From: a virus
Lineage: Duplodnaviria > Caudoviricetes
Strand: one strand, 5' to 3'
Length of the DNA stretch: 64,000 bases
Virus record (IMG/VR): IMGVR_UViG_3300015607_000582
Location: 64,001 to 128,000 of that record
Shown: positions 1 through 64,000 of the stretch, in pieces
Layout: every line of letters starts with the position of its first letter
Position numbering within the stretch: the first letter of the stretch is position 1
Made by a program: the position numbers and the translations under genes
Notes under the pieces: model-generated
Told to the model about the DNA's origin: nothing
Database searches by the model: none
What the model saw: the letters and a program-made list of their open reading frames with translations, nothing else

Positions 1-581
1 ACGAGGCGGTGATCCTTGGTCACGCGGCGCAGGTCGATGCTCGTGTAGCCGTCCTCAGTCTCGACGATGGCGAGGCGGCCCTCCAGCGTCAGCTCCGGGT
101 ACTTGAGGCGCAGCTCGATGAGCGCGTCCTTCTCGCCCTGCTTGCGCTCGGCGTCGTTCCACTGCTTCTCGCGCTGGGCGTACAGCTCCTCGTTCATGGC
201 GAACTCGTTGAGCAGGCGAGCGTTGAGGTCGGCGACGTAGTCGGCGAGGAACGTGAGGGCCTCGACCATCTCGCGAGCCTCGGAGGGGCTCATCTCGCGG
301 ACGTTGATCTTCAGACCGAACTGGACAGCCTGCGTCGTGTCGTCCTTGCGCCAGTCGCGGCGGCGCTGCACCTTCTCGATCTGGAGGAACGAGTGCCAGC
401 CTGCAGTGACCTCGTTCGGGCTGTCGGTGAACTGGCCGCCAGCGAAGGCGACGCGGAAGTCCGGGTCGCGCGGGTCGCTGTCGTCGGTCAGGACGAGGAT
501 CTGCGCGCCGGTCGAGAGCGTGTGGACGGGCTCGTAGCCGTACTCGCCGATTGCCTGCTTGAGAGTGTAGGTGCTTGCCAT
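1..581 (-). CDS. Hypothetical early protein (partial, runs off window start)
   Basis: ATG at 581 (MASTYTLKQAIGEYG...) after an AACGGAG RBS and an early promoter; frame open at the window edge; GC3-rich codons. Confidence 0.75.
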   Translation of the reverse strand, partial: MASTYTLKQAIGEYGYEPVHTLSTGAQILVLTDDSDPRDPDFRVAFAGGQFTDSPNEVTAGWHSFLQIEKVQRRRDWRKDDTTQAVQFGLKINVREMSPSEAREMVEALTFLADYVADLNARLLNEFAMNEELYAQREKQWNDAERKQGEKDALIELRLKYPELTLEGRLAIVETEDGYTSIDLRRVTKDHRL

Positions 582-637
582 GGTGGTCATCTCCGTTGGT
601 CGGTCTCCGTTGGGGCCGAAGCGCCCCTGCAGAGATC

Positions 638-665
638 ACTATACCCGATGTATCGGAATAGTCAA
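638..665 (-). promoter_or_regulatory. Class I (SigA-like, early) promoter with palindromic spacer
   Basis: TTGACT-16nt-TATAGT; spacer contains CCGATACATCGG. Confidence 0.75.
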
Positions 666-668
666 CCC

Positions 669-1034
669 CTATGTTGCATGAATCGTCGAATGCCCCTCTG
701 GGAGCGGGATTCGCCGGGTGACGATGCCGAAGTCCTTGACACGGCTGCGGATGTTGGCAGCGCCCACCGGGTTCATTGAATGGACGAACGCCCGCTCGAT
801 GCGCCGACGCCAGACACCGGGCGCGACGTCGTGGACGTTGGCCATGAACACCAGCACGCGCATGGCGTCGTCGCCGGGGCCGAGGTCGTGGTCGAACCAG
901 ACCTCGCGCCAGACGGTGTCGCTGGCGAGCAGGGCGATGGCGTCCGCGCTCGTGCGAGCGTAGGTGACATGGAACACGCGCTCCAGCGAGGGGAAGACGC
1001 GCTCGTCGTCGATGATGAGGATGTCGCCCTTCAC
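669..1034 (-). CDS. Cyclic-phosphate-processing receiver-like domain protein
   Basis: ILIIDDER...WFDHDLG...HSMNPVG motif pattern. Confidence 0.75.
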   Translation of the reverse strand: MKGDILIIDDERVFPSLERVFHVTYARTSADAIALLASDTVWREVWFDHDLGPGDDAMRVLVFMANVHDVAPGVWRRRIERAFVHSMNPVGAANIRSRVKDFGIVTRRIPLPEGHSTIHAT

Positions 1035-1603
1035 GCGAAGTCCCCGTGCTCGACGGCCCAGTGGTTGATGAACGGAGCCGGGACGTCAGCCAGCTCCAGC
1101 GCGGCGACGCGAGCCTCGGCCAGCGTGCGGTGGGGCGAGCCCATCTCGACGCCGTCCTCGGTGAGCCGGTAGACGACCCAGAAGTCGATGCCGCCCCTGA
1201 CCTTGCGGATCGTGTGCGAGGTGCCGTCGATGGAGTAGACGCCCGCCTCGACCTTGGTGACCGACGCGCCCTTGGCGTTCGCGCGGGCCTGCGCCTTCTC
1301 CATGGCGACCTCGCCCAGACGGACGGCGTAGGCGAACGTCATGTAGCCGCTCGTCATGTCCTTGAGGATCCGCTCGGTGGTCGGCAGCACGCGGCCGTTG
1401 GAGCGCAGGTCGCCCATCTGCTGCGTCGTGGTGACGCTGTAGCGGTCGATGGTCTTGAGCGTGACGCGGCCGTCGGTCGCCGCCACCGGGGTGCGGTAGC
1501 TGATGGCGAAGGTGACGCCGTTGATGTTCTCGGTGCGCAGCGAGTGGCCCTTGGCCTCGCGGCCGTTAGCGAATGCTGCTCCTACCTGTGCGTTCGTTGC
1601 CAT
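1031..1603 (-). CDS. Hypothetical early protein
   Basis: MATNAQVG start after AACGGAGATCGACCACC; overlaps next start by 4 nt. Confidence 0.7.
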   Translation of the reverse strand: MATNAQVGAAFANGREAKGHSLRTENINGVTFAISYRTPVAATDGRVTLKTIDRYSVTTTQQMGDLRSNGRVLPTTERILKDMTSGYMTFAYAVRLGEVAMEKAQARANAKGASVTKVEAGVYSIDGTSHTIRKVRGGIDFWVVYRLTEDGVEMGSPHRTLAEARVAALELADVPAPFINHWAVEHGDFA

Positions 1604-1644
1604 GGTGGTCGATCTCCGTTGGTCTTGGGTGGTCTCTGGTTGCA

Positions 1645-1711
1645 ACTCTACCCGATGTATCGAGAGATGCAACCCCCGTGTTGCGCAAAAGTTCGCTATT
1701 TGCGAGATTTT
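1645..1711 (-). promoter_or_regulatory. Class I early promoter plus upstream conserved AT-rich block
   Basis: AAAATCTCGCAAATAGCGAACTTTTG...TTGCAT-16nt(CGATACATCG)-TAGAGT. Confidence 0.75.
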
Positions 1712-1937
1712 ATCGCTCTGGAGCGACCAGCTTGAGGTTGTAGTCCAGCACCCGCGCGGGCGTTTCCGTGCCGTCGAACAGAACGAGAACCTCGGGCCAA
1801 ACGCGGTCGTCGTCCCAGTCCAGAGCATGTCCGACGACGGTGCCGACGCGCCCGTTGTAGTAGGCATCACCAGCCTGCAGGACCTCACAGGCACCGACGA
1901 CCCGGTCATCGACGTGATGTCGGTAGTCGTAGTGCAT
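1710..1937 (-). CDS. Small hypothetical protein, possible SH3-like barrel
   Basis: GRVGTVVG...VLVLFDG...YNL pattern. Confidence 0.55.
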   Translation of the reverse strand: MHYDYRHHVDDRVVGACEVLQAGDAYYNGRVGTVVGHALDWDDDRVWPEVLVLFDGTETPARVLDYNLKLVAPER

Positions 1938-1938
1938 G

Positions 1939-2115
1939 TCAGTCGCTCTCCTTGCGCTGCCAGATGCGCTCGAACTTGTCAGCAAGCCGGTCGACGGCCG
2001 ACAGGTCCGAGCCCGGAGCCGGGTCGTCGAGGATGGTGCGAAGGGTCGCCACGTCGGTGCGGTCGAGCCGCACTGTGACATCCCAGTCCGCCTGCTTCTT
2101 GGGCTGCGTGCTCAT
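1939..2115 (-). CDS. Hypothetical protein
   Basis: MSTQPKK..., ATGA overlap with upstream gene, GGAG RBS. Confidence 0.6.
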   Translation of the reverse strand: MSTQPKKQADWDVTVRLDRTDVATLRTILDDPAPGSDLSAVDRLADKFERIWQRKESD

Positions 2116-2513
2116 GTCGTCAGCTCCTTGGTCTTGTCGATGGTGTTGTGGATCTCGATCAGGGCTTCGACCCACCGGACGTCGTCGACGTAGCTGTCGC
2201 ATGCGGCGTCGAGAGCGAGCAGCCGAGTCGCCTTGGCCACAGCGCGGACGATAGCCGCGAGGTGCTCGCGCTTGTCGGGGTGATCGCCCGTCGAGCCGGA
2301 CATCACATCCGTCTCGATGGTGCGGGCCACCAGCTCCAGCGCGTTCTCCGCGTAGAGGTAGCACGAAGCCCAAGCTCCACTGCGGTCTCCGTCGTAAAGC
2401 ACGTCCACCCAGCGGGGCGTACCAGTGCCGCTCTCTGCGTACTCGACGTCGCGCCCGTTCGGTGCCGTTCGCATGTCGGCAGTCAGGAAGGTCTCGAAGT
2501 GCTCTGCGCTCAT
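2112..2513 (-). CDS. Hypothetical protein
   Basis: MSAEHFETF..., GGAGG RBS, ATGA coupling. Confidence 0.6.
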   Translation of the reverse strand: MSAEHFETFLTADMRTAPNGRDVEYAESGTGTPRWVDVLYDGDRSGAWASCYLYAENALELVARTIETDVMSGSTGDHPDKREHLAAIVRAVAKATRLLALDAACDSYVDDVRWVEALIEIHNTIDKTKELTT

Positions 2514-2749
2514 CGCGGTACCTCCAGCAGGTCGACGAGGTCGGCCAGCGAGATGACCACCATGGGGTCGCGCTGGAGGAGCGCCCACTTCTCGGCGTCG
2601 GCGTCGAAGTTCGCGCTCCTGCTCGCGTAGATCCTCCCGGCCTGCGCGCCGACATGCAGATCCATGTCGTACGCGACTGCCTTGAGCTTCGCGAGCAGCG
2701 CGCCGTTGCGCTCCACCCTTCCGCTCTCGCCAGCAGAGGCCGCCATCAT
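2510..2749 (-). CDS. Hypothetical protein
   Basis: Translationally coupled ORF in operon. Confidence 0.55.
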   Translation of the reverse strand: MMAASAGESGRVERNGALLAKLKAVAYDMDLHVGAQAGRIYASRSANFDADAEKWALLQRDPMVVISLADLVDLLEVPR

Positions 2750-3060
2750 GCGTTCACCTCCGTGATGCCCATCTTCTCGGCGAGGGCGACCGACCGCTCG
2801 CTGATGTCCATCATCTCGTTGACGTCGGCGTTCTCCTCGCCCCCGGCGTAGATCGCGGCCGACTGGGTGAAGAGCTGCACCAGCTCGTCGAGGTTGGCGA
2901 GCGTGTCGCTGGCCAGCCCGCTGATGAGGTGCTGGAGGTTGACGGCGTGCTCGCTGCGCTCCGCGATCTCCTCGGGCAGCTCGTCGAGCAGGGCGTCGGC
3001 TGCGCGGACGATGTCGTTGAGGCGGCGGATGGCGATGTCGTTGAGGTTGTTGGTGTCCAT
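2746..3060 (-). CDS. Hypothetical helical protein
   Basis: AACGGAG RBS, GC3-rich. Confidence 0.65.
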   Translation of the reverse strand: MDTNNLNDIAIRRLNDIVRAADALLDELPEEIAERSEHAVNLQHLISGLASDTLANLDELVQLFTQSAAIYAGGEENADVNEMMDISERSVALAEKMGITEVNA

Positions 3061-3109
3061 GGTGATCGTGCTCCGTTTCGGTGTGTCAGTGGATGGTGTT
3101 GGTGAAGTG

Positions 3110-3496
3110 TCAGTCGGCAGCGGGCACGACGTGCCAGCGGTTCTTGATCTTCGTCAGCGTGCCGACCAGCTCGCCGGGGAAGTCGTAGCCGTCGTTCCAG
3201 ACGCCCCGCTTGGCGCGGTAGACGTTCACGCCCTCGGAGGGCTTGTCGCCGACGAACACGAGCGGCAGCACATCCTCGAACTGGCCGGTCTCCTCGCACT
3301 TGACGACCTCGCCGGACTCCTCGTAAGCGTCCCACGCCATCGCGATCTGGCGATCCTGAGTCGCCTCGACGCGCGGGTCAATGTTCCAGTGGTTGCTCGG
3401 CTTGTGCGCGAAGGCGAAGGCATGCGCCTTCTGAACCTCACCGTCGAGGATGACGTTGTGGGTGCGCTTGCGGAACGTGTAGATGTAGATGCCCAT
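3110..3496 (-). CDS. Hypothetical early protein
   Basis: MGIYIYTF start after AACGGAGACCACCGACC and a class I promoter. Confidence 0.7.
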   Translation of the reverse strand: MGIYIYTFRKRTHNVILDGEVQKAHAFAFAHKPSNHWNIDPRVEATQDRQIAMAWDAYEESGEVVKCEETGQFEDVLPLVFVGDKPSEGVNVYRAKRGVWNDGYDFPGELVGTLTKIKNRWHVVPAAD

Positions 3497-3534
3497 GGTC
3501 GGTGGTCTCCGTTCAGTGTGGCCTTCTGGTGTCC

Positions 3535-3600
3535 ACTCTACCCGATCCATCGGACAAAGCAACCCACCCGTTCCACAAAAGTTCGCTATTTGCGAGATTT
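3535..3600 (-). promoter_or_regulatory. Class I early promoter plus upstream block
   Basis: AAATCTCGCAAATAGCGAACTTTTG...TTGCTT-16nt(CGATGGATCG)-TAGAGT. Confidence 0.75.
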
Positions 3601-4087
3601 ATGCGCGAACAGCCATGGGGAAATCCCATCCATGGATGGCCACAGGACGCCCCACAGCCCGCGCCACCAGCGGGTCGCGACACGAGTAGCCGGGCATGAG
3701 GTTGGTGACCTGCCTGCCGAGCATGAGGCGGCGGTTGACGATGATCGGAGCGAACAGGTTGATGGTCGCTCGCTTCGGCTCACGCGGCACGTTCACCACC
3801 GCAAGCACCTCGACGTCCTCTGCCCTGTCCAGCTCGATCTGCGCCAGCTCCTCGTCGGAGACCTTGACCTCGAAGCTCCAGTGGAACGCCCACGGGATGG
3901 TGACCGGCAACGCGACGCTCGGGGTGTCAGTCGACTGCAGCCACGCGAGCGGACTGTCAGTCCCACCGACGACCACCCAGCTCGTCTCCTCGACGAAGCC
4001 GGGGATCCCGTCGGGGAACTCGATGAAGGAGTCGTCCGGGGCCACGATGGCCCCGTGACGACCCTCCATGCGATGCCGGTCACCCAT
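3599..4087 (-). CDS. fliW: FliW family protein (flagellar assembly factor / CsrA antagonist homolog)
   Basis: IEFPDGIPGF, LAWLQS..P.VA.PV..P, ATINLFAPIIVN, GRQV and Y..RDPL motifs in correct order; length slightly extended at C-terminus. Confidence 0.88.
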   Translation of the reverse strand: MGDRHRMEGRHGAIVAPDDSFIEFPDGIPGFVEETSWVVVGGTDSPLAWLQSTDTPSVALPVTIPWAFHWSFEVKVSDEELAQIELDRAEDVEVLAVVNVPREPKRATINLFAPIIVNRRLMLGRQVTNLMPGYSCRDPLVARAVGRPVAIHGWDFPMAVRA

Positions 4088-4091
4088 CGTG

Positions 4092-5978
4092 TCAGTCGTC
4101 CATGTCAGTCGGCGGGAACAGCTCGTGGTCAGTCGAGTCGCGGATCACGAACGAGGTGTCACACGCGCCGCCCGCGCAGTCGTCGACCAGCGAGCCGTCC
4201 TCGTACTCGATGTCGCGCCCGGCCACCGTCCACTCGGCGAGCACGTCAGCCATCTCGTCGACCGGGACGTGCTTCATGGGCTCGAAGCTGTCAGCCGTCT
4301 CGCGCGAGCCCTCGCGGTAGAACGTCGTGCCCTTGAGGTGCGGCAGGTACTCCAGCCAGAGGCCGCCCAGCTCCTCCACCGGGAAGTCCTTGGGGAGGTT
4401 GATCGTCTTCGACACGGCGCTGTCGACGTGCTTCTGGACGACGCGCTGCATCTCCATGTGGGCACGCGGCGTGACGTCGTACGCGCCCTCGACCAGCTCG
4501 GGGTGATCCGTGTACTCCTGCGACACCACGAGCGTCTCCGCGATGGTCTCGCGCTGCTTGGCGTCGACCGTACGACGACGGCGGATGTAGACCGGGCTGA
4601 ACACGGGCTCGACGCCGCCAGTGACGCCATGCACCATGGAGGTCGTGCCGGTCGGGGCGACCGTGAGCAGGCAGCAGTTGCGGATGCCGTGCTCCTTGAT
4701 CTTGTTCTTGATGCCACGCTTGAGCGTCTTGGCGAATCCCGACTGCAGGAAGCGCGGGTCGTAGAGGGGGAACGGCCCCTTCTCGATGGCGAGGCTCACC
4801 GAAGCGTCGTAGGCGGTGTTCTTGATGACCGACATGAGCTTGTCGACGAACTCCAGCGCCTCGTCGGACGAGTAGCGCATGCCGAGGTCGAGCAGCATCG
4901 AGTGCAGCCCCATGACGCCCAGACCGATGCGACGCTCCTCGTGCGCCACCTTCTCGTTCTCGGGCAGCGGGTAGTTGGCCACGTCGATGGTGTCGTCGAG
5001 GTAGCGCACGGCCAACCTGACGCTCTCGTCGAGCTTGTCCCAGTCCATCTTGCCGTCGACCACGAAGCGCGGCAGCACGAGCGCACCGAGGCAGCAGTTG
5101 GCGTACGGCGACAGGGGCTGCTCGCCGCACGGGTTCGTGGCCACGAGGTCGCGCACGTAGGCGATGTTGTTCATGCGCTGGACGAGGTGCCAGTTGAGCA
5201 GGCCGGGCTCGCCGTTCCGCCATGCGTTGCCGACGAGCCACTCCCAGAGGCGGGTGGCGTTGATCGTGCGCCCCTCGCGGTCGGGCAGGCCGCCGAAGCG
5301 CAGCGGGATCTCCTCGCCGTTGCGCACCATCTCGACGAACTTCTCCGTCGGCATGTCAGCCGGGATCATCACCGAGATGTTCGCGTTCGCGATCTCGCCC
5401 GTCTTGAGCTTCGCGTCGAGGAACTCCTCGACGTCCGGGTGGTCGATGTTCAGGCAGAACATGAGCGCGGCGCGGCGACCGCCGCCGTCCTTGATCTCCT
5501 CGCCGATGCCGTTGATGACGCGCATCAGCGACACCGCCCCGGTGGCCGTGCCGCCCATGCCGCCGATGGGGTAGCCGCGCGGGCGGACGGGGGAGAAGTT
5601 GAGCCCGACACCGCCGCCGCGAGCCGAGATGGTGGCGACGTCGCCCATCGCCTTGCCCCAGCCCTCGATGGTGTCCTCGGTCGGCGCGACGTAGCAGTTG
5701 CTCGTCTGCTGGATCTTGCGGCCAGCGCCGTACCAGTGGCGACCGCCGGGCATGAAGTAGCTGTCGGCCAGCTCGCGATGGAATCGGTGGAGGTAGACCT
5801 CGGCCTTGCCGTTGTGCTCGGCACGACTGGCGGAGTAGGCGAGGCGGTACGCGCCCTCGCTCCACGTCTCGACCGGGACGCCATCCTCGTCACGCTTGGC
5901 GTACCGCTCTCCGAAGATGGTCTGGCCCAGTCCCTTGGGCTCGAAGGCGGGTGCTGCAGGGGCTACTTCGGTCGTCAC
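4092..5978 (-). CDS. nrdJ: Class II (B12-dependent) ribonucleotide reductase
   Basis: SNCY, GGGVG, TNPCGEQ, CCLG, RRIGLGVMG, VAPTGT, SKTIN; C-terminal CxxGxC; GTG start after GAGGAG. Confidence 0.9.
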   Translation of the reverse strand: MTTEVAPAAPAFEPKGLGQTIFGERYAKRDEDGVPVETWSEGAYRLAYSASRAEHNGKAEVYLHRFHRELADSYFMPGGRHWYGAGRKIQQTSNCYVAPTEDTIEGWGKAMGDVATISARGGGVGLNFSPVRPRGYPIGGMGGTATGAVSLMRVINGIGEEIKDGGGRRAALMFCLNIDHPDVEEFLDAKLKTGEIANANISVMIPADMPTEKFVEMVRNGEEIPLRFGGLPDREGRTINATRLWEWLVGNAWRNGEPGLLNWHLVQRMNNIAYVRDLVATNPCGEQPLSPYANCCLGALVLPRFVVDGKMDWDKLDESVRLAVRYLDDTIDVANYPLPENEKVAHEERRIGLGVMGLHSMLLDLGMRYSSDEALEFVDKLMSVIKNTAYDASVSLAIEKGPFPLYDPRFLQSGFAKTLKRGIKNKIKEHGIRNCCLLTVAPTGTTSMVHGVTGGVEPVFSPVYIRRRRTVDAKQRETIAETLVVSQEYTDHPELVEGAYDVTPRAHMEMQRVVQKHVDSAVSKTINLPKDFPVEELGGLWLEYLPHLKGTTFYREGSRETADSFEPMKHVPVDEMADVLAEWTVAGRDIEYEDGSLVDDCAGGACDTSFVIRDSTDHELFPPTDMDD

Positions 5979-6049
5979 TTGACTCTCTCCTCGTTGGTCA
6001 TTCGGGGGCATGTAAAGGGGCGAGCAGCCCACTGGCGAACCAGCGGGCG

Positions 6050-6061
6050 GCACCATTTAGG
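6050..6061 (-). promoter_or_regulatory. Class III (late-type) motif variant
   Basis: CCTAA-ATG-GTGC in the nrdJ leader. Confidence 0.4.
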
Positions 6062-6143
6062 GGGCCGTGCTGCGAGGCAAAATCGGACACCTCGCGAAAG
6101 TCCCTGCTAGTGAGTTTCGCTGACGCCGACGGCCACGGAAGAG

Positions 6144-6169
6144 ATGCTACTGACCGCGTCGGACGAACC
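6144..6169 (-). promoter_or_regulatory. Class II (middle-type) promoter
   Basis: GGTTCGTCCGAC-N8-TAGCAT. Confidence 0.75.
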
Positions 6170-6184
6170 TCTCGACTGACATGC

Positions 6185-6217
6185 AAAAGGGGCTGGCCGC
6201 GAGTGCGACCAGCCCCT
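6185..6217 (-). terminator. Intrinsic terminator
   Basis: GGGGCTGGTCGC-ACTC-GCGGCCAGCCCC-TTTT. Confidence 0.75.
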
Positions 6218-6355
6218 GCCCCGGACGACCAACGTCGGGATGCAGTAGCCCGGCAGGCCATACGGCGAACGGAGGAACACCGACCTGCCGGGCGACGAGG
6301 GGAGACGCCGACCAAAGCATCTCTCACCCTCGCCCCGCGCTCTAGGCGCGGAAAC

Positions 6356-6808
6356 TCACTTGGCGATGTACTGGAGCACGGCGAACATCGTCGCGCCGGT
6401 CAGCACGCCGATGCCGAAGAGGTTGACGCCAGCGGCAGCCAGCATCGACCAGCTCGGGCGCGTGACCTGCGTGACGACCAGCTCTCCGGGGAGGAGCGGG
6501 TTGTCGAGCCAGTCGCGCTTGTGCGCCTCGAACTCCTCCGGGGTCATCAGCCGCTTGGCCGTCTCGTCGACGTAGTCGAGCGGCGACTTGCCGGGCTCGG
6601 TCTCGCCGAGCGAGGCAGCGCCCACGCTCGTCTCCTCCGCGCCGTTGTCGTGCTGCGTCACGATGCGCGACGTCGGGTCGGGGCGACGGTGTGCGGGCTC
6701 GGTGGCGTTGACGCGCTCGACGTTCGCTGGCGCAGTCCACGCCCCGTTGTCGGCCGGTGCGATGACCGGCTCGGTGTCCTTGGTGGTGTCGTTGACGCTC
6801 TGGCTCAT
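6356..6808 (-). CDS. Hypothetical protein with C-terminal transmembrane helix
   Basis: MSQSVND..., hydrophobic C-terminus. Confidence 0.6.
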   Translation of the reverse strand: MSQSVNDTTKDTEPVIAPADNGAWTAPANVERVNATEPAHRRPDPTSRIVTQHDNGAEETSVGAASLGETEPGKSPLDYVDETAKRLMTPEEFEAHKRDWLDNPLLPGELVVTQVTRPSWSMLAAAGVNLFGIGVLTGATMFAVLQYIAK

Positions 6809-7095
6809 GAGACGCCTCCCTGCCGCACTCCCTGCGGCATCGCGATGTTCGTACCGGGCAGTGCGATGCCCGAGTTCTGGGCCCTCACCTGCGCGATCTG
6901 CTCGTACTCGTTCTGCATGGCGGGGCGGAACAGGGTGACCTCGTCGATCCTGACGCCCCACTGCTTCCCGGTGACCGCATCCGTGACCTGCACGAAGCGG
7001 ACGTCGCGATCCGACATGCGGTGCGCGAGGTCGTCGAACGAATCGCTGACCGCCATCAGCGACTGGCCGAGCTGGATCATGGAGATGTCGTTCAT
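6805..7095 (-). CDS. Hypothetical protein
   Basis: MNDISMIQ..., coupled. Confidence 0.55.
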   Translation of the reverse strand: MNDISMIQLGQSLMAVSDSFDDLAHRMSDRDVRFVQVTDAVTGKQWGVRIDEVTLFRPAMQNEYEQIAQVRAQNSGIALPGTNIAMPQGVRQGGVS

Positions 7096-7268
7096 GCAGC
7101 GACCCCCATGACCTTGCCGGTGGCCACGTCGAGCGCCGTCCGGCGCATCCCGAGAGCGGCCACGGCCTGCAGGAATGCAGTGCGGTCGTCGTCGATGATG
7201 GCCTTGAGCAGCACGTCCACCGATTCGGTGTACGAGCCCACTGCTTCGATCAGTTCGTTCAGGTCCAT
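7092..7268 (-). CDS. Hypothetical protein (58 aa, not in ORF track)
   Basis: MDLNELIEAVG..., GGAGGGG RBS, downstream of class II promoter. Confidence 0.55.
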   Translation of the reverse strand: MDLNELIEAVGSYTESVDVLLKAIIDDDRTAFLQAVAALGMRRTALDVATGKVMGVAA

Positions 7269-7296
7269 TCGGCCCCTCCGTTAGTTGACTCCCGAC

Positions 7297-7322
7297 AGCG
7301 TACCGGACGCGCCGGACGAACC
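7297..7322 (-). promoter_or_regulatory. Class II promoter
   Basis: GGTTCGTCCGGC-N8-TACGCT. Confidence 0.72.
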
Positions 7323-7359
7323 TCAAGGGGCGAGGCGTCCGGTACGCTGCGCCATGGCG

Positions 7360-7725
7360 TCAGGCGTACGGGATGTACCAGCCGTCCTTGGTGACGCTCT
7401 CGAACCAGTCCGCGATGCGCGGGCTGATGCCGACGAGCTGCTGGTAGTCGGCGGCCTTGACTTCGAGGATGCACGCGCCCGTGTCCGCGATGCCGAAGCC
7501 GAGCGCGTCGTAGAGCAGCTCGGTGTCGCCTCCCTCGACATCCTCGGTGATCGCCTCGGCCGTGTAGCGCCCGCCGAAGTGGACCTCGCCGTCCTCGTCG
7601 CGGAGACGGAAGCGGTAGGTCGTTGCGCCCGTGGGGATCTCGCCTTCGCCGTATCCGACGCGGTTGTACTCGTCGCCGGGCTCGTTGAGGTAGTCGCGGT
7701 CGATGATCCAAGCTGCTGCGTTCAT
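7360..7725 (-). CDS. Hypothetical early protein
   Basis: AACGGAGACCGACC-ATG; FRLRDEDGEVHFGG. Confidence 0.7.
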   Translation of the reverse strand: MNAAAWIIDRDYLNEPGDEYNRVGYGEGEIPTGATTYRFRLRDEDGEVHFGGRYTAEAITEDVEGGDTELLYDALGFGIADTGACILEVKAADYQQLVGISPRIADWFESVTKDGWYIPYA

Positions 7726-7766
7726 GGTCGGTCTCCGTTTCGATTCAGGGTGGCTACTTGAGCATC

Positions 7767-7833
7767 ACTCTACCCGATACATCGAGAAAAGCAACCCCAT
7801 TGTTCCGCAAAAGTGCGCTCTTTGCGAGATTTT
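7767..7833 (-). promoter_or_regulatory. Class I early promoter plus upstream block
   Basis: AAAATCTCGCAAAGAGCGCACTTTTG...TTGCTT-16nt(CGATGTATCG)-TAGAGT. Confidence 0.75.
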
Positions 7834-7838
7834 CGCCG

Positions 7839-8033
7839 CTACAGGGGCTGCGGGTCGTTCTTGCCGGACACGTCATCGCCGTCGATGGCCGCGAGCACGA
7901 GCGGGCTCTCACCCTGCCTGTCCTTGCGCTTCGACTCCGGGCAGTAGGCGTGCGGCTCGGCCAAGATCAGCGAGTGCGAGCTGACCTCGCGTCGGCAGCC
8001 GGGACAGCGATAGGTGTACTCGAAGCTCGCCAT
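7839..8033 (-). CDS. Small Zn-binding protein
   Basis: YRCPGC...HAYC. Confidence 0.55.
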   Translation of the reverse strand: MASFEYTYRCPGCRREVSSHSLILAEPHAYCPESKRKDRQGESPLVLAAIDGDDVSGKNDPQPL

Positions 8034-8034
8034 G

Positions 8035-8325
8035 TCACTCGACCACGGCGAGGATGTCGTTCTCGCCGAGGACGATCCACTTCTCGCCCCCGACCTCGAC
8101 CTCGGTGCCCGCGTAGCGAGGCACGAGCACGATGTCACCCGAGGCGACTGACATCGGCACCCGCTCGCCCTTGACCCATGCGCCTGAGCCGACGGCGATG
8201 ACCTCGGCACGGATCGACGCATCCCCCGTCGCGGCACTATCGACCAGCACGATGCCCGAGGCTCGGGTCGTCTCCTGCTCGATGTGGCGGACGGCCACGC
8301 GACTGCCCAGTGGCTTGATCCCCAT
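8035..8325 (-). CDS. groES: Co-chaperonin GroES (Cpn10)
   Basis: IKPLGSRV, SGIVL, VIAVGSG, GDIVL..YAGTEV, ENDILAVVE. Confidence 0.93.
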   Translation of the reverse strand: MGIKPLGSRVAVRHIEQETTRASGIVLVDSAATGDASIRAEVIAVGSGAWVKGERVPMSVASGDIVLVPRYAGTEVEVGGEKWIVLGENDILAVVE

Positions 8326-8328
8326 GAC

Positions 8329-8517
8329 TTACCTCCTGCGTTCCTTCTTGCCTTGTCGAAGGTCGAACTCCAGCTCAGGTCGCCCGGAGAACGCCTTCAC
8401 CTTGCGCGTGAAGAAGTCCTCGGCGTCCTCGTGGTAGACGAACTTCGCGATCACTCGCTCCGTCTGTCGCCGGATCTCGACGACCTCCCAGAGCAGGTTG
8501 GTCTCGTAGTGCCTCAC
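8329..8517 (-). CDS. Hypothetical protein
   Basis: Coupled ORF. Confidence 0.5.
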   Translation of the reverse strand: MRHYETNLLWEVVEIRRQTERVIAKFVYHEDAEDFFTRKVKAFSGRPELEFDLRQGKKERRR

Positions 8518-8726
8518 TTGCGGTTCCGCTTGCGAGCTGCACGCTGGGCGCGTCGCTTCGCCTTGCGCTGCTTGAGCGTCTTCTCGGTGAGCGTCAGCGC
8601 GTCCGTGAGGAGCATGCCCGACTTGCTCTTGCCCGCAATCGCGTGGACGGTGGTGAGCATCTTGGCGCGCACCTCCATCTTCTGCTGCTTGCCCTTCCCG
8701 CTCATCTTGCTCTGGCTCTCCATCAT
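8514..8726 (-). CDS. Small basic protein
   Basis: MMESQSK..., K/R-rich C-terminus, GGGAG RBS. Confidence 0.55.
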   Translation of the reverse strand: MMESQSKMSGKGKQQKMEVRAKMLTTVHAIAGKSKSGMLLTDALTLTEKTLKQRKAKRRAQRAARKRNRK

Positions 8727-8733
8727 GTGCTCC

Positions 8734-8961
8734 CTACTGTAGGCCGAAGCCGTGTTCCCTGTACCACTCGAAGCAGAGGTTGACCGCTTCCGCGTGGCGC
8801 TCGATCTTGCCTGTCTTGACCCGGTGACCGTAGGCATGGAACACCTTGCTCCGCAGGTTCGCGGGCAGCTCGTACCAGTGCTCTCGACACGCGAAGTGCT
8901 CGTACGGAATGCGCTCCTTGCACCCGAGCACCGGGCACGCCTTGGTCAGCTCCTCACTCAC
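8734..8961 (-). CDS. Small Zn-finger-like protein
   Basis: CPVLGC...CREHW. Confidence 0.6.
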   Translation of the reverse strand: MSEELTKACPVLGCKERIPYEHFACREHWYELPANLRSKVFHAYGHRVKTGKIERHAEAVNLCFEWYREHGFGLQ

Positions 8962-9197
8962 ATCAACATACGCCCGTGTGCCTCGATGATGGTGACCCCG
9001 TCGTCGAGCAGGGTGATGTGCTCCGACACCTCCATGACGACGTAGGTGTCGAACCCGATCTGGCGCTGCAGCTTCACCATCATATTCTCCGAGACCATGA
9101 TGAGCTGGCGCTCGTCGAGGCGCACGAGGCGACTGTCCTCGTCGCCCCGCCCCTCGTGGACGACCTTGAGCAGGCGCTGGATCTCTTCATCGGTCAT
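8958..9197 (-). CDS. Hypothetical protein
   Basis: Coupled ORF with GGAGG RBS. Confidence 0.55.
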   Translation of the reverse strand: MTDEEIQRLLKVVHEGRGDEDSRLVRLDERQLIMVSENMMVKLQRQIGFDTYVVMEVSEHITLLDDGVTIIEAHGRMLM

Positions 9198-9373
9198 GCC
9201 GCGTTCGCCTCCTCGCTGACGGCGTCCAGTGTCTCTCGCGCGCTGCGGTTGACGAAGCCACTGACGAGGCAGGCCACGGCGGCCACCGCGCAGGCCCCCT
9301 CGTCAGTCAGCGGGCCGGGCTGCGTCGTCACCTCGCACCACGTCGTGGGCGGCTCTCCCTCGAAGACGTCCAT
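9194..9373 (-). CDS. Hypothetical protein
   Basis: MDVFEGEPP..., TGATG coupling. Confidence 0.45.
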   Translation of the reverse strand: MDVFEGEPPTTWCEVTTQPGPLTDEGACAVAAVACLVSGFVNRSARETLDAVSEEANAA

Positions 9374-9870
9374 CAGTCGACCAGCTTGAGGTAGATGATG
9401 TTCTCGCTGCCGAGCCGCGTCTCGTTGTACGAGCCCGAGGCGCGGAACCCATAGTGCTCGACGAACCGGCGCGCACGCTCGTTGCCCGCGTGAACGTGGC
9501 ACTTGATGTAGTCCACGTTGAACGCCTCGACGACACCGAGGCGGTACTCCATCAGCCGAGACCCGTACGAGTGCCCAGACGAGTTGACGTACAGGTTCCC
9601 GAAGTAGGCGATGCTGTCGTCGCCGTCGTCCTTGAGCGTCAGCCCCGCCATGCCCCGCACCTCTCCGCCGTCCTCGACAACGTACAGGGCGTGGGGTGAG
9701 CGCAGGTGCTGCTTGATGTACTCGGGCGTCGCGAAGCGATCCTGCCACGCGGCGACCTGATCGAGCGTGTGACCCAGTCGCGTCAGCAGGATGGTCGACA
9801 CCTCTCGCTTGAGCTGCAGCAGCAGCTCGGCGTCAGCCGACTTCGCCTTGCGGATGCGGATGTCACTCAT
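9373..9870 (-). CDS. GNAT family acetyltransferase
   Basis: IRKA...D, LYV...GHSYGSRLM, VHAGNERARRFVEHYGF. Confidence 0.82.
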   Translation of the reverse strand: MSDIRIRKAKSADAELLLQLKREVSTILLTRLGHTLDQVAAWQDRFATPEYIKQHLRSPHALYVVEDGGEVRGMAGLTLKDDGDDSIAYFGNLYVNSSGHSYGSRLMEYRLGVVEAFNVDYIKCHVHAGNERARRFVEHYGFRASGSYNETRLGSENIIYLKLVD

Positions 9871-10189
9871 CTTCGACCACCCACTGGGGGCTCAGCTCGC
9901 CGATGAGCTGATTCACGCCTTCGACCACCTTGGCGATGTACTCGTCGGCCATGGCGATGACGTCGCGCGAGACGGTGTTCGGCTTCGAGACCATGCCGCC
10001 GGTGACGTGATCGTAGACGTGCGAGACGTTGTCACTCAGCGAGGCGATGTCAGCCCACTCGGCGCGGATCTGATCGACCAGCACCTTCACGAGGCGGCCG
10101 GAGAACACGCTGCCGGGCTTGGCAGCCTCCCGCTCGACCGCGTTCAGGAACTCGTCCGTCATCTGGGTTGGATCACTCGGCAACTGCAT
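9863..10189 (-). CDS. Hypothetical protein
   Basis: RBS, GC3-rich; VYDHVTGGMVSKPN. Confidence 0.65.
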   Translation of the reverse strand: MQLPSDPTQMTDEFLNAVEREAAKPGSVFSGRLVKVLVDQIRAEWADIASLSDNVSHVYDHVTGGMVSKPNTVSRDVIAMADEYIAKVVEGVNQLIGELSPQWVVEDE

Positions 10190-10218
10190 CTCGCATCTCC
10201 CCTCGATGTGTCAGTGAC

Positions 10219-10244
10219 ACGCTACCCGCCGCGCCGGACGAACC
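10219..10244 (-). promoter_or_regulatory. Class II promoter
   Basis: GGTTCGTCCGGC-N8-TAGCGT. Confidence 0.72.
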
Positions 10245-10421
10245 TCAGACCTCGTAGATGGCCGCGATCTCGTCGATGCCGAACAGCATTGGACGAGGGC
10301 GAGCGTTGCCCCAGTCGACCGACACGAGTCGCCCGCCCTCCTTGGTCAGCTCGAACTTGTCGGTCTTGAGCTGGACGCGAGCCCCGCTCTTGTAGATGAC
10401 GACGACCTTGTGGCGGCGCAT
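10245..10421 (-). CDS. Hypothetical protein
   Basis: MRRHKVVVIYKSG...IDEIAAI. Confidence 0.6.
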   Translation of the reverse strand: MRRHKVVVIYKSGARVQLKTDKFELTKEGGRLVSVDWGNARPRPMLFGIDEIAAIYEV

Positions 10422-10422
10422 G

Positions 10423-10593
10423 TCAGCCCTTCCTCTGCGGCTCGACGGGGAGCACGATGATCGGCTCCACCGGCAACTCGACCGTGTCACGGAGCCACGG
10501 CGGCACGATGCCCCCGTTGCCGTTGCCGGGCACGAACGGAATCGGGATCTGCGGGCCGGGCAGCGGCACGAGCGTCACGGGTGCGATTCGCAT
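10423..10593 (-). CDS. Pro-rich 56-aa peptide (not in ORF track)
   Basis: MRIAPVTLVPLPGPQIPIPFVPGNGNGGIVPPWL...; fills the gap exactly, TGATG coupling. Confidence 0.55.
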   Translation of the reverse strand: MRIAPVTLVPLPGPQIPIPFVPGNGNGGIVPPWLRDTVELPVEPIIVLPVEPQRKG

Positions 10594-11051
10594 CAGGACT
10601 GCCCCACCTTCACGTCCTCGCCGCCGGGGACGATGATGGACTTCTCCTCGGCCATGCCCTGCATCTCGGCCTGCCGGGCCGCCATGCGGGCCTCCAGCAG
10701 ACCGGCCTGACCGAGCATGTTGAAAATGAGGATCGTCTGCTGCTCGGCGATGTGACGAGCGAACGCCAGCGGCTGCTCCTGCTGCGTCATGATCGCGTGC
10801 GAGGTGGCTGCAGCTCGCAGCTCCAGCATGGAGTTCAGGATCCGCTGCCGTGCAGTGGCGAAGGTGTCCTGATGCTGCTCCGGATTGGTGCCGACGCTCG
10901 CCGGGTAGACGACCGCCCCTGCGCCATGGTCGAAGATGGCCTGAACCGTCTCCTCGTGCAGCTCGGCGGTGGCGACGCGACCGTCGGCCGTCGTCAGCGT
11001 GATGGCCACGGGAGCCGGGGGCTCCGGGTTCGGCGCTTCGTGCTCAGACAT
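10593..11051 (-). CDS. Hypothetical protein
   Basis: Coupled ORF. Confidence 0.6.
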   Translation of the reverse strand: MSEHEAPNPEPPAPVAITLTTADGRVATAELHEETVQAIFDHGAGAVVYPASVGTNPEQHQDTFATARQRILNSMLELRAAATSHAIMTQQEQPLAFARHIAEQQTILIFNMLGQAGLLEARMAARQAEMQGMAEEKSIIVPGGEDVKVGQS

Positions 11052-11391
11052 TCGTGAACAGCTCCTTGCCTGCGCCCAGCGCCTTGCACTGGGCCATGTA
11101 GTTTGCGGTGTGCTCGTCTGCCTTCGCCTCGGGGTCGAAGCCCGCGCTGCGAAGTTCCTTGTCGAGGGCCTGATCCAGCTTCGTGCGAGCGAGGTTGTAC
11201 GCCGCCACGAACGGCCCGCAGATGTCGCAGGACTTGTCCGTGCGGTAGTCGTCCCGACGCTCTCCGCCCTTGCCGGGCTTGGTCGCGCAGGAGCAGCCGT
11301 TGCTGTGCGTGCGCCTCACATGCAGCATCTGCCGCTCGAACTGGCGACGAGCTGCTGCAAGCTGGAAGATGGAATCCGAATCCCCGTTCAT
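11044..11391 (-). CDS. Cys/His-containing hypothetical protein, probably leaderless
   Basis: ATG 7 nt after class II -10; H..GCSC...CDIC. Confidence 0.6.
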   Translation of the reverse strand: MNGDSDSIFQLAAARRQFERQMLHVRRTHSNGCSCATKPGKGGERRDDYRTDKSCDICGPFVAAYNLARTKLDQALDKELRSAGFDPEAKADEHTANYMAQCKALGAGKELFTNV

Positions 11392-11398
11392 GGAGGCC

Positions 11399-11424
11399 AT
11401 GCTACAGGGGGCGTCGGACGAACC
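11399..11424 (-). promoter_or_regulatory. Class II promoter
   Basis: GGTTCGTCCGAC-N8-TAGCAT. Confidence 0.75.
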
Positions 11425-13317
11425 TCAGAGGCCAGCGAGGGCGGCCGCCTGCTCGGGCGTCAGGATGTCCACCCCAAGCTCGCGAGCACGCTTCGCCTTG
11501 CTCGAAGTGGACGTCGGATCCTCCAAGATGAGGAGATCCGTCTTCTTGCCGACGCTGGACTGCGAGACCCAACCGACGCCCTCCAGCAGCTCGATGAACT
11601 CGGCTCGGCTCTTGTAGCCGGGCACGCTGCCAGTCACGACGAAGTGCTTGGCATCCGCGCCCTGCTTCGGGCGTGGCGCGGTCAGGTCGACCCCGAGCGA
11701 CACGAGCGCATTGACGACGTTCGCATTGTCGCTGCCCCACTCCCAGATGGAGCGTGCAGTCTCGGGGCCGATGTCGTCGATGGCTTCGAGGTCGCTGGCC
11801 GACGCCATGATGAGGTCGTCGATGTTCGCGTACGTCGCGGCAAGGCGCTTGGCCGTGCCGTCGCCGACGTTCGGAATCGCGAAGCCGACCAGAGCCCTGC
11901 GCAACCCGACCGACTTCGACTTCTCGATGGCGGCCACGGTGTTCTCGGCGGTCTTCTTGCCCACGCCGGGGAGCGTCAGCAGGTCGTCGACGGTGAGCCG
12001 GTACAGGTCGGGCAGCTTGGCCACCAGACCCGCGTCCACGAGCTTGCCGATGAGCGAGCTGGACATGCCCTTGATGTTCGCGGCAGGCTTGCTCGCCCAG
12101 CGCACGAATCGCTCCAGACGCTGCGCGGGACACCCGGCGACGTTGACGCACTCCACCTGCCCGGACTGGCCGCGCTGCTCCAGCGGCTGCGAGCACTCGG
12201 GGCAGTCAGTCGGGACGACGATCTCGGTCGGCGACGTCGACGGCTCCAGCACCCCGTTCACGTACGGGATGACATCCCCGGCGTAGGTGACCTCCAGCAC
12301 GTCGCCGATCTGCAGGTTGCGCTCGCGGATCCACGCGATGTTGTGGAGCGACGCGCGGGACATGATGCCCTTCTCGGTCTCCGTCGGCTCCAGCTCGGCC
12401 ACGGGTGTCACTCCGCCGCCCGTCCCGACCTGCCACGTCACGTCGAGCAGCTTCGCCTCGTACGTCGTGCCCGCGACCTTGTAGGCGACCGCCCAGTTCG
12501 GATGGCGATCCTTCGAGCCCAGCTTCTCGCGCACGTCCATGTTGCCGGTCTTGATGACGACACCGTCGATCTCGTAGTCGAGTTCGTCGCGCATTGCGAG
12601 GACGCCCTCGACCGCGTCGGCGACCAAGTCGATGGGCGCGTCGATGGTGTCATGAAGCGTCACCCAGCAGGTGCCGCTGACCGTGACGAAGTCGTACGGG
12701 ATGAAGGTCAGCCGACGCCGTCGCGCCTCCTGCGGATCCGAGTGACGCATCGCCCCGGCCGCAGCGTTGCGCGCGTTGGCGAACTGCCCGTCGGCGTTGA
12801 TCTCGGCGAACGCCGAGCGAGTGATGACGACCTCGCCGCGCACCACTCCCGTGAACGCCCGACCGGGGTGAACCTCCACGCCACGGATGCAGCGAGCGTT
12901 CGCCGTGATGTCGTCGCCGACGAGACCGTCGCCGCGCGTCAGGGCCGAGACCAGCACGCCGTCCTCGTACTGGAGCGAGAGCGACGCTCCGTCGTACTTG
13001 GGCTGCACCATGAGGTGGTCTCCGGGCTCGAAGCGCGAGAGGAACTTCTCCAGCCCCTCGCCCGTCGTGACCTTGTCCAGCGACAGCATCGGGAAGGCGT
13101 GCTCGGTCGGCTTGAGGGTGGCCCGGCCGCCGGGGCGCTTCGTCGGCGAGTTGGGCGCGACGTGCTCGCCGGTCGCCTCGAACTCGACGAGCTGGTCGAA
13201 GAGGCGGTCGTACTCCGCATCGGTGACGACGCAGTTGTCCGGATCGGTGTAGTAGGTCTCGTCGAGGATGTTCACTCGCTCGACGAGGTCAAGGTACTCG
13301 CGCAGGCCGATGGTCAC
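11425..13317 (-). CDS. ligA: NAD-dependent DNA ligase
   Basis: DAEYD, PMLSL, QPKYDG, TRGDG, DGVVIK, WAVAYK, Zn finger, HhH, BRCT. Confidence 0.95.
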   Translation of the reverse strand: MTIGLREYLDLVERVNILDETYYTDPDNCVVTDAEYDRLFDQLVEFEATGEHVAPNSPTKRPGGRATLKPTEHAFPMLSLDKVTTGEGLEKFLSRFEPGDHLMVQPKYDGASLSLQYEDGVLVSALTRGDGLVGDDITANARCIRGVEVHPGRAFTGVVRGEVVITRSAFAEINADGQFANARNAAAGAMRHSDPQEARRRRLTFIPYDFVTVSGTCWVTLHDTIDAPIDLVADAVEGVLAMRDELDYEIDGVVIKTGNMDVREKLGSKDRHPNWAVAYKVAGTTYEAKLLDVTWQVGTGGGVTPVAELEPTETEKGIMSRASLHNIAWIRERNLQIGDVLEVTYAGDVIPYVNGVLEPSTSPTEIVVPTDCPECSQPLEQRGQSGQVECVNVAGCPAQRLERFVRWASKPAANIKGMSSSLIGKLVDAGLVAKLPDLYRLTVDDLLTLPGVGKKTAENTVAAIEKSKSVGLRRALVGFAIPNVGDGTAKRLAATYANIDDLIMASASDLEAIDDIGPETARSIWEWGSDNANVVNALVSLGVDLTAPRPKQGADAKHFVVTGSVPGYKSRAEFIELLEGVGWVSQSSVGKKTDLLILEDPTSTSSKAKRARELGVDILTPEQAAALAGL

Positions 13318-13529
13318 TTGTTCCTCCAGTTGATCTTGCTGAACGCACGAGCCAGCCTCGCACGCAGCCCCTTGCTGTTCGCCTCGACCCGCAGGATCTC
13401 AAGGTCGCGCTCCAGACGCTGCACCTCGAACTCCAGAGCCTCGGCCCTTGCCTTCTCGCGCTGGAAGGCGTCGTGAGCGAGCTGCAGCACCTCGCGCAGC
13501 TCGACCAGCTCGTCAGAATCGGGCGACAT
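13314..13529 (-). CDS. Coiled-coil hypothetical protein
   Basis: MSPDSDELVE..., GAGGTGG RBS. Confidence 0.55.
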   Translation of the reverse strand: MSPDSDELVELREVLQLAHDAFQREKARAEALEFEVQRLERDLEILRVEANSKGLRARLARAFSKINWRNK

Positions 13530-14082
13530 GATCCACCTCGCTCTGGAAGCATGAAAGACACACGGGCGCGTACACCTCGGAGCCGCCGACCTGCACGACG
13601 TCACCCGACGTGACCACCTTGCCGTTGCCGTCGAAGCGACGAGTGCGCTGCGCCGGGGCACCGCATCCGTTGCACTGCGACGTCAGCGGCTTCACGTACG
13701 ACATGAGCTGCAGCTCGCGAGTCGTGGGGAACCACTCCCCGAAGCAGTCCCGATCCAGACCGGCCGCGACGATCATCAGGTCGCGCTGCAGCGGCTTGAG
13801 CATGTCGGCGAGCGCCTCGGGGAAGAACTGGACTTCGTCGAGCGCGATGGCGTCAGCGAAGCCAGCGGCGAAGTTCAGGGCCTCGGCGAGGTGCTGCTCG
13901 TCGCGGATCAGCGTGGCCGAGATGGTGCGCCCAGTGTGGGCCACGATGCGACGCGCGTCGTAGCGGTCGTCGATGCTCGGCTTGAGCACCATGGTGGTCT
14001 TCCCGCGCTGGCGCAGGGAAGTCACCTCGTCGATGAGGTGGGTGGTCTTGCCAGCCCACATTGGGCCGAGGTACAGGATCAA
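13513..14082 (-). CDS. tdk: Thymidine kinase
   Basis: GPMWAGKTT, DEVQFF, AGLDRD, CxxC...Y..VC..C. Confidence 0.92.
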   Translation of the reverse strand: MILYLGPMWAGKTTHLIDEVTSLRQRGKTTMVLKPSIDDRYDARRIVAHTGRTISATLIRDEQHLAEALNFAAGFADAIALDEVQFFPEALADMLKPLQRDLMIVAAGLDRDCFGEWFPTTRELQLMSYVKPLTSQCNGCGAPAQRTRRFDGNGKVVTSGDVVQVGGSEVYAPVCLSCFQSEVDHVARF

Positions 14083-14114
14083 GGTGAGCCTCCGTTGGGG
14101 CGTGTACCTGATCC

Positions 14115-14140
14115 ATCCTAGAGCACGGGTCGGACGAACT
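14115..14140 (-). promoter_or_regulatory. Class II promoter
   Basis: AGTTCGTCCGAC-N8-TAGGAT, upstream of tdk. Confidence 0.7.
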
Positions 14141-14462
14141 CCCGAGCGCGCAGTGCATCAACGACAGTCGACATCACGAGGTTGCGGTCGATGGCGGACA
14201 TCCATATCTGGGGCCGCCCGTCTCGCATGGTGCCGAGGGCGACAGGGTGCCCCTCCGGGAGCTGCTGGCGTGCGACCATGTTCGACACGTAGGTGGCGGC
14301 CGTGTCGTCGAGGCCAGCCTCCTCAGCAGCATGGCGGGCCAAGTCCGAGAACATGTCCCCGAACTTGACCACGCCATGCACGTACGCCCAGTTGTCGCTG
14401 CTGGCGGCGAGGTAGGCCGTCATCCACTGTGCGCCCGCGTGCTGCTGAGGAGTATCCATCAC
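14118..14462 (-). CDS. Hypothetical protein
   Basis: Starts at the GTGA of a class III motif. Confidence 0.55.
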   Translation of the reverse strand: MMDTPQQHAGAQWMTAYLAASSDNWAYVHGVVKFGDMFSDLARHAAEEAGLDDTAATYVSNMVARQQLPEGHPVALGTMRDGRPQIWMSAIDRNLVMSTVVDALRAREFVRPVL

Positions 14463-14470
14463 TGGTTAGG
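14459..14470 (-). promoter_or_regulatory. Class III (late-type) motif
   Basis: CCTAA-CCA-GTGA. Confidence 0.55.
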
Positions 14471-14472
14471 CG

Positions 14473-15084
14473 TCAGAACACGTAGTTCTTGAGCACGCGC
14501 GGAGCGCGATTCCACGCCTTGGCGTTGGCTGCAGAGCCGGGCTTGCACGACCATGGCCCGAAGCCCCCGCCGCCGGTCACGTCGCGGTCGTACTCGTAGT
14601 AGCCCGACGCCGCGATGGCCTGAGCCTCGATGGTGGGGCCATGCCCCCAGCGAGCCCGCTCGCCGTCACCCATCTGGAACGTGCCACGGTACTCCCCGTT
14701 CCTCGCGCGGGGGTTGAACGTCCCCTCGCACCACGCGACGGTGACGGCCTCCTGATCGGAGGAGTTGAACGGCCACGCGACCATGATCTTGCAGGCGCTG
14801 CGCACCGTCCAGCGCGTGTGGGCGTTGCCGAGTCGGATCTTCGAGCACTGGTGGAGCTGGTGCGACACCTTGTGCTGAGCCGCGTACTTGAGGCAGCGAA
14901 GGAAGGTCAGACGCCGCTGCTGCGTCGTGTGAGGTGGGTTGGCGACCATGTCCGCGTGTGCAGCACGAGCGCATGCGCTCCGCGTGACGGTGTGAGCCGA
15001 CGCCTTGGACGGTGCCGCTGCCAGCGCAATGAGCGCGACTGCAGCGATGGCGATGGCTGTAGTGACGAGCTTGGATCCCTTCAT
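14473..15084 (-). CDS. Secreted lysozyme-fold / lytic transglycosylase-like protein
   Basis: Signal peptide (..KASA); VAWCEG..NPRARNG..RGTFQ...GPWSC. Confidence 0.7.
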   Translation of the reverse strand: MKGSKLVTTAIAIAAVALIALAAAPSKASAHTVTRSACARAAHADMVANPPHTTQQRRLTFLRCLKYAAQHKVSHQLHQCSKIRLGNAHTRWTVRSACKIMVAWPFNSSDQEAVTVAWCEGTFNPRARNGEYRGTFQMGDGERARWGHGPTIEAQAIAASGYYEYDRDVTGGGGFGPWSCKPGSAANAKAWNRAPRVLKNYVF

Positions 15085-15170
15085 GGGGTCCTCCAGTTTA
15101 GCCTACAGGGACGGCGCTCCGATCCGAAGATGCAGAACGCAAACGACCCTCCGGAGAGGGTCGCTGGTGC

Positions 15171-15196
15171 ATCATAGACTACCCGTCGGACGAACC
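15171..15196 (-). promoter_or_regulatory. Class II promoter
   Basis: GGTTCGTCCGAC-N8-TATGAT. Confidence 0.75.
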
Positions 15197-15912
15197 TACT
15201 CCGCAGCCGCCTCGCATGCCTGACGGCCGAGGTCGTCGGCGAGGGCGTTCTGGGCACGGGGGATCCACTTGAACGTGACCCGCTCGAACTCGCGCACGAG
15301 GCGGCGCAGCTCGCCATGGAACTCGATCAGGTTCTCGGCACGCACCGCGTACTGGCCAGACGCCTGACGCATCACGAGCTGCGAATCGCCATGGGCGCGC
15401 ACGACACGCGCCCCCAGCTCGCGGCAGCGGTACAGGCCCGCAATGAGCCCGCACCACTCGGCTTCGTTGCTGGTGACGTCGTCGGGCAGGACACGGCCGC
15501 TCTGGTCGAGGATCATGCCGTCGACGTCACGGATGACGAACCCGTAGCACGGGGCGGGTGACATGCCGCCGTCGCTGTAGAGGTGGACTTCCACGGCCTG
15601 CTCCTCGCTCTCGAATGAGCCACGAAGTGCCGCAATCGTTGCGTCGATGCCGCGCTTCCTGATCTCGATGTGGTGGATGGTCTCGTCCAGCTCGGCACGG
15701 CTCGTGATGAGGTAGTAGCCGCCGCCGTGGACCGAGCCGATAAGGTGCCCGGCCTTGCGCAGGCGGCTGACCATGAAGCCGATAGCGCGCTGGTTCACCT
15801 CCAGCTTCTGCGCCAAGTCGAAGCTCGACCGGGCGGCGTCCTTGCCCTCGCCCAAGAGTTCCAGCAGCGAGGCGTCAATGCCTCGATCTGCTGCGTGGAC
15901 GATCTCAGTCAC
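15196..15912 (-). CDS. Winged-HTH - RNase HI fusion
   Basis: N-terminal DLAQKL..RLRKAG..IGS..GGYYL; C-terminal YSDGG, SNEAE, GDSQLV, WIPRAQNALAD. Confidence 0.82.
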   Translation of the reverse strand: MTEIVHAADRGIDASLLELLGEGKDAARSSFDLAQKLEVNQRAIGFMVSRLRKAGHLIGSVHGGGYYLITSRAELDETIHHIEIRKRGIDATIAALRGSFESEEQAVEVHLYSDGGMSPAPCYGFVIRDVDGMILDQSGRVLPDDVTSNEAEWCGLIAGLYRCRELGARVVRAHGDSQLVMRQASGQYAVRAENLIEFHGELRRLVREFERVTFKWIPRAQNALADDLGRQACEAAAE

Positions 15913-16586
15913 GGAGCCTGCCTCCCATGCTCCACGAAGGCCGCCATGGCGACCGGCGCGATCTCGAACGCCATCTCCTCGATGGCCTCGGCGTAGACCT
16001 TGATCTCGTACTGGGCCCGGTCGTCGTTGCGCAGCGAGAGGAAGTTCATCAGCGAGCGGAGGTTGCAGCTCCAGACCATCTTGCTGTACGTGTTGACGGG
16101 CAGCACGAGGCGGGCGATCTCCTTCGCGACGCCATCGCGGAGCATGGCCTCGTACGTGTCGAATGCCCTATTGCACGAGGCCGTGATGCCGTCTCGGACT
16201 GCGCGGGCCTTGCCGTCATCCTCGATGCGCTCGTAGGTGTACGCGCCCGCCTTGCCCTTCTGCTCGCGCACGTTGTCGCGTGCGGGGACGTAGAACAGGC
16301 GAGGCAGCTCGACGTAGCGCCCGCTCATCTCGTTGATCGACGCGATGCGATGGCGGTGCCACTCGCGGAACACGAAGATCGGGGCCTGCACCTCGAACAT
16401 GAGGTTGACCATCTCGAACGGCGTGCCGTGACGCTCGCGAGCGAGGAAGTTGATAAGCCCGCGATCCGCGTCGCTCAGCTCCTCGCGCTTCGTGTTGTAC
16501 GACGTGCGAGCAGCGTTGACGATGTTGAGGTCGCCGCCCATGCTGTCGACGAGGTTGACGTAGCCGTGGTCGAGGACGTCGGTCAT
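15909..16586 (-). CDS. thyX: FAD-dependent thymidylate synthase
   Basis: HGTPFE, REWHRHR..SINEMSGRY, AQYEI. Confidence 0.95.
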   Translation of the reverse strand: MTDVLDHGYVNLVDSMGGDLNIVNAARTSYNTKREELSDADRGLINFLARERHGTPFEMVNLMFEVQAPIFVFREWHRHRIASINEMSGRYVELPRLFYVPARDNVREQKGKAGAYTYERIEDDGKARAVRDGITASCNRAFDTYEAMLRDGVAKEIARLVLPVNTYSKMVWSCNLRSLMNFLSLRNDDRAQYEIKVYAEAIEEMAFEIAPVAMAAFVEHGRQAP

Positions 16587-16876
16587 CCCTGACCCTCCGT
16601 CTCCATCGCCAGCTTCTTGCGGAGCTTGGCCGCGCGCTTGAGCGCCTTGCCGCGATTGAGCCGCCCGACGCGACGCCACCACGGCAACTCCAGCATCGAC
16701 CAGATGAGGTTCACCTCGTCGACGATGTCGTTGATGACACGCTCGTTGAGCTGCAGAACCTCCTCGATGAACCCCGCCTGCTTGTTGACGACGTCACCAA
16801 GCGAGATGACGTCATCCTGCAGCGCGTCGAAGGCTTCCTGCCCGAGTTCCATGTGTTCGATCCTCCAGTTGCTCAT
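16583..16876 (-). CDS. Hypothetical protein
   Basis: MSNWRIEH..., coupled. Confidence 0.55.
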   Translation of the reverse strand: MSNWRIEHMELGQEAFDALQDDVISLGDVVNKQAGFIEEVLQLNERVINDIVDEVNLIWSMLELPWWRRVGRLNRGKALKRAAKLRKKLAMETEGQG

Positions 16877-17073
16877 GATGCGGCGAATGCTCCGATGATC
16901 TCGCCGTTGTCGCCGTAGTAGACCTTCACCTGCTCTCCGAGGCGGACGCCGAAGCGCCGAGCCATGTCGCTGTCCGCGTACATGAACTCGGGCTTCGCGC
17001 CGTTGGCCGCCGCCATCAGTCCGGCCCGGAAGCCGAGCTGGAAGCCGCGCTCGAAGTTGCACTCGCTGGTCAT
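16873..17073 (-). CDS. Hypothetical protein, probably leaderless
   Basis: ATG 7 nt after class II -10. Confidence 0.55.
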   Translation of the reverse strand: MTSECNFERGFQLGFRAGLMAAANGAKPEFMYADSDMARRFGVRLGEQVKVYYGDNGEIIGAFAAS

Positions 17074-17080
17074 GTGTCGA

Positions 17081-17106
17081 AGCGTACCGACCGCGTCGGA
17101 CGAACC
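17081..17106 (-). promoter_or_regulatory. Class II promoter
   Basis: GGTTCGTCCGAC-N8-TACGCT. Confidence 0.75.
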
Positions 17107-17107
17107 G

Positions 17108-17566
17108 TCAGCGACCCAGCACCACGCTGGCCTGCGCCAGCACCCGCTCGCGCAGCTCACGCAGCTCGGCCGAGCGTGCTTCGAGGAAGTCGGCCGGAGG
17201 CTCCTCGTCGTGCTCGGCCATGTACTCCTCGTAGGCCATCTCCTTGGCGTACTTGGCGTACGTGCCCGGCACGAACGTGAACGTGTGGATGAGGTACGGC
17301 TCGCCCATGGCGGTGCAGATGAGGTCGACGACACGCAGGCCGACCATCGGCTCCTCGTGGTTGAGGATCCTCGTCACCTGCCGAGGCGAGAGCCCCTCAA
17401 TCGGCGCAGTCCAGCGCGACAGGTCGAACTCGTAGTCGTGCTCCTCGGCCGCCTCCTTGAGCCGCTCGATGAACGGCCTGAGCACCGCCGACACCTCCCA
17501 TACCGGCACCTGACTGCAGTCGTTGCGGCTGATCTTGGGCACGCTGACGCCAGAGGTGGATCCCAT
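17108..17566 (-). CDS. Possible HTH DNA-binding protein
   Basis: GLSPRQVTRILN...VVDLICTAMG resembles an XRE-type HTH; GGGGAG RBS. Confidence 0.5.
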   Translation of the reverse strand: MGSTSGVSVPKISRNDCSQVPVWEVSAVLRPFIERLKEAAEEHDYEFDLSRWTAPIEGLSPRQVTRILNHEEPMVGLRVVDLICTAMGEPYLIHTFTFVPGTYAKYAKEMAYEEYMAEHDEEPPADFLEARSAELRELRERVLAQASVVLGR

Positions 17567-17726
17567 GATTTTCTCCCCGTTGTAGTCCCACTGCGACCGG
17601 CGTCCCGAGCCGGTTGCATGATGTGCGCCGGGAGGCTACCCCAAGTGCATGATGGACTACACGAAGAGGCCACGAGATGGCCGCATAAGTGTGCTCCGAG
17701 CGGCGTTTATCGCCCTCAAGGTGGGT

Positions 17727-20700
17727 CTACTGCTTGGGCCTGAAGGGGTCACCCGCCGCGCTCAGCGCAGCGATGTCGTCGTAGTTGACCCACCCGGTGG
17801 CGTAGTGCGGATGGAGCTTGCCGACATCGTTGAGCGGGATGTGGACGAGCACCATCTTCATGAACGGCTCGATGTCGACCACCTCGCCCCGGCGTCCGGG
17901 CTGCAGATCCGCATACTGGTCGCGCCACTCGGGTGCGCCATTCGGGCCGCTGTCGGCGTTGACGCGCTGCTGCAGCTCCGGGTGCCACCCAAGGTCGAGC
18001 GTCCGGTAGATGGGCAGACCGTCCTGCGACTCGCCGATGGGCTGCGCGCCCGGAATCGGGATCTTGCCCCCGCGCACCTCCAGCGTCACGGGCTTGCGGA
18101 GCTGGAAGATGGCCTTCTGGTTGCTCTTGCGCGACATGGCGTACCACGCCTCGACATCCTGCTCCGCCCCGAAGTGGAACTCGGAGCGACGCAGGGCCGT
18201 GACCGAGGCGAGCACCGCCACCTTGATGCGCTCGTAGCGGTACGGGTCGCCCGCCATCTTCCTGACCTGCGCCTCGTAGTGCTCATGCGCGAAGCAGACC
18301 GGCACCTCGTCCCCTCCGCCGAACCGCATGATCGTCTTGGCGGGCTCGCCGCAGTGACGACACACGGGGGCCGCGACCTTCGAGTACAGGTGCGCCGGGT
18401 GGGTCGGAGACCAAGCGATGGCGTTGGCTGGAGCGCCCGGCTCGTCCACCCGCCGAGCACTGGGCTCGATGAGCGGCTGCTGGGGGCGCGGCCCCTCGGG
18501 GTGCTCAGACAGGTTGTGCTCGGGCACCCACCGCTGGCCCTTGGACGTGTCGTCGTAGCGAACCTCGTACTGCCAGTACGAGCCGACCGCGTGGGCCGAG
18601 CCATTGTTCGTCGGATCGAGCCACCTGCGCTCGACGACCACTCCGGGCTCGCGCAGGTAGCCCACGTAGGTGTGCGCGCCGACCTCGAACTTGGGCGGCG
18701 TGGTCAGGTGCGACAGCGGCACCTGCATGTGCTTCACGCCCGGCAGGGTGGCCGCCGCAGGGGCGACTGCATTCCCGAGCGGATAGTCGGAGGCGGGTCG
18801 GCCATTGACGGCAGGGAAGTTGACCAAGAACGGGTTGTGCGGATCCTGCTCGACGCCCTCCAGCGGCTCCTCGCCCCACCTGCGATGTCGGACGTCAGTC
18901 AGGTTCGACTTGAGCAGCTCGAAGCCGTGCAGGATGCTGTTGTAGAATCGTTCGAGGTGCGTGCCGGTGTCGAACTGCTGGTTGTTCTGCTCGCGGGCAT
19001 GGGCACTGACACTCCGCACCGCACCGGCAGCGACGTTCAGCTCGCCGACGATGCGCGTGGCGATCCGGATCAGCTCCGGTCGAAGCGGATCGCCGCGCTC
19101 GTCGGTCGGGGACGTCAGGAAGCGACGCTGCAGATTGCGGGCCATCTCCTCAAGCGAGCCCGCCGTACCGTCGGGATTGCTGAAGCCCCAGTTGCGACCG
19201 CCGTGAGCCTCCATGTTGCAGCCCGCCGTGGCGAGAGCCGCGATGGCCTGAGACAGCTCGTCCTCGTCGTAGTTGACGCCCCAACTCGACTCCTCGGTGC
19301 CACTCAGTTCAAGGATGTGCTCGACCAGCTCCTCCTCGACCTTCTCCCAGTCGATCTCATCGACGTAGTGCGCTTCTTGGTAGTCGCGCGTCTCGCCGTC
19401 GTCGTCGTACTCGTACTCGCTGCTGGCGGTGAAGCGGTCGAAGTCGTCCTTGAAGTCGATGGCGTCGTCGAGGTCGGTGATGCTGAACGACTCGCCGTCG
19501 TGCCAGTAGTCGCCGTAGTGCTCGCGCCGCTCCTCCAGCCGCCGCTCCTCGTCGTAGCCGAACTCGTGATGGTCGTAGGCGGCGCTGTCGTTCTCCTCTG
19601 ATCGGTCGACGGTGATGTCGTACTTGGCGGCGACGTCGTTGTAGAAGCGCACCATGATGTCGGAGACAGGGTTCTTGCCGGAGCGTTCGACGCTGCGCTC
19701 GTCGAGCGGCTGGTTGTCGTTGGCGCGCACCTCCAGCGGCACCCACTCGTTCGCGTAGGGAAAGCCGCCACGCCTCCCGCGCAGACCGATGAACAGCGAC
19801 GCGAGCGGTCGACCCGACTGACTCCGCAGGCCGACGGCGATCTGGTTGCCGTCGTAGATCGGCGCACGGTACTGCTCGCCGTATGAGCTGTCAGAATCGG
19901 CGTAGCAGTGGCTGAGCATCTCACCATGGCGCTCCATGGAGTCGCTGTCGTTCGGGTCGAGGACGACCGCGTAGTTGCCCTTCTTGTCCTCCCAGACCTT
20001 CTTGTCCTCGTCGTCCCAGTAGATCGAGTTCGTCTCGGGGTCGAGGCCGATGCTCTCCAGCTCCCCCACCCACGAGCGCAAGCTGGAGAAGTCATCGCCC
20101 TTGGGGTCGAAGCCGCCTCCGCCAACCTCGCGGTCGCCGTACATCCGCTGCCACTCGATGAAGGGGATCGCGTTGTCGAGCGTCGAGAGGTCGTAGCTGT
20201 TGACGGGGTTGAGGCGCTTGGCCTTCACCTCCTCGGCGATCCACGGGTAGATGGTCGCTGCCTCGGGATCCAGACCCTCGATGAGCTGGGAGATGACCTG
20301 CAAGTTCGTCAGCCCGGCACCCTCGCCGTCGTACTCGCTGCCGCGCTTGACCATCTTCGGCGGCTTCGACCACCCCTCGACACGGAGCTGCGCGATCCAG
20401 TAGGCGTCGCCGATGATCTCCCTGATCTCCTCGGTCAGGGGAACCTTGCGCTCCTGTCCGTCGCCGAGATCGAGGAACAGCTCATCCGAGAGCGGGATCG
20501 CGCGCAGGCTGTGGCGGACTTTGCTGACACGCCAGAGGTTGCCGGGGGAGATGGTGAAGTGGGCGTCGTTGTCCCAGCCCTCATCGGAGTCTGGCTGGAC
20601 GCCCGCCTCGCGCATGATCGCATCGAAGAGCTTGACGTACTCGCCGCCCCATCGACGCCAGATGAACTCGGGCGACGTGTTGCGCACGACGTCGCCCTCC

Positions 20701-20951
20701 ATGATCCGACGCGGGTCGAACGGCTCCTTGGCCCACTTCTGGGGCTCAAGCTGCTTGAGCAGCGACTCGCGCTTGCGCTCCGCGTACTCGGGGTCGACCG
20801 CCGCCGTGCGACGAAGACCAGACGCCAGCGAGCGCATGACGTAGTCGTGAACCGGGTTGGTTCGATGCACCTCGCCGCAGTGGGGGCACGGGCGCTCGTC
20901 GTCGCCACCGATCCAGTTGGCGAGCGTGCCTTCGCTCCATCCGTCGATCAT
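17727..20951 (-). CDS. Polyvalent multidomain protein C (Zn ribbon, PcfJ-like, SH3-like, Zn finger)
   Basis: CPHC; GEMLSHCY...LRS..GRPLASL...EVRANDNQ; FEVG..YEVRYDD..WVPEHNL; CRHC..C..H. Confidence 0.7.
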   Translation of the reverse strand: MIDGWSEGTLANWIGGDDERPCPHCGEVHRTNPVHDYVMRSLASGLRRTAAVDPEYAERKRESLLKQLEPQKWAKEPFDPRRIMEGDVVRNTSPEFIWRRWGGEYVKLFDAIMREAGVQPDSDEGWDNDAHFTISPGNLWRVSKVRHSLRAIPLSDELFLDLGDGQERKVPLTEEIREIIGDAYWIAQLRVEGWSKPPKMVKRGSEYDGEGAGLTNLQVISQLIEGLDPEAATIYPWIAEEVKAKRLNPVNSYDLSTLDNAIPFIEWQRMYGDREVGGGGFDPKGDDFSSLRSWVGELESIGLDPETNSIYWDDEDKKVWEDKKGNYAVVLDPNDSDSMERHGEMLSHCYADSDSSYGEQYRAPIYDGNQIAVGLRSQSGRPLASLFIGLRGRRGGFPYANEWVPLEVRANDNQPLDERSVERSGKNPVSDIMVRFYNDVAAKYDITVDRSEENDSAAYDHHEFGYDEERRLEERREHYGDYWHDGESFSITDLDDAIDFKDDFDRFTASSEYEYDDDGETRDYQEAHYVDEIDWEKVEEELVEHILELSGTEESSWGVNYDEDELSQAIAALATAGCNMEAHGGRNWGFSNPDGTAGSLEEMARNLQRRFLTSPTDERGDPLRPELIRIATRIVGELNVAAGAVRSVSAHAREQNNQQFDTGTHLERFYNSILHGFELLKSNLTDVRHRRWGEEPLEGVEQDPHNPFLVNFPAVNGRPASDYPLGNAVAPAAATLPGVKHMQVPLSHLTTPPKFEVGAHTYVGYLREPGVVVERRWLDPTNNGSAHAVGSYWQYEVRYDDTSKGQRWVPEHNLSEHPEGPRPQQPLIEPSARRVDEPGAPANAIAWSPTHPAHLYSKVAAPVCRHCGEPAKTIMRFGGGDEVPVCFAHEHYEAQVRKMAGDPYRYERIKVAVLASVTALRRSEFHFGAEQDVEAWYAMSRKSNQKAIFQLRKPVTLEVRGGKIPIPGAQPIGESQDGLPIYRTLDLGWHPELQQRVNADSGPNGAPEWRDQYADLQPGRRGEVVDIEPFMKMVLVHIPLNDVGKLHPHYATGWVNYDDIAALSAAGDPFRPKQ

Positions 20952-23900
20952 CGCCAGTTCTCCTCGAAGTTGCTCATGTCAGTCGACCGCTCAGCGATCA
21001 GGTTGTCAGGGCCGACCCATCCCTCGTGACCGTCATCAAACTGGACGTGGTAGACGGTGCCACCCTCGAAGAGGCCGTCGGGCTCATGCTTGACCTCGAT
21101 CACCCGGCCCGGCTTGTCGATGACCTCCGGCCAGTCGGGGATCTTGGCACGGGCATCTGGATGCGTGACGAGGCGGTAGATGACGCGATCTCCGCCCTTG
21201 AAGCGGTAGTCCGTCGCGCGCAGCTCCTCGGGCACCTCGTGGATGCGGCGGTTGTACTCGGCTCGATGAAGTTCGGTCCACGCCTGCCGCTCGTCCTCGT
21301 CCATCTCGCCATCAAGGTAGCGGCGGTTCTGCTCGGCCATGAAATCATCGACTCTGCCGTCGGCACGCCAGTAGTCTTCGTACTCGTCGCCCACAGACGA
21401 GTACGTGCCGGGGAACTGGGTCGGGTTGCCGGGGTTCTCCCAGCCGGGCGGGTTCGCGCCGGGGATCGACGTCGGGTTGGTCGGCGGCACCGGCTGACCG
21501 CCGGGCGGCGCGGTGATGTCGAACAGCTTGAACTGGCCGGGGCCGGGGCCCTTCTTGCGCTGCGGCGGGGTGAACGGGTTCGCCGGGCGCGGCGCGATGG
21601 GGCCGGGCGGCGGGCCCGCAGGCTGCGCTGGCATCTGCTGCTCGATCTGCTCGCGCATGTCCGGCAGCGAGATGATCGGCGGCTTGTCGTCGGGGCTGAA
21701 CGAGCGCGGGAGCTTGTCGAGATCGAGGCCGAGGTCGGCCCGCTGCTCGTCCATGCCGGGAATCTGGCCCTTGTTGCGCTCGAACAGCTCGTCCTCCGAG
21801 AACGGGGTGACGCGCTGGCCCGGCGCGGGCTTGAAGGCGGGGTCGAGCGCCTTCAGCTCCTCGATGCCTTCGAGCGGATGCGACTTGCTCGCCCAGTACA
21901 GCGCCCGGACGTGAGAGCACGGGCGGCCCTCCAGCCGCTTCCACTTGCGAGTGCGCCCCCACGCATACTGCGACCACTTGCAACCGCAGTGCCACATGTC
22001 GATGCTGGACGACCTCGGGTCAGTCGACTCGATCTCGACCTCGTAGTCGCCATGGTCGCCGATGACATGGCCCTGCGTGAGGATGCCGGGCTTGGTGGGG
22101 TGAATGCCGTGGTAGTTGACGGTGACCTTGCCATCGCGAATCAGGCGCATGGACTTCTGCATGGTGTTCTCGGCCACCACGAGGCGCATCCCGAGCCCGA
22201 GCCCCGCGACCTTCGCGATGTGCTCCCCGGTCAGCTTCTCGATTGCGGGATGGAGCCCCGCGTTGGCGATGGCCTTGTACGCCACGTTGGCGTCGCTGAA
22301 GTCTCCGAGCCCGGCGCGCTGTGCCTCCTGCCGCGACTTGTGGAGCTGGTGCCAGAACTCGCGTGCCGCATCGGGCGCGTACATGAGCAGCAGCTTCATC
22401 TTGTCGACGACCATCTCGGCGTAGGCGCGCAGCGAGGGGCGCACCTCCTTCGCCATCGACTTGTCCGGCGGCACGATCCACTCGCGCTTGTCGAGGTCGT
22501 AGCCCGAGCGCAGGCCGGGCTTGTACAGGTCCTCGCGGCGGATGTCAGCCGGAACCACGTACGCCTGCAGCGGGATGTCAGTTCCCGGCAGCTTGGTGCC
22601 GTCGACGCTGCCGACCATCACCTTGACGAGGTCGGCCCGAACCCAGTCGGGCATCCGGGCGGCGTCGACGAAGAGGCTGACGTCGAAGTCGGACGGGCCG
22701 GTGTCATCGTACTGGTACGTCGTCAGCGAGCCGGTCAGGACGAGCGACAGGTACTGGTCGGGGTCAGGCCATCCGGCGGCGACCATGGCGTCGGTGATGG
22801 TCTTGCGGACGAAGTCGATGATCTCGGGCTTGACGTCAGGGGTCGCCGACGACGGGTTGTCGAAGACGTGCGAGCTGAGCTGGTCGCGCACCGGGTCGAG
22901 GATGTTCGCAGTGCGCCGCTGGCGCAGGTGCGGGTAGTCGTCAAGGATCGCCTCGTCAATCGCATCGAGGTCAATACCTCGCTGAAGCGCATCCTTGACG
23001 AAATCCTCGTGCGTCCAGAGCCACGACTTGTCTGGCACGACGCCCGATACGCTGCCGACATCCTCGGCTTCGTTCTGGTACCAATACCCAGTGTCGTCCC
23101 ACCCCTCGTTGATGGCGTGGTTCGCGTATGCGTCGCCCGAACCTCCGTGCCAGTCCCCCATGTCCCCGCCGTTGAACGGATACCCCATCTCGTGAGCGTC
23201 CGCCATATCGTCTTCTCGATGGGGAGAGACACGAACGGGGATGAAGGTCGGCTTGGTGTGCCAGTCCTTGGGCCCCTTGTGCCATGTGTCCGCAGTCTCT
23301 GCGCGCAGCGCATCGAGCGGCTCGTGCGGCTGCCACTTGAGGCTGCTGGCATTGCCGCCAGCGAGATTCGCAGTCATCGCTTCGTACGCCGCCTTCTGCG
23401 TGCCGAAGTGGATGACGCCGTCCCCCATCTCCCCGGCCGGGGTCGCGTGCCAAAGCGTGTCGGGGTGACGCTCGAACTCCCACTTGGTCATCTCATGGGG
23501 CTCGCGCTCATCATGGCGAAGGCTGCCCGAGCCGGGCTCTACACGATGCTCCCAGTCCTCCCAGAGCGCGTGCGCCTCGGCGATCATGCGCTCGGTCTCG
23601 TGGTACGGGTCGATCAGGTCGCCCGTGGCGAGTGACACGAGTACGCGGTCGCGGTCGACCGACGCGAGATGGCGCTCGGCGGTCTCGAAGCCGATCATCG
23701 CCACGCGCACGAGCGCGCCCGGCCCGCAGTGACGGGTGACGACCTCGCGCACGGTGTCGGGCTCGACGCCTTCGACGGCGATGTGGAGGTCGCCGGGCTG
23801 CATGGGCCGTCGCTGGACGACGTCGCGGACGGTCTCGCCTGCGACGTAGACGGTGCCGTACTCCAGCAGCTCCTGCGCGGGCTCCCAGAGCGGATCGCAG

Positions 23901-24226
23901 GCGAGGAGCTTGATGCACTTGGCCGCGATGTTCGACGACGCGAGGCGGTACCGCTCCTCGCCGACCAGCCGGTAGATGTGCTTGATCTCCAGCTCCGGGT
24001 GCATGGTGTACCAGAGCCGCGTCAGGTGGAACACCGTCCACGGCATGTCCGTGTCCGTGCGGATCTGCAGATTGCCCTTCGGGTCGTAGACGCCTTCGAC
24101 GATGCCGCCGGGGTTGAACTTACCGGAGATGTCTGCGTGCCGCTCGCCGGGCTGGCCGACGTAGACGCGGTCGCCCTCGATGTCGTAGATCATCGGGATG
24201 GGGCCATGCAGCTCGACGTCAGGCAT
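20948..24226 (-). CDS. Polyvalent multidomain protein B (degenerate PAP/CCA head, ART-like, Pol-beta nucleotidyltransferase, SWIM, SH3-like)
   Basis: VYVAGETVRD..DLHIAV; LWHAT..IHFGT..YQNEAEDVGSVS; LTGSL..SDFDV; CGC..CSH; FKGGDRV..VQFDDG. Confidence 0.72.
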   Translation of the reverse strand: MPDVELHGPIPMIYDIEGDRVYVGQPGERHADISGKFNPGGIVEGVYDPKGNLQIRTDTDMPWTVFHLTRLWYTMHPELEIKHIYRLVGEERYRLASSNIAAKCIKLLACDPLWEPAQELLEYGTVYVAGETVRDVVQRRPMQPGDLHIAVEGVEPDTVREVVTRHCGPGALVRVAMIGFETAERHLASVDRDRVLVSLATGDLIDPYHETERMIAEAHALWEDWEHRVEPGSGSLRHDEREPHEMTKWEFERHPDTLWHATPAGEMGDGVIHFGTQKAAYEAMTANLAGGNASSLKWQPHEPLDALRAETADTWHKGPKDWHTKPTFIPVRVSPHREDDMADAHEMGYPFNGGDMGDWHGGSGDAYANHAINEGWDDTGYWYQNEAEDVGSVSGVVPDKSWLWTHEDFVKDALQRGIDLDAIDEAILDDYPHLRQRRTANILDPVRDQLSSHVFDNPSSATPDVKPEIIDFVRKTITDAMVAAGWPDPDQYLSLVLTGSLTTYQYDDTGPSDFDVSLFVDAARMPDWVRADLVKVMVGSVDGTKLPGTDIPLQAYVVPADIRREDLYKPGLRSGYDLDKREWIVPPDKSMAKEVRPSLRAYAEMVVDKMKLLLMYAPDAAREFWHQLHKSRQEAQRAGLGDFSDANVAYKAIANAGLHPAIEKLTGEHIAKVAGLGLGMRLVVAENTMQKSMRLIRDGKVTVNYHGIHPTKPGILTQGHVIGDHGDYEVEIESTDPRSSSIDMWHCGCKWSQYAWGRTRKWKRLEGRPCSHVRALYWASKSHPLEGIEELKALDPAFKPAPGQRVTPFSEDELFERNKGQIPGMDEQRADLGLDLDKLPRSFSPDDKPPIISLPDMREQIEQQMPAQPAGPPPGPIAPRPANPFTPPQRKKGPGPGQFKLFDITAPPGGQPVPPTNPTSIPGANPPGWENPGNPTQFPGTYSSVGDEYEDYWRADGRVDDFMAEQNRRYLDGEMDEDERQAWTELHRAEYNRRIHEVPEELRATDYRFKGGDRVIYRLVTHPDARAKIPDWPEVIDKPGRVIEVKHEPDGLFEGGTVYHVQFDDGHEGWVGPDNLIAERSTDMSNFEENWR

Positions 24227-27158
24227 GGGGCTCTCCGTTCAGTCCGATGTGCGATGGCGGGAACAGCTCGGGCGGGCGCGGGTCGCCCCACACGTCGCGC
24301 TCAGGGCCGACGTAGTCGCCAACGTGGACTGCCGGTCGGCCGATCTTGTCGCGGAACTCCGCCATCGGCCCCATCCTGCGCACGACGGTGACGGGAACGT
24401 GCGTGTGGCCGAGGCTCTCTGCCATCTCAAGGCGGTGGTGGCCCTCGCCGAGGTAGGCATGGCCGTCGGCAGCACTCCACTCCAGCATGAGCGGCTGGTT
24501 GATGCCGTGCTCGGCGATGTGGTCGCGGAGGCGCGCGAAGCTGACATCGTCGTTGATCCTGTCGCCTCCCGTCCGGTCGAACTCCGCGAACCGCCTGACT
24601 TCGGAGATCGGCATCATCTCGGCGAACTGCATCTGCCATCCCGGCTTCTCGCTGTACTGCTGCCACTTCGGGGTCTCGCCACGGTCGATGGACGACCAGT
24701 CGGGCTCCTGCGCCCATGGCGCGGCCGTCTTCGGCCGTCGGATGCGCTCCGGAAGCTGGCTCCCGTACTGCTCGCGCCAGTCGCCATGATCCCAGTCGGT
24801 GACGTAGCTCGGGTGGATGGGGCCACGGTGCGTCATGCCCGCATCGTGGGGCACACGCGGCTCGTCGTGCCAATCCTCCTCGGGAGGGTAGGGGTCGGCG
24901 TAGTTGCGCAGGCTCTCGTGGAGATCCTCGGGCAGGTGCGGCCAGAGCCGAATCGCCTCGGGGATGCGAACCCGATCCTTGCTCGATCCGGGCAGCTCCT
25001 CCGGCGGCACCTCGCCGTGCTGTGTGACCGCGTCCCAGATGTCATGCGTGGGGTCGTACCACTCATCCCATCCGTGCGTGCCGCGCTCCAGCTCGTGAGG
25101 CTCGTAGTCGTCCTCCTCCTGCGCGACCTGCTTCCACTCGTCGCGCTCGTCCTCTGGGCGGCGCGTGTGGTGGAGGATGTCCGCGAAGTGCTCGGGGTCG
25201 CCCTGAATGCGGCTGGGGTCGAGGCCCTGCATCTTGACGATGACGGGGTCGTTGAGCTTGTTGTTGATCGCCATGGTGCCCGCCCACTGCGCCGCCGTCT
25301 CGTAGTGCGGGAACACGTAGACGTGATCGGTCAGGCGCGGCACCCACTCGACCGTGTGCGAGGGATCCTGCTGGAACCTCGCGGGCAGGATGCCGCTCTG
25401 CTGGATGACCGGCAGGTTGGAGCGATCCGTGACGTGGTACCACTCGTCGTTGAACCGACCCATGCCGACTGCAGTCCAGCCCGCGACGACGCCGAGCTGA
25501 TCCTGCTTGCGCTGGTAGTCGACGAAGTTGTTGGGGAAGGTGGCGTCCATGTTGACGTAGGGGTCGACCTCGCTCGGCAGCGGGTCGGCTCGCGTGTGCT
25601 CGGCGACAGTGTGCTCGCGCCATGCCCCGTAGTCGGGGAAGTGCTCGCCGCACTCGGAGCACTCGTACGCACCGCCGTTGGGCTCGCCCTCGTCGGGGCC
25701 GTCGATGCTCCATCCGGGCGGCGGCATCTGGTCGAACTGGTCGGTGCCCGCCCACTCCTTGTTGCGCCAGTCCTTGACGCCGGGGTTGTTGGGGCCGACG
25801 CCGAAGCCTGCGGCAGTCGTCTGCGACCACGCGACGGCGTCCGGGGACATGTGGCCCCAGTCGTGCTCGACGGCCCCGAAGACGCGACGTGCCTCTTCGA
25901 GCAGGGCGGAGGCGACGCCCGTCCGACGGTACTCGGGCTCAACCTGCACTCCGCCGATGACCCACTGCCCCTGATCGCCCTTCGCGACCGACAGGATGCC
26001 CACGGCCGTCTGCCCCGAGTAGGCGATGAAGTGGTTGAGGGTCTGCTTGATGGCGAAGGACGGCGGCAGCGGCATGGCCGTACGAACGCGACCCTCGACC
26101 TGTCGCATGCGGAAGTTGTAGAGCACCTCGTTGAACGAGCTGTCGATCAGCCACGCGAGCGGGTCTTCGACCTCGGTGACCGTGTAGTCGACCCCGTTGA
26201 GGCGGTAGACGCGGCCGACCTGCGGCACGCCCTCGCTGTCTGGCGTCACCTGCGCGGCGGGGGCGGCCGGGTTGATCGGCTGCACGCCCTCGCCACGGCA
26301 GTTGCAGTCGCCGCGCTCGCACTTGCGGAGCTGCGCCTTGGCGTTCCGGTCGCTACGGTAGTCGCTCGGCGTCGCGGCGACGTTGACCTTGTGCCCATTC
26401 TGCACGAAGCGGAAGTGGCCGCCCGGCAGCGGTACCAGCTCCCACCCGGCCTTCGTGGCCTCGGGGAATCGCTGGAGGATCTTGCGGTTGGCTACGCGCT
26501 CTCGCGGAAGGCGGCGCTCTTGACCTGAGCCTCGCGCAGGCTCTCCGGCGTCGGCTGCCAGCCATCCGTCACGCCGCACGACGGGCAGGGGAAGGTCTCG
26601 CCCTCCCGGTGCGCCACCCGATGCCCGCAGCTCTGGCACGGACGCCTCCAATGACCGCTCGCCGTCTGCACGACGGTCGGGTCGCCCTTCTCGAACTTCT
26701 GCATGGATGGCTTCATGGTCACTCCTCAGTGTGCCCGTTTTCTCCAGATGAGGCAACCCCTGCTCGTCGATCAGCCCCTTGTAGTTCCATCCGTAGGTCT
26801 TGGCGGCCTTCTTGAGCGCCTTCTCGACGATGTCCAGCTTCATGTTGCTCGACAGCAGCTCGAACTCGGCGTCCCAGCGGTCGAACAGGTGCAGGATCCC
26901 CTTGGCGTGGGGCCGTGAGAAGTGCGAATGGCTCGCCATCTCCAGCATGAGCTGGTGATCTGCGGTCGGGTGGATCAACACCTGATCCTTGCCCACGACG
27001 ACCCAGTTGTAGGGCGTCGGCTCGTGGCTGGGCTCGACCCGCGTGTAGTCAGGGCGAGGAGCGAGCGGCTGAACCTTGGGGCGGGCGTCGTTGGCCGCCT
27101 GCGGCTCCTCGGCGGGGTAGGCATCGCTACCGGAGGTGTCAGAGGTTCGGTGCGTCAT
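24219..27158 (-). CDS. Polyvalent multidomain protein A (HicA-like, GNAT, C2H2, ART-like, ParB-like)
   Basis: GGHFRF..ATPSD.R; VQVEPEYRRTGVASALL; CSEC..F..H..H; YHVT..I.QSGI.P; GINQPL..EGHHRL..VPV. Confidence 0.72.
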   Translation of the reverse strand: MTHRTSDTSGSDAYPAEEPQAANDARPKVQPLAPRPDYTRVEPSHEPTPYNWVVVGKDQVLIHPTADHQLMLEMASHSHFSRPHAKGILHLFDRWDAEFELLSSNMKLDIVEKALKKAAKTYGWNYKGLIDEQGLPHLEKTGTLRSDHEAIHAEVREGRPDRRADGERSLEASVPELRASGGAPGGRDLPLPVVRRDGWLAADAGEPARGSGQERRLPRERVANRKILQRFPEATKAGWELVPLPGGHFRFVQNGHKVNVAATPSDYRSDRNAKAQLRKCERGDCNCRGEGVQPINPAAPAAQVTPDSEGVPQVGRVYRLNGVDYTVTEVEDPLAWLIDSSFNEVLYNFRMRQVEGRVRTAMPLPPSFAIKQTLNHFIAYSGQTAVGILSVAKGDQGQWVIGGVQVEPEYRRTGVASALLEEARRVFGAVEHDWGHMSPDAVAWSQTTAAGFGVGPNNPGVKDWRNKEWAGTDQFDQMPPPGWSIDGPDEGEPNGGAYECSECGEHFPDYGAWREHTVAEHTRADPLPSEVDPYVNMDATFPNNFVDYQRKQDQLGVVAGWTAVGMGRFNDEWYHVTDRSNLPVIQQSGILPARFQQDPSHTVEWVPRLTDHVYVFPHYETAAQWAGTMAINNKLNDPVIVKMQGLDPSRIQGDPEHFADILHHTRRPEDERDEWKQVAQEEDDYEPHELERGTHGWDEWYDPTHDIWDAVTQHGEVPPEELPGSSKDRVRIPEAIRLWPHLPEDLHESLRNYADPYPPEEDWHDEPRVPHDAGMTHRGPIHPSYVTDWDHGDWREQYGSQLPERIRRPKTAAPWAQEPDWSSIDRGETPKWQQYSEKPGWQMQFAEMMPISEVRRFAEFDRTGGDRINDDVSFARLRDHIAEHGINQPLMLEWSAADGHAYLGEGHHRLEMAESLGHTHVPVTVVRRMGPMAEFRDKIGRPAVHVGDYVGPERDVWGDPRPPELFPPSHIGLNGEPHA
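26492..26716 (-). CDS. Zn-ribbon protein nested in an alternative frame of polyvalent protein A
   Basis: GAGGAG RBS, ATG 26716, strongly GC3-biased codons, CQSC...CPSC. Confidence 0.7.
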   Translation of the reverse strand: MKPSMQKFEKGDPTVVQTASGHWRRPCQSCGHRVAHREGETFPCPSCGVTDGWQPTPESLREAQVKSAAFRESA

Positions 27159-27164
27159 GAGGCT

Positions 27165-27176
27165 TCGACGATTAGG
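27165..27176 (-). promoter_or_regulatory. Class III motif variant
   Basis: CCTAA-TCG-TCGA just upstream of polyvalent protein A. Confidence 0.45.
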
Positions 27177-27309
27177 TGTGAGCCCACGACAGGCACTGCG
27201 CGGTCCCCTGCGCCCGAGGCGGCCACGCTGGCCGAAGAGGTCGCGCCCCGGACACAGGGAACCCGCAGTACGAGACCTCGATCACCTCCGCCATCGGACG
27301 ACAACCTCT

Positions 27310-27321
27310 TCATGGATTAGG
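27310..27321 (-). promoter_or_regulatory. Class III motif variant
   Basis: CCTAA-TCC-ATGA, intergenic. Confidence 0.5.
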
Positions 27322-27329
27322 CAGAGCAG

Positions 27330-27497
27330 TCAGTCGCTCGCGGGGGCGTCGTCGACCGTCTGGCCCACGCCTCGCCTCGCGCGCTTGGGATGCACATCGC
27401 ACCGAAGGCACACGTATGCAGGCAGCTTCTGCCGCGAGGTACTCTCGGCAGCGAGTTGCCGGACGGAGCCGCACAGACGACAGGTGGCCTCATCCAC
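27330..27497 (-). CDS. Small Zn-ribbon protein
   Basis: CRLC...CLRC. Confidence 0.5.
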   Translation of the reverse strand: MDEATCRLCGSVRQLAAESTSRQKLPAYVCLRCDVHPKRARRGVGQTVDDAPASD

Positions 27498-27723
27498 GCT
27501 TGGATGAACCGAAGCGACCCGGCGAGCCACCCGCGCCCTGAACAGTGCCAAGGCCGAACCCGGATCGGTAGTCGCGCTTGTGCGGCGTGTCCAGCCCCAC
27601 ACCAGCATCATCAACGCCAGCGCAGCTACAGGGAAGCATGAGCGATTCGGAAACCTCATCGAGCCTCAGCTCCCTCTCCGTGACGAACCCACAGCTCTCG
27701 CATCGGTAGTCGTAGACCGGCAT
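27490..27723 (-). CDS. FmdB-like Zn-ribbon protein
   Basis: MPVYDYRCESCG. Confidence 0.7.
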   Translation of the reverse strand: MPVYDYRCESCGFVTERELRLDEVSESLMLPCSCAGVDDAGVGLDTPHKRDYRSGFGLGTVQGAGGSPGRFGSSKRG

Positions 27724-28010
27724 CACCACGCCCTCCCCTCGTTGCCATGCTTGGCGAGCCACTGGCGGATGAGCTTGTACGCGCCCTCGGCTCGCTCCAA
27801 GGCGCGTTCGATGTCGTGTTCGTCGGGCGACCCGCGCAGGCAGTTGATCGTGCGGACGAGCGCCCGCTGCGTGGCGAACAGGTCGTCGACCTCCGGCACG
27901 GCGCGCTTCATCGGCTGGCGCTGGTAGGGGTGCTCGAACGACCGTGGCAGCGGCTGGGCGATCTGGAAGTGATCCCCGCCCAGCGGGTTGGCTGGATCGT
28001 AGGGGCTCAC
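27723..28010 (-). CDS. Hypothetical protein
   Basis: Coupled ORF. Confidence 0.55.
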   Translation of the reverse strand: MSPYDPANPLGGDHFQIAQPLPRSFEHPYQRQPMKRAVPEVDDLFATQRALVRTINCLRGSPDEHDIERALERAEGAYKLIRQWLAKHGNEGRAW

Positions 28011-28399
28011 TCGTCCTCCTCGTCCTCGGGCTCGTCGTCATCGGTGAACTCCAGCGCGGGAGCGCGGTGGTCGCCGGTCAGTGCGCCGAGGGGCGTGGCG
28101 TGCAGCTCGGGCTCGTCAGCCACCTCGGTGTCGTCGGCGGCCGCCAGCTCCTCCTGCGCCTGCGCCCTGCCGCGCTCCGCCCAGTAGTCCTTGACGTGGC
28201 CCTCGAAGCGGTCGCGCACTGCCTCCAGCTCCTTGGTGAGCGGGCTGTAGCGCACATCCACGAGGTTGTTGTGGCACTTGGCGATGTCCTCCGCCTGCTG
28301 CTTGCCCAGCGCGAGGCCGATGACCTCGACGAGGTTCATCAGGTCGGGGACGCGAACCTCGACGAAGTCCATCTTGTAGCTGTCGGCGTCAGACGCCAT
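28007..28399 (-). CDS. Hypothetical protein, acidic tail
   Basis: GGAGG RBS. Confidence 0.6.
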   Translation of the reverse strand: MASDADSYKMDFVEVRVPDLMNLVEVIGLALGKQQAEDIAKCHNNLVDVRYSPLTKELEAVRDRFEGHVKDYWAERGRAQAQEELAAADDTEVADEPELHATPLGALTGDHRAPALEFTDDDEPEDEEDE

Positions 28400-28715
28400 T
28401 GAGTGCCTCCTCGATCAGGGTCTCGATACGGTCGAAGTCTGGGGCGTGCAGGCTCACGGCCTGAATCGCGCGCTCCCAGAACACCTGCCTCATGCCCCCA
28501 GAGGAGCGCATGATGATGAACGGCGACGACTTCTGGTTGGCCTCGGCCATGAAGTCCTCCAAGCAGTGCTCCATGAAGCCTGCGACGCCGATCTCCTTGA
28601 TGTAGAGCGCGGGTGCCTCGATCTCCATGAGCGCCAGCACCGGATCCTCCCGGTTCTCCAGATAGAACTCCATGTGGAGGTCGAAGGCGATCTCTGGGCC
28701 CTCGTCGCCGATCAC
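28389..28715 (-). CDS. Hypothetical protein
   Basis: Coupled ORF. Confidence 0.55.
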   Translation of the reverse strand: MIGDEGPEIAFDLHMEFYLENREDPVLALMEIEAPALYIKEIGVAGFMEHCLEDFMAEANQKSSPFIIMRSSGGMRQVFWERAIQAVSLHAPDFDRIETLIEEALNGV

Positions 28716-28999
28716 TGGTCAGCCACTGCCTTCCCATGCGCGTCGACCAGCCAGATGAGCGACTTGCACACGCCGCACTGCCACAGGTTCACCGGGAGAT
28801 CGGGCTCGCCGGGGCGGTCGTCGATGAACTGCTGGACGGCGTTGAGCGGATGCGGGCACTCGGTGGCCGGGCGATCCTTGGCGGCCAGCACCTCGGTCTT
28901 GCGCATGAGCTGCGCGTCCGGGTTGATCTGCTTGATCGGCGCGACGCCGTCGCGGATCATCTCCTCGAACGTCGACATCTTCTTGGGCTGGTCAGCCAA
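28712..28999 (-). CDS. Zn-binding hypothetical protein
   Basis: CPH...CGVC; TTG start after GGAGG. Confidence 0.55.
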   Translation of the reverse strand: MADQPKKMSTFEEMIRDGVAPIKQINPDAQLMRKTEVLAAKDRPATECPHPLNAVQQFIDDRPGEPDLPVNLWQCGVCKSLIWLVDAHGKAVADQ

Positions 29000-29570
29000 G
29001 GCCGTCCTCCAACACATCGCGAATGGACTGCAGGTCTTCGATCCACGCCTGCCCTTCACTGCTTAGGAGGCCGCCACGGCGGGCCAGATAGGCGGGATCG
29101 TGGACTGGCATGACGGACATGTACATGCCGAAGCGATCTACCTTCATGACGAGGCCGTGTACCAGCGCGAGGCTGGGCAGCTTCTGGCCAACGATGAAGG
29201 CGGCAGGGCTTGCGCCGACGGCCACAATCAGGTCGGGCTTCGCACTCTGGATGGTCTGAACCAGATGGCCCGAGCAGTAGTCCAGCTCGTGCGCCGTGGG
29301 CTTCCGGTTCACACCTCCGGGGCCGACGGGGCGGCGCGGGATCAAGTTGGTGTAGAGCACCTGCTCGGCCAACCCGAGCCCCTGCATGATCTCGCGCACG
29401 ACCTCACTCGTCTTGCCCGTGAAGGGCTCACCCGTGCGCTCCTCGGTCTCGCTTGGCGCAGTCCCGACCACCATGACCGAGCAGGGCGACGCCCCGCTCG
29501 CCGGGACGAACTGCTGCGCAATCAGCGGGCAGTTGACGCACCGCAGCGGATGAGGGTCAGACGACGCCAT
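28992..29570 (-). CDS. Uracil-DNA glycosylase family 4-like protein (divergent)
   Basis: CVNCPL, VGTAPS.TEE.TGEPFTG, YTNL..RRP, NRKP, IVAVG, HDPAY. Confidence 0.78.
   Translation of the reverse strand: MASSDPHPLRCVNCPLIAQQFVPASGASPCSVMVVGTAPSETEERTGEPFTGKTSEVVREIMQGLGLAEQVLYTNLIPRRPVGPGGVNRKPTAHELDYCSGHLVQTIQSAKPDLIVAVGASPAAFIVGQKLPSLALVHGLVMKVDRFGMYMSVMPVHDPAYLARRGGLLSSEGQAWIEDLQSIRDVLEDGLG
29056..29067 (-). promoter_or_regulatory. Class III motif (inside the UDG 3' end)
   Basis: CCTAA-GCA-GTGA. Confidence 0.55.
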
Positions 29571-29573
29571 CAG

Positions 29574-30194
29574 CTACGCCAACCCCGCTCGCTCCAGATC
29601 GACGCCCTCCAGTCCCGCTTCGATGGACTTGCGCACGTAGCTCTTGAAGGCGTCCTCGTAGATGGGCCCAGTGATCTTGGGGTGGAAGAACGAGGGCAGC
29701 GGGTGACCGGCGACCGGCGTCATCGCCAGCTCGTGGTGGTACTGCACGACGTCGATGACCCGCTCATCGGGCGCGACGCCCTTGAACTGCAGCGACGTCG
29801 GCTCCGCGTGTCGCAGATACACGCCCTCGTTGACGAGGCAGATGTGGTCGACCGCATCGACGGCCGCCTGCCCCTCCGGCGGAATCGGCCACGGCAGGCC
29901 GTATGCGACACACATGCGCTCGTAGAGCTGGTGCTCCAGCTCCTTCTGCTCGTCGGACTTCCACGGTGTCGGCACGTCGTTGGTGACGGCCTCCGGCGCA
30001 TCGTGGAAGAGCGCGTAGATCGACCACTTCGGCTCGCAGAGCACAGCCGCCGTCAGCGCATGCGCCAGCACGGGGTAGTGCTCCTCAGTGTGGCCAGCGA
30101 AGCGAACGAGGCGGCCGAGGCTCGCCCCGATCTCGCGCAGGGTGAGGACGCCATCGTCGTGCTGCCAGCAGTGCGAGCCGTCGAGCGCAATCAC
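29574..30194 (-). CDS. HD-domain 5'-deoxynucleotidase (YfbR/YfdR-like)
   Basis: RFAGH..Y.V.AH..LFHDAPEA..ND.PTP.K. Confidence 0.82.
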   Translation of the reverse strand: MIALDGSHCWQHDDGVLTLREIGASLGRLVRFAGHTEEHYPVLAHALTAAVLCEPKWSIYALFHDAPEAVTNDVPTPWKSDEQKELEHQLYERMCVAYGLPWPIPPEGQAAVDAVDHICLVNEGVYLRHAEPTSLQFKGVAPDERVIDVVQYHHELAMTPVAGHPLPSFFHPKITGPIYEDAFKSYVRKSIEAGLEGVDLERAGLA

Positions 30195-30197
30195 GAG

Positions 30198-30788
30198 CTA
30201 CCTCCCGAGGAGCGTGCGGATCTGCGTGTCGAGGAACGAGAACCCGTCGTCACGCACCGTGTTGTCGATGGTCGCGGTGATGAAGTGATCGGGGAGCGGC
30301 ACCTCGGAGGGGTGGTCGCCCGTGTCCTCGTCGGGGCCAACGACACGCCAGACCTGACCGCCCCGCTCGATGATCGTCTTCGCCTCGTTCTCGAAGCGCA
30401 CGTCCGTGCAGACGAAGGTTCGGTCGAGGCCGCTCCCGAGGTCGCCGCTCAGGGCCATGTCGACCCAGAAGTCGTCACCGAACACGTCGCGGCCACCCTC
30501 GGTGCCCTTGAACTGCAGGTACTGACGCCCGGTGATCGTGAAGTGCTGGACGCCGTCGACCGAGACGGCAATCGTGCCGTGCTCCTTGAGGATGTTGGCG
30601 AGGTCGATCAGCTCCTGATCGGTGCGCCTGTTGCCGAAGGCGTCGCTGCGCATGCCGAGGCTCGCCATGGCGCTGATCTTGAGCTTGTCGGCGAAGCCGA
30701 AGCGGACGGGCTCGATGCCCAGCGCCGCCATGCGCTCGCAGACCGTGTCCTTGCCGCTCCCGAGGCGGCCGTGGATCCCGATCAGCAT
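30198..30788 (-). CDS. Deoxynucleoside monophosphate kinase
   Basis: GRLGSGKDT, FADKLK, RQYLQ..GTE.GR, TDVRFENE, HPSE. Confidence 0.88.
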   Translation of the reverse strand: MLIGIHGRLGSGKDTVCERMAALGIEPVRFGFADKLKISAMASLGMRSDAFGNRRTDQELIDLANILKEHGTIAVSVDGVQHFTITGRQYLQFKGTEGGRDVFGDDFWVDMALSGDLGSGLDRTFVCTDVRFENEAKTIIERGGQVWRVVGPDEDTGDHPSEVPLPDHFITATIDNTVRDDGFSFLDTQIRTLLGR

Positions 30789-31039
30789 CAGCAGTTCTCC
30801 GAGTTCTCGGTGTAGAACTCCGTGACCTTCTCGTCGACGCGCTCCTTGAGCACCTCGTAGCGGTCGGCGACGAACGCCTCGACCAGCTCCTCGGACAGGC
30901 CCTCGACGTTCCACCGCTCGGTCTGCGAGACGTGCAGGTCAGCACTCTCGTACTTCGCGATGCTGGCCTTCACTCCAGCGGAGTAGCTGACGACAGCCTC
31001 GATCTGCTTGGGCTGCGGCAGTTCCTTCTTCGGCGGCAT
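30788..31039 (-). CDS. Hypothetical protein
   Basis: First gene after a class II promoter. Confidence 0.6.
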   Translation of the reverse strand: MPPKKELPQPKQIEAVVSYSAGVKASIAKYESADLHVSQTERWNVEGLSEELVEAFVADRYEVLKERVDEKVTEFYTENSENC

Positions 31040-31068
31040 GCTTCCCCCATGGGTTGGACTTGCGCCCC

Positions 31069-31094
31069 ATCATAGAGACGGCGTCGGACGAACC
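31069..31094 (-). promoter_or_regulatory. Class II promoter
   Basis: GGTTCGTCCGAC-N8-TATGAT. Confidence 0.75.
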
Positions 31095-32357
31095 TCAGCC
31101 GCGATAGCGCCACGAGCGCCAAGTGACGTCGCCGCGCTGGGGATCGAACAGCACCAGCTCCGGGTGCCAGCGCCCATCCGGATGGAGCACGATGACCCCG
31201 AAGGACTGACCCACGTCGTGCGCGTGGTTGTAGCCGAGGTCGCGGCGAGCCATCGTGCCGACGCTCCACGCGATCCGCTGCACGTACCCGTTGGCGGTGC
31301 GCTTGGGGACGACGTTGATCGCGGTCTTGTGGTCGTGGCCCTGAAAGACGTCGACGCCCTCCCAGTTCTGCAGCTCCCGCACCGCGCCGCCACCCTTGCC
31401 CGTGTACACGCCGTGCAGGCCAAGCAGCTCGTCGGTCAGGTGCAGGATGTTGTCGTGGTACTCGCCGCCACTGTCGACGAGGTTGATGCGCAGCGAGTCG
31501 AGGTTGAGGACGCTGCGGAGACCGAGCAGTGGGTGATCCTCGCCGGGCCGCGTCAGCTCCGCCAGCTCGGGGAACTTCTCAAGGATGCGGTACCAGAGCC
31601 AGTGGTCGTGGTTGCCGACGATGAGGTCGAAGTCTGCGTCAGGTGCTGCGTTGCGCCAGCGGGCGAGGAGCGCGTAGGTACCCATCTGGGACTCCTCGAC
31701 GCTGATGTCGAGGTCGACCCGCTTGTTCTTGCGATGGCGGCTGAACGGCGAGGCGTCCCATGCGTCACCCAAGCAGATGACACGCTCGGGCTGGAACTCC
31801 TCCAGCCACGCGACTGACGCCTCCTCCATGATCTCCTCGTTGAGGGGCGCGTGGGGGTCGGGGAAGATGGGGATGAGCTTCGGCTCGTTCGACTTGCCAC
31901 GCGACGGGCGAGCGGGCGGCGGCACCCAGCCGGGCTTGAGGTCGAGCTGGAGGCTGGAGAAGTCGGGCTTGCGCTCCAGCCAGAGCTTGAGCTGGTAGCT
32001 GGGGTTCTCCGGGTTGCCCCACCAGCTCGCGACCGCCTTCTTCTCGACGTAGTTGTCGGGGTCGAGCCCGTGCAGCTCTTTCAGCTCATCCGGCGTGATC
32101 TGCTTGCGGTCGGACAGCTTGACCCATGGCCCGGTGATCTCGACGTCCCGCCCGCTGACCGTGATTCCGGGGCGGCTGGTGTCGGGGTTGACGGGCCCCT
32201 CGACGTTGCGCTTCTTCGCGCGCCTGACGGAGTCCTTGGTGGTCTGGACGCCGAGGAGCTTGAGCTGCTCGACGATCTGCACGTTGGTCAGTCCAGACGA
32301 GGCCCACGCCGCGATCTGCCCCAGATATGGATCGAGCGGCGAAGTCCCACTACTCAT
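31095..32357 (-). CDS. Calcineurin-like metallophosphoesterase with N-terminal HTH-like region
   Basis: PDPH, LGD..D, GNHD, HG, GHDH. Confidence 0.85.
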   Translation of the reverse strand: MSSGTSPLDPYLGQIAAWASSGLTNVQIVEQLKLLGVQTTKDSVRRAKKRNVEGPVNPDTSRPGITVSGRDVEITGPWVKLSDRKQITPDELKELHGLDPDNYVEKKAVASWWGNPENPSYQLKLWLERKPDFSSLQLDLKPGWVPPPARPSRGKSNEPKLIPIFPDPHAPLNEEIMEEASVAWLEEFQPERVICLGDAWDASPFSRHRKNKRVDLDISVEESQMGTYALLARWRNAAPDADFDLIVGNHDHWLWYRILEKFPELAELTRPGEDHPLLGLRSVLNLDSLRINLVDSGGEYHDNILHLTDELLGLHGVYTGKGGGAVRELQNWEGVDVFQGHDHKTAINVVPKRTANGYVQRIAWSVGTMARRDLGYNHAHDVGQSFGVIVLHPDGRWHPELVLFDPQRGDVTWRSWRYRG

Positions 32358-32390
32358 GCGTCCCCCATTGTCAGTGCCAACCCGATGTGG

Positions 32391-34670
32391 CTACTCCATG
32401 TTCCGGCGGAAGGCGGGCGGCACCTTGTCGATCACCACGCGACTGCTCCGGCGCATGTCCCACTTCAACTCCGGCTCGTCGGCTGCCACGACGGTGCGCT
32501 TCGACGATTCCTTGATGCGTCGCGACCGCTTGCTCAGCTCGATCTCGATCATGGTCTCCTTGAGCCCCGCCAGTCGCCTGTCCACTTCCTCCGGATCCAG
32601 CTCGGCAAAGCTGGCTCCGACTGGCTTCGGCATACCGGGGCGACGCTCGTCGCTGATCGGCGGCCTTGCCCCCATGTTGCCTGCACCGCCGGACGAACCT
32701 CCGGGGATGGGCGGAGCCCCGCCCGGAGGAGTGCCCAGTCCCGGCGGAGGGGGCGGCATCACGATGCCGCCGGGCAGACCGCCCGCCATGTCGCCGCCGG
32801 GAGGCGGGCCGCCCACCATGCCGCCGCCCATGTCGCCGCCGGGCGGCGGGCCGCCCATGCCACCCGGAGCACCGGGCCCCATCGCGGGTGCGTTCGTGCT
32901 CTCGACCTCGGCCTTGAGGTCGGGCGGAATCGGCAGGCCCTGCGTCTGCAGGATCTTGTACGTCTGGAGCTTCGCCTGCTGCTGGGCGACGGTCTTCTGG
33001 ATCATCTCCTCGGACAGCTCATCGAGCGTGTCCTTGAAGTCGAAGCCGACGTTGACCATGAGGCGGTTGTCACTGATCGGGGCACCCATGGCGCGCAGGG
33101 TCTGGAGGAACTGTCGCTCCGTCGCCTCGTCGCGCATGTTGAAGTTCTCGAACTGCAGGTCGATGTCGAGGAGCTTGTGCTTCTCGACGATGTAGGGATC
33201 GCCGTCATCGTCGTACTCGATCACTTCCTCCATGATCGGCACGCGGGTCTGGCCCCGCTTCTCGTAGTCGTAGTGGCCCTGCGCCTCGGCGACCACCTGA
33301 GCCCGCTCGGTGAAGAACCGCTTCAGGTAGTTCTGGTAGGTCTTCATCTGCTGGTTCATGAACTCCGCCTGCAGGGCGGAGCTGGCGTACGGCTGCGCGT
33401 TCGAGCCACTGGAAAGCAGCGACGGGTTGATGCCGAAGCCCTGCATGATGCGGCGCTCGATGCGGTCGAAGTCGTTGCCGAGATCCGGCACCTGCTCGCG
33501 GCCGAAGACGTTCTGGACGTCGAGCGCGTGATGGTAGACGAGCAGGCGGAAGTCGCTGGCGAGCGCGATGTCCATGTCGTCGCGGAAGCTGTCGAGCTGG
33601 TCGGGCGTCGGCAGCCACCCCTCCTGCCCGGCGATCATGTCGCTCGTGCCGAGCTTGGCGAGGATGAGCGGCGAGTACAGGCGCTCTGCGATGGCGTCCT
33701 GCGACGCCAGCAGCTTCTCCTCGTGGAGCAGCGTGCGCAGGATGCCGAGCATGATCGGCGTACCGTGATCGTCCCAGTCCGTGTGCGTCGTCGCGATGTG
33801 CTTGAGCATCACGTCGGACACGGGGAACGGCTCGCCGCGCAGGGCGTACGGGATCAGGTGCTCGTAGTTGATCTGGAGCTGCTTGTACTCGTCGGACGGC
33901 GACTTCGTCTGCGCGAGGCGGCGCAGGGATTCGGGCAGGTGAACCTTGAGCTGCTGGGTGCCCATGAGCGGGAACCGCTCGATGACGATGTTCTCGGGGT
34001 TGAGCAGCTCTTCGCGCTCCCACACGCCGAGGCTCTCGTTGAACGAGCCGAGCGGGAACGCCTCGCCGACCGTGAACACCTCGCGGCCGATCTTGTAGAG
34101 GAACTCCTCGTAGTTCAGCTTGTCGAGGAACTCCTCCTCGTAGAACTGCGTGACCTTGCGATCCTGACACTCGATGCGCAGCCCGGCCAGCGGGAATCGC
34201 GAGTAGATTTCCACGAGCTGCTTGACGAGGTAGTGCGTCGAGTAGTACAGGCGCATCCACTTGTGCAGCTTGTGGCGATGCCCCTCGTCGGCCATGTTCC
34301 ACGGCAGGCCGGAGAGATCCCAGTATTCCATGGGGTCGTAGAAGCGCGGCAGGGCGGCCATGACGTCGGAGCCCATCGACCCGATCTTCTGCATGCCCAT
34401 CGACGCGCTGGCGTTCCGGTGACGCCGCATCGCCGAGATGACCTCGGCGTTCTTCTGGAGATCGCGCACCTCGGGGCTCGAAGCCGTCCGCTCGAAGTGC
34501 GACCGGACGTCGGCCTGAAGCTGCCCCGGCGTCTTCACCATGGAGGCGTAGTCGTTCGCCGCCGCCATCCGGGCCTTGTAGTTGCGCGGGAGCGAGACCC
34601 CCTGCGCCTGCAGGCTCTGCAGCTCGCGTGCAAGGTCTCGCGGAACCTTCTTGCGCTTTCCGTCACTCAT
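32391..34670 (-). CDS. Portal protein
   Basis: Size, position near terminase; PRFYDP, YSRFP, GEAFP, LLNPE, G.PI patterns; Pro/Gly-rich C-terminus. Confidence 0.75.
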   Translation of the reverse strand: MSDGKRKKVPRDLARELQSLQAQGVSLPRNYKARMAAANDYASMVKTPGQLQADVRSHFERTASSPEVRDLQKNAEVISAMRRHRNASASMGMQKIGSMGSDVMAALPRFYDPMEYWDLSGLPWNMADEGHRHKLHKWMRLYYSTHYLVKQLVEIYSRFPLAGLRIECQDRKVTQFYEEEFLDKLNYEEFLYKIGREVFTVGEAFPLGSFNESLGVWEREELLNPENIVIERFPLMGTQQLKVHLPESLRRLAQTKSPSDEYKQLQINYEHLIPYALRGEPFPVSDVMLKHIATTHTDWDDHGTPIMLGILRTLLHEEKLLASQDAIAERLYSPLILAKLGTSDMIAGQEGWLPTPDQLDSFRDDMDIALASDFRLLVYHHALDVQNVFGREQVPDLGNDFDRIERRIMQGFGINPSLLSSGSNAQPYASSALQAEFMNQQMKTYQNYLKRFFTERAQVVAEAQGHYDYEKRGQTRVPIMEEVIEYDDDGDPYIVEKHKLLDIDLQFENFNMRDEATERQFLQTLRAMGAPISDNRLMVNVGFDFKDTLDELSEEMIQKTVAQQQAKLQTYKILQTQGLPIPPDLKAEVESTNAPAMGPGAPGGMGGPPPGGDMGGGMVGGPPPGGDMAGGLPGGIVMPPPPPGLGTPPGGAPPIPGGSSGGAGNMGARPPISDERRPGMPKPVGASFAELDPEEVDRRLAGLKETMIEIELSKRSRRIKESSKRTVVAADEPELKWDMRRSSRVVIDKVPPAFRRNME

Positions 34671-34924
34671 GTGGCTTCGCCTCCGGCGAGTCTCGCGTCA
34701 ACGATGGCCTGCAGACGCTCTCGGGAAATCCAGCCCCTGTCGGCCTCCCAGTGGCAGTTGCCGCAGAGGTAGGCGACGTTCGAGAGGCGGTACTTGCCTC
34801 CCTCCTTGCCGGGGAGGATCCGGTGGCGCTGGGTGAACTTGTCGTAGCCGCATATCTCACACGACTTGAGTTGGGCGCACTTGACCGCCCGCTTCCCGTC
34901 CTTCTTCGGAGCCGCGTCGCCCAT
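34667..34924 (-). CDS. Small HNH endonuclease-like protein
   Basis: CEICG..HRI.P..GG..SN..LCGNCH. Confidence 0.7.
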   Translation of the reverse strand: MGDAAPKKDGKRAVKCAQLKSCEICGYDKFTQRHRILPGKEGGKYRLSNVAYLCGNCHWEADRGWISRERLQAIVDARLAGGEAT

Positions 34925-34932
34925 CCCCGGCG

Positions 34933-35784
34933 TCAGACTTCGACGCGCCAGCGGGAGGTGACGGCACTCCCCTGCCCCTCGGGCGTGGGGAAGGTGTCCG
35001 TCCTGTCGCCGACCTGCTCCTCGCCGATGGGGGAGTCGACGTCGACCTGCTTGCCCGTCTCGCTCACGAGATCCGGATCCTGCTTGAGCGTGTCGGCGTT
35101 GTCCGGAGCGATGCCCTGCATCTCGCTGGGGTTCGCCTTCGACGGGACATCGGCGCTCGTCGCGGTGCCGTTCTCGATGAACTCGCCGCCGAGCCCGGTG
35201 GTCGAGCCGTCGGCGGTCGACGTCGGCAGGCTCTCGGTCGACTGCGTGTAGGTGTCCCCGTCCGCGTCGGCCGTCTTGGAGCCCACCGCCTCGTAGAGCT
35301 GCTTCTTGCGATCCTCGTGGTACTTGCGCGTGGCCGCGTCGATGTCGCCATCGACCTCACCGGGGTGAGGCGGATCGAGGATCTCGCCCGCGCCGCCGCC
35401 GCACACCGGGCACTCCATCGTGGAGACATCGACCGGAGCGCCGCAGTCGGGGCAGGTGGTGTCGCGAGGGCGCTCGTAGTTGACCACCGAGTTGGCGACC
35501 TCGACCGGGTTGGCGGCCTGTCGCAGCGACGACATCGCCGCATCGAGCGCGGTCTGGATGTCGGCATGCTCGGTCAGGCCGTGCTCGGCGCACGCCTCCT
35601 TGACCGTCGCGAGGATGTCGCTCTGGATGAGTTCGATGCGCTCCTCGGCGTCGCTGGAGCTGCCAACGAACTTGGCGAACTTCTGCTGGACGCGCGAGAC
35701 CGATGCGATGGCCGCTCGACCCGTGTTGCGCTTGTGCGAGTCATCGTCTTCGAGCTTGGCGATGACGGAGAACATGTCGGACAT
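34933..35784 (-). CDS. Putative head/virion protein with Zn ribbon
   Basis: Late operon between terminase and portal; CPDC..CPVC; acidic. Confidence 0.5.
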   Translation of the reverse strand: MSDMFSVIAKLEDDDSHKRNTGRAAIASVSRVQQKFAKFVGSSSDAEERIELIQSDILATVKEACAEHGLTEHADIQTALDAAMSSLRQAANPVEVANSVVNYERPRDTTCPDCGAPVDVSTMECPVCGGGAGEILDPPHPGEVDGDIDAATRKYHEDRKKQLYEAVGSKTADADGDTYTQSTESLPTSTADGSTTGLGGEFIENGTATSADVPSKANPSEMQGIAPDNADTLKQDPDLVSETGKQVDVDSPIGEEQVGDRTDTFPTPEGQGSAVTSRWRVEV

Positions 35785-35796
35785 GAACGGGTGCTC

Positions 35797-37140
35797 CTAG
35801 TAGAAGAGGGCCTCGGCAGGGCCATCGTTGTCGGGTGTGACGGTGTCGACGGAGGCGGTGTGGGCGCGTGCCTCGGCGTTGAGGGCTGCAGCCCGCCGAG
35901 CGCGGTGCGCCTCGACTGCATCGCAGAACTGGTCGACGAGCTGCTTGCGCGCCTCGGGATCCATCGCTGCGGTGCGCTCCATGACGGACGCCTCGGCGAG
36001 GTCGCGGATCGCCGCAGCATCGTGAACCATGAGATCCGGCAGCTCGGCCACGAGGATGGCTGCATCCTCTCGGGCCGCCTTGACCGGGTTGTAGCTCGCC
36101 GACTCCTCCGTCATCTGGGCGATGGCCGGATCGAGGTCGGGGGAGTCGAAACCACCGACGGAGCCGTTGGCCGCGACCACCGCCCCGACCTCGTAGCCGC
36201 TCTGGCTGGAGAGGTACTCCCGCTCGGACGCCGTGACGATGCCCTCCGCGTTGGACGTCAGCTCCCTGATCGCCCCGGCAGTGGCCTCCCGCATCTTGAC
36301 GAGGTAGGGCAGGCTCTCGTCATCGGCCCGACCGAGCGCGGCGACGATGCGCTTGCGCGCCTCCTGCAGATGCTCGATGCGAGACGCGACAGTGGCGATG
36401 TCGTTCGGCTTCGCCTCGGGGATGGAGTCGATGAACTGCTGGATCTCCGAGACCTCGTCGCTCTCGTCGCTGACGGGCTCGGCGATCTCGCCGTTGAGCT
36501 GCTGGACGCCGTGCGGGGTGTCGACGGCGACGACGAGGCGGCCCCACTCGTCGTAGTCCATGCCCCGGAAGGTGCCCTCGAAGTTGGCCACGCGCACCTT
36601 GCCCGTGTAGCCCTGCCACATGGTGCGAAGCTGGTCGCGGAGCTGCTGCGCCATGACCGTGTCGCCCTCCTGCTCGGCCTGCATGAGCTTGGCCTTCAGG
36701 TCTTCGACGCCCTGCACGCCCTGATTCTGCTCGGGCTGCTCCGGGTAGGTGTGGCGGTACTGGTCGAGACCGTCGCCGACATTGGCCGTCAGGCCCTGCG
36801 GGGGCATGCTGAACTCACTGTCCTGCTGGATCTCGGGGGCAGCGGCCGGATCCTCCACCTCGGGGTCGAACTCGTTCGACTCCGTCGACTGGTGCTCCAG
36901 TGCGCGCTGGTAGGCGGCCTCGGGGTCGGGACAGCCGTCGTGCGCCAGCTTGGCGACGATCTCCTGCTGGTTGGCCCCACGGGTCAGCATGTCGAGGGCG
37001 TGATCGACCCACGTCTCGGTCGCCACCTCCTGCTCGACCGAGTTGGTGGCGTTGTCCGCGAGGTCGACACCACCGGGGGCCGCCTCGGGGCTGATCGGGT
37101 TGAGATCCGCTGCATCAGCAGCAAGCACGCGCCATCGCAC
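35797..37140 (-). CDS. Putative head/scaffold-associated protein
   Basis: Acidic helical protein; GTG after AGGAG; follows a class III motif. Confidence 0.5.
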   Translation of the reverse strand: MRWRVLAADAADLNPISPEAAPGGVDLADNATNSVEQEVATETWVDHALDMLTRGANQQEIVAKLAHDGCPDPEAAYQRALEHQSTESNEFDPEVEDPAAAPEIQQDSEFSMPPQGLTANVGDGLDQYRHTYPEQPEQNQGVQGVEDLKAKLMQAEQEGDTVMAQQLRDQLRTMWQGYTGKVRVANFEGTFRGMDYDEWGRLVVAVDTPHGVQQLNGEIAEPVSDESDEVSEIQQFIDSIPEAKPNDIATVASRIEHLQEARKRIVAALGRADDESLPYLVKMREATAGAIRELTSNAEGIVTASEREYLSSQSGYEVGAVVAANGSVGGFDSPDLDPAIAQMTEESASYNPVKAAREDAAILVAELPDLMVHDAAAIRDLAEASVMERTAAMDPEARKQLVDQFCDAVEAHRARRAAALNAEARAHTASVDTVTPDNDGPAEALFY

Positions 37141-37163
37141 TGGTATGCACTCCTGTTGTGGCT

Positions 37164-37175
37164 TCACACGTTAGT
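37164..37175 (-). promoter_or_regulatory. Class III motif
   Basis: ACTAA-CGT-GTGA, intergenic. Confidence 0.55.
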
Positions 37176-37191
37176 TCGCAGCAGGAATCGG

Positions 37192-39210
37192 TCACCGCAT
37201 CCTGCGCAGCCCTCGGGCGGGGTTGAAGTTGCCACCTCGGGCCCCTCGACCGCCGTAGAACTGATCCAAGCTGCCGCTGGTTGATGCGGTGCTCCGGGGG
37301 CCGAACTCCGACCTGCCGCCGATGGGGTAGCCACCCTGCGCGCCCGTGCGAATCATGGGATTGCCGCGCGTCCCGATCAGGTCGGACAGGAACGACCCGA
37401 GGAACTTGTAGTTGACGTCGCGGATGCAGTCCGCCATGTCCTTCGTCTGCACCGGGCCCGTGGTCTGTCGCTCGACCTTCGGGTTCTGCTTGGTCATGTC
37501 GCACGAGAGGAACTTCAGCTCCTGCTTCGAGTAGTCACTGTCCTCGCAGTCGGGCGCGACGTGGATCATGCCGAGGTTCATCGCCGTCTTGAGCGTCTGC
37601 CACTTGTTCCAGTTCTCCTTGTTGCCGCCCTGCGACTCGAAGACCTTGGTCTCGTGGATGCGCTTGACGGCCATCTCCTCGCGCAGCCACTGCACGGGCA
37701 TGATCGAGTTGAACTGGTCGAACGTCAGCTCGGACGGCCGGAACAGGTCGATGATGTGCAGCACCTCCCGCATCACCACCATGTAGTCGATGGTGCCCTG
37801 CGGGAAGTCCTCGGGGTTCCATCGCTTCACGACGTCGATGATGACGTGGTTGACCGGCTCGCCTCCGAAGTTCGGATTCGGGAACGCCTCGACGTGACCC
37901 AGCGCGAAGCCGAACCCTGCCGTGGTCGACGAGGGGTCGAGGTGCGCCATGTAGTTGTACGTGTACGAGCCCTCCGTCGCCATCCGCACCGGCCGCATGA
38001 TGTCCTCGCGCAGCGTCGGCACCCCGGCGGCGGGGATGTGGATCATGCCGTTGTAGGCGCGGTCGACCACGTTCGGGTCGAGGTACCCATCGAGGACTTC
38101 CGCCCACTGAGCGCGACGCTCGACCCGGTAGGTGTCCGGGTTCGCCTTCTCCTTCAGGCGCTCGTCGCGCGCCGACAGTCGGTCATCCTCGCACGGCTGA
38201 TCCTCGTCAGGCACGTCGGGGTTCGCCATGACCGCATTCGGAATCGGAGCATGGCCCCACCGCTGCTTGCGGGGGTCGTTCTCGTAGCCCATGTAGAGCG
38301 CCCACGACGGCCAGTTGAACGTCAGCATGCCGTGGTTGAAGGGATCGCCGTTCTCGTCGAGCTGGTACCCGATCTGCGTCTGCTCGTAGAACTTGCCGGT
38401 CTTGGCCCACGGCGACGAGTTCAGGAAGCACATCGCCCACTTGCCGAACTGGGCGAGCGACGGCTCGTTCGCGTTGTAGACCTCGCTGCCGGTGGAGGCC
38501 GACTTGCCCTCCATCATGTGCGCCATCTCGTCGAACACCGACACGAGCGAGGTAGCACCTCGGACTGAGCGGGCGTTGGCCGGGAGCGGCTTGGCGCGCA
38601 GCTTCGAGTAGTCGCGGTTGACGGAGATCCCCGCCTCCCTCAGTTCCTGCACCAACTCCTCGTCGGCGTCCGTCTTGATGTTGAAGCCCTCCTCCAAGAT
38701 GTTCGTGATGAACGGCCGGAGCGGCTTGCAGTTGGAGACGACGTTGATGAGGTCGGCGAACTGGAACTTCTTGGCCTGATCGAGCGACGCCGCGATGCAG
38801 GTGAAGTAGATTTCCTTGTCCTTCGAGATGTTGAAGAACTCGCCGGGGTTGGGGATCTGCTGGACTTCGTACATGATCTTCGCCATGGCCAGCGCGGTGA
38901 GGAATCCCTTCGATCCGCGTCGGCCACCGATCATGTGAACCTCGGTGAAGTGCGTGTAGCCGTTGTCGCGCAAGTAGTCCCTGCGCTGGCGCACCTTGGG
39001 TGAGATGTGGACGCCGTCCTCGCCACGAATCCATCCGCTGAGGACGTCCTCCTCCCACCCCTCCATCTCTTCGAGGAACATCAGCTTGAGCAGCACCTGC
39101 TGGCGCGGGTACATCCGGTACCCGCAGTAGGCGCTGCTCTCTGCGAACTCGGCAATGCCGACCTGATGCGAGGCGACCTGCCGAAAGAACTGATCGGCGA
39201 GGACAGTCAT
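37192..39210 (-). CDS. terL: Terminase large subunit
   Basis: YPRQ, GGRRGSKG (Walker A), VFDEMAH (Walker B), SSP, HLDPS and FDQFNS nuclease motifs, KDMAD. Confidence 0.88.
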   Translation of the reverse strand: MTVLADQFFRQVASHQVGIAEFAESSAYCGYRMYPRQQVLLKLMFLEEMEGWEEDVLSGWIRGEDGVHISPKVRQRRDYLRDNGYTHFTEVHMIGGRRGSKGFLTALAMAKIMYEVQQIPNPGEFFNISKDKEIYFTCIAASLDQAKKFQFADLINVVSNCKPLRPFITNILEEGFNIKTDADEELVQELREAGISVNRDYSKLRAKPLPANARSVRGATSLVSVFDEMAHMMEGKSASTGSEVYNANEPSLAQFGKWAMCFLNSSPWAKTGKFYEQTQIGYQLDENGDPFNHGMLTFNWPSWALYMGYENDPRKQRWGHAPIPNAVMANPDVPDEDQPCEDDRLSARDERLKEKANPDTYRVERRAQWAEVLDGYLDPNVVDRAYNGMIHIPAAGVPTLREDIMRPVRMATEGSYTYNYMAHLDPSSTTAGFGFALGHVEAFPNPNFGGEPVNHVIIDVVKRWNPEDFPQGTIDYMVVMREVLHIIDLFRPSELTFDQFNSIMPVQWLREEMAVKRIHETKVFESQGGNKENWNKWQTLKTAMNLGMIHVAPDCEDSDYSKQELKFLSCDMTKQNPKVERQTTGPVQTKDMADCIRDVNYKFLGSFLSDLIGTRGNPMIRTGAQGGYPIGGRSEFGPRSTASTSGSLDQFYGGRGARGGNFNPARGLRRMR

Positions 39211-39587
39211 CGCGCAGGCGGCTCGATGGCCCGAATCACTCGCCGGACGTCCTTGTCCTCGTTGCGGTCGACCGCGCGCCGCACCTCGTGGTACTGGCGC
39301 TCGTGGTCGAACCCGTGCTTGTTGTACTCGTGGCCCGGCACGCGACCAACCACCTCGATGGTGGCGGGGCCGATGCCGAGCAGGCACTCGGTCGTGTGGA
39401 CGCGGACGACGTAGCCGATCTTGTACGCCTCGTCCTGAGCGCGCTTCGCCATCTCGCCGACGTGCAGGTGATCGTTCGGCTTCTTGGAGTAGCGACGCAT
39501 CAGCTCCCGCCACATGGTGGCGATGCGCTTGACGTCCTCGTCGTGCATGTCGGCAGAGGTGATCCCCTGCTCGGCGTACTCGGTCAT
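39207..39587 (-). CDS. Hypothetical protein
   Basis: Coupled to terL. Confidence 0.6.
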   Translation of the reverse strand: MTEYAEQGITSADMHDEDVKRIATMWRELMRRYSKKPNDHLHVGEMAKRAQDEAYKIGYVVRVHTTECLLGIGPATIEVVGRVPGHEYNKHGFDHERQYHEVRRAVDRNEDKDVRRVIRAIEPPAR

Positions 39588-40354
39588 CCGTCTCCCCTTG
39601 CGAGTTGCCTGCGCCGATCCCGCTCCAGCTCCAGATTGAGCCTGAACTGCTCGGCGATCTTCTTCCACATCGACTCGGGCACGATCTGCTTCATCGTCTT
39701 GGTGAGGATGTTCATCTCCATCACCATCTCGTCGACGCGCTCCGCGTGGAGCTTGGCATCGTCGGCCGCCAGCTTGTCGATGATCTTGAGCGCGGTCTCG
39801 GGCTCGATGCGTACGCTGTCGTCCACGATGGCCTTGAACGCCTTCTGGCGCATCACCTCAAGCATCGCTCGATTCGTGAGCAGGTTGTCAGCCACCTGCT
39901 CGATGTTCTCGAACTGCTTCTCGGCCTGCTTCTCCAGCATGCGGCGCACGGCCGCGTCGTGCATCGTCATGTGCTTCCGCACATGGTTCGACATGGAGTG
40001 CGGCGAGAGCTTCTCGCCGATCTGCTCCATGTAGCTGATGACCTCGACCTGCGACATGCCGTACACGATCAGCCGCTCGATCTGGTCACGGTACGTCGAC
40101 TTGCACACGTTGCACTTGTCGACGACGGGGCGCAGCTTGGTGGTCGAAGCCTGCGCCAGCCCGAGGCCCTTCTTCGGCGCGTCCTTGTCGCCCTTGCCGG
40201 TCGCGGACTTGCCTCCGTTGGCGCGCTTCTCGCGCTGCGCGTCCTTGAACGACTTCCCGCCAGCGGTGGGGTCGTTCTTGGGGGAGCGCGGACTGCCGCT
40301 GCTGTCGTACGTCGGAGCCATGTCAGTCGGCGTAGTAGGCGGCACCCTTGGCAC
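39584..40354 (-). CDS. Putative terminase small subunit / Zn-HTH protein
   Basis: CNVC..R..IE..H..KH and helical C-terminus; upstream of terL. Confidence 0.5.
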   Translation of the reverse strand: MPRVPPTTPTDMAPTYDSSGSPRSPKNDPTAGGKSFKDAQREKRANGGKSATGKGDKDAPKKGLGLAQASTTKLRPVVDKCNVCKSTYRDQIERLIVYGMSQVEVISYMEQIGEKLSPHSMSNHVRKHMTMHDAAVRRMLEKQAEKQFENIEQVADNLLTNRAMLEVMRQKAFKAIVDDSVRIEPETALKIIDKLAADDAKLHAERVDEMVMEMNILTKTMKQIVPESMWKKIAEQFRLNLELERDRRRQLARGDG

Positions 40355-40676
40355 GCGCCTCCTCGGAGTTCACCCGGCGACCATCCGGCGCAGCGCGCCA
40401 GTAGATCCCCGAAACGACAGACGGGTCGACGGATCCCGAGTTCGAGTGGATCTCGCGTCGACGTCGCTGGCGCAGGTGCTCGTAGAACAGGATGGGATCG
40501 TCGCCCTTGAGCCCGCGCTTCTTGCCGGTCTCCGGGTCGATCTCGTTCGCGTTCTCGCGCAGCATCTGGTCGGCGATGACCTCCAGCTCGGTCTTGGTGT
40601 AGCCGCCCGCCTTCGCCTTCTCCGGGTCGTACTCGATGTAGTCGGGCTTCTGCCGACGGCGATTCCAGTTCCCCAT
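40323..40676 (-). CDS. Hypothetical protein
   Basis: Coupled ORF. Confidence 0.6.
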   Translation of the reverse strand: MGNWNRRRQKPDYIEYDPEKAKAGGYTKTELEVIADQMLRENANEIDPETGKKRGLKGDDPILFYEHLRQRRRREIHSNSGSVDPSVVSGIYWRAAPDGRRVNSEEARAKGAAYYAD

Positions 40677-41050
40677 CAGTCCCCCTCGTACCAGTCTGGG
40701 AAGTAGTGACGTGCCAAGTCCTCGCAGGACAGCTCGACGAACTGCCCCACCATGACCGGCTTGACGTTGCCGATCAGCACCCCAACCTCCTTCTGCGTCA
40801 TGTCGCGCAGGACGTTGAGCAGCAGGGCACTGCGATGCTGCTGAGGAACCTCAACGGGCCCCTCGCCAGTTAGGATGCAGTGCCGGATGGCTTCCACCTC
40901 GGTCAGCCCCATGTGAACCTCGGTGTCGCCGAGCCTGTAGACCAGCGCGAACTCCCCCGACTGCTGGCACACCTGCTTGAACGACTCGAAGTTCCGCAGC
41001 ACCTCGCGGAGCAGTCGATGCGGCTTCGCCAGAAACTCCTGCTCATCCAC
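40676..41050 (-). CDS. Sigma70 region 4-like HTH protein
   Basis: PQQHRSALLL...MTQKEVG.LIG. Confidence 0.55.
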   Translation of the reverse strand: MDEQEFLAKPHRLLREVLRNFESFKQVCQQSGEFALVYRLGDTEVHMGLTEVEAIRHCILTGEGPVEVPQQHRSALLLNVLRDMTQKEVGVLIGNVKPVMVGQFVELSCEDLARHYFPDWYEGD

Positions 41051-41642
41051 GAGCGGCCCCCTTCGACTTCTTGCGGCGCGGATTGCCCTTGGCCTTCGGC
41101 ACCCTGTAGCCGCCACCCACGAGACTGATCGCGATTGCGTCCGCCTCGTCTGCGGTCGACGTCAGCTCCTTCTTGCGCGGCTCCAGCTCGGGGAACACGG
41201 ACAGCACCGCGTTCCTGACCTGCACCTTGGTCGCGTCGCCGTAGCCAGTGGCGCGCTGCTTGACGGTCGTGGCCGAGAGCTGCTCGTACGGCCACTCCCA
41301 CTCCTCGCACAGCGCCTGACACACCGTGACAACGACCTGCGCGAGCTGTGACTGAACAGCCCCGCCCGACTGGAACCCGATGGCAGGAACGATCTCGAAG
41401 ACGATCCTGACGTCCGGGTCGCCATGCTCCACATGGAGGTCATCGAGGTGATCCGCGATGTCGGCGAAGTTGGACGCCCAGAACGTGACCAGTCGAGAGC
41501 GGTACTGCTGGTACGGCTCGTTCTGCTTGCGAGGCAGCGAGCAGACGCCAGAGCCGAGGTAGCGCCGCTCGCCATCGACCTCCTGAGTGAACGCCCACCC
41601 AGCCCGCTGCGCACCGGGGTCGATTCCGAGCACAATCGTCAT
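41043..41642 (-). CDS. ruvC: RuvC-like Holliday junction resolvase
   Basis: VLGIDPG, VFE, VK..ATGYGDATK.QV, DEADAIAI. Confidence 0.88.
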   Translation of the reverse strand: MTIVLGIDPGAQRAGWAFTQEVDGERRYLGSGVCSLPRKQNEPYQQYRSRLVTFWASNFADIADHLDDLHVEHGDPDVRIVFEIVPAIGFQSGGAVQSQLAQVVVTVCQALCEEWEWPYEQLSATTVKQRATGYGDATKVQVRNAVLSVFPELEPRKKELTSTADEADAIAISLVGGGYRVPKAKGNPRRKKSKGAARG

Positions 41643-42433
41643 GCCTTGGCCGCCTTCTTGATCGCGGTGCGTCCGGGGCACGCCTTGTCGGGGTTGCACT
41701 CGCACTTCGGCGGCGTCCCGGCGCGAAGGGCCTCGGCCACGATTGCCCAGCGTTCGTAGATCGACTCCACGAAGTCCGGATCGCGGTGGACGTGGCGCTC
41801 CTTGAAGCCGTGCGGCGTGTCCTTGTTCATGTAGAGCACGATGGCGAGATCGACGTCGTGCCAGTCCATGTAGAGCTGCGTCTGGGCCTCGTACTTCGGC
41901 CAGAAGCCGGTGTCCTGCCCCACGTTGTTGAAGGAGAACGACGCGGCGGTCTTCACGTCGACCAGAGCATCCCCGAAGTCGGGAATCTCGCAGTGCGAGA
42001 CGTCGGCGGAGCCACGGCACCACCAGAGGGCTTCCTTGATCTTCGGATCGGTGCGCCAGTCGACCGAGCAGTCGAGCACCGTGCCGTCGTCGGTGCGACG
42101 GAACTCGTGCTCGATGTACTCCGGCTTGGTGAACCCCATGTCGACCAGAGCGTTCTGCAGGAGGCCATGCAGCGCGTGACCGATCTGGAACACCCGCTGC
42201 GTCGACGCGGAGTGCTTCTCCGGCGGCAGCAGGCCCGCCATCGAGGCGTACGTCGCCGCCAGACATGCCAGCCCATGCGACGACGGATGGAAGGCGGTGT
42301 CGCGCTCCTTGTTCGGCTCGACGATGATCTTGATCTCGTCGGGGAACTGACCCCTGCTGTAGTAGAGGTCGAGGTGCGGGGCGAGGAGCAGTTTCTCCTT
42401 CGCCGTCTTGTTCAGGTTCTTGATGAAGCTCAT
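41639..42433 (-). CDS. Cas4-like / PD-(D/E)xK exonuclease
   Basis: FHPSS..C, G..LH, GSAD..DVKT, Q.QLYM, C-terminal Cys. Confidence 0.8.
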   Translation of the reverse strand: MSFIKNLNKTAKEKLLLAPHLDLYYSRGQFPDEIKIIVEPNKERDTAFHPSSHGLACLAATYASMAGLLPPEKHSASTQRVFQIGHALHGLLQNALVDMGFTKPEYIEHEFRRTDDGTVLDCSVDWRTDPKIKEALWWCRGSADVSHCEIPDFGDALVDVKTAASFSFNNVGQDTGFWPKYEAQTQLYMDWHDVDLAIVLYMNKDTPHGFKERHVHRDPDFVESIYERWAIVAEALRAGTPPKCECNPDKACPGRTAIKKAAKA

Positions 42434-42795
42434 GCGTACCTCGGATCCATGAAGTGGTCGAGCGTGGTGACGATCAGGTCGATGTGTCCGTCTCGGTCGG
42501 CCAGCGGGTGAGCCGGGTCAGCGATGATGCGGAGAGCCATCAGCGGCTCCTTACCCTCGCTCCACGCCTCGTCGGTGATCTTGGCGAGATCCTCCATGGA
42601 GATGGAGATGGACTTGGCGGGCTTGTCGTACTGGCCGCGCACCTTGCACTCGATCAGGTACTGGTGGTTGCGCACGTCGCCCTGATCGGAGACCGCAGCC
42701 CCCGACGACGGCGAACGCTTCGCACTCGGGAACCGCGAGGCAACGTACTCCTCCTGCCGAACGGAGCGATCCTTGCTGCTGCCGCGAGCCGCCAT
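42430..42795 (-). CDS. PD-(D/E)xK nuclease, Hjc-like resolvase
   Basis: E..VA..SSGA..GD..LIECK. Confidence 0.72.
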   Translation of the reverse strand: MAARGSSKDRSVRQEEYVASRFPSAKRSPSSGAAVSDQGDVRNHQYLIECKVRGQYDKPAKSISISMEDLAKITDEAWSEGKEPLMALRIIADPAHPLADRDGHIDLIVTTLDHFMDPRYA

Positions 42796-42918
42796 CTACT
42801 CGCCCCTCTCGCAGTCGACGCAGCGAACCCAGAACGTGTCGCGATCCTGTCGCGACCACAGGACGAGCGCCAGCGTGACGCCGACGAACACCCCTGCGAG
42901 GAATGCGAGGACGATCAT
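42796..42918 (-). CDS. Small membrane protein
   Basis: MIVLAFLAGVFVGVTLALVLW. Confidence 0.5.
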   Translation of the reverse strand: MIVLAFLAGVFVGVTLALVLWSRQDRDTFWVRCVDCERGE

Positions 42919-44018
42919 TCGCCGACCTCCACTTCGTCGGCCGAGATCGGGTCGACGTTCTCGACCGGGCCGTAGGCGGTCTCCATCGCGTCCATGATCC
43001 CTGCCCGGATGAGGTCGTAGACCATCGGCTTCTCGGCGATGTGCGCCGCGACGCCCTTGACGCCCTGCACCTTCACGCCGTCGGGGAGCGTGTAGTACGC
43101 GCCGCCGCGCTTGATGATGCCGGAGCGCATGCCCGTGTTGATGACGTCGGCGACGGTGTCGACGCCGAAGGGGTAGTCGTCCGTCTCCATGTAGTACATG
43201 TCGTAGAGCGCCTTGCGACCCGAGCCCTCGGAGAGCTTGTTGCGCAGGATGTGCGCGATGATCGGCCGACCGATCTCGACGTCGGTTCCGGCGATCTTGG
43301 TCTTGAAGGGCGTGCCGCCGACCTTGAGGTGGACGATCATCGCCTCCATGTGCTCGATAGCGCGACCGCCCGGCTGCTTCACTGCCCCGGCGTAGCGCGC
43401 GTTCATGTCGTCGCGCTGCTGGTTGAGCATGACCAGCGCCGTGTTGGTGTGGTAGGCGGCCGGGACGCACATCTTCATGCCCCATGTGATGAGACCCGCC
43501 TGACCGCCAGTGCGGGCCTTGGCGTCGGTGCCGATCTCGCTCTCGCCGAGCAGGGCACCAATCGAGTCGAAGATGACCAGCCCGACCTCGGCCTCGATGC
43601 AGCGGTACATCATCTGGAACGCCTCCTCGCCCGTCTTGGGGAAGGCGACGAGGAGGTTGTCGACGTCGACGCCGTGCTTGGCCGCCCACGAGGGGTCGAA
43701 GCTCGTCTCGACAGCGAGCCAGACGGCGTCGAGCTTCTGGTTCTGGGCGTTGGCGACGATGCGGTTCGCCAGCACGCTCTTGCCGATGTCGCGGTGGCCG
43801 AAGATGCCGGTCGCATGGCCGCGCGGGATGCCGCCGATGCCGGTCTCGTAGTCGAGGGCGAGGATGCCCGTCGGGATGACGTCGAGCGGAGGCTTCTCGC
43901 TGCCGAGCACGGCGGCGCGGGGTCCGTACGCCTTCTGCAGCTCCTGCCCGAGCGAGTGCATCCGCACGGGCTTGACGGGCTTGGTCTTGTTCGCGTTGAG
44001 CTTGATCGGCTTGCTCAT
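42915..44018 (-). CDS. recA: RecA/UvsX-like recombinase
   Basis: IPTG..LD..GIGGIPRG, GHRDIGKS, IFDSIGAL, NQ.R, PGGRA. Confidence 0.9.
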   Translation of the reverse strand: MSKPIKLNANKTKPVKPVRMHSLGQELQKAYGPRAAVLGSEKPPLDVIPTGILALDYETGIGGIPRGHATGIFGHRDIGKSVLANRIVANAQNQKLDAVWLAVETSFDPSWAAKHGVDVDNLLVAFPKTGEEAFQMMYRCIEAEVGLVIFDSIGALLGESEIGTDAKARTGGQAGLITWGMKMCVPAAYHTNTALVMLNQQRDDMNARYAGAVKQPGGRAIEHMEAMIVHLKVGGTPFKTKIAGTDVEIGRPIIAHILRNKLSEGSGRKALYDMYYMETDDYPFGVDTVADVINTGMRSGIIKRGGAYYTLPDGVKVQGVKGVAAHIAEKPMVYDLIRAGIMDAMETAYGPVENVDPISADEVEVGE

Positions 44019-47000
44019 GTCAGTCGTTCCCCTCCTGCGAGCGTCAGCCCGCGATCCTTCACCTCGATGTCGAACAGGCCGAGCACTCCGGGCTTGAGGA
44101 GGTGCGACTTGTTCGCCTTCCAGACGCCGGGCCATGCCGCCGCCTGAATCCGTGATCCGTTCCACTCGACGGTGACGCGAGCCCACTGCTCTCCGGCGTT
44201 GTAGCCGCCCTCCTTGAGGGTGCGCTTGTCCACCTCGGCAACGACGCCGTAGCAGCGCATGCGCTCGCCGGTCTCGGCGAGCTGCACGTCGCCGACGGTG
44301 ACGCAACCGTCGACCCGCTCGGCGTTGTCGAGCAGGATGTCCGAGTAGAGGTCCTGAAAGACGATGCCGGTCAGCTCCTGCTCGAACTCGGCCCGGCGGT
44401 GCTTGTCGCACTGCACGACCACGTCCTTCTTGACGGTCTTCGAGGGGTCACGCACCTGCGGCACGTCCTGCTTCTCGCAGTACCAGTATTCGCCCTCGTA
44501 GAGGCCGTCGAACGCACCCGCGTTGAGTAAGGCGTTGAGGGCACCACGCGAGCAGAGCTGCTTCGGCGACTTCTCCGGGCGCTCGGCGGCGGGCAGCTTG
44601 AGGTGAGCCTTGTTCTGGGCTTCGAGCTTCGCGAGCAGATCCTCGAAGCTCTCGAACGGGCGATTGGCGATGATCCACTCGGCCGCCGTCTCGTTGACGC
44701 CCTTGACGGTGGACAGCCCGAACAGGATGTCGTCATCGACCTTCGACGTGATGACACCAGAGCGGTTGATGTCCGGCCCGAGCACGGTGACGCCCATGCG
44801 CCGACCCTCGTTGACGTAGTCGCCGACGCGCTCGGTGAGGCTCCGCTTGGTGGTGCCCTTGGCCGTCAGGATCGACGCGAGGATGAACTCGGTCGGGTAG
44901 TGGTACTTCATCCACATCGTCCAGAGCAGCACCTTGCCGTACGAGATGGCGTGCGACTTGTTGAAGCTGTACTTGGAGAAGTCGACGATCTCGTTCCAGA
45001 TGACCTCGGCCTGCTCCTCAGAGATGCCAGCGTCCTGCGCTCGCTGCAGGTATCGCGGATGCTCCGCGTGCATCTGCTTGACCTTTTTCTTGCCGAGGAT
45101 CGAGCGCATGTCGTCGGCCTCGCTCAGCGTGTAGCCGATGGCGCGGAAGTAGGCCAGCACGGACTCCTGATACAGGAAGTCACCGTACGTCTCGTTCAGG
45201 ATCGGTTCGAGGATCTCGTGCTGGTACCTGACCGGGGCCTCACCGGAGCGGCGCTCGAAGTAGCGGTCGACCATGCCCGAGCGGAGCGGGCCCGGACGGT
45301 TCAGCGCGACGATTGCGCCGAGGTCTTCGAGGGAGCGCGCCTCCATGTCCTTGGCGATGCGGCGTGCGGCGTTGCCGTCCTCGATCTGGAACAGCCCGAG
45401 CGTCATCTTGAGGTCGAGCAGCTCGTACATCTCGTCGGGCTGGTCGTCCCAGTCGATGTCCCGCTTGAAGATGTCGTTGGGGTTGCGGCCCGCCAGCTCG
45501 GGAACGAGGGCGACCGCCTCCATCAGCGTGTCGAGGTTCCGCAGGCCGAGCAGGTCGAGCTTGAGGAAGCCGAGCGCCTCGACCTCCTTCATCTCGATCT
45601 GCGTCACGAGCTTCTTGACCCCGGCAGTCTTGTCCTCGACGAGGCGACCGGGCAGCAACCCCGTCAGCGGCTCGTCGGAGAGGATCACGGCGGAGGCGTG
45701 GACGCCGTAGCTCGCCAGTCGCCCGGTGAGCCACTCGGCGGCCTCGAACAGCTCCGGGTACTCCTCGATGTACGGAGCCAGCTCGTCCTTGAGCGCCGTG
45801 TAGATGCCCTCGGCGATGACCGCACCGTCATCGTTGATGACGTCGTGCCACTCCGGCTGCTTGCCCGCATCCTCCAGCGTCTCGATGAGCTTCTTGATGC
45901 GCTCGGCAGCGGCGTAGTATTCGCTCCCCACGACGAGGTTCTTGGGACGCCCGGTCGCCCGGTCGTACTCGATCTCGCCGTACACGGGCTTGAGCGCCTT
46001 GTCGATGGCCGACTTGGGCTGCATCCGGATGTGCGTGCCGATGTCTCGAACGTGATCGTGGCCCCAGCGGCGGGCGAGGTACTCCTTCGCCTCGCCTCGG
46101 AACTTCTGGGGGATGTCGTTGTCGATGTCCGGCAGGCCGTCGGCGCGACCGGGGTTCCAGAACCGCTCGAAGAACAGGTTGTACTTGATCGGGTCGATGT
46201 CGGTGATCCCGAGCGAGTAGGCGAGGATCGAGCCAGCGGCGGAGCCACGACCGGGCCCGGTCAGGATCCCCTGACGGTGGCACCAGTTGATGAGGTCCCA
46301 TGTGATGAGGAAGTAGTCCTCCAGACCTCGCTCGCCCTTGCCGAACGCCTCGGTGATCGCGCGGAACTCGAACTCGGCGCGCTCGACGACCTCGTCGGGC
46401 AGATCGCCATTCTCGTCGCCGTACCGCTCGACCAGCCCCTCCTCCATCAGCTCCAGCAGGAGGGCCCTGTTGTTCGGCACCTCGCGGGCGACCTCGTCGG
46501 CCTGCGTGAACTTCGGGAGGTGCAGCTTCCGCTCCATCGGCGTGATGTCGCGGCACAGCTCCATGACGTTGAGCGTGTTCGCCATGCTCTCGGCGACGCG
46601 ATCCTCGCCGAGGTACGAGAGCGCACTGGCCATGGAGCTGCCGTCCATGATCCAGAGGTCTGGCGGATGGTGGCGCATCGCCCCGGTCACGGGGCTCTTC
46701 CAGCCATACCCCTCGCTGGTGCCGGGAGGCCCCATCTGCGCCGTCAGCAGAGTCTCGTGGTTGAAGTAGTCCTCCTGACAGGCGTAGTGCGCGTCGCTCA
46801 CGGCGAGCGTCGGAATCCCGCGCTCCTGCGCGATGGACACCAGAGCCTCGTTCAGGTCACGCTGCTCCTGCGTCCGGTAGGCGTGCAGCTCGATGTAGAA
46901 GCGGTCGCCGAAGATGCGCAGGTAGCGGTTGAGCGCGTCAGTGTCGTCGCCCTTGACACCCTTCGCCACGAGCCCCGCCATGCACGCGCTGGTGCAGATC

Positions 47001-47464
47001 AGGCCCTCGTTGTACTTCTCCAGCAGCTCCCAGTCGAGACGGGGCTGCGGGAACGGGTAGTCGCTCTTGGGGTCGTTCGCCGCCTGCGTGAGGATCTTGA
47101 GGTTGCGGGCCCCGACGTCATTCTGGGCCAGCAGGACGAGGTGGTAGGCGTCGCGCGGATGCGTCAGTCGCCGCTGCGTCCGCCCCGTCTCCGCGTTGGT
47201 GATCTCGCGGTAGTAGCTCTCGGGCCGCTGGTACCGATGCACCTCGGCCTGATACGCCTCCATGCCGCGACCGGCGAAGAGCCCACGCTTGTTCATCGCC
47301 TTCGCGAATGGCTCCCACCCAGCCACGAGGCCGTGGTCGGTGACGAACGCGCCCGGCATCCCGATGCTCTCGATGTGAGCAGCGATCTCCTCGACCGTGC
47401 CAGCGCCGTCGAGGGCACTGAACTCGGAGTGGAGATGCGTAGGACAATACACGCTATCGCACAT
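44015..47464 (-). CDS. dnaE: DNA polymerase III alpha subunit
   Basis: HLHSEFSALDG (PHP), GPGRGSAAGS, PDIDND, KLDLLGL, RPGP, FNKSHA, C-terminal OB fold. Confidence 0.95.
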   Translation of the reverse strand: MCDSVYCPTHLHSEFSALDGAGTVEEIAAHIESIGMPGAFVTDHGLVAGWEPFAKAMNKRGLFAGRGMEAYQAEVHRYQRPESYYREITNAETGRTQRRLTHPRDAYHLVLLAQNDVGARNLKILTQAANDPKSDYPFPQPRLDWELLEKYNEGLICTSACMAGLVAKGVKGDDTDALNRYLRIFGDRFYIELHAYRTQEQRDLNEALVSIAQERGIPTLAVSDAHYACQEDYFNHETLLTAQMGPPGTSEGYGWKSPVTGAMRHHPPDLWIMDGSSMASALSYLGEDRVAESMANTLNVMELCRDITPMERKLHLPKFTQADEVAREVPNNRALLLELMEEGLVERYGDENGDLPDEVVERAEFEFRAITEAFGKGERGLEDYFLITWDLINWCHRQGILTGPGRGSAAGSILAYSLGITDIDPIKYNLFFERFWNPGRADGLPDIDNDIPQKFRGEAKEYLARRWGHDHVRDIGTHIRMQPKSAIDKALKPVYGEIEYDRATGRPKNLVVGSEYYAAAERIKKLIETLEDAGKQPEWHDVINDDGAVIAEGIYTALKDELAPYIEEYPELFEAAEWLTGRLASYGVHASAVILSDEPLTGLLPGRLVEDKTAGVKKLVTQIEMKEVEALGFLKLDLLGLRNLDTLMEAVALVPELAGRNPNDIFKRDIDWDDQPDEMYELLDLKMTLGLFQIEDGNAARRIAKDMEARSLEDLGAIVALNRPGPLRSGMVDRYFERRSGEAPVRYQHEILEPILNETYGDFLYQESVLAYFRAIGYTLSEADDMRSILGKKKVKQMHAEHPRYLQRAQDAGISEEQAEVIWNEIVDFSKYSFNKSHAISYGKVLLWTMWMKYHYPTEFILASILTAKGTTKRSLTERVGDYVNEGRRMGVTVLGPDINRSGVITSKVDDDILFGLSTVKGVNETAAEWIIANRPFESFEDLLAKLEAQNKAHLKLPAAERPEKSPKQLCSRGALNALLNAGAFDGLYEGEYWYCEKQDVPQVRDPSKTVKKDVVVQCDKHRRAEFEQELTGIVFQDLYSDILLDNAERVDGCVTVGDVQLAETGERMRCYGVVAEVDKRTLKEGGYNAGEQWARVTVEWNGSRIQAAAWPGVWKANKSHLLKPGVLGLFDIEVKDRGLTLAGGERLT

Positions 47465-47469
47465 CGTTG

Positions 47470-47958
47470 TCAATACCTTCGCTGATTCGCATGGTGTGGC
47501 TGATGCGGACAGAAGCCGTGAATCCCGATGGAGCAGTTGCAGTTCCAGCAGAGGATGCGGTATGCGTCTGGCCAACCTTCCTTCTTGATCTTGCGCAGCA
47601 GGGTGAGCCCAGTGACACGCTTGCCACTCGGCCAGCGGTGATGATCTGGAACTCCGTGGATGTGATCGAGAGTGAGGAAGTGCTCCTCGGTCTCGCCGCA
47701 GCACGCACACTGGCCACCGTAGGCTTCGAGCATCTCGGCCCGAAGGCGCAGTCGAGCCCTCGTGTTGCTGTTCGCGTTCTGGCGACTGACCTTCTCCCGA
47801 TTCCCCTTGCGCCAGCGCCTCGTGTACTCGCTGTTGCAGAGCTTGCAGTACGACTGCCGGTAGCCCTTCGCCTTGTTCGTGAAGTGGAAGTCATCGACCG
47901 ACTTCTCCTTCTCGCACATCTTGCAGACCTTGGTCGCCACTGCCCTCTCCCATCGCAT
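47470..47958 (-). CDS. Free-standing HNH homing endonuclease
   Basis: N-terminal CxxC..CxxC; YGGQCACCGE..LTLDHI..LCWNCN; start may be 47943. Confidence 0.82.
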   Translation of the reverse strand: MRWERAVATKVCKMCEKEKSVDDFHFTNKAKGYRQSYCKLCNSEYTRRWRKGNREKVSRQNANSNTRARLRLRAEMLEAYGGQCACCGETEEHFLTLDHIHGVPDHHRWPSGKRVTGLTLLRKIKKEGWPDAYRILCWNCNCSIGIHGFCPHQPHHANQRRY

Positions 47959-47966
47959 TGTTGAAC

Positions 47967-47978
47967 TCACCACTTAGG
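47967..47978 (-). promoter_or_regulatory. Class III motif mostly inside the loop of a 10-bp hairpin (47959-47994)
   Basis: TGTTGAACTC...CCTAA-GTG-GTGA...GAGTTCAACA. Confidence 0.6.
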
Positions 47979-47998
47979 GTGAAGGAGTTCAACATGGA

Positions 47999-48040
47999 GG
48001 TTGCGCAGTATGAAGTGTCACACATGGGGTTGGTTTCCTC
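47999..48040 (-). pseudogene. Vestigial dnaE 5' end (RBS plus MCDTSYCAT)
   Basis: Parallels the functional dnaE start MCDSVYCPT at 47464. Confidence 0.65.
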
Positions 48041-48134
48041 GAATGGCGAACGCGGGGCCGACGTGGTCGGTGTGGGCGGGACGTGCTTGCCACGCCGACC
48101 CCGCGCTCTGCACGAGCAGTAGGGGGACTAGGTC

Positions 48135-49058
48135 CTACTGGTTGCCGGTCAGCTCGGCCTGCAGCTCCTCGAAGCGAGAACGCTTCTTGGGCTTCGCGGC
48201 CGGAGCCTCCGCCTTGGGCTCGGCGTCGTCGCCGTCCATGTCGTCCGCCACCTTCGCGCCGCCGGAGAACCGGCCCGCCGAGGAGCTGCTGCTCTTCGCA
48301 GAGGTCGACTTGGCGGAGCCGCCCTTCATCTTCGCGTACTTGTTGAAGACGTGGTCCTCGGGCAGCGACTCGACGATCTCCCGCATGCGGTCCTCGGACG
48401 CCAGCTCCTCGACGTACGCTTCGAGGCGCTTCTCGGCCTCCTCGACGTTCTCGGGCATCTCGAACTCCTTGCCCGTGTACGCGATGGGAGCGTAGGTCGT
48501 GTTCTGGTCCTTGCCCTGACGGGTGATGCAGAAGACCTGATCCTCGATGGGACCGATCTCGTCCGCGAACGCCCGCAGGTTGGGGAAGAACGTCGAGGGC
48601 GACTCGATGACGAGGTAGATCGCGGGCTCGGTGACCTCCTCGGAGCCACCGTCCTCGGTCTTGCGGTTGAACGTGCGCTCCATCGGCTTGAACGAGACGA
48701 TCTTGCCGCCCTTGAGCACCGGCTCCATCTCGCAGACGATGGCGATGGAGCGGTTGCTGGGGCTGTAGCCCCGGTCGGCGAGCGGGTCGTACCCGGACGG
48801 GCCGTCGATGTTGGGATCGCGGCGGCTGATGAAGTCGCGCCACATCGGCTTGTTGGTCTTCGGGTTCGTCCCGCAGTCCATCATCTTGTGGTAGAGGACG
48901 GTGGGGATGTCGTCCATTCCACTGAGGAAGAGCACGTAGTGCTTCTCGCCGTCGTCCTTCCAGCGCAGGTTGGGGACGAACGTCCCGCCCTTGCCGCCAG
49001 ACGCAGCGGCCTTCTTCATCTCTTCTCCGCCCTTGCGGAGATTGGCGAACACAGCCAT
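48135..49058 (-). CDS. Single-stranded DNA-binding protein (phage type)
   Basis: Position between primase and polymerase; ITRQG..QNTTY; low-complexity acidic tail. Confidence 0.65.
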   Translation of the reverse strand: MAVFANLRKGGEEMKKAAASGGKGGTFVPNLRWKDDGEKHYVLFLSGMDDIPTVLYHKMMDCGTNPKTNKPMWRDFISRRDPNIDGPSGYDPLADRGYSPSNRSIAIVCEMEPVLKGGKIVSFKPMERTFNRKTEDGGSEEVTEPAIYLVIESPSTFFPNLRAFADEIGPIEDQVFCITRQGKDQNTTYAPIAYTGKEFEMPENVEEAEKRLEAYVEELASEDRMREIVESLPEDHVFNKYAKMKGGSAKSTSAKSSSSSAGRFSGGAKVADDMDGDDAEPKAEAPAAKPKKRSRFEELQAELTGNQ

Positions 49059-49117
49059 TTCACGACTCCTTGGTCTACTGAGCTGATGCACAGTCCCTTG
49101 TGGACCGCGCATGACCA

Positions 49118-49143
49118 AGGATACTGGCCGCGTCGGACGAACC
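49118..49143 (-). promoter_or_regulatory. Class II promoter
   Basis: GGTTCGTCCGAC-N8-TATCCT. Confidence 0.75.
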
Positions 49144-49147
49144 TTCG

Positions 49148-49309
49148 TCAGTCGCAGTCGCCGCAGGGCTCCGAGCACCCGCAGGGGCGTCCAGCCTTGC
49201 TGGTCTTGCTGATCGTGTCGAGCTTCGCGGCCAGCTTGTTCAGCTTGGCGTTGTCGGCGGGCTTGACCGCCTTCGGCTTCTCGGTGATCGCGAACTTGCG
49301 GAAGGACAT
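49148..49309 (-). CDS. Small basic protein with C-terminal Cys cluster
   Basis: MSFRKF...CGCSEPCGDCD; follows a class III motif. Confidence 0.55.
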   Translation of the reverse strand: MSFRKFAITEKPKAVKPADNAKLNKLAAKLDTISKTSKAGRPCGCSEPCGDCD

Positions 49310-49331
49310 CGTGAACTCCATGCCGGGGGAT

Positions 49332-49343
49332 TCACCCATTAGG
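49332..49343 (-). promoter_or_regulatory. Class III motif
   Basis: CCTAA-TGG-GTGA. Confidence 0.55.
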
Positions 49344-50400
49344 GGTGAGCGGCGGAGTACATGATGGACGGCGTGACCCGGCGCAGGGCCGCCTCAAGCT
49401 GGTCGTCATCGCAGTCGCCGAGGTCTGCCTTCTCCGCGTGCCGGGGTGGGGGAACGACCCAGAGGGCCGTGTGATGTTCGAGCGCATCCGTGATGGTCTT
49501 GACGGCCTTGTGGCCCGCCTTGTCGTTGTCGTAGCTCAGCCACAGCTCGCGCATCTTGCGCAGGAGCTTGAGCTGCCCCGGTGACACCATCGCGCCGTAC
49601 GTCGCGACCGCCGGAAGCCCAGCCGTCAGCAGCCGCGCGACCGACATCGGCGACTCGACCACGAGCGTCGGCCTGTCGAGCACCAGCACCGCCGAGTTGT
49701 ACACGGTCGACTCCCTCGGGAAGTCGGTCGTGTTGGTGTACTTGGGCACCCAGCTCGGGACGTCGTCGCCGAGCCACCGCTCCTGCCACCCGACGCACTG
49801 GTCGTCGACGAAGACGGGGATGATGAGCGCCGGGCCGACATGGGAGCCGCGCTGGTGCTCCGGATCGTAGCCGAGCTTGAGGTGGCGGCACACGTCGCGG
49901 CCGATGAACCGATTCCGCCCGTCAAGGTGCAGCTCGCCGTCACAGAACAGGTGCTCGCTCGACATGAGATTGTTGCACCACTCGTCGACCTTCGACTTCG
50001 GGTACCACGGCAGGACGGTCTCGTCCTTGGTTCGCCACGGTGTGTCCTCGACGGCGAGACGGCGATGCACCTGCTCAAGGAACCCGGCGTCGGTGCCGGG
50101 CGTGAAGTCGGAGAACTTGGCGAGCCACTCGACGGCGAAATCGTAGTCGCAGTCGAGCACGCGCATGACGAGCTTGATCGGCGTGCCGCCGTACCCGCAG
50201 GTGAAGCACGACCAGACGAGGCGGTCGGTGTTGATCGAGAACGAGGGGTTGCTGTCGACGCCACCATGCTCTGGCAGCGGGCAGTGCGAGAACCACTCGT
50301 CACCACGGATGGTCGTGGCCTCGATCCCCAGCTCGTCGAGCACCTCCTCGATGCGGAGGGTCGCCGCGATCTCGGGCCAGTCGTCGCGCTCGTCAGACAC
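49339..50400 (-). CDS. dnaG: DNA primase (CHC2 Zn finger plus Toprim)
   Basis: CP..H.D.NPSF..CFTCG; VVES; YDND.AG. Confidence 0.88.
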   Translation of the reverse strand: MSDERDDWPEIAATLRIEEVLDELGIEATTIRGDEWFSHCPLPEHGGVDSNPSFSINTDRLVWSCFTCGYGGTPIKLVMRVLDCDYDFAVEWLAKFSDFTPGTDAGFLEQVHRRLAVEDTPWRTKDETVLPWYPKSKVDEWCNNLMSSEHLFCDGELHLDGRNRFIGRDVCRHLKLGYDPEHQRGSHVGPALIIPVFVDDQCVGWQERWLGDDVPSWVPKYTNTTDFPRESTVYNSAVLVLDRPTLVVESPMSVARLLTAGLPAVATYGAMVSPGQLKLLRKMRELWLSYDNDKAGHKAVKTITDALEHHTALWVVPPPRHAEKADLGDCDDDQLEAALRRVTPSIMYSAAHP

Positions 50401-51634
50401 GCTCGATCCACTTCAAGTCGCCGCACACGCCGATCTGGTTCGACACGAGGCCCCTGACGTTCTCGCTGACGCGGGAGGCGATGCTCCCCAGCTCGAACAT
50501 GCGCGACTCGCGCATCTCCTTGTTGGCGTGGATGCCGAGCACGAGGTCGGATGCCTGACCGATGGCGTCCGTCAGGCCGATCTGCGCGAGGTCAGCCATC
50601 TCGGTCAGCCCGGACGCCTCGCGGTTGAACTGCGCCGCCCAGAAGGTCGGCCAGTGCGCTGCGATGTAGTCCTTGATCTCGTAGACCGTGGCCGCGTCGC
50701 GCTGGTTCTTCTCCTTCGCGCTGGAGGTGGGTGTCAGGAAGCTGAACTGGTCGCCCAGCACGACGTCCGGATCCCACGCCTTGGCCCGCTCGGCGACGTG
50801 GCGGACGGTGCGCTCGTCGGGCTGCGGATGGACGAAGCGAACCGTGCCCGACGCCTGCCGCAGCAGCTCGCCGATGGCGCGCATCTCGTCGATCTCCTCG
50901 CTGGTCAGACGCCCCTTGAAGAACTTGGTGTAGCTGACGCCAGCGACCATGCACTGGAACCGCCCGTACATCTCCTCCTCACGCAGCTCCATCGTCTCGA
51001 AGTGGACGCGGGCACCGGCAAGCATGTTCGCGACGGCCGACTTGAGGAGGATCCACGACTTGCCGGTCTTGGGGCGACCGCAGACGAACGTCATCGTGCC
51101 GGGACGCAGTCCGCCGGTCACCTCGTCGATGTCGGGGAAGCCGAACGAGAAGCCGCGATGCGACCCGGCGAGGATCCGCTTGTTGTAGATCGAGATGGCC
51201 CGATCCCAGTCCGCGAGGTCGAGGACGCCAGTGTGGGAGGCGGTCTTGCGGGCGATGTCGCCGAACTGCTCCAGACCGAAGCGCACGGCCTCGTCAGGGT
51301 CGCTCACGGCGAGTGACGCGAGGCGACTGACGACCTCCTTGGCGCGGCTGCGCTGGTAGCGGTCGCGAAGCTGCTCGATGACCCACTCGACGGGGGTCGT
51401 GGGCTCCGCGAAGTGGCCGCCCAGCTCATGGATGATCTGCGGGGCCGTCGGAGCCTTGCCGTGCTTCTCGATGTACTCGATCACGAACGGCAGCAGCTTC
51501 GCCGCGCCCTGCTCGTCCCGCAGCAGCATCTCGGTGCCGATCTGCTCACGGTAGATGGCCATCGCCGAGTCGGGCACCGCGAGGTGCTCGATCAGCTCGT
51601 CCTCGATGTCGATGGGCTCGTCGATCAGCTCCAT
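50393..51634 (-). CDS. dnaB: Replicative DNA helicase
   Basis: TGGLRPG, GRPKTGKS, AQFNRE, IGQASD. Confidence 0.88.
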   Translation of the reverse strand: MELIDEPIDIEDELIEHLAVPDSAMAIYREQIGTEMLLRDEQGAAKLLPFVIEYIEKHGKAPTAPQIIHELGGHFAEPTTPVEWVIEQLRDRYQRSRAKEVVSRLASLAVSDPDEAVRFGLEQFGDIARKTASHTGVLDLADWDRAISIYNKRILAGSHRGFSFGFPDIDEVTGGLRPGTMTFVCGRPKTGKSWILLKSAVANMLAGARVHFETMELREEEMYGRFQCMVAGVSYTKFFKGRLTSEEIDEMRAIGELLRQASGTVRFVHPQPDERTVRHVAERAKAWDPDVVLGDQFSFLTPTSSAKEKNQRDAATVYEIKDYIAAHWPTFWAAQFNREASGLTEMADLAQIGLTDAIGQASDLVLGIHANKEMRESRMFELGSIASRVSENVRGLVSNQIGVCGDLKWIERV

Positions 51635-52437
51635 GTCAGTGGCCTCACTTCACCCGAGAGGATCATCTCCTCGTTCTCCAGCCCGTGCTCGACGCGATAG
51701 TCGGCACCCTGCAGCTCGATGCGGAACTGCTTGGCCGACAGCAGGGAGTGGATGCGCGGGAACTCCCGCTCCAGATCCTCCTCCAGCATGTTGGTCGTCG
51801 TCGCCGTCGGCAGGTTGCGCGAGGTGCGGTGCCGGATCACCTCTTCGAGCTGGTCCTCGAAGAAGGAGCGCATCTTGTCCGAGCGCGGCTTGAGGATGTC
51901 GTCGATGACCAAGAACTCGGCGTCGGTCAGCTTCGACCGGATCCAGTCACGGCGAACGGCGTCCTCCAGCTCGTAGAGGGACTTCATCTCCATGAACTGG
52001 ATGAACCAGACGGAGTAGCCGTCGAGCGCGAGTGCCTTGGCGATGTGGGCCGCTGTCATCGTCTTTCCGACGCCGAGGCGCTTGCCCATGATCTCCCAGC
52101 CGAAGCCCGACATGCGTGCCGTCTCGAAGTTCGTGATGTACTTCTCGATCCGGTCGCGGTGCTCGTTGTGCGGGTACTCGTTCCAGTCGAGCACCTGATA
52201 CTCCAGCGGAATGTTGGCCAAGCAGTAGAGCTTGAAGAGCTGGAGCATCGGGTGCGACCCGTACTCGTCCGTCGGGCACTCGTGGTCTTCGCCGCGAAAG
52301 CGGTACGTCCCGGTGCCGCGACAGACGGGGCACTTGCCGCCCGTTCGGATGTAGTCCGGGTTCCTGTCCAGCTCAGCCCGCTGGCTGTCGCTCAGTGCCC
52401 TCGGCAACTTCGTCGCCATCAGATTCGTCAAGTCCAT
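51625..52437 (-). CDS. DnaC/IstB-like ATPase (helicase loader)
   Basis: CPVC.G.G, G..GVGKT, LVIDD, R..LPT..TTN. Confidence 0.82.
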   Translation of the reverse strand: MDLTNLMATKLPRALSDSQRAELDRNPDYIRTGGKCPVCRGTGTYRFRGEDHECPTDEYGSHPMLQLFKLYCLANIPLEYQVLDWNEYPHNEHRDRIEKYITNFETARMSGFGWEIMGKRLGVGKTMTAAHIAKALALDGYSVWFIQFMEMKSLYELEDAVRRDWIRSKLTDAEFLVIDDILKPRSDKMRSFFEDQLEEVIRHRTSRNLPTATTTNMLEEDLEREFPRIHSLLSAKQFRIELQGADYRVEHGLENEEMILSGEVRPLTWS

Positions 52438-53122
52438 CTTCGCCCCTGCCGCGCAGCAAGTCCTCTGCTGCCTCGATCTTCCGCAGGTTCTCGATGCGCC
52501 GTGGCTCGAACTCCTGCAGTACCCTGAGCACGGTATCAGCACGGTCGGACGAACTACCGTCGTCGAGCTTGAGGATGTTGAGCGGAGACCCGGCCGCGAT
52601 GTAGCTCTCCATCAGCTCGCGCAGGGCCTCGTCCACGCCCTTCTCGAACTCGCTGGCGTCGTCGCCGACGGGCAGGTAGAAGGCGTAGTCGTAGTTCCAC
52701 GTCTCGACCAGTGCGATGGCCAAGCAGGGCAGCACCTGCTGGAGGTGGAGCAGCTCCTGTCGCTCGGTGTCGGTGAAGTCGACGTCGAGCAGACGGGCCG
52801 TGAGCGCGTTGATCCGCTGACCGCAGTGGGCCATGCGGTCGAAGCAGGTGCCGACCTCGATGACGCCACGGGCCGCGATCTCATCCTCGCTCTCGCTGCG
52901 GAAGTGGACGAGCTTTGCCCAGAGTGCGAGTGACGTGCGCCACGACCCCTTCTCGCCGAGGGGGAAGCCGTATGCGCTCGTGCGCTGCTCGCTGCCGTTC
53001 CCTCCGGCGAGGTCGACGAGGTATGGGCGATTCTCGTGTGGCCACCCGCACCACAGATCGTGGGCGAGATCGGTCTTGCCAGTCCCCGGTGCCCCGAGGA
53101 TGCCGATGCGAGGAGGCGTCAC
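52373..53122 (-). CDS. P-loop NTPase / nucleotide-kinase-like protein
   Basis: RIGILGAPGTGKTDLA; YD..FYLP. Confidence 0.65.
   Translation of the reverse strand: MTPPRIGILGAPGTGKTDLAHDLWCGWPHENRPYLVDLAGGNGSEQRTSAYGFPLGEKGSWRTSLALWAKLVHFRSESEDEIAARGVIEVGTCFDRMAHCGQRINALTARLLDVDFTDTERQELLHLQQVLPCLAIALVETWNYDYAFYLPVGDDASEFEKGVDEALRELMESYIAAGSPLNILKLDDGSSSDRADTVLRVLQEFEPRRIENLRKIEAAEDLLRGRGEDGLDESDGDEVAEGTERQPAG
52530..52555 (-). promoter_or_regulatory. Class II promoter (intragenic, upstream of the DnaC-like gene)
   Basis: AGTTCGTCCGAC-N8-TACCGT. Confidence 0.65.
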
Positions 53123-54027
53123 GACAGCTCGTCCGCCTTCGCCTTGCGAGGCTTGAGGAGGGACATCGAGACCTTCGGTGCCACGCGGAACTTCATGAAG
53201 ACCGCGAGCAGGGACGGGTCGGCCACGACGAGCGCCTCGGCCTTCTCCTCGTCGAGGGTGACGGTCGTGGAGGCCAGCGAGAGCAGCTCCTCTGCATCCA
53301 GCTCGCTCAGGTCGAACGACGAGGACACGGAGAGGGTGACCGTCTTCGTCACGCACTTCTCGGCCAGCTCGGGGAACTCGTCCACGAAGCCGAGGACGTC
53401 GAAGTCAGCGCCGCGCTCAGTCCGCCCACGGCCGTAGACCATCTTCGTCTGCGTGTTGACGTACTGGTACTTCATGTACTGCGGGTCGGGCTCCATGACC
53501 ACGATCCACTCGCGGTCGTTGTCCGGGTTGGGCTCCATGAGCAGCTCACCGTCAGCGGTGATCGCCACGCACATGTCCGGGTAGCGAGTGTTCAGGGCGT
53601 CGTCGATGTCCTCGCCGTCCTTGAGCAGGACGCGCTCGGTGACCCGCTCCAGCGGCACGTTGTCGATGATGTACTGCGTGAGCAGGTCGAAGAACTGGGA
53701 CTTGCGGACGTCCTTCGACTCCTCGGCGTCCTTCCACTTGTCGTAGACCTTGCCGAGGTCTGCGGTGAGGATCTGGAGCTTGTCGTTGACGGTCTCCGCC
53801 GCCTCGATCTGCTCCTCGATGGTCTGCTTCTTGGCCTTGGTCGTCATCTCCGCTCTCCGTTCGATTGCGATCTGCTGATGGGAACAGTGTCCCCTGAACC
53901 TGAACCCGTCACAGTCGCAGACGGGTTCATCTGGCCACGGTGGGAAGAGGACATCGTGTACCGCTCCCTCGATTGTCTGCGAGGGGACGGGGATGATCTC
54001 CCAACCGTGTTCTGGTCCGATTGCCAT
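53119..54027 (-). CDS. Hypothetical protein with N-terminal SWIM finger; alternative start at 53847
   Basis: CDC.GF..RG.CSH; ATG 7 nt after class II -10. Confidence 0.65.
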   Translation of the reverse strand: MAIGPEHGWEIIPVPSQTIEGAVHDVLFPPWPDEPVCDCDGFRFRGHCSHQQIAIERRAEMTTKAKKQTIEEQIEAAETVNDKLQILTADLGKVYDKWKDAEESKDVRKSQFFDLLTQYIIDNVPLERVTERVLLKDGEDIDDALNTRYPDMCVAITADGELLMEPNPDNDREWIVVMEPDPQYMKYQYVNTQTKMVYGRGRTERGADFDVLGFVDEFPELAEKCVTKTVTLSVSSSFDLSELDAEELLSLASTTVTLDEEKAEALVVADPSLLAVFMKFRVAPKVSMSLLKPRKAKADELS

Positions 54028-54034
54028 GTGAACC

Positions 54035-54060
54035 AGTGTACTCGACGGGTCGGATGAACC
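54035..54060 (-). promoter_or_regulatory. Class II promoter
   Basis: GGTTCATCCGAC-N8-TACACT. Confidence 0.72.
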
Positions 54061-54072
54061 GTCTTGGGTATC

Positions 54073-54101
54073 ATCGTAGCGAGTCCCCGCATGGCAGTCA
54101 A
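54073..54101 (-). promoter_or_regulatory. SigA-like promoter
   Basis: TTGACT-17nt-TACGAT, preceded by GGGG as in class I. Confidence 0.65.
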
Positions 54102-54344
54102 CCCCTGTATCGAGGTATTCGCTCTTCTCGGTACACGCGCGTCGCGTGACGCGAGTAAAGGGGCGACTGCGCGGCCTCTCGGAATGGCGCAGTCTCGCCC
54201 AACGGCCTCGTACCGTCTAGGTGTCACCGAACGACCAGTCGGTGTGCTGCCGGTGCTTGCCGGGCCCGCTGGGGGCTATGCTGGGGCCGCTGCTCGACTC
54301 CCGTCGCCGGGGGCAGGTCGCTCCAGAGAAGCGGCCGGAGCCCA

Positions 54345-54370
54345 ATCGTAGCGAGGCCGTCGGACGAACC
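54345..54370 (-). promoter_or_regulatory. Class II promoter with no clear downstream ORF
   Basis: GGTTCGTCCGAC-N8-TACGAT. Confidence 0.7.
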
Positions 54371-54405
54371 GAGGCCCGCCCCGGTGATCGTCGGGACGGG
54401 CCTCG
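54370..54405 (-). terminator. GC-rich hairpin after holin
   Basis: CGAGGCCCGTCCCG...CGGGGCGGGCCTCG. Confidence 0.5.
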
Positions 54406-54451
54406 TGGCGGAGATGATGAGCGGCGAGCCTACGTGCGCGCCTTCGCAGGG

Positions 54452-54766
54452 TCAAGCCTGCTCCACTCCAGCCGATCCCTTCCTGATGGCCTCGACCTGC
54501 GCGACGCTCGTGTTGTAGGCCGCGACGGCCTCGACGGCTGCCTTCTTGAGGTCGTGCCGCTTCGCGCTGTAGGCGATGGCCTGCAGGCTGGTGAGCAGCG
54601 ACACGCCGAGGATGACCCACGGCGCGTACTCGTCCGGAACGACCGGGACGAGATCGGTGAGCACCGTCAGCAGGACGGTTGTCCACTGGATGACGACAGT
54701 GGTGACGAGGGCGATGTACTCGGAGGTCTTCTTGCCCGGCTTGAGGGCGAGGTCGTGCAGTTCCAT
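54452..54766 (-). CDS. Putative holin
   Basis: KPGKKTSEY followed by two hydrophobic helices. Confidence 0.62.
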   Translation of the reverse strand: MELHDLALKPGKKTSEYIALVTTVVIQWTTVLLTVLTDLVPVVPDEYAPWVILGVSLLTSLQAIAYSAKRHDLKKAAVEAVAAYNTSVAQVEAIRKGSAGVEQA

Positions 54767-54789
54767 GATGCTCCAGTGTGTCGGTGTGG

Positions 54790-54801
54790 GCACACATTAG
54801 G
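54790..54801 (-). promoter_or_regulatory. Class III motif variant upstream of holin
   Basis: CCTAA-TGT-GTGC. Confidence 0.5.
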
Positions 54802-54815
54802 CCGGTGCTCTGCCG

Positions 54816-54841
54816 AGTTCGTCCGGCCAGCCGCGTATCAT
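54816..54841 (+). promoter_or_regulatory. Class II promoter (only plus-strand copy seen)
   Basis: AGTTCGTCCGGC-N8-TATCAT, ATG 7 nt later. Confidence 0.75.
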
Positions 54842-54848
54842 GGGCACC

Positions 54849-56972
54849 ATGACGAGCACAGGTCATAGGCTGGCTGTCCCGCGTGGACATGGCCAGCGAG
54901 AGATTGGACGGCTGCCCGCAGTCGTCGCATCGGCGGGCCCGGCGAGGAAACTGTGCAACTTCGCTGGGTCCGCCGGAGCACCCCGCTGGCGCGTCTTCAA
55001 CGACGCCGACAAGCACGAGCTGTTCTCGGGCGACGAGCGGCGCAAGTTCCTCTTCCTCGAACGGCACGAGACGCTGCCGCTGCAGTGGGCGGTCGAGAGC
55101 TTCGACCCCACCTACCTGCAGCGCATGGGCGACGCGATGACGGCCTACAACACGGTCACCGTCTTCGCCGTCGACGGCTTCCTTGCCCGCGCGGCCGAGC
55201 AGGGGTACGAGGTGGTCTTCCTCGAAGACCCTGCCGAGGAGTTCGCGTGGCTGGCGTCACTGTCGGAGCCGGTCGGCGTCTCGATTGCCGAGCCGCACCT
55301 CGACGGCACGACCGACGAGGGGTTCCTGCCCTGTCAGGCGCAGGGCATCAACTTCGCCAAGGGGCGACGTGCGACCTACCTCAACTGGTCGACCGGCGTC
55401 GGCAAGTCCGTGGCCATGCTCGGCCTGATCGAGTGGTACACCAAGCACGACCTCATCGACCTCGTGCTCTGCTTCGTGAAGCCCCACAACAAGATCAACA
55501 CCCAGCGCGGATTCGAGCGGCTGTGGGGGATCGAGGGCGACCCGCGCTCGGTGATCGTCGACGGCACGCTGCGCAAGCGCGAGAACCAGTACGTCGACGT
55601 CGCTCGGGCGATGAAGGGCGGCGAGGTGCCGATCCTCATCACCAACCACGAGAAGATGCGCGAGGACGTCGAGGCGATGAAGTTCCTCGTCGAGGGGCGG
55701 CGCGTCCTGATCCTGTGGGACGAGATGAGCAGCAAGCTCGGCAACCACGAGACCGCGATCTACAAGGGCACCGTCGAGGCGCTGTACACCTCCCACACGT
55801 CGCGCAAGAAGGTCACGGGGCGCGGCAACAAGAAGGTCGAGGAGACCGTCCGCTCGTACTTCCCCCGCGCAGGCTCGGAGCGGACGGCGGAGGTCTACCA
55901 CGTCGCGCTGTCAGCGACCCCCATCGAGCACAACCCCGGCCAGTTCTTCAACCAGTTCAACATCATGGACCCGACGATCTACGGCACCCGTCGAGCCTTC
56001 GAGAGCACGTTCGGGCGTGGCCGCGACCCGTGGAACAACATCGTCTGGGACGCCAACAAGCTGCCGCTGGTGGGGCTCATGGCTCTCGACGCAATCCACC
56101 AGATCGACAAGGAAGACCCGGACATCGCCGAGCAGTTTCCCGAGGTCATGCCGCCCGAGACCGTCTACCTGCAGATGTCGCCGGGCGAAGCGTTCCTGTA
56201 CGACAAGCTCGTCGCCGAGTACGAGAACATGCGCGAGGCCGACGCCTCGATTCTCGACGAGACGGAGATCCTCGCCGCCCTCAACGTGCTGGAGATGATC
56301 TGCTGCAATCCGATGGCGGTGCTCGACAGCGCGAAGGCCCATCAGGAGTGGCTCGATGGCGGCGGTCGGCCGGAGGATCGAGCTGGATCGCAGGTCGCGT
56401 GGAAGCTGCGCGAGCTGATCGACAACGACAAGAAGTTCAACATCGTGCCGACCAAGTCGCTGGCCCTCATCGAGGAGCTGGAGGAGAACCCGGACGAGAA
56501 GTACGTCGTGTTCACCTCGCTCAACGACAGCCTGATCCCGTACCTGTCGGGGTGGCTGGACAAGGTTGGCATCTCGCACGTCTGCTACCACGGCGGCCTG
56601 TCGATGCAGCAGAAGCAGGCGGCCGAGGATGCGTTCCAGAACGACCCTGACGTCCGGGTGTTCCTGTCGTCCGATGCCGGATCCGACTCGATCAACCTGC
56701 ACGCGGCCGCCGAGGTCATCCACTACAACCTGCCGTGGTCGTACGCGAAGAAGATCCAGCGCCAGAACCGCATCAACCGACTGACGTCGACGCGACTGAC
56801 CAACCGCTACCGCGACCTGCGGTTCTCGGGCACCTACGAGGACCGCAAGGAGGAGGTCATCGCCCAGAAGGCGGGCTTCCACACCGGCATCCTGCGCGGC
56901 GCCATCGCGGAGCAGGCCCAGACCCTGCGGCGCGGCGACTTCATGTACGTGCTTCTCGGAGGAGAGCGATGA
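54849..56972 (+). CDS. SNF2-like SF2 helicase
   Basis: STGVGKS, WDEM, LSATP, VVFT, SSDAG..INL, QRQNRINR. Confidence 0.88.
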   Translation: MTSTGHRLAVPRGHGQREIGRLPAVVASAGPARKLCNFAGSAGAPRWRVFNDADKHELFSGDERRKFLFLERHETLPLQWAVESFDPTYLQRMGDAMTAYNTVTVFAVDGFLARAAEQGYEVVFLEDPAEEFAWLASLSEPVGVSIAEPHLDGTTDEGFLPCQAQGINFAKGRRATYLNWSTGVGKSVAMLGLIEWYTKHDLIDLVLCFVKPHNKINTQRGFERLWGIEGDPRSVIVDGTLRKRENQYVDVARAMKGGEVPILITNHEKMREDVEAMKFLVEGRRVLILWDEMSSKLGNHETAIYKGTVEALYTSHTSRKKVTGRGNKKVEETVRSYFPRAGSERTAEVYHVALSATPIEHNPGQFFNQFNIMDPTIYGTRRAFESTFGRGRDPWNNIVWDANKLPLVGLMALDAIHQIDKEDPDIAEQFPEVMPPETVYLQMSPGEAFLYDKLVAEYENMREADASILDETEILAALNVLEMICCNPMAVLDSAKAHQEWLDGGGRPEDRAGSQVAWKLRELIDNDKKFNIVPTKSLALIEELEENPDEKYVVFTSLNDSLIPYLSGWLDKVGISHVCYHGGLSMQQKQAAEDAFQNDPDVRVFLSSDAGSDSINLHAAAEVIHYNLPWSYAKKIQRQNRINRLTSTRLTNRYRDLRFSGTYEDRKEEVIAQKAGFHTGILRGAIAEQAQTLRRGDFMYVLLGGER

Positions 56973-57220
56973 CCCGGCCCAAGTTCGTCAAGGTGCAGCA
57001 ACCACTGCCCGGAGCCGGTCTCGTATCGTTCGGCGCGGGACGGAGCGTGAAGTCTCGCCAGACGGAGTTCGACGAGAAGTACCACCCCAGCCTCGTGCGC
57101 TTCGACATCGGCATGCACGCTCGCCGGAATGGACACCTGAGCCCCGGCGGCCCAGTCTCCATGGCGGGGTCAAGTCCCGACTGGAGCAGGCTGGAGGATG
57201 AGCGCAAGCTCTGCGACTAG
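56969..57220 (+). CDS. Hypothetical protein
   Basis: GGAGGAG RBS, ATGA coupling. Confidence 0.5.
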   Translation: MTRPKFVKVQQPLPGAGLVSFGAGRSVKSRQTEFDEKYHPSLVRFDIGMHARRNGHLSPGGPVSMAGSSPDWSRLEDERKLCD

Positions 57221-57759
57221 GCGAAGTCGATTGCGCTCGACACCTTGATCTGCCCGTTGGGGAGAGCCAGCACGAGGTAGAACGCTGCGATGTTGGCGCT
57301 CTCGTTGATCGTGATGGCGATCTGCCCGGAGGCGTTCGACACGAGCGAGAACGCCTTCTTGGAGCCGGATTCGTCGATGATGAGGCCGGTGCTCGCGGTC
57401 ACCGCGCCGTTCGGGGCGGTGTTGATGAGGTCGAGGCCGTCGCTGTTGTCCGAGAACCACGCCTTGACCCGCCGCGACGCCCGGAGGTTGATCCCGAGGA
57501 TGTCCTTGAGCTGGATGGTGACGCCGATGGCGTTCCCGGCCTCGGCCGCGACCGTGATGGTGGTCGTGGAGGCGTCGGGAGCCTGCTCGTCGAGGTTGCT
57601 GGAGACGATCTGCCAGCGGCCCATCGTCAGGTTCAGGTCACGACGCACGGCGGGGTCGTCCACGTTCACGCGCGTGCCGCCCGCAGCCACCGTGGCGATG
57701 CTCGTCTTGTTGATGCGCAGCGGCGTCGCCGAAATGCGGCCGATCTGGAGGATTGCCAT
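57217..57759 (-). CDS. Putative virion decoration protein (paralog 2)
   Basis: Beta-rich; clearly similar to 57867-58433; class III motif upstream. Confidence 0.6.
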   Translation of the reverse strand: MAILQIGRISATPLRINKTSIATVAAGGTRVNVDDPAVRRDLNLTMGRWQIVSSNLDEQAPDASTTTITVAAEAGNAIGVTIQLKDILGINLRASRRVKAWFSDNSDGLDLINTAPNGAVTASTGLIIDESGSKKAFSLVSNASGQIAITINESANIAAFYLVLALPNGQIKVSSAIDFA

Positions 57760-57777
57760 CGTCGTCCTTCCGGGGGT

Positions 57778-57789
57778 TCACCTGTTAGG
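57778..57789 (-). promoter_or_regulatory. Class III motif
   Basis: CCTAA-CAG-GTGA. Confidence 0.6.
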
Positions 57790-57802
57790 TGCCAGAACGC
57801 AG

Positions 57803-57834
57803 ACGGCCGCCCCCTCGCGAAAGGGGACGGCCGC
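57803..57834 (-). terminator. Hairpin, probable terminator
   Basis: GCGGCCGTCCCCT-TTCGCG-AGGGGGCGGCCGT. Confidence 0.55.
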
Positions 57835-57866
57835 TGTACTGAGCCCACATCGTGGTGGGGCAGTGA

Positions 57867-58433
57867 CTACGCGAGGTCGATGACGTCCGAGACCTTCAGC
57901 TCGCCGTTGGGGAACTCGACCCAGAGGTACTTCGGGGTCGCGTTGCCCGCGTGAGCGACGGACAGGACGAGCACGCCGTTGGCGTCGGTGACGCCCTTGA
58001 ACACGAGGTCGTCGACGACCTCTGCGACCAGCGATCCGGTCGTGGCCGTGACGGTGATCGTGTCGTCGCTCGCGACAGCTCCGGTCGTCGCCGAGCTGGA
58101 CAGCCAGCAGTTGACGGTGCGGACGGCGTCGACGTCGACCCCGGTCACGTCCTTGAGGGTGACGGTGACGGCGATGGCGTCACCGGCCTCGGTTGCGACG
58201 GCGATGGTCGACGCGCCAGCGTCAGCGACGCCGCCAGCGGCAGCGACGGGAGCGCCGGAGTCGACGATGTCGGTGAGGACGACCCACTGACCGACGGAAC
58301 GGTTCAGGTCGCGCTTGACGGCGGGGTTGTCGAGGTCGACGGTCGTGCCGCCATCGGCGACGGTAGCGATGGGGGTGCGGTCGATGCGAAGGCGCTTGCG
58401 CGCAGTGCGGGCGATGCGGATGAGATTGGCCAT
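57867..58433 (-). CDS. Putative virion decoration protein (paralog 1)
   Basis: Beta-rich, Ala/Thr/Val-rich; class III motif upstream. Confidence 0.6.
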   Translation of the reverse strand: MANLIRIARTARKRLRIDRTPIATVADGGTTVDLDNPAVKRDLNRSVGQWVVLTDIVDSGAPVAAAGGVADAGASTIAVATEAGDAIAVTVTLKDVTGVDVDAVRTVNCWLSSSATTGAVASDDTITVTATTGSLVAEVVDDLVFKGVTDANGVLVLSVAHAGNATPKYLWVEFPNGELKVSDVIDLA

Positions 58434-58531
58434 GTTCGTGTCCTTTGGGATCGTGTGGTTGCTCTACGGAGCAGCCCGCTCAGGCGGCCAAGCCTGTCGG
58501 GTCGGTCATCGCGCTTGCGCTTGATGCCAGC

Positions 58532-58543
58532 TCACCCTTTAGG
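58532..58543 (-). promoter_or_regulatory. Class III motif
   Basis: CCTAA-AGG-GTGA. Confidence 0.6.
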
Positions 58544-58551
58544 CACGAGCG

Positions 58552-60777
58552 TCAGCGGGTTCGGTAGCTCTTGTCGTAGAGCGGCACGCCGAGCTGCGCG
58601 TATCGAGGGATCACCTTGTAGTTGACGATGCGAGCTGTCGGGGTGAGCGCCGTGCCCTGAATCTGGAGGTCGCGGCCGCGCTCCTCGGGCGGGAAGTGGA
58701 TGCCGCCGAAGGGGTCGCTGACGTAGTTGCGGAACGAGCGCCAGCGGCCGTCGGCGGTGGCCCGAGCCTCCCACTCGACCGTGCGCTGGCCAACCCGCAG
58801 GTCGTCGACCCAGAAGTGCCCGATGCCCGCGTCCTGCGGAACGAGGATGGACATGCGATAGAACAGGCTGGCGTACTGGTTGCGGTACGGGAGCAGGTCG
58901 ATGTAGACCTCGTTCCAGCGCGTCGGCTGGAGATGTTCGAGGTTGATCCGGAACCTGATCGGGTCGCCGTTCTCGTCGAGCGAGGTCGACTCCATGAGGA
59001 TGTACGGCTGCGTGTCGGGCGTGGATCCGCTGCCGACCCAGATGTTCGCCCTGATGTACGAGTGCTTCCAGTCGTCGATCAGGAAGTTCGAGGTCACGAG
59101 GCCGGACTTCGAGCGATAGCTTCCGAGGCCCGACGGAGACTTGGTGGTGTCGATGAACTGCTCCCGCACGTCGACCCAGAACACGCCCTGCGTCAACATG
59201 ACGTCGGGGGTCGTGTTGGCGATGAGCTGCACGCCATCGACCGGCGTCGGTGACCGGAACACGCGCGAGCGAATGGTTCCGTACCCGATGGTGCCCTCCG
59301 CCAGCTCGTCGATGTATGCGTCGTAGTCGACGAACGAGGCCGAGAAGCCGCAGCGCCCGAGCCGCCCCTTGTACGCAGGATTGGAGAGCAGCACCTGCGC
59401 AACGAGCGAGCCGATTCCGTTGCGCTCATCCGACTCGTGCAGGCGAAGCTCGACGGATGCGCCCACGGCGGTCGCGGAGAAGTAGTAGCGCCCCGAATCG
59501 ACCACGATCCCTCGACCGGCCTCGACGTCTTCGTCGATGGCTCGATCCAGCGTGACGCCCCACGACGTCAGCGTGGTGTCGCCGACGAGCACGTTCGCAC
59601 CGTCGTTGCCGTCGTAGCGGAACACCCGGTACGAGGCCGCGCCGTTGAGATCCCATTCGAGGCGGGCCACCATGTGGCTCTCCAGACCCCCAAACGTCCC
59701 CTCGCGGAAGATGAGGTCGATGCTGTTGGTGCCAGCCTGTGTGAGCGCGCCTCCAGTGCAGAAGAACACGCCGACCGAACCGTCGATGAAGCGGGGGTCG
59801 TTATCGGGGTCGTCCGACGCGCTGCGGATGAGCTTCGGGATGTTGGTGCCGATGGTGGTGCCGTCGAGCGCGACCTGATTCTTGATGACGCGATGGCGCG
59901 TGTCGAAGTCGATCTTGCGGTCGTTGGCCTGATAGTCGGTCAGATCCTCGATGACGCGGATGCCGTGCAGCAGCCGCATGGTGTGGCCGTCGGTCGATGC
60001 CGCCTTCTCGATGTGGATGCGGATCCCGGTCACGGCCGTGATGTCGAATGTGTCGCGCAGGAAGCTGGAGATCGGCACCGCCACCCAGTGCGTGCCGCCG
60101 ACGCTCGCCGAGAATGCGAGCTTCACCGACTCGCCGTCCTCCGGGCTGTCACCCACCTGATTGGCCGAGGTGAACGAGCCGTCTGTGTTGGACGAGAGCT
60201 GGACGTACGACGAAGCGGCGGTCAGCGAGCTGAGGGTGATGTCGGCCGTCGAGTCGAACGTGATGACGAGGTGCGCGCTGGGGCCGAAGAGCGTCTCGCT
60301 GCAGTCGATGGGGTTGGTGACGTCGTCGGTGTCAACCGGAATGCTCGAAACGAGATCGGCGTCGATTGCGTTGCCGTCGGCGGTGAGTGTCAGCGCCCGC
60401 AGGTTGGCCGGTGACGAGATCAGGCCGACCTTGAGCAGCTTCGCCTCGTTCGCGCCGTAGGAGGCACCGTCGTAGGTGATCCAGTTGGGGTTCGGGTAGA
60501 CGCCAGTGCCGCTCGCCTCCCAGAACTCGCCAGCGACGATGCGCTGCGATTCGAGGTTGAACTGGGTGCCGTACGGCGGATCCAGCTCAAGCAGGGTCTG
60601 CGAGAGCTGATCCAGCTCGGACTGCGTGCGGGGGCGCTCGATGTCGAAGTTGATGAACGAGCGCAGGTCTGCGTGGATGACCTCGTCGATCCATGCGCTG
60701 TCCGCGACGCCGTCGGGAGTCCAGTATTCCAGCCACCGCCCATTGGGTGAGCTAAAGGTGTCAGCGATGGGCCTCAT
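58552..60777 (-). CDS. Putative tail/baseplate structural protein
   Basis: 741 aa, beta-rich, coupled to the upstream tail gene. Confidence 0.55.
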   Translation of the reverse strand: MRPIADTFSSPNGRWLEYWTPDGVADSAWIDEVIHADLRSFINFDIERPRTQSELDQLSQTLLELDPPYGTQFNLESQRIVAGEFWEASGTGVYPNPNWITYDGASYGANEAKLLKVGLISSPANLRALTLTADGNAIDADLVSSIPVDTDDVTNPIDCSETLFGPSAHLVITFDSTADITLSSLTAASSYVQLSSNTDGSFTSANQVGDSPEDGESVKLAFSASVGGTHWVAVPISSFLRDTFDITAVTGIRIHIEKAASTDGHTMRLLHGIRVIEDLTDYQANDRKIDFDTRHRVIKNQVALDGTTIGTNIPKLIRSASDDPDNDPRFIDGSVGVFFCTGGALTQAGTNSIDLIFREGTFGGLESHMVARLEWDLNGAASYRVFRYDGNDGANVLVGDTTLTSWGVTLDRAIDEDVEAGRGIVVDSGRYYFSATAVGASVELRLHESDERNGIGSLVAQVLLSNPAYKGRLGRCGFSASFVDYDAYIDELAEGTIGYGTIRSRVFRSPTPVDGVQLIANTTPDVMLTQGVFWVDVREQFIDTTKSPSGLGSYRSKSGLVTSNFLIDDWKHSYIRANIWVGSGSTPDTQPYILMESTSLDENGDPIRFRINLEHLQPTRWNEVYIDLLPYRNQYASLFYRMSILVPQDAGIGHFWVDDLRVGQRTVEWEARATADGRWRSFRNYVSDPFGGIHFPPEERGRDLQIQGTALTPTARIVNYKVIPRYAQLGVPLYDKSYRTR

Positions 60778-63700
60778 GTGCTCTCCTCATCCACGGCGGT
60801 ACCGAAGCCCGCTGCGACGCCGCTGTCACGGAACGTGATGCCGAACAGCGCGGAAGGATCCACCTCAAGGTACTCCGTCATGTCGGAGCGTGCGATCTGC
60901 GTCACCACCTCGCCCCCGTCGCCGTACGCGCTGGCGATCATGTAGTCGACGTCGATGTCGTATCGCACGCCGCGCTCACTGAGCTGAGAGTGAACGCGCA
61001 CGTTGGATGCGATGCCGACGTTGAGCAGGTTGATGAAGCGGTTGTCCGTGAGGGTGACGGGCTCGTCCGAGTAGGCAACGCCATCGACCGAGTAGGACAC
61101 GTAGACGGTCTGCCCGCTCTCGATGCGGCTCATCGGCTCACGCACGAAGGAGTTGAGGTCGAGGAACTGGTCGTCGTAGAGGTTGTCGTCGATGATCGGA
61201 TCGTCGTGCTCGACCGTGTAGTCGTTGCGACGGAACTCGACGTCGCGGATGCCGACGTAGTACGCCTTGCGGTTGAAGCGCGCCTTGTCCGTGCGGTAGA
61301 AGTGGCGGCACTTGCGATTGAACCACATCGGCGTCTCGGCGATCTCCGAGAAGGCGTGCGTGACACGATCCCCTCGCGTGGAGACGAACGCCGAGTGGGC
61401 CTCGATCTGCGGAGTGGCTTCCCGCGTCAGGGGTTCGATCTGCGTGGGCCGCGACCGCAGCGACCGGCCGAGGAGACTTCCGTCCCGCAGCGTCGCGACC
61501 AGAGAGCCACGATACAGCGTGTTCGACGCGAACCGGATCTTGCTCTGGGTCACCGGGTCGATGAAGGCGTTGGTGCCCGTGTCGACGAGCCCGGAGCCAA
61601 GCACGCGAGGATCATCGAGCAACCCGTGCGAGAGCGCGGTCATGAACTCACGATGCTTGTAGGCGAACTCCTGAACCGGGTCGGCGATCTCCTGAAGGAT
61701 GCGACGCTGGACGGGCGTCTGCGACTGGACGAACCAGTCCTCCACGGTGCGTCGCACCTGCGTGTTCTGGAACGCGCTCTCGACCCACGTCGGGTGCCGC
61801 TTGTACTCGACGGGCGGCAGCTCGGGGAATGGCGAGACGGTGAACGGCATCGGGCGCAGGTTCGTGAACTCCAGCTTGATGAAGCTCGCCTGCACCCCGT
61901 GCGGAAGCTGGATCGCCTCGTCGCGGCGGAGGATGTAGACCTCGTTGATCGGAGTCCAGAGCATCTGATCCCAGTGCTCGGTCAGCTTGGGGGCCTCCCC
62001 GTGGAGGTTGTCGCGCGTGTAGTAGACGTGCATCCGGACGCCATGCGTGCGCGGGGCGATGCGGATGTTGTCGATGACGGCGAACTCCTGCTGGCCAGTG
62101 GCCTGCGCCTGACGCACATCGAAGTAGAGGCTCTCGACGGCCTCCGGGCTCGGGCGCGGCGCGCTCATCCAGCCCGGAGACGCCGGGTCGAGCACGCGAC
62201 TCGCCGAGTCGAGCAGACGTGTGGCGTAGCGGTACTGGTTGCCGAGGATGTCACGCCCCGAGTCGCCCGTGTCAGACCAGACGCGCAGGGCGAGGCTGCG
62301 GCTGTGATCGGCGACGTACTCGCCGCCAGCCACGTAGGTCAGGCGGGGGACGATGAAGAATCGACGTGATCCCGTCAGCTCGCGCCAGCCCTTGTTGACC
62401 TCGATCACGACCTGATCGTTCGCCTCGCCGGTCAGCGATACGCCGAAGAACATGACGTCGCCATCACGCGCGGCCTCGGAGTCGACGACGGTCGTGGAGC
62501 CGACTGCGTCGTTGAGCGCCCACAGGCCGACGAGGTCGCCGTACGCCTGCAGGTCGCCGATGATCGAGCCGCCACCGTGGCCGAGATCGTAGATGGCGGA
62601 GACTTCGCCAGCGGTCATGTCGTCGTTGAAGAAGGCGATGTCGTCGAGGTCACCCTCGTAGCGCGTACCGGGATCCGTCCACGGCCCCGATCCGTAGAGC
62701 AGGTTGTCCCAGTCCGTGCCCCACTTCGTGCCGAAGCAGATTTTGTCCCCGGCGGCTGCCGCGTTGGGGGTGAAGGTGAGGCCAGCCGCGCTGTCCACCA
62801 GCGTGCCGTCCCGATAGAGCTTGAGCGTCCCGGTGCCGTTGTCGAAGGTGGCGAATGCGTGATGCCACTCGCCGTCGGCGGTGTTGGCGACGTCAGTCAG
62901 GGTGACACCGTCGCAGGTGACCTGCAGGGCGCTGTCGAGAGACCCACCGTCGGGCCCGATCCCGACGTACCACCCGTTCCCGGCGTAGTCGGCGTTGTCG
63001 ACGATCACGCTGACCACGCCGTCCATCGTCGACGCTTCGCGACGGTACCAGAAGCTGCACGACCAGTTGGAGGTCGCGAGATCCGCGTGCCAGTCGACCT
63101 GAATGCGGCCCGAGTAGCCGTCGAAGCTCGCGTATCCGCCGGGCTGTCCGATGGAGCGGATCTGGTAGGAGTTCAGGCCGTCGACCGCCTGAATGTAGTC
63201 GCCTACCTGAGCCAGTCCCATGCCAGCATCGACGTCGTCGACGATGAACAGCTTCGAGCGCCGCTCCGCCGACAGCGTGGATGGCACGAGGAAGCCGGGC
63301 GCGTCGACCGGGTTGCTGACGTAGACGGCCGACGACGCAGGCGTGTGCTGGCTGCTGATCCTGATCTCGTAGGTCGTGTTCATGTCCCCCTGCAGGGGGC
63401 GACTGAAGTAGCAGTTGATCCAGCACTGGCCGACGTGCGCGGCTCCGCGCGTGGTGCCGCTGTCGATCCGCACGGCCTCGTCGGTGACGTCCCACAGCGA
63501 CCAGCGCCACACCACGTCCCCGTGCATGGGGACGCCCTCGTCGGCACCGGCAGTCTGGGAGTTCACCTCTGCGAGGAAGCTGAAGCCAAGCAGGCCGGGA
63601 ACGATGTCGTCCCCGGTGGTCGCAGTTCCCTCGCCGCGAGGCGCATCCTCGGGGAAGACGAACCGCTGCGTCAGCTCGTGCGTCGTCAGGTCAGGCTTGG

Positions 63701-64000
63701 CGGTGAGCTGCAGCAGCTCCGTGTTGGAGTCGATCTCGGACGCGAACAGCGGCCCCGCCATGTGGCGATGGTCGGAGACCGTGCGGAAGGTGCGCAGGTT
63801 CTTGACGATGGCCGGGTACGGCGTCCCGAGGTTGGCGCGAGTCGGCCACGGCGTGTCTCGGCGCGTGAAGCCGATGCGCAGACGGCGCGTGTGAACCGTC
63901 TCCCCCTTGGCGTCCGAGAAGTAGAACTCCGAGTGGACGAAGCTCGCCGTCGCGTCCGCCTCGTAGAGGATCAGGTCGTCGAACTTCAGCTCGGGTTCCG
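60774..64000 (-). CDS. Tail/baseplate protein with LamG (concanavalin A-like) domain (5' partial)
   Basis: DGEWHH..TFD..LYRDG..GDLDDIAFFN; frame open from window end through 63761. Confidence 0.7.
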   Translation of the reverse strand, partial: EPELKFDDLILYEADATASFVHSEFYFSDAKGETVHTRRLRIGFTRRDTPWPTRANLGTPYPAIVKNLRTFRTVSDHRHMAGPLFASEIDSNTELLQLTAKPDLTTHELTQRFVFPEDAPRGEGTATTGDDIVPGLLGFSFLAEVNSQTAGADEGVPMHGDVVWRWSLWDVTDEAVRIDSGTTRGAAHVGQCWINCYFSRPLQGDMNTTYEIRISSQHTPASSAVYVSNPVDAPGFLVPSTLSAERRSKLFIVDDVDAGMGLAQVGDYIQAVDGLNSYQIRSIGQPGGYASFDGYSGRIQVDWHADLATSNWSCSFWYRREASTMDGVVSVIVDNADYAGNGWYVGIGPDGGSLDSALQVTCDGVTLTDVANTADGEWHHAFATFDNGTGTLKLYRDGTLVDSAAGLTFTPNAAAAGDKICFGTKWGTDWDNLLYGSGPWTDPGTRYEGDLDDIAFFNDDMTAGEVSAIYDLGHGGGSIIGDLQAYGDLVGLWALNDAVGSTTVVDSEAARDGDVMFFGVSLTGEANDQVVIEVNKGWRELTGSRRFFIVPRLTYVAGGEYVADHSRSLALRVWSDTGDSGRDILGNQYRYATRLLDSASRVLDPASPGWMSAPRPSPEAVESLYFDVRQAQATGQQEFAVIDNIRIAPRTHGVRMHVYYTRDNLHGEAPKLTEHWDQMLWTPINEVYILRRDEAIQLPHGVQASFIKLEFTNLRPMPFTVSPFPELPPVEYKRHPTWVESAFQNTQVRRTVEDWFVQSQTPVQRRILQEIADPVQEFAYKHREFMTALSHGLLDDPRVLGSGLVDTGTNAFIDPVTQSKIRFASNTLYRGSLVATLRDGSLLGRSLRSRPTQIEPLTREATPQIEAHSAFVSTRGDRVTHAFSEIAETPMWFNRKCRHFYRTDKARFNRKAYYVGIRDVEFRRNDYTVEHDDPIIDDNLYDDQFLDLNSFVREPMSRIESGQTVYVSYSVDGVAYSDEPVTLTDNRFINLLNVGIASNVRVHSQLSERGVRYDIDVDYMIASAYGDGGEVVTQIARSDMTEYLEVDPSALFGITFRDSGVAAGFGTAVDEEST

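Follow-up and report, generated by a model that had tools for sequence, protein, structure and literature searches.

The question raised by this locus is why a bacteriophage should encode FliW, a protein that in bacteria partner-switches between flagellin and CsrA and allosterically inhibits the RNA binding of CsrA, when neither a flagellin gene (PF00669) nor a csrA gene (PF02599) was found across the 143-kb phage genome. The gene lies in a stretch of 64,000 nucleotides of an IMG/VR virus record, which is referred to here as the window and whose first letter is position 1 of all coordinates unless a genome position is named. It is placed as follows.

3599-4087, minus strand: fliW, 162 aa from the ATG at 4087, with the stop codon TAA at 3599-3601

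A sequence-only reading of this DNA had placed a full-length FliW with the motifs FPDGIPGF, WLQS, TINLFAPIIVN, and GRQV at the same positions; the open reading frame is real and all four motifs are present in its translation, although the strand was missing from that description and is added here as minus. An alternative in-frame ATG at 4069 (M7) gives the 156-aa protein of the public gene call, and the whole FliW domain is retained with either start codon. The Pfam FliW profile PF02623 matched the protein with an E value of 4.4e-30 (104.4 bits against a cut-off of 25), the alignment spanning model positions 1-122 of 122 and protein residues 22-140, and a six-frame search of the genome recovered the same FliW at 105 bits. 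All eight of the NCBIfam FliW equivalog models (NF009799 among others) also matched, yet each below its cut-off, the best being NF009793 with 107.6 bits against 130; the protein is therefore a divergent FliW that is not the equivalog of any curated subgroup, and this does not affect its membership in the Pfam family. No family for the phage FliW was found in PHROGs. The nearest solved structure by sequence was 5dmb_A, the Geobacillus FliW of the FliW-CsrA complex (E 7e-18). The AlphaFold2 model of the phage protein had a pLDDT of 93.4 and a pTM of 0.87, and the top six Foldseek matches to this model were FliW structures (2aj7, 5dmd, 5dmb, and 5jak; E 7e-13 to 1e-11, TM 0.78-0.91), with the first non-FliW match at only E 0.2. 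Thus, the phage gene encodes a true but divergent, full-length FliW, and it does so in a genuine phage genome.

The window belongs to a single IMG/VR virus record of 142,928 bp, which has a CheckV completeness of 96% and in which almost all genes share one strand. Genes in the window include those for a portal, a large terminase (TerL), a DnaE-type polymerase, a helicase, an NAD-dependent ligase, and the phage's own GroES co-chaperonin (8035-8325, minus strand). Searches of the record detected neither a tyrosine nor a serine integrase, and likewise no tRNA, CsrA, or flagellin, so the phage looks lytic; it is probably a large lytic phage of an uncultured high-GC actinobacterium. The phage also encodes a protein with a cREC_REC (cyclic-phosphate-processing receiver) domain at 669-1034 on the minus strand. 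The codon usage of fliW had been described as phage-like, which agrees with its GC3 of 0.86 against a genome mean of 0.875 (sd 0.047). In bacteria, FliW typically occurs in a flagellar operon beside flgL and/or csrA, a setting that does not define the family, and this setting is absent around the phage gene, whose neighbours are nrdJ and small phage genes of unknown function, in keeping with the earlier remark that no flagellar genes are nearby.

Stray host genes do occur in large phages, and fliW might be a neutral passenger in the form of a host gene that was captured by chance without any role in infection, or of host DNA that was misassembled into the viral contig. The relatives of the phage gene bear on this explanation. 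From an exhaustive HMMER search across 1.84 billion representatives, 2,629 FliW relatives were obtained, only two of which were below E 1e-30, and a word-indexed protein search returned the phage FliW itself and one relative only. The phage FliW lineage comprises the three members found, namely the window copy and two copies on short contigs. The closer of these (P0005, on the 0.9-kb ENA contig L062) is 64-66% identical in FliW and 79% identical in NrdJ, with DNA that is 77% identical to the window and with the same promoter after fliW as in the window, and the more distant one (P0006, on L002, a 1.07-kb ENA scaffold of 53% GC) is 45-46% identical in FliW and follows an nrdJ whose encoded C-terminus is 41% identical. 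The nrdJ-fliW order is kept in both L062 and L002, and the three FliWs group together as a single clade (SH-aLRT 97). As judged from the coding sequences, FliW is evidently under purifying selection in the phage lineage, as is shown by the dN/dS of the window copy against L062, which was 0.18 by maximum likelihood and 0.49 by NG86, the latter value being only moderately low and the more distant pairs being saturated. An intact and selected nrdJ-fliW pair in three contigs of 53-66% GC, with the frame open and dN/dS below 1, is evidence against a host gene that was acquired by chance or by misassembly. Furthermore, fliW is flanked by phage-specific promoters within an array of genes on a single strand, it has the genome's own GC3, and no bacterial FliW found shares more than 45% identity with its product. 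We therefore regard a gene without a role in infection as very unlikely.

If fliW does have a role, the stage of infection at which it would be expressed depends on its transcription unit, for which the following features were found in the window.

4092-6056, minus strand: gene for an nrdJ-type (class II, B12-dependent) ribonucleotide reductase, with a match to Ribonuc_red_lgC (E 2e-102) and a weak match to the RNR-II insertion domain; the true start may lie downstream of 6056

6144-6169, minus strand: phage-specific class-II promoter-like motif, GGTTCGTCCG-N10-TAGCAT, recognised by motif count

7297, 10219, 11399, 14115, 15171, 17081, 31069, 32674, 49118, 52530, 54035, and 54345, minus strand: other sites with GGTTCGTCCG-N10-TANNNT

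54816, plus strand: the plus-strand site with GGTTCGTCCG-N10-TANNNT

6185-6216, minus strand: GC-rich hairpin followed by TTTT, terminator-like, which ends the structured RNA upstream of nrdJ

6185-6351, minus strand: structured intergenic RNA of ~165 nt (fold z = -5.6 over 6150-6360)

3535-3562, minus strand: sigma70-like early-type promoter, TTGCTT, a 16-nt spacer with the palindrome CCGATGGATCGG, then TAGAGT

638-665, 1645-1672, and 7767-7794, minus strand, with genome position 8742-8769, plus strand: the other copies of the early-type promoter

The gap of 4 nt that had been reported between nrdJ and fliW is correct, the nrdJ stop codon being followed by CACG and then by the fliW ATG. Upstream of the pair, no promoter-like motif other than GGTTCGTCCG-N10-TAGCAT could be recognised. 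When up to 2 mismatches are allowed, its more general form, GGTTCGTCCG-N10-TANNNT, matches the window 15 times, where chance would give 1.2; the early-type site at 3535-3560 accounts for one match, and 13 of the remaining 14 are on the minus strand, while the sole plus-strand copy precedes the plus-strand helicase gene. On the 5' side, the terminator-like hairpin at 6185-6216 ends the upstream structured RNA and thereby sets the limit of the nrdJ-fliW unit. A consensus promoter and terminator scan returned nothing relevant around fliW, and it misses this hairpin because only four T follow the stem. On the 3' side, the limit is marked by the early-type promoter at 3535-3562, which directly follows the fliW stop codon and starts the next cassette, with the leader AACGGAGACC...ATG at 3494-3513. 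Promoters of this type (TTGnnn-16 nt-TAnAGT) occur four times in the window and five times in the genome, with 0 predicted by chance, and the spacer of all five holds the palindrome (C/T)CGATnnATCGG, which is likely an operator. The most economical reading of these elements would be a single nrdJ-fliW transcript of class II, that is, of the replication stage, bounded by 6169 and 3562. The structured RNA that precedes this unit may be a regulatory sRNA. Rfam detected no known RNA family in the window, the structured RNA at 6185-6351 included, and thus no B12 riboswitch was found before nrdJ. A hairpin loop of the structured RNA, UUCCUCCGUU at 6268-6277, is complementary to AACGGAGGAA-type leaders.

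This promoter assignment bears on a proposal of the sequence-only reading, in which tandem ACGGA motifs at about 592-611 were regarded as CsrA sites in early leaders that FliW would de-repress. The tandem motif is real and lies on the minus strand as CAACGGAGACCGACCAACGGAGATGACC...ATG, but it is indistinguishable from a Shine-Dalgarno sequence. A AACGGAGA element is found before the ATG, at Shine-Dalgarno distance, after all five early-type promoters, and GGA occurs within 20 nt before 81 of the 152 gene starts (ANGGA before 28), as Shine-Dalgarno pairing predicts; ACGGA is therefore not separable from the ribosome-binding site. In addition, the AACGGAGA element accompanies a single promoter class, and the de-repression of early leaders by FliW is a poor fit because fliW appears to be driven by the class-II promoter at 6144-6169 and not by an early-type promoter.

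In B. subtilis, CsrA antagonism needs the FliW residues P26, F58, N108, A111, A122, K123, and Q124, of which P26, F58, N108, A111, and Q124 surround CsrA N55, while A122 and K123 contact the CsrA core via a salt bridge (Oshiro & Kearns, bioRxiv 10.1101/2020.07.02.184341). When these residues were mapped through an ungapped HMMER alignment to 5dmb_A, the phage equivalents were P29, L60, N110, A113, G124, R125, and Q126, respectively. Five of the seven are identical to the B. subtilis or the Geobacillus residue (G124 is Gly as in Geobacillus), and the remaining two are conservative replacements, F to L and K to R, with the charge of the K123 salt bridge kept.

A model of the complex between the phage FliW and a Thermoleophilia CsrA dimer reached a score of 0.70, the best of three controls reaching 0.02, and this result may echo the solved complex 5DMB. 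Because this similar complex has already been solved, the pass shows likeness and not binding by the phage copy. Among solved complexes, 58 of 80 attain the mark applied to the model, and 2 of 110 mismatched pairs do so. The runs share at least 75% of their contacts, and the partner pLDDT did not fall below 81. The modelled FliW contacts fall at CsrA residues 44-62, including N56, and the contacts with the lowest error join CsrA N56 to FliW Q126, V97, I28, L60, and P29, the cluster already published as proximal to N55. Only 28 of the 83 columns that are conserved in the bacterial sister clade, and only 8 of the 21 such columns that are also at the predicted interface, are unchanged in all three phage FliWs, indicating that the phage FliW surface has drifted. 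Some of the drifted positions (GIPGF and WLQS) revert to the general family consensus.

Taken at a little better than even odds, the main role that we propose is that of a functional phage FliW, cotranscribed with nrdJ, that would neutralise host CsrA during lytic infection. The nrdJ-fliW pair would be transcribed together from the phage-specific class-II promoter in the course of lytic infection, and the FliW produced would probably dock on the C-terminal extension of the host CsrA dimer, as bacterial FliW does, with the docking centred on a conserved Asn (N55 in B. subtilis and N56 in Thermoleophilia CsrAs). The docked FliW would allosterically block the binding of CsrA to RNA, and translational repression by CsrA would be relieved in the infected cell. 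Such relief would be expected since the phage adds FliW without matching csrA or flagellin. In this proposal we infer the binding, its timing, the identity of the host, and the mRNAs that would be de-repressed.

The drift of the surface could also be taken to mean that, after an old capture, the FliW fold was repurposed to bind another host or phage partner, for instance a different protein that has an extended C-terminal peptide, and now acts outside the flagellin-CsrA switch. A long stem branch leads to the phage clade, and 55 of the 83 columns conserved in the sister clade differ in one or more of the phage FliWs, 13 of the 21 predicted interface positions among them. Every NCBIfam FliW equivalog score is below its cut-off, and the constant pairing with nrdJ, and not with a flagellar gene, may point to another functional setting. 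However, the seven residues required for antagonism are all kept or conservatively replaced, the N55 cluster is reproduced by the predicted interface, and neither a CsrA-like protein nor a motif mimicking the CsrA C-terminus was found in the phage. A new partner of this kind therefore seems unlikely to us.

The same grade, that of an unlikely explanation, was given to flagellin as the main target. Bacterial FliW binds flagellin besides CsrA, and the phage FliW could bind the N-terminal D0/D1 region of the host flagellin and disturb its homeostasis, its secretion, or the assembly of the filament, with any effect on CsrA being secondary. The outcomes could be a change in motility, an altered supply of flagellar receptors, or limited superinfection by flagellotropic phages. 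The B. subtilis residues protected by flagellin (3-11, 22-28, and 95-115; PMC6070490) overlap the GIPGF and TINLFAPI blocks that are kept in the phage protein. On the other hand, conservation is lowest in the N-terminal loop (W1), with GRHG or GSRG in the phage proteins as opposed to an unvarying S/T-R-F-G in the sister clade. Furthermore, FliW departs from the FliS/flagellin/FliW complex at FlhA (PMC6070490), and for this reason a surplus of FliW is not known to prevent the export of flagellin. If flagellin binding was retained, host flagellin could soak up the phage FliW and blunt its effect on CsrA, which would weaken the proposed main role. The opposite case, in which FliW would not be sequestered by flagellin, would be made at the stage of DNA replication, and would strip CsrA as a dominant antagonist from host mRNAs as well as from the AACGGAGA-type leaders of the phage, is in our view quite unlikely. 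If it were true, the phage FliW would be the first inhibitor of the Csr global regulator among viral proteins, and it would belong to a broader phage strategy, so far unrecognised, against the flagellin-FliW-CsrA axis.

Comparison with known systems helps to define what would be particular about neutralisation of CsrA by a phage FliW. With the Hag-FliW-CsrA switch of B. subtilis and Geobacillus thermodenitrificans (5DMB), the phage protein has in common the Pfam family and the fold, the motifs GIPGF, WLQS, and NLxAPI(V/I)xN, the retained antagonism residues, and predicted contacts that centre on the N55-equivalent Asn. In contrast, it is only 27-29% identical to these FliWs, its ~20-residue C-terminal tail is common only with the actinobacterial clade and not with the FliWs of the switch, and its gene adjoins nrdJ, whereas the bacterial gene is located in a flgK-flgL-fliW-csrA flagellar operon. 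Since the phage has neither a translationally coupled csrA nor a flagellin gene, the 1:1:1 stoichiometry of the bacterial switch is absent. If the proposed role is correct, a virus that brings FliW but neither csrA nor flagellin would upset the stoichiometric balance of the host switch. The whole CsrA regulon could thereby be released during infection, a way of taking over the host that would be new, and the protein would be a natural tool to probe CsrA control in the poorly known, uncultured Actinomycetota.

CesT, which is carried on the horizontally acquired LEE island, offers another comparison. This type III secretion chaperone of enteropathogenic E. coli binds and inhibits CsrA, according to the work cited in PMC7366521. 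CesT is similar in being a CsrA antagonist that is a protein and not an sRNA, and in tying the activity of CsrA to the state of a secretion system; it differs from the phage FliW in its unrelated fold and family, its non-viral origin, and its other mode of CsrA binding, and no homology between the two was seen. Prophages with TldR-FliC(P) remodel flagellin (bioRxiv 10.1101/2025.07.22.666180) and are likewise mobile elements that interfere with flagellin expression. They bring a flagellin and an RNA-guided repressor and no FliW, the term being absent from that report, whereas the phage described here is without flagellin and csrA and is apparently lytic.

As for FliW in other viruses, the statement in the sequence-only reading that no characterised phage FliW was known held up, in that no genuine one was present in 50,697 INPHARED records or in the literature searched, and full-text literature searches gave no report of a phage-encoded FliW. 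Two tblastn matches in INPHARED, MT836588.1 (L063) and MT836129.1 (L064), were rejected as phage FliWs, being bacterial flgK-flgL-fliW-csrA-fliD fragments. Both records are entitled 'UNVERIFIED: Bacteriophage sp.' and come from human faeces, and the parts examined contained no phage genes. The survey of IMG/VR, which consisted of scans with the single protein, the alignment of the phage clade, and the NLxAPIVIN motif only, gave no other viral FliW, and of the nine loci with the NLxAPIVIN motif none (0/9) was a FliW by HMM. A scan of JGI metagenomes detected 80 FliW loci, all of them at most 45% identical, and none shares any further gene with the phage. The FliW family and its mechanism are already known; what is new is a virus that deploys FliW without the partner genes.

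The bacterial relatives give some indication of the host. The nearest bacterial FliWs are 39-44% identical and come from Thermoleophilia/Gaiellales MAGs and from MAGs titled 'Actinomycetes' or 'Actinomycetota', with 61-70% GC. In the phylogeny the phage clade is sister to these FliWs (SH-aLRT 90), on a long stem of 0.79 changes per column. A sister group was thus found, but the phage clade falls outside it, and the donor lineage is not pinned down by the tree. The chromosomal FliWs of this group (L013, L027, L016, L015, and L020; P0007 and P0012) are the closest outside the phage clade and have a C-terminal PV(A) tail and a similar GC content, but they are encoded in flagellar operons and have motifs of their own, GMIGF and WLHS, where the phage clade keeps the family-general GIPGF and WLQS. 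The bacterial sister genes end flgN-flgK-flgL-fliW operons, some of which continue with csrA, and csrA directly follows fliW in three MAGs (L015, L020, and L021). In two Thermoleophilia/Gaiellales MAGs (L016/L057 and L027/L058), csrA is located outside the ~5 kb retrieved downstream of fliW. One CsrA with an extended C-terminus and an ...(A/E)EN motif was found in each of the five MAGs checked, and these two traits mark the FliW-regulated type of CsrA. The sequence-only reading had pointed to a flagellated, csrA-positive, Thermoleophilia-like host, with which the nearest homologues and the presence of csrA in 5/5 MAGs agree; however, with the long stem and a phage clade that is not nested, such a host is the best available guess and is not secure. 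nrdJ was uninformative as a host marker, with at most ~40% identity over most of its length among 301 Actinomycetota genomes and with matches that bore no taxon labels.

Among other members of the family, a Kineococcus sequence (L030) has two FliW-like stretches in tandem (4764-5081 and 5373-5663), and five metagenomic proteins of 260-326 aa (P0008, P0009, P0011, P0017, and P0018) contain two FliW domains each, indicating that duplicated or fused forms of FliW exist.

Follow-up and report, generated by a model that had tools for sequence, protein, structure and literature searches.

The window, a 64-kb stretch of a 142,928-bp phage genome whose presumed host is a high-GC actinobacterium, contains genes for a class II ribonucleotide reductase, NAD-ligase, ThyX, a portal protein, DNA polymerase III alpha and an SNF2-family helicase. 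Along this stretch recurs a 12-bp box, RGTTCGTCCGRC, followed after exactly 8 nt by a TANNNT hexamer, an arrangement that we refer to as class II. The predicted class II promoters and one orphan box are as follows (window coordinates):

6144..6169, minus: GGTTCGTCCGAC-N8-TAGCAT, with a terminator-like hairpin just 5'; 80-nt leader to the class II ribonucleotide reductase gene (4092-6056), then FliW
7297..7322, minus: ..GGC-N8-TACGCT, box adjoining the upstream TGA; 21-nt leader with a Shine-Dalgarno sequence to a 58-aa ORF (7092-7268)
10219..10244, minus: TAGCGT, box adjoining a TGA; 22-nt leader to ORF 9863-10189, which is followed by a GNAT-like ORF (assigned by eye)
11399..11424, minus: TAGCAT, directly 3' of the NAD-ligase gene; leaderless, with ATG 11391 lying 7 nt past the -10 and opening ORF 11044-11391
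14115..14140, minus: AGTTCGTCCGAC, TAGGAT; 25-nt leader to ORF 13513-14082, a thymidine-kinase-like P-loop protein (assigned by eye)
15171..15196, minus: TATGAT, box overlapping the stop codon of a winged HTH-RNase HI gene; 79-nt leader with a G+C-rich hairpin and then TTTGCGTT, to ORF 14473-15084
17081..17106, minus: TACGCT; leaderless, ATG 17073, ORF 16873-17073, with ThyX (15909-16682) further 3'
31069..31094, minus: TATGAT, box adjoining a TGA; 22-nt leader to ORF 30788-31039, then a dNMP-kinase-like ORF, 30198-30788 (assigned by eye)
49118..49143, minus: TATCCT; SSB-like gene (48135-49091) and DNA polymerase III alpha (44015-47710)
52530..52555, minus: AGTTCGTCCGAC, TACCGT; DnaC-like loader (51625-52437) and DnaB-like helicase (50393-51577), functions by synteny with Gordonia phage Pupper
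54035..54060, minus: variant GGTTCATCCGAC with one mismatch (ATC for GTC), TACACT; leaderless, ATG 54027, gene for a 302-aa SWIM-type protein
54345..54370, minus: TACGAT; leader of ~310 nt toward the same SWIM-type gene
54816..54841, plus: AGTTCGTCCGGC, TATCAT, the sole plus-strand class II site; leaderless, ATG 54849, SNF2-family helicase gene (to 56972)
32674..32699, minus: orphan exact box (32688-32699) inside the portal gene, with CAACAT instead of TANNNT; probably not a promoter

The 13 sites listed in a preliminary description of this DNA are all present on the strands and at the coordinates it gave, and each has exactly 8 nt between box and hexamer; that list had missed the orphan, and its copy at 54035 is inexact. 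The exact box occurs 13 times in the window against 0.14 expected, a count attained by 0 of 100 shuffles of the window, and 17 times across the phage genome. With up to two mismatches, the full box-N8-TANNNT pattern gives 14 sites in the window (0.29 expected). A genome-wide scan with one-mismatch boxes allowed returned 18 sites with the exact 8-nt spacing, five of them 5' of the window (genome 45016, 46879, 50600, 54211 and 57739). Across the 20 boxes with at most one mismatch genome-wide, TANNNT lies at +8 in 17 and at +3 in one (p about 1e-49).

The information profile of the 18 class II sites shows invariant T21, A22 and T26, corresponding to T, A and T at positions 1, 2 and 6 of a hexamer whose middle three positions are free, together with a weak G13/C14 and an A or ATG at position 34. 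No position 5' of the box is informative, and there is no -35 consensus. With +1 placed at position 34, the box spans about -33 to -22, which bears out the proposal that it stands in place of a -35 element, and the invariant T, A and T likewise support the suggested SigA-type -10. An ATG lies exactly 7 nt past the -10 at 6 of the 18 sites (p = 1.2e-7), comprising the four already reported correctly in the window (11391, 17073, 54027 and 54849), each of which starts a long ORF with high GC3, and two earlier in the genome; six more sites are followed by leaders of 19–25 nt bearing a Shine-Dalgarno sequence. These starts support the prediction that several class II transcripts are leaderless. Because all 18 sites are oriented with their downstream gene (18/18) and combine fixed spacing with ATGs at 7 nt or Shine-Dalgarno leaders, judged on sequence they are almost certainly promoters.

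TANNNT marks SigA promoters in mycobacteria, where the -35 is often missing and TANNNT alone can suffice (PMC3898074), and class II could on this basis consist of ordinary -10-only SigA promoters, with the box serving as an operator at which a repressor either turns them off or keeps them silent early on. The box is not symmetric and always points in the direction of transcription, and two boxes genome-wide lack a -10 (genome 7756 and window 32688). The operator/stoperator sites of mycobacteriophage L5 are also asymmetric, oriented with transcription and mostly promoter-free. Steric repression, however, needs no base-exact spacing, and the spacing here is exactly 8 nt in 18/18 sites; only 2 of 19 exact boxes are without a -10, while 17 lie exactly 8 nt from TANNNT. 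Moreover, the phage looks lytic, with no integrase or repressor seen in a non-exhaustive scan of its proteins. We consider an operator function very unlikely.

The phage genome has three classes of promoter motif, of which class II forms the middle tier. Class I comprises 8 canonical -35/-10 promoters 5' of small early genes, which show the host-type promoter appearance in this phage and whose -10 has T/A/T at positions 1, 2 and 6, as in class II. Those in the window are:

54073..54103, minus: class I promoter, GGTTGACT-N17-TACGAT; the class II variant at 54035 lies 38 nt 3' of it
638-667, 1645-1674, 3535-3564 and 7767-7796, all minus: other class I copies

Class III comprises 32 CTAA-type sites 5' of virion genes and has no -35 block. 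The class II genes encode ribonucleotide reductase, kinase-like, helicase-loader, SSB-like/Pol III and SNF2 proteins as well as a phage sigma-like protein, in keeping with the earlier statement that many such sites head DNA-metabolism genes. This distribution is consistent with a middle (delayed-early) class, its timing being predicted from gene content, between the canonical early class and the CTAA-type late class. As had been described, the single plus-strand copy precedes the only convincing plus-strand operon of the window, that of the SNF2 helicase; from their GC3, the other plus-strand ORFs there seem to be shadows of better ORFs on the opposite strand. A further plus-strand block, at genome 8.8-11.4 kb, is driven by class I promoters.

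The closest known system is the actinobacterial PafBC (RecA-NDp) hybrid promoter rather than the T4 MotA promoter. PafBC-dependent promoters have the consensus tGTCgg(N10)tA(N3)T, in which a -26 element at -23 to -28 is present, no -35 is found and SigA is retained (PMC8635444); the mode of recognition is termed 'sigma adaptation' (PMC8635444, PMC6789036, PMC11804915). Positions 5-26 of the class II profile read cGTCCG-N10-TANNNT, with GTC at about -28 to -26 in 17 of the 18 sites and ATC in the remaining one. The pattern GTCNG-N10-TANNNT has 19 matches in the genome, against 0–5 at each other spacing from N6 to N14. Both systems thus combine a SigA-type TANNNT with the absence of a -35, with an asymmetric element further 5' in which the GTC core precedes the first T of the -10 by 15 nt, and with a link to DNA-metabolism genes. 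The resemblance was noticed after the fact, and the box agrees with 4/6 positions of tGTCgg and 5/9 of tTGTCRgtg, consensus sequences that may differ in the host. In addition, two relatives carry the canonical PafBC consensus at the promoter before the SSB-like gene and DNA polymerase, in synteny with site 49118: Pupper (TTGTCGGAG-N8-TAGGGT) and Rhodococcus phage E3 (tGTCGG-N10-TACTCT).

Class II nevertheless differs from PafBC promoters in its 18 near-identical copies on one phage genome, in a 12-bp element that is invariant throughout, including the 5 bp 5' of GTC, and in mismatches to the consensus that are the same in every copy (C replaces t, C replaces g/R and AC replaces tg); C occupies the G/R position in all 18 sites. 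GGTTC (-33 to -29) and the 3' AC of the box are as invariant as GTC, yet reading of either by mycobacterial PafBC has not been reported. Such invariance beyond GTC suggests a reader whose footprint is longer or whose specificity differs. Metagenome searches with the exact box gave single hits, none 5' of repair genes. The near-fully invariant 12-bp box, an extended variant of the PafBC type, is new.

The preliminary description had viewed these sites as a possibly undescribed middle-transcription system analogous to that of T4, implying a phage activator. The layout stands, and the genes served are consistent with a middle class: T4 middle promoters (MotA box, AsiA; sigma appropriation) also form a phage middle class that keeps the host primary-sigma -10 and replaces the -35 with a box near -30 for another protein. 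The likeness is one of layout only, as the MotA box is unrelated in sequence and centers at -30 rather than at about -27.5, and PafBC promoters provide the nearer precedent. Six-frame searches of the phage genome with Pfam MotA_activ and AsiA gave zero matches, and no homologue of WYL/PafC, WhiB or T7 RNA polymerase was found there. A phage activator is not required, as a host factor of the right geometry exists and could suffice.

From the motif, statistics, geometry, leaderless starts, gene classes and PafBC consensus match computed here, we infer the transcription start sites, SigA use, adaptor identity and timing in the following scheme. Class II sites would be -35-less hybrid promoters of delayed-early/middle genes for nucleotide metabolism, replication and the phage sigma-like protein. 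Host RNA polymerase with SigA would recognize TANNNT and start 7 nt 3' of it, often at the A of ATG, and an adaptor bound at about -33 to -22 would substitute for the contact between sigma region 4 and the -35 hexamer. Because GTC, at -28 to -26, sits at the PafBC offset, this adaptor is most likely host PafBC, activated by single-stranded DNA; we assign this reading, with SigA on the -10 and PafBC on the box, a probability of roughly 0.5. Class II genes would then be turned on, by 'sigma adaptation', when phage DNA replicates or host DNA is broken down. The phage would in this manner probably borrow or imitate the DNA-damage switch of its host.

Reading of the box by a phage-made factor rather than host PafBC is rather unlikely. 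One candidate is an orthogonal 'sigma adaptor' derived from the PafBC-type layout; another is the phage sigma-like protein, which would have to span an unprecedentedly short distance between -35 and -10. In both cases the phage would have privatised, for its middle genes, the promoter architecture that serves the host in DNA damage. The former could recruit or remodel the SigA holoenzyme, either like MotA/AsiA or by orthogonal sigma adaptation. All 12 of 12 box positions are near-invariant, including those not reported to be read by PafBC, and the box departs consistently from its consensus, both of which would suit a dedicated reader. It is repeated in no other viral or metagenomic contig searched, so that it seems peculiar to this phage. 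No function is recognizable for many early proteins, and one protein of the phage is of the PafB winged HTH type:

15196..15912, minus: HTH_11-RNase HI fusion (HTH_11 21.8–24.2 bits), the only PafB-type winged HTH in the genome

As a box reader made by the phage, this fusion is a weak candidate; it is more simply explained as a replication enzyme. No candidate with a recognized activator fold emerged (MotA, AsiA, WYL and WhiB homologues were lacking), and the two ORFs put forward earlier as activators (40676-41116 and 17108-17566) lack any recognizable domain, have no early promoter ahead of them and are not early genes. Parsimony favors an existing host factor with matching geometry, and we regard a phage activator or adaptor as distinctly unlikely.

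A serious rival that did not figure in the earlier reasoning lies just outside the window:

genome 45550-46149, 17.9 kb before the window: P0001, a sigma-like protein of 199 aa

P0001 might replace SigA altogether, with its region 4 reading GGTTCG of the box as a -35 and its region 2 reading TANNNT. It is a real sigma-70-family protein: Pfam Sigma70_r4 matches at 27.7 bits, above the cut-off, PHROG 351 'sigma factor' matches at 1e-11, and a PDB profile search returned region 4 of WhiG and RpoS. Within its family of 28 members, Sigma70_r4 matches 22 and Sigma70_r2 matches 6; the AlphaFold model (pLDDT 83) yields sigma factors as nearly all of its top Foldseek matches. An intact region 4 implies an upstream element, and among the phage-specific classes only class II possesses such an element. 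SigF/SigB-type promoters carry a GGTTT/GTTT -35, which GGTTC of the class II box resembles. However, a TANNNT whose T, A and T never vary is a group 1 sigma signature and is not distinct from the -10 of the canonical class I promoters, while P0001 lacks region 1.2 and the WW dyad, and its region 2 is a minimal, ECF-like one of three helices. GGTTCG and the -10 are also separated by only 14 bp, which is 3 bp less than sigma-70-family geometry permits. Furthermore, the P0001 gene itself sits behind a class II promoter (genome 46879), with no class I promoter nearby and the nearest separated from it by two terminator-like hairpins. A P0001-based reading leaves unexplained both GTC at the PafBC offset and the syntenic canonical PafBC sites of the relatives. 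We therefore judge it unlikely.

Phage-encoded sigma cascades include that of gp28 and gp33/34 in Bacillus phage SPO1. The phage analysed here resembles them in encoding a sigma-70-family protein and in having three promoter classes that track gene function, but differs in that the class II -10 is indistinguishable from the host SigA type and the upstream element is too near it for normal placement of region 4. The related large actinophages Alice (Mycobacterium), Pupper and E3 do not carry the class II box. Like this phage, each has its own multi-copy, highly conserved TANNNT promoter cassette, in their case always with an element at the -35 position: GGGAATGAATCC..-TATACT in 11 copies in Alice, TTGACAA-N16-TANNNT in 14 copies in Pupper, and a palindrome over the -10 in E3.

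The class II element comprises a 12-bp box, a spacer of exactly 8 nt and a TANNNT hexamer (TTCGTCCGAC-N8-TANNNT; positions 1–34 are counted from the start of the box). A preliminary description had listed 13 box copies with this fixed spacing, and the counts bear it out: the window contains 13 copies of RGTTCGTCCGRC against 0.14 expected, and the full pattern with up to two mismatches occurs 14 times against 0.29 expected. The genome-wide motif scan that it had proposed recovered 17 exact boxes and, with one-mismatch boxes included, 18 box-N8-TANNNT sites, all within 45–119 kb of the genome. Among all 11-mers and 12-mers of the genome the box shows the strongest over-representation, and 17 of the 20 boxes with at most one mismatch have TANNNT at exactly +8 (p about 1e-49). 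Two exact boxes have no -10 hexamer:

genome 7756: exact box without a -10
window 32688: exact box without a -10, inside the portal gene

The information profile of the class II sites is confined to box positions 1–12, a weak G13/C14, T21, A22, T26, and A or ATG at position 34, with no conserved position 5' of the box. An ECF-type reading, in which the CGTC of the box would serve as the -10, was dismissed for this lack of upstream conservation. An ATG 7 nt after the -10 had also been reported; this ATG falls exactly at position 34 in six sites genome-wide, where it opens ORFs of 66–707 aa with high GC3 (p = 1.2e-7), and six further sites have leaders of 19–25 nt with a Shine-Dalgarno sequence. 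Orientation matches the downstream gene in 18/18 sites. The genes served include a class II ribonucleotide reductase, kinase-like genes, a loader/DnaB-like pair, a SWIM protein, an SNF2 helicase, an SSB-like gene with DNA polymerase III alpha, and others, with some of these functions assigned by eye or by synteny. An E. coli-type promoter and terminator scan of this high-GC phage DNA detected nothing. Taken as a set, the class II sites are very probably promoters; were the box instead a repressor site, spacing to the -10 that is exact to the base pair would be hard to explain. Just 3' of the predicted start of one class II promoter (window 15171–15196, minus strand), a G+C-rich hairpin, GCGACCCTCTCCGGAGGGTCGT, is followed by TTGCGTT (window 15085–15165, minus strand); it may act as an attenuator or, alternatively, as a terminator that serves the upstream unit from a position past the promoter.

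In mycobacteria the SigA -10 is TANNNT, and a -35 is absent from many promoters (PMC3898074). One such layout is that of the RecA-NDp promoters, which depend on the host DNA-damage activator PafBC and have the consensus tGTCgg(N10)tA(N3)T (PMC8635444). There, PafB recognises a -26 element that spans -23 to -28 and includes a GTC triplet, while PafC touches SigA region 4 and replaces the -35 contact (PMC8635444; PMC6789036), an arrangement termed sigma adaptation. Positions 5–26 of class II read cGTCCG-N10-TANNNT, and GTC lies at exactly the published PafBC offset in 17/18 sites (-28 to -26 if +1 is position 34). Moreover, GTCNG-N10-TANNNT occurs 19 times in the genome, as opposed to 0–5 times at spacings from N6 to N14. 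We estimate a probability of about 65–70% that SigA reads the class II -10 jointly with an adaptor at the box. Host PafBC would be the most likely adaptor, at roughly even odds: against it, the entire 12-bp box is invariant, and three positions consistently deviate from the published consensus. Our literature search returned no paper describing PafBC-type promoters on phage genomes, and a search for the box sequence returned unrelated primers only.

If SigA and PafBC do read these sites, the timing of replication and nucleotide genes in a large lytic actinophage follows the layout of the host single-stranded-DNA alarm, a classical phage activator becomes unnecessary, and sigma adaptation reaches beyond bacterial stress into the timing of viral genes. 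Such a reading would also account simply for the many -35-less phage promoters of Actinobacteria. PafBC is activated by single-stranded DNA (PMC11804915), and a 2025 paper links pafBC to phage resistance. The 18 natural near-identical promoters with a variant -26 element should help to define the box positions that PafBC-like adaptors recognise.

The virus record (142,928 bp; CheckV completeness 96%; G+C 65–66%), of which the window covers bases 64001–128000, carries nearly all of its genes on the minus strand. Its portal protein shares 38–42% identity with those of Bxz1-like mycobacteriophages, Rhodococcus phage E3 and large Gordonia phages, and 55–61% with portals of some uncultured IMG/VR contigs; a DNA search of the phage collection found no close relative. 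The host is presumably a high-GC actinobacterium, and FliW and RNR scans of genome contigs for it returned no actinobacterial genome. Wastewater metagenomes contain the phage DNA, and the contigs of four wastewater runs are near-identical strains only, with no strain difference inside a class II site. Canonical PafBC-consensus sites (tGTCGG-N10-TANNNT) were found in cultured relatives:

Gordonia phage Pupper 92246: canonical PafBC-consensus site
Gordonia phage Pupper 105048: canonical PafBC-consensus site
Rhodococcus phage E3 102463: canonical PafBC-consensus site
Mycobacterium phage Alice 102461: canonical PafBC-consensus site

The consensus sites of Pupper and E3 are intergenic and lie within the replication module. 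In both phages one such site is flanked by a DnaJ-like gene and by the SSB-like gene that lies ahead of DNA polymerase (TTGTCGGAG-N8-TAGGGT in Pupper, tGTCGG-N10-TACTCT in E3; both canonical), and the class II site at window 49118–49143 (minus strand) occupies the equivalent place, before a homologue of the Pupper SSB gene (tblastn E = 1.7e-7) and Pol III alpha. At N10, Pupper and Finch have 5 matches against 0–3 at other spacings, a statistically weak excess. Each relative has one to a few PafBC-type sites, and their main promoter families are different; in this phage the type has expanded to 18 copies, and its box is longer and altered. No box-like class emerged from de novo dyad and k-mer searches of three IMG/VR and four cultured relatives. 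The box motif gave single, chance-level matches only in IMG/VR and metagenome contigs, and ORFs 3' of box matches in high-GC contigs were not repair genes. What sets this phage apart is a divergent, extended box that serves replication and nucleotide genes and coexists with a phage sigma and two further promoter classes. Alice carries an 11-copy cassette of its own, GGGAATGAATCCnCATACCGCTnCGT-TATACT (e.g. 9492, 10164, 49921, 100394), whose element at the -35 position is non-canonical. In another relative (G002, IMGVR_UViG_3300023184_000079), 15-nt tandem repeats (CAGGTYCGCGCCnnn) form a long array at 64984–65850 (minus strand) that most likely encodes a pentapeptide-repeat protein, and this highly repeated 15-mer was rejected as a promoter.

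A box reader encoded by the phage was sought by six-frame genome search, which gave no match to WYL, HTH_PafC, MotA, AsiA, WhiB or Sigma70_r2, and none to T7-type RNA polymerase, a family for which the search was also blank in control genomes. The sole PafB-type winged HTH in the genome (HTH_11) is fused to an RNase HI (window 15196–15912, minus strand) that resembles Rv2228c (PDB 3hst, E = 1e-18), and the stop codon of the fusion overlaps a class II box. We regard an adaptor made by the phage as unlikely.

Second in rank for class II is P0001, a phage sigma-like protein of 199 aa (genome 45550–46149, minus strand; 17.9 kb before the window). It belongs to the sigma-70 family, with a Sigma70_r4 match above threshold, a PHROG sigma-factor match, and a confident AlphaFold model whose best Foldseek matches are almost all sigma factors (the model was built with an alignment, the single-sequence prediction being poor). 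Its family comprises proteins of ~180 aa (53 cluster representatives), including the homologue P0003 at 72% identity, and distant members carry Sigma70_r2; the 1074-aa ORF, P0001 and P0004 as queries recovered no relatives among viral and metagenome contigs. P0001 combines a minimal ECF-like region 2 with a WhiG/RpoS-like region 4.2. It ranks second because this region 2 fits a TANNNT -10 poorly and GGTTCG lies 3 bp too near the -10 for region 4 to sit normally. The P0001 gene itself sits downstream of a class II promoter, after a 71-aa AbrB/MazE-like gene at genome 46528–46743, and its target may be class III, though class III has no -35.

A conserved unit of ~70 nt, present in eight copies before small genes of unknown function, makes up class I:

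window 638–667, minus: class I
window 1645–1674, minus: class I
window 3535–3564, minus: class I
window 7767–7796, minus: class I
window 54073–54103, minus: class I
genome 8740, plus: class I
genome 9977, plus: class I
genome 60162, minus: class I

The unit comprises an A+T-rich upstream block, GGGGTTGC/AC, 17–18 nt and TAGAGT, a canonical -35/-10 layout, and a common leader, AACGGAGACC, lies between the -10 and the ATG. The upstream block, (TCT)CGCAAATAGCGAACTTTTG, is carried by 5/8 copies and may act as an UP-like element or be the site of a regulator. Class III (CT-N4-cCTAA-N2-GGTGAa) is present 32 times, always on the coding strand and mostly upstream of virion genes:

window 6051, 14460, 27166, 27311, 29057, 37165, 40864, 47968, 49333, 54791, 57779 and 58533, minus: class III
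20 copies elsewhere in the genome: class III

In some copies the last A also opens the start codon; a -35 block was searched for and none was found. Across the genome, the minus strand carries CTAA itself 39 times and the plus strand 4 times. The three classes fit an early, middle and late programme of presumed timing, and together with the phage sigma this map makes the transcription programme of an uncultured phage directly testable. The genes for the SWIM-zinc-finger protein (window 53119–54027, minus strand) and the SNF2-family helicase (54849–56972, plus strand) diverge from a control region of ~800 bp that contains one class I, three class II and one class III copies.

What the first reader, a model, noticed from the sequence alone, without database searches (positions are those of the whole stretch)
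17727..27158. 9.4 kb operon of three polyvalent proteins: a probable packaged and injected host-modification arsenal
Seen: three coupled ~1000-aa ORFs downstream of class III motifs, built from unrelated modules. A: HicA-like (about 26490-26300), GNAT (26075-25815), C2H2 (25670-25600), ART-like (25445-24805), ParB-like (24620-24385). B: PAP/CCA-like remnant, second ART-like (23460-23020), Pol-beta NTase (22910-22220), SWIM, SH3. C: Zn ribbon, PcfJ-like (19990-19700), SH3, Zn finger. Established: polyvalent proteins of phages and conjugative elements combine ART, GNAT, ParB, NTase and PcfJ domains and are proposed to be delivered with the DNA; T4 Alt is an injected ART. Inference: late-made internal head cargo that ADP-ribosylates, acetylates, nucleotidylates and cleaves host targets on entry.
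Basis: partly seen in the sequence, partly recalled or inferred. Interest (0 to 1): 0.85.

Follow-up and report, generated by a model that had tools for sequence, protein, structure and literature searches.

The report
Split polyvalent enzyme toolkit of phage
Three back-to-back giant genes of an uncultured actinophage-like virus encode mosaic "polyvalent" proteins that string acetyl-, ADP-ribosyl- and nucleotidyl-transferase-like units on shared scaffold blocks; this is a new split variant of a known class of phage conflict proteins, and whether they travel inside the virus particle is still unproven.

Summary
The three ORFs are real: 979, 1092 and 1074 aa on the minus strand, overlapping by 8 and 4 nt, with in-frame GC3 of 0.87-0.89. 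The "second ART" in B failed every test.

New points:
- Single giant proteins of related phages fuse parts of A, B and C, so the trio is one split system.
- Modules swap at conserved borders.
- Relatives carry a full CCA-adding enzyme with HD, or a 2H phosphoesterase, on the same scaffold.
- A Zn-ribbon module inside A sits out of frame.
- A covarying leader hairpin lies between two CTAA-N4-YG motifs upstream of A.
- C ends in a widespread unnamed domain.

The operon lies 5 kb downstream of the portal gene but between nucleotide-metabolism genes. Packaging is untested; I put it at about 0.4.

Verdict: a new variant of the polyvalent-protein class (Iyer et al. 2017), probably aimed at nucleic-acid ends. 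The scan has noted comparable CCA/GNAT/ParB polyvalent proteins on other DNA.

The parts
27311..27320 (-). Distal CTAA-N4-YG promoter-like motif
   Evidence: Conserved at the same place in relative L012.
27180..27275 (-). Leader hairpin between the two motifs, about 34 bp stem
   Evidence: MFE -87 kcal/mol, z -3.2. 11 of 34 pairs show compensatory changes across 4 lineages. It is the most stable upstream fold of all 32 motif sites.
27166..27175 (-). Proximal CTAA-N4-YG motif, 7 nt before the ATG of A
   Evidence: Conserved upstream of A in L012 and L002.
24219..27158 (-). Gene A (979 aa)
26733..27056 (-). A residues 35-142: conserved non-catalytic N-block
   Evidence: 74-80% identical in orthologs. 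Also found at the N-terminus of the CCA-fusion proteins.
26492..26716 (-). 74-aa Zn-ribbon ORF nested out of frame in A, with AGGAG-N6-ATG
   Evidence: GC3 is 0.85-0.93 in its own frame and 0.53-0.68 in A's frame. Sequence. The homologous module is in frame in the L012 ortholog.
26322..26546 (-). A residues 205-279: HicA-like module
   Evidence: phrog_2089 E 7.9e-9. PADLOC HicA-like E 3.7e-4. Pfam HicA_toxin gives no hit.
25815..26078 (-). A residues 361-448: GNAT acetyltransferase
   Evidence: Pfam PF00583 E 2.8e-6, above its cut-off. RRTGVA acetyl-CoA motif read.
25479..25811 (-). A residues 450-560: conserved central block with C2H2 zinc finger
   Evidence: A recombination breakpoint against L011 falls at its upstream edge, 25813/25814.
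24720..25463 (-). A residues 566-813: ART-like (H-Y-E) module with an acidic, Trp-rich tail
   Evidence: Invariant WYHVT..R..L..I...G, Y and DPE. Atlas leads to Arr, DarT, PARP and Tpt1. PDB profile hits to Tpt1 and DarT at E 0.06-1.2. 59% identical to the N-terminus of the B ortholog P0010.
24324..24665 (-). A residues 832-945: ParB/Srx-like domain
   Evidence: phrog_26387 E 7.5e-6. PDB profile top hits are ParB, Noc and Spo0J, best E 0.014. Ortholog P0006 reaches the Pfam ParB_N cut-off.
20948..24226 (-). Gene B (1092 aa)
23939..24220 (-). B residues 3-96: conserved beta-rich N-block
   Evidence: 56% identical to the block that precedes the CCA enzyme in P0013.
23573..23941 (-). B residues 96-218: CCA-adding-enzyme head fold, catalytically degenerate
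   Evidence: Z 10.5, rmsd 2.5 A, 107 residues aligned to 1miv. pLDDT 82-96. GG and DxD are lost in B, P0010, P0011 and P0012 but kept in 15 CCA-fusion homologs.
22919..23569 (-).
   Evidence: 72% identical to the C-terminus of P0012. Alignment. No support for ART. pLDDT below 50.
22202..22918 (-). B residues 437-675: MNT/ANT-like Pol-beta nucleotidyltransferase with a helical C-terminal half
   Evidence: Z 6.0-6.4 to HI0073 and MNT antitoxins. The TGSLTTYQ...SDFDVS motif is kept in 24 homologs. In other phages it is fused to CCA enzyme, 2H, PcfJ or a methyltransferase. BFVD matches at E 3e-10.
21857..22171 (-). B residues 686-790: beta domain plus SWIM zinc finger
   Evidence: Pfam E 0.021 in B. 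Ortholog P0011 scores 21.8 bits against a cut-off of 19.6. CxC...CxH is invariant. phrog_2940 and phrog_30974.
20972..21214 (-). B residues 1005-1085: small beta-barrel, SH3-like, unverified
   Evidence: Four strands at pLDDT 55-72. The homologous part of P0010 gives DUF1918 at E 0.002.
17727..20951 (-). Gene C (1074 aa)
19467..20345 (-). C residues 203-495: PcfJ-like domain with a G-E-x-L-x-H-C motif
   Evidence: The Pfam HMM itself does not hit C.
17733..18206 (-). C residues 916-1073: unnamed conserved C-terminal domain
   Evidence: About 40 cluster representatives, almost always C-terminal. Partners carry SWIM, GNAT or CCA enzyme. Alignment. No PDB relative.

Best explanation
A-B-C is one split polyvalent-protein system of an uncultured 143-kb high-GC myovirus that is distantly related to cluster-C-type actinophages.

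Shown:
- The three genes are translationally coupled.
- They sit behind their own conserved promoter-like motif pair and leader hairpin.
- Each protein alternates conserved non-catalytic blocks with exchangeable enzyme cassettes.
- Related phages encode single proteins that join parts of A, B and C.

Inferred:
- The three proteins work as one multi-enzyme toolkit aimed mainly at nucleic-acid ends, with RNA or tRNA the most likely target.
- The always-intact MNT-like nucleotidyltransferase is the core activity. It sits next to a dead CCA-adding head that I take to be a retained binding module.
- The core is surrounded by a GNAT, an NAD-dependent Tpt1/DarT-like transferase, a ParB/Srx NTPase-nuclease, a HicA-like RNA-binding unit and a PcfJ-like His-Cys domain.
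- The purpose would be to counter host RNA/DNA-directed toxins and defences, or to reprogram the host.

Delivery is open. I put about 0.4 on loading into the capsid and injection, and otherwise on action in the producing cell.
For: - ORFs, coupling and codon bias.
- Domain evidence.
- Rosetta-stone fusions. P0062 (1567 aa) carries the A N-block, the A central block, the B N-block, a full CCA enzyme, the B NTase-SWIM region and the C C-terminal domain. P0067 (1997 aa) joins the A GNAT and ParB, the B SH3-like part and the C N-region. L004 fuses B and C into 1897 aa.
- Cassette exchange. The ART-like module of A lies at the N-terminus of the B ortholog in L012. Different modules occupy the same slots in different orthologs. 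Identity to L011 is about 100% down to position 25814 and collapses exactly at a module border.
- RNA-end theme. 14 of 25 homologs of the NTase module also carry PolyA_pol + HD + tRNA_NucTran2_2, 3 carry 2H/LigT, 1 carries PcfJ and 1 a methyltransferase. The same toolkit is described for jumbo phages (PMC7824862).
- Own transcription signals.
- The class and its domain repertoire (ART, GNAT, Pol-beta NTase, ParB, 2H) are described in PMC5512222.
Against: - None of the hub Pfam families of polyvalent proteins hits the genome: ART-PolyVal and ddrB-ParB give nothing at E<=10.
- Support for the ART-like, HicA-like and ParB-like modules is sub-threshold or indirect.
- About half of the residues have no assigned fold. 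The model of A is unusable (pLDDT 35.7), and B is confident only at 100-225 and 445-670.
- The phage encodes no tRNA, and its own CCA head is dead, so 'tRNA repair' as such does not apply here.
- RlaP does not match the NTase.
- No substrate or activity has been measured for any module.
Confidence: 0.6

Rival explanations
1. The proteins are made late, loaded into the prohead, cut by the prohead protease at [KR]-[TV]-A sites into free enzymes, and injected with the DNA to modify host targets on entry.
For: - The CTAA-N4-YG motif pair upstream of A belongs to a class enriched in the virion blocks: 23 of 32 copies lie in 46% of the genome (p 0.003), and none lies in the 24-kb small-gene block (p 0.003).
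- The portal gene is 5 kb upstream and the terminase 10 kb upstream on the same strand, and relatives keep this synteny.
- [KR][TV]A occurs 9 times in A+B+C against 3.1 expected (p 0.005). Eight of the nine copies lie at module borders. The motif is also enriched in the protease-fusion protein (7 against 1.4) and in the 1133-aa head-region protein (4 against 1.0), but not in tail proteins or replication enzymes.
- The sites before the NTase and near the N-terminus of C are conserved as [KR]-T-[AS] in distant homologs.
- Precedents are P1 DdrB/DarB and T4 Alt (PMC5512222).
Against: - The immediate neighbours on both sides are nucleotide-metabolism genes.
- Nine motif copies precede non-virion genes.
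- There is no MuF, portal-fusion or other known packaging domain.
- The conserved [KR]-T-[AS] may simply be part of the fold of those domains.
- One of the nine motif copies lies inside a confidently folded strand of the CCA head.
- No homolog exists in a cultured phage with virion proteomics; tblastn of B and C finds nothing.
Confidence: 0.4
2. A cytoplasmic, non-packaged RNA-end repair and antitoxin hub, expressed with the nucleotide-metabolism genes. The NTase neutralises HEPN-type or other toxins, or mends RNA 3' ends. The Tpt1-like unit handles 2'-phosphate or 5'-phosphate ends. The GNAT and HicA-like units bind or modify RNA.
For: - The flanking genes are UDG, HD, dNMP kinase, ThyX, RNase H, TK, ligase and RNR.
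- Relatives carry a full CCA enzyme with HD, or 2H, on the same scaffold.
- The NTase is closest in fold to MNT antitoxins and HI0073.
- The ART-like unit is closest to Tpt1 and DarT.
- The RNA-repair toolkit of large phages is described in PMC7824862.
Against: - The CCA head is inactive in this lineage.
- No tRNA genes.
- I did not search the genome for an RNA ligase or a kinase-phosphatase.
- The promoter-like motif is shared with virion genes.
Confidence: 0.4
3. An evolutionary scrapyard. The genes are largely decaying mosaics of captured modules with little present function.
For: - The CCA head is dead.
- The Zn-ribbon module is out of frame within A.
- Architectures are highly variable, with A orthologs from 836 to 1951 aa.
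Against: - In-frame GC3 stays at 0.85-1.0 along 9 kb.
- No stops occur in about 3,100 codons.
- The catalytic signatures of the GNAT, the NTase, the ART-like H-Y-E, the ParB arginine loop and the PcfJ H-C are kept.
- The scaffold blocks are 60-80% identical across lineages.
Confidence: 0.07
4. Structural virion components, such as internal head or tail-associated scaffolds, whose enzyme-like domains are vestigial.
For: Large size, long Pro-rich linkers, small beta-barrels and an always-C-terminal domain. The motif is shared with virion genes.
Against: No PHROG structural family hits. Catalytic motifs are conserved. The nearest relatives are enzymes.
Confidence: 0.05

Closest known systems
Polyvalent proteins of phages and conjugative elements (Iyer, Burroughs, Anand, de Souza, Aravind 2017, PMC5512222)
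   Same: Giant phage proteins that string several conflict-type catalytic domains (ART, GNAT, Pol-beta NTase, ParB-like, 2H in relatives) into one polypeptide, with rampant domain shuffling between relatives.
   Different: - Split over three coupled genes.
- The hub families ART-PolyVal, ddrB-ParB, MPTase and MuF are not detected.
- Built on conserved non-catalytic blocks with exchangeable slots.
- Contains a dead CCA-enzyme head, an undescribed NTase family, a PcfJ-like domain and an unnamed C-terminal domain.
- Not adjacent to head genes other than the portal gene 5 kb away.
Packaged phage effectors: T4 Alt and P1 DarB/DdrB
   Same: Enzymes proposed or shown to enter the host with the DNA. 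ART and ParB-like chemistry is represented.
   Different: The ART-like unit of A is H-Y-E and Tpt1/DarT-like, not R-S-E like Alt. There is no sequence relation to DarB or DdrB. There is no evidence of packaging.
RNA-repair toolkits of large phages: CCA-adding enzyme, RlaP NTase, KptA/Tpt1 ART, 2H, HD (PMC7824862; Burroughs & Aravind 2016 as cited there)
   Same: The same enzyme families appear in this protein family: a full CCA enzyme with HD, or 2H, in relatives, and a Tpt1-like unit plus an NTase here.
   Different: They are fused into polyvalent scaffolds instead of being separate genes next to RNA ligases. The CCA head is inactivated here. The NTase is not RlaP.
MNT (MntA) antitoxins of HEPN-MNT modules, and aminoglycoside nucleotidyltransferases
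   Same: Minimal Pol-beta NTase fold with G-S...D-x-D, Z 6.0-6.4.
   Different: 240-aa module with its own helical C-terminal half. No HEPN partner. Embedded in a 1092-aa protein. Substrate unknown.
Cluster C mycobacteriophage ~500-aa 'ParB-like nuclease domain' proteins (for example Blubba gene 73)
   Same: Weak tblastn similarity over the GNAT and ParB-like parts of A (E about 1e-5, 35% identity). The gene lies a few kb upstream of the portal gene.
   Different: Half the size and a single gene. No B or C counterparts in those phages.

Membership tests
Polyvalent proteins (Iyer et al. 2017) | Several unrelated domains, including more than one conflict-type catalytic domain, in one polypeptide of a phage or conjugative element | tested here: met
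   A has GNAT, ART-like, ParB-like and HicA-like units. B has a CCA head, an NTase and SWIM. C has a PcfJ-like domain. The record is a viral contig.
Polyvalent proteins (Iyer et al. 2017) | Mosaic shuffling of the same domains among relatives | tested here: met
Polyvalent proteins (Iyer et al. 2017) | Presence of the class's hub domains (ART-PolyVal, DdrB-like ParB, MPTase, MuF, ArdC-N) | tested here: not met
   PF18760 and PF18763 give no hit at E<=10 in the whole genome. Pfam scans of A, B and C show none of the others. The ParB-like domain here is nearer to ParB_N.
Polyvalent proteins (Iyer et al. 2017) | Delivery with the DNA (virion packaging), or a neighbourhood of virion genes | tested here: inconclusive
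   The portal gene is 5 kb upstream and the motif is shared with virion genes. The flanks are nucleotide-metabolism genes. Packaging itself cannot be tested with these tools.
Class II CCA-adding enzyme / poly(A) polymerase (PF01743) | Head-domain fold | tested here: met
   Z 10.5, rmsd 2.5 A, 22% identity to 1miv over B 102-217.
Class II CCA-adding enzyme / poly(A) polymerase (PF01743) | GG...RD...DxD catalytic motif, and neck, body and tail domains | tested here: not met
   GG is replaced by AG, and DxD is reduced to a single Asp (B reads P-G-D-L-H). There is no Pfam PolyA_pol, RNA-binding or HD hit in B. So this is a remnant, not a member in function.
Pol-beta superfamily minimal NTase (MNT/ANT-like) | Fold plus G[SG]-x(9-13)-DxD | tested here: met
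   Z 6.0-6.4 to 1no5, 2rff and 8xeo. GS and DFD are invariant in 24 homologs. The Z values are middling, so the sequence motif carries the call.
RlaP NTase (PF10127) | Match to the family model | tested here: not met
   No hit at E<=10.
GNAT (PF00583) | Family model above its cut-off and the acetyl-CoA motif R/Q-x-x-G-x-G/A | tested here: met
   28.1 bits against 20.7. RRTGVA read.
ART superfamily, H-Y-E clade (Tpt1/KptA, DarT, Arr) | Conserved H, Y and E motifs | tested here: met
   Invariant H14, Y53 and E95 of alignment A3 in four copies of the module.
ART superfamily, H-Y-E clade (Tpt1/KptA, DarT, Arr) | Significant profile or fold match | tested here: inconclusive
   In the PDB profile search, 8 of 11 hits are Tpt1 or DarT, but at E 0.06-1.2. 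Atlas feature score is 0.90 and TM 0.33-0.44 to Arr, DarT and Tpt1. The Pfam DarT and Arr models give no hit. The AF2 model is unusable.
ART-PolyVal (PF18760), for B 255-402 | Match to the family model, or relation to another ART | tested here: inconclusive
   No Pfam hit. Atlas score 0.76-0.78, which is noise level. hhalign against the ART-like module of A gives probability 0.3%. The region is unmodelled.
ParB/Srx N-terminal domain | Profile match and the conserved G-x-x-R loop | tested here: met
   phrog_26387 E 7.5e-6. PDB profile top hits are ParB, Noc and Spo0J, E 0.014-0.12. Ortholog P0006 scores 26.3 bits, equal to the cut-off. E-G-[HN]-H-R is conserved. PF02195 does not hit A itself.
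PcfJ (PF14284) | Relation to bona fide PcfJ domains and the H-C motif | tested here: met
   The Pfam HMM misses C. A 7-sequence profile of C 200-500 hits only the two Pfam-PcfJ proteins among 82 sequences, at E 1.6e-5 and 1.2e-4, or 1.8e-7 after intein removal. The motif G-[DE]-x-[LM]-x-H-C is shared. The E-values refer to a small database.
HicA (PF07927) | Family model match | tested here: inconclusive
   No Pfam hit. PADLOC HicA-like E 3.7e-4 over 34 positions. The helix, three strands, helix order appears in a low-confidence model.
SWIM zinc finger (PF04434) | CxCxnCxH and a family model match | tested here: met
   B scores E 0.021, below the cut-off. Ortholog P0011 scores 21.8 bits against 19.6. 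C62, C64, C85 and H87 are invariant.

The most novel reading that the evidence does not exclude
The catalytically dead CCA-adding head of B, together with the conserved scaffold blocks, acts as a reader of tRNA or RNA 3' ends. It tethers the live NTase, the Tpt1/DarT-like NAD-transferase and the GNAT to host or phage RNA. The three-protein assembly is loaded into the capsid through the conserved C-terminal domain and released by prohead-protease cuts at [KR]-[TV]-A. In short, it would be a packaged, protease-armed, RNA-end-directed counter-defence machine whose enzyme cassettes are swapped by recombination at fixed borders.
Probability: 0.15. Interest if true: 0.8.

Novelty: new variant of a known kind. 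Interest (0 to 1): 0.55.

Why it matters
Polyvalent proteins were predicted from sequence in 2017 and have hardly been studied since. This locus offers a tractable version of the class:
- a fixed scaffold with exchangeable slots;
- natural split and fused forms that indicate which parts belong together;
- a pseudo-enzyme next to a conserved live NTase family that is common in uncultured phages but uncharacterised;
- a PcfJ-like domain whose H-C motif is marked as essential by an intein in a paralog;
- an unnamed domain that is always C-terminal.

If the modules act on RNA ends, they would show how actinophages answer the tRNA-directed toxins that are abundant in their hosts, such as the NTase, GNAT and RNase toxins of mycobacteria. 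If the proteins are packaged, they would define a new cargo-loading and processing system.

Tried and rejected
- megablast of the 9.4 kb and tblastn of B and C against 50,697 phage records found no match.
- phmmer of A, B and C against PDB sequences found nothing meaningful.
- The single-sequence AF2 model of A was useless at pLDDT 35.7. One of the two structure jobs was therefore lost, and C was never folded.
- The Pfam models ART-PolyVal, HicA_toxin, DarT, Arr-ms, RlaP, ddrB-ParB and ParB_N gave no hit on the genome.
- NCBIfam gave nothing beyond GNAT.
- The C-terminal domain of C has no PDB relative by profile.
- BLASTP found no paralogy between A, B or C and the other giant proteins of the genome.
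- Rfam found nothing in 17-28 kb. The sigma-70 promoter and intrinsic-terminator scans were uninformative.
- A PcfJ search on the relatives' records was not possible because those records are not held.
- The idea that hairpins generally precede CTAA motifs is rejected. Only the one before A stands out.
Fifteen copies lie at 64-143 kb.
- The idea that the depletion of CTAA is special is rejected. It follows from the general rarity of TAA.
- The complex prediction of the B SWIM region with the C C-terminal domain returned no verdict. It is neither evidence for nor against binding.
- One mistyped family-search call returned an error.


Full report
WHAT IS THERE. The window is bases 64,001-128,000 of a 142,928-bp viral contig rated 96% complete. 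It is 66% GC, and almost all genes lie on the minus strand. All start with ATG. A/B overlap by 8 nt and B/C by 4 nt. Third-position GC is 0.87-0.89 in frame, and a sliding profile follows the three frames along the 9.4 kb. These are real, translationally coupled genes.

GENOME AND NEIGHBOURHOOD. The phage is a myovirus:
- tail sheath, phrog_2839, E 3e-55;
- baseplate, fibre and tape-measure-like genes at the right end;
- a head protease fusion protein.

Its portal protein (window 32391-34670, phrog_2833, E 2e-155) is 39-42% identical to portals of Rhodococcus phage E3, Gordonia phages and cluster C mycobacteriophages. The host is therefore probably an actinobacterium.

Reading along the minus strand, the gene order is:
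- terminase (37192-39513);
- portal;
- a 420-aa gene;
- dNMP-kinase-like, HD-hydrolase-like and UDG genes;
- small ORFs including Zn ribbons;
- A, B, C;
- ThyX, RNase H, thymidine kinase, NAD-dependent ligase and RNR.

Four related contigs keep this synteny. The operon is thus portal-proximal but embedded in nucleotide-metabolism genes, and its position does not decide when it is expressed.

MODULES OF A.
- GNAT at 370-425 is above the Pfam cut-off.
- The C2H2 finger scores E 1.7e-4, and its four ligands are invariant in four orthologs.
- The HicA-like call gains a PADLOC HicA-like hit (E 3.7e-4, residues 247-279) and a PHROG family. The Pfam HicA model is silent.
- The ART-like unit (566-813) keeps an invariant WYHVT..R..L..I...G motif, a Y motif and a DPE motif in four copies.
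- A profile of that unit finds RNA 2'-phosphotransferases (Tpt1) and DarT as 8 of its 11 PDB hits, at E 0.06-1.2.
- The protein atlas returns Arr, DarT, PARP and Tpt1 clusters at score 0.90 and TM 0.33-0.44.
- The Pfam DarT, Arr and ART-PolyVal models do not hit.
- I read the unit as an H-Y-E ART fold of the clade that acts on nucleic acids, with moderate confidence. It does not look like the R-S-E enzyme Alt.
- The ParB-like domain (832-945) is supported by phrog_26387 (E 7.5e-6), by a PDB profile search whose top hits are ParB, Noc and Spo0J (best E 0.014), and by ortholog P0006 reaching the Pfam cut-off.

MODULES OF B. An AlphaFold model built on 25 homologs is confident at residues 100-225 and 445-670.
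- Residues 96-218 superpose on the head domain of class II CCA-adding enzymes (Z 10.5, rmsd 2.5 A, 22% identity to 1miv).
- The alignment shows that 15 homologs with a complete CCA enzyme keep GG...RD...DxD. B and its three closest orthologs have lost GG and one or both aspartates. B also lacks the neck, body, tail and HD parts.
- Residues 437-675 form a minimal Pol-beta nucleotidyltransferase (Z 6.0-6.4 to HI0073 and MNT antitoxins). Its TGSLTTYQ...SDFDVS motif is kept in 24 homologs.
- This 240-aa module is the most conserved part of the system. In other phage proteins it is fused to a CCA enzyme with HD (14 of 25 hits), to 2H/LigT phosphoesterases (3), to PcfJ (1) or to a methyltransferase (1).
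- It has strong structural matches among uncharacterised proteins of uncultured phages (E down to 3e-10). It is not RlaP.
- SWIM is supported.
- Residues 220-436 are a real conserved module, 72% identical to the C-terminus of P0012. The ART assignment for it found no support.

MODULES OF C.
- The Pfam PcfJ model hits the genome only in a different protein of 1899 aa.
- In the 1899-aa protein the PcfJ domain is split by a Hint/LAGLIDADG intein inserted between the H and the C of its G-D-x-M-x-H-C motif.
- With the intein removed in silico, the match becomes one continuous hit at E 1.8e-7. C has the same motif as G-E-x-L-x-H-C. The PcfJ-like call therefore stands, and the intein marks the H-C dyad as functionally critical.
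- The last 160 residues of C are an unnamed domain. About 40 cluster representatives carry it, nearly always at the C-terminus, behind SWIM, GNAT or CCA-enzyme parts. It has no PDB relative.

ONE SYSTEM, SPLIT. Pairwise comparisons show proteins in related phages that unite parts of all three genes.
- P0062 (1567 aa) carries the A N-block, the A central block, the B N-block, a complete CCA enzyme, the B NTase-to-SWIM region and the C C-terminal domain.
- P0067 (1997 aa) joins the A GNAT and ParB-like parts, the B C-terminal barrel and the C N-region.
- In L004, B and C are one 1897-aa ORF. In L002, C is only 403 aa. In L012, A is 1951 aa.

Conserved non-catalytic blocks are 55-80% identical across lineages: A 35-142, A 450-560 and B 3-96. 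The stretches between them hold different cassettes in different phages.

The ART-like unit of A is 59% identical to the N-terminus of the B ortholog in L012. Against the independent assembly L011, the window differs at one base from 27400 down to 25814. It then diverges abruptly, exactly at the GNAT/central-block border. That is a recombination joint at a module boundary.

AN OUT-OF-FRAME MODULE IN A. Between about 26,740 and 26,490 the codon bias leaves A's frame (GC3 0.53-0.68) for another frame (0.85-0.93).
- That frame holds a 74-aa CxxC...CxxC ORF with AGGAG 6 nt before its ATG.
- In the L012 ortholog a homologous Zn ribbon (37% identity, E 4e-4) is in frame, between the N-block and the HicA-like unit.
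- The arrangement is identical in L011, so a sequencing error is unlikely.
- An 83-codon off-frame stretch stays open by chance in 29-46% of cases in this DNA.
- So the 979-aa frame is translatable but reads an Arg/Gly-rich bridge here. The Zn ribbon is either made separately or is decaying.

SIGNALS. CTAA-N4-YG occurs 32 times on the minus strand and never on the plus strand. Of the 39 CTAA words on the minus strand, 32 carry the extension (p about 4e-19). The rarity of CTAA itself only reflects the rarity of TAA.
- Twenty-three copies lie in the two virion blocks, which make up 46% of the genome (p 0.003).
- None lies in the 24-kb block of small genes (p 0.003).
- Nine lie in the replication/nucleotide block. 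Two of those are upstream of A, at 27320 and at 27175 (7 nt before the ATG).
- The pair is conserved in L012. In L002 the proximal copy abuts what is probably the true start of A.
- Between the two copies lies a hairpin of about 34 bp (-87 kcal/mol, z -3.2). Eleven of its pairs show compensatory changes across four lineages. No other motif copy has such a fold upstream.

The operon therefore has its own conserved control region. That the motif is a late promoter is inference only.

PACKAGING. In favour:
- the motif class;
- the nearby portal gene;
- the precedent of the protein class;
- [KR][TV]A, which occurs 9 times in A+B+C against 3.1 expected (p 0.005), with 8 copies at module borders;
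- enrichment of the same motif in the protease-fusion protein (7 against 1.4) and in a 1133-aa head-region protein, but not in tail or replication proteins;
- conservation of two of the sites in distant homologs.

Against:
- the metabolic flanks;
- the absence of any known packaging domain;
- the lack of any homolog in a phage with virion proteomics;
- the possibility that the conserved tripeptides simply belong to the domains.

I put packaging at about 0.4.

COMPARISON AND NOVELTY. The class is that of Iyer et al. 2017 (PMC5512222). Its repertoire includes ART, GNAT, Pol-beta NTase, ParB-like and 2H domains. Here the hub families of that class were tested and not found. The architecture is also new: a three-gene split, fixed scaffold blocks, a dead CCA head, a new NTase family, a PcfJ-like unit and a new C-terminal domain. 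The enzyme set overlaps the RNA-repair toolkit described for jumbo phages (PMC7824862). Earlier reports of this scan describe CCA/GNAT/ParB polyvalent proteins in other phages. I rate the finding a new variant of a known kind, with interest 0.55.

Noticed in passing
G000:C1:23217-28916 (-), outside the window (L008:3217-8916): A fourth giant protein (1899 aa) lies in the head-gene region. Its PcfJ domain is interrupted by a Hint + LAGLIDADG intein inserted between the H and the C of the conserved H-C motif. It begins directly after a CTAA-N4-YG motif. It is a better positional candidate for capsid cargo than A, B or C.
   Followed up: partly
window 26492-26716 (-): A 74-aa Zn-ribbon ORF with its own AGGAG-ATG is nested out of frame inside gene A. 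The homologous module is in frame in the L012 ortholog.
   Followed up: yes
whole genome; in the window at 1569, 6060, 14469, 27175, 27320, 29066, 37174, 40873, 47977, 49342, 54800, 57788, 58542 (-): CTAA-N4-YG occurs 32 times on the minus strand and 0 on the plus strand. It often lies 0-20 nt before a start codon, which fits leaderless or short-leader transcripts. It is absent from genome positions 41-65 kb.
   Followed up: partly
window 27180-27275 (-): A long hairpin with 11 covarying pairs lies between the two motif copies upstream of A. It could be a terminator without a U-tract, an RNase III site or an attenuator.
   Followed up: partly
window 32391-34670 and 37192-39513 (-): The portal and large terminase genes sit about 80 kb away from the head protease and capsid block, separated by replication and early genes. 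The tail genes at the two contig ends suggest a circularly permuted or circular map.
   Followed up: no
window 25813/25814: There is a sharp recombination joint against the independent assembly L011. Only one substitution separates them across 1.6 kb upstream, and dense divergence starts downstream, exactly at a module border.
   Followed up: yes
whole genome: AATT and TTAA are completely absent from the 143 kb. AATT is expected about 13 times and TTAA about 0.8 times from trinucleotide frequencies. CTAG is 3-fold depleted. This may reflect restriction avoidance.
   Followed up: no
window 9373-9870 (-): A separate stand-alone 165-aa GNAT gene lies in the same nucleotide-metabolism block (Pfam E 5e-10).
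   Followed up: no
L015 (Mycobacterium phage Blubba) 8914-10428: Gene 73 of cluster C mycobacteriophages, annotated as a 'ParB-like nuclease domain' protein, has a GNAT motif followed by an ART-like 'VHFT' motif. It is the only cultured-phage relative of A.
   Followed up: no
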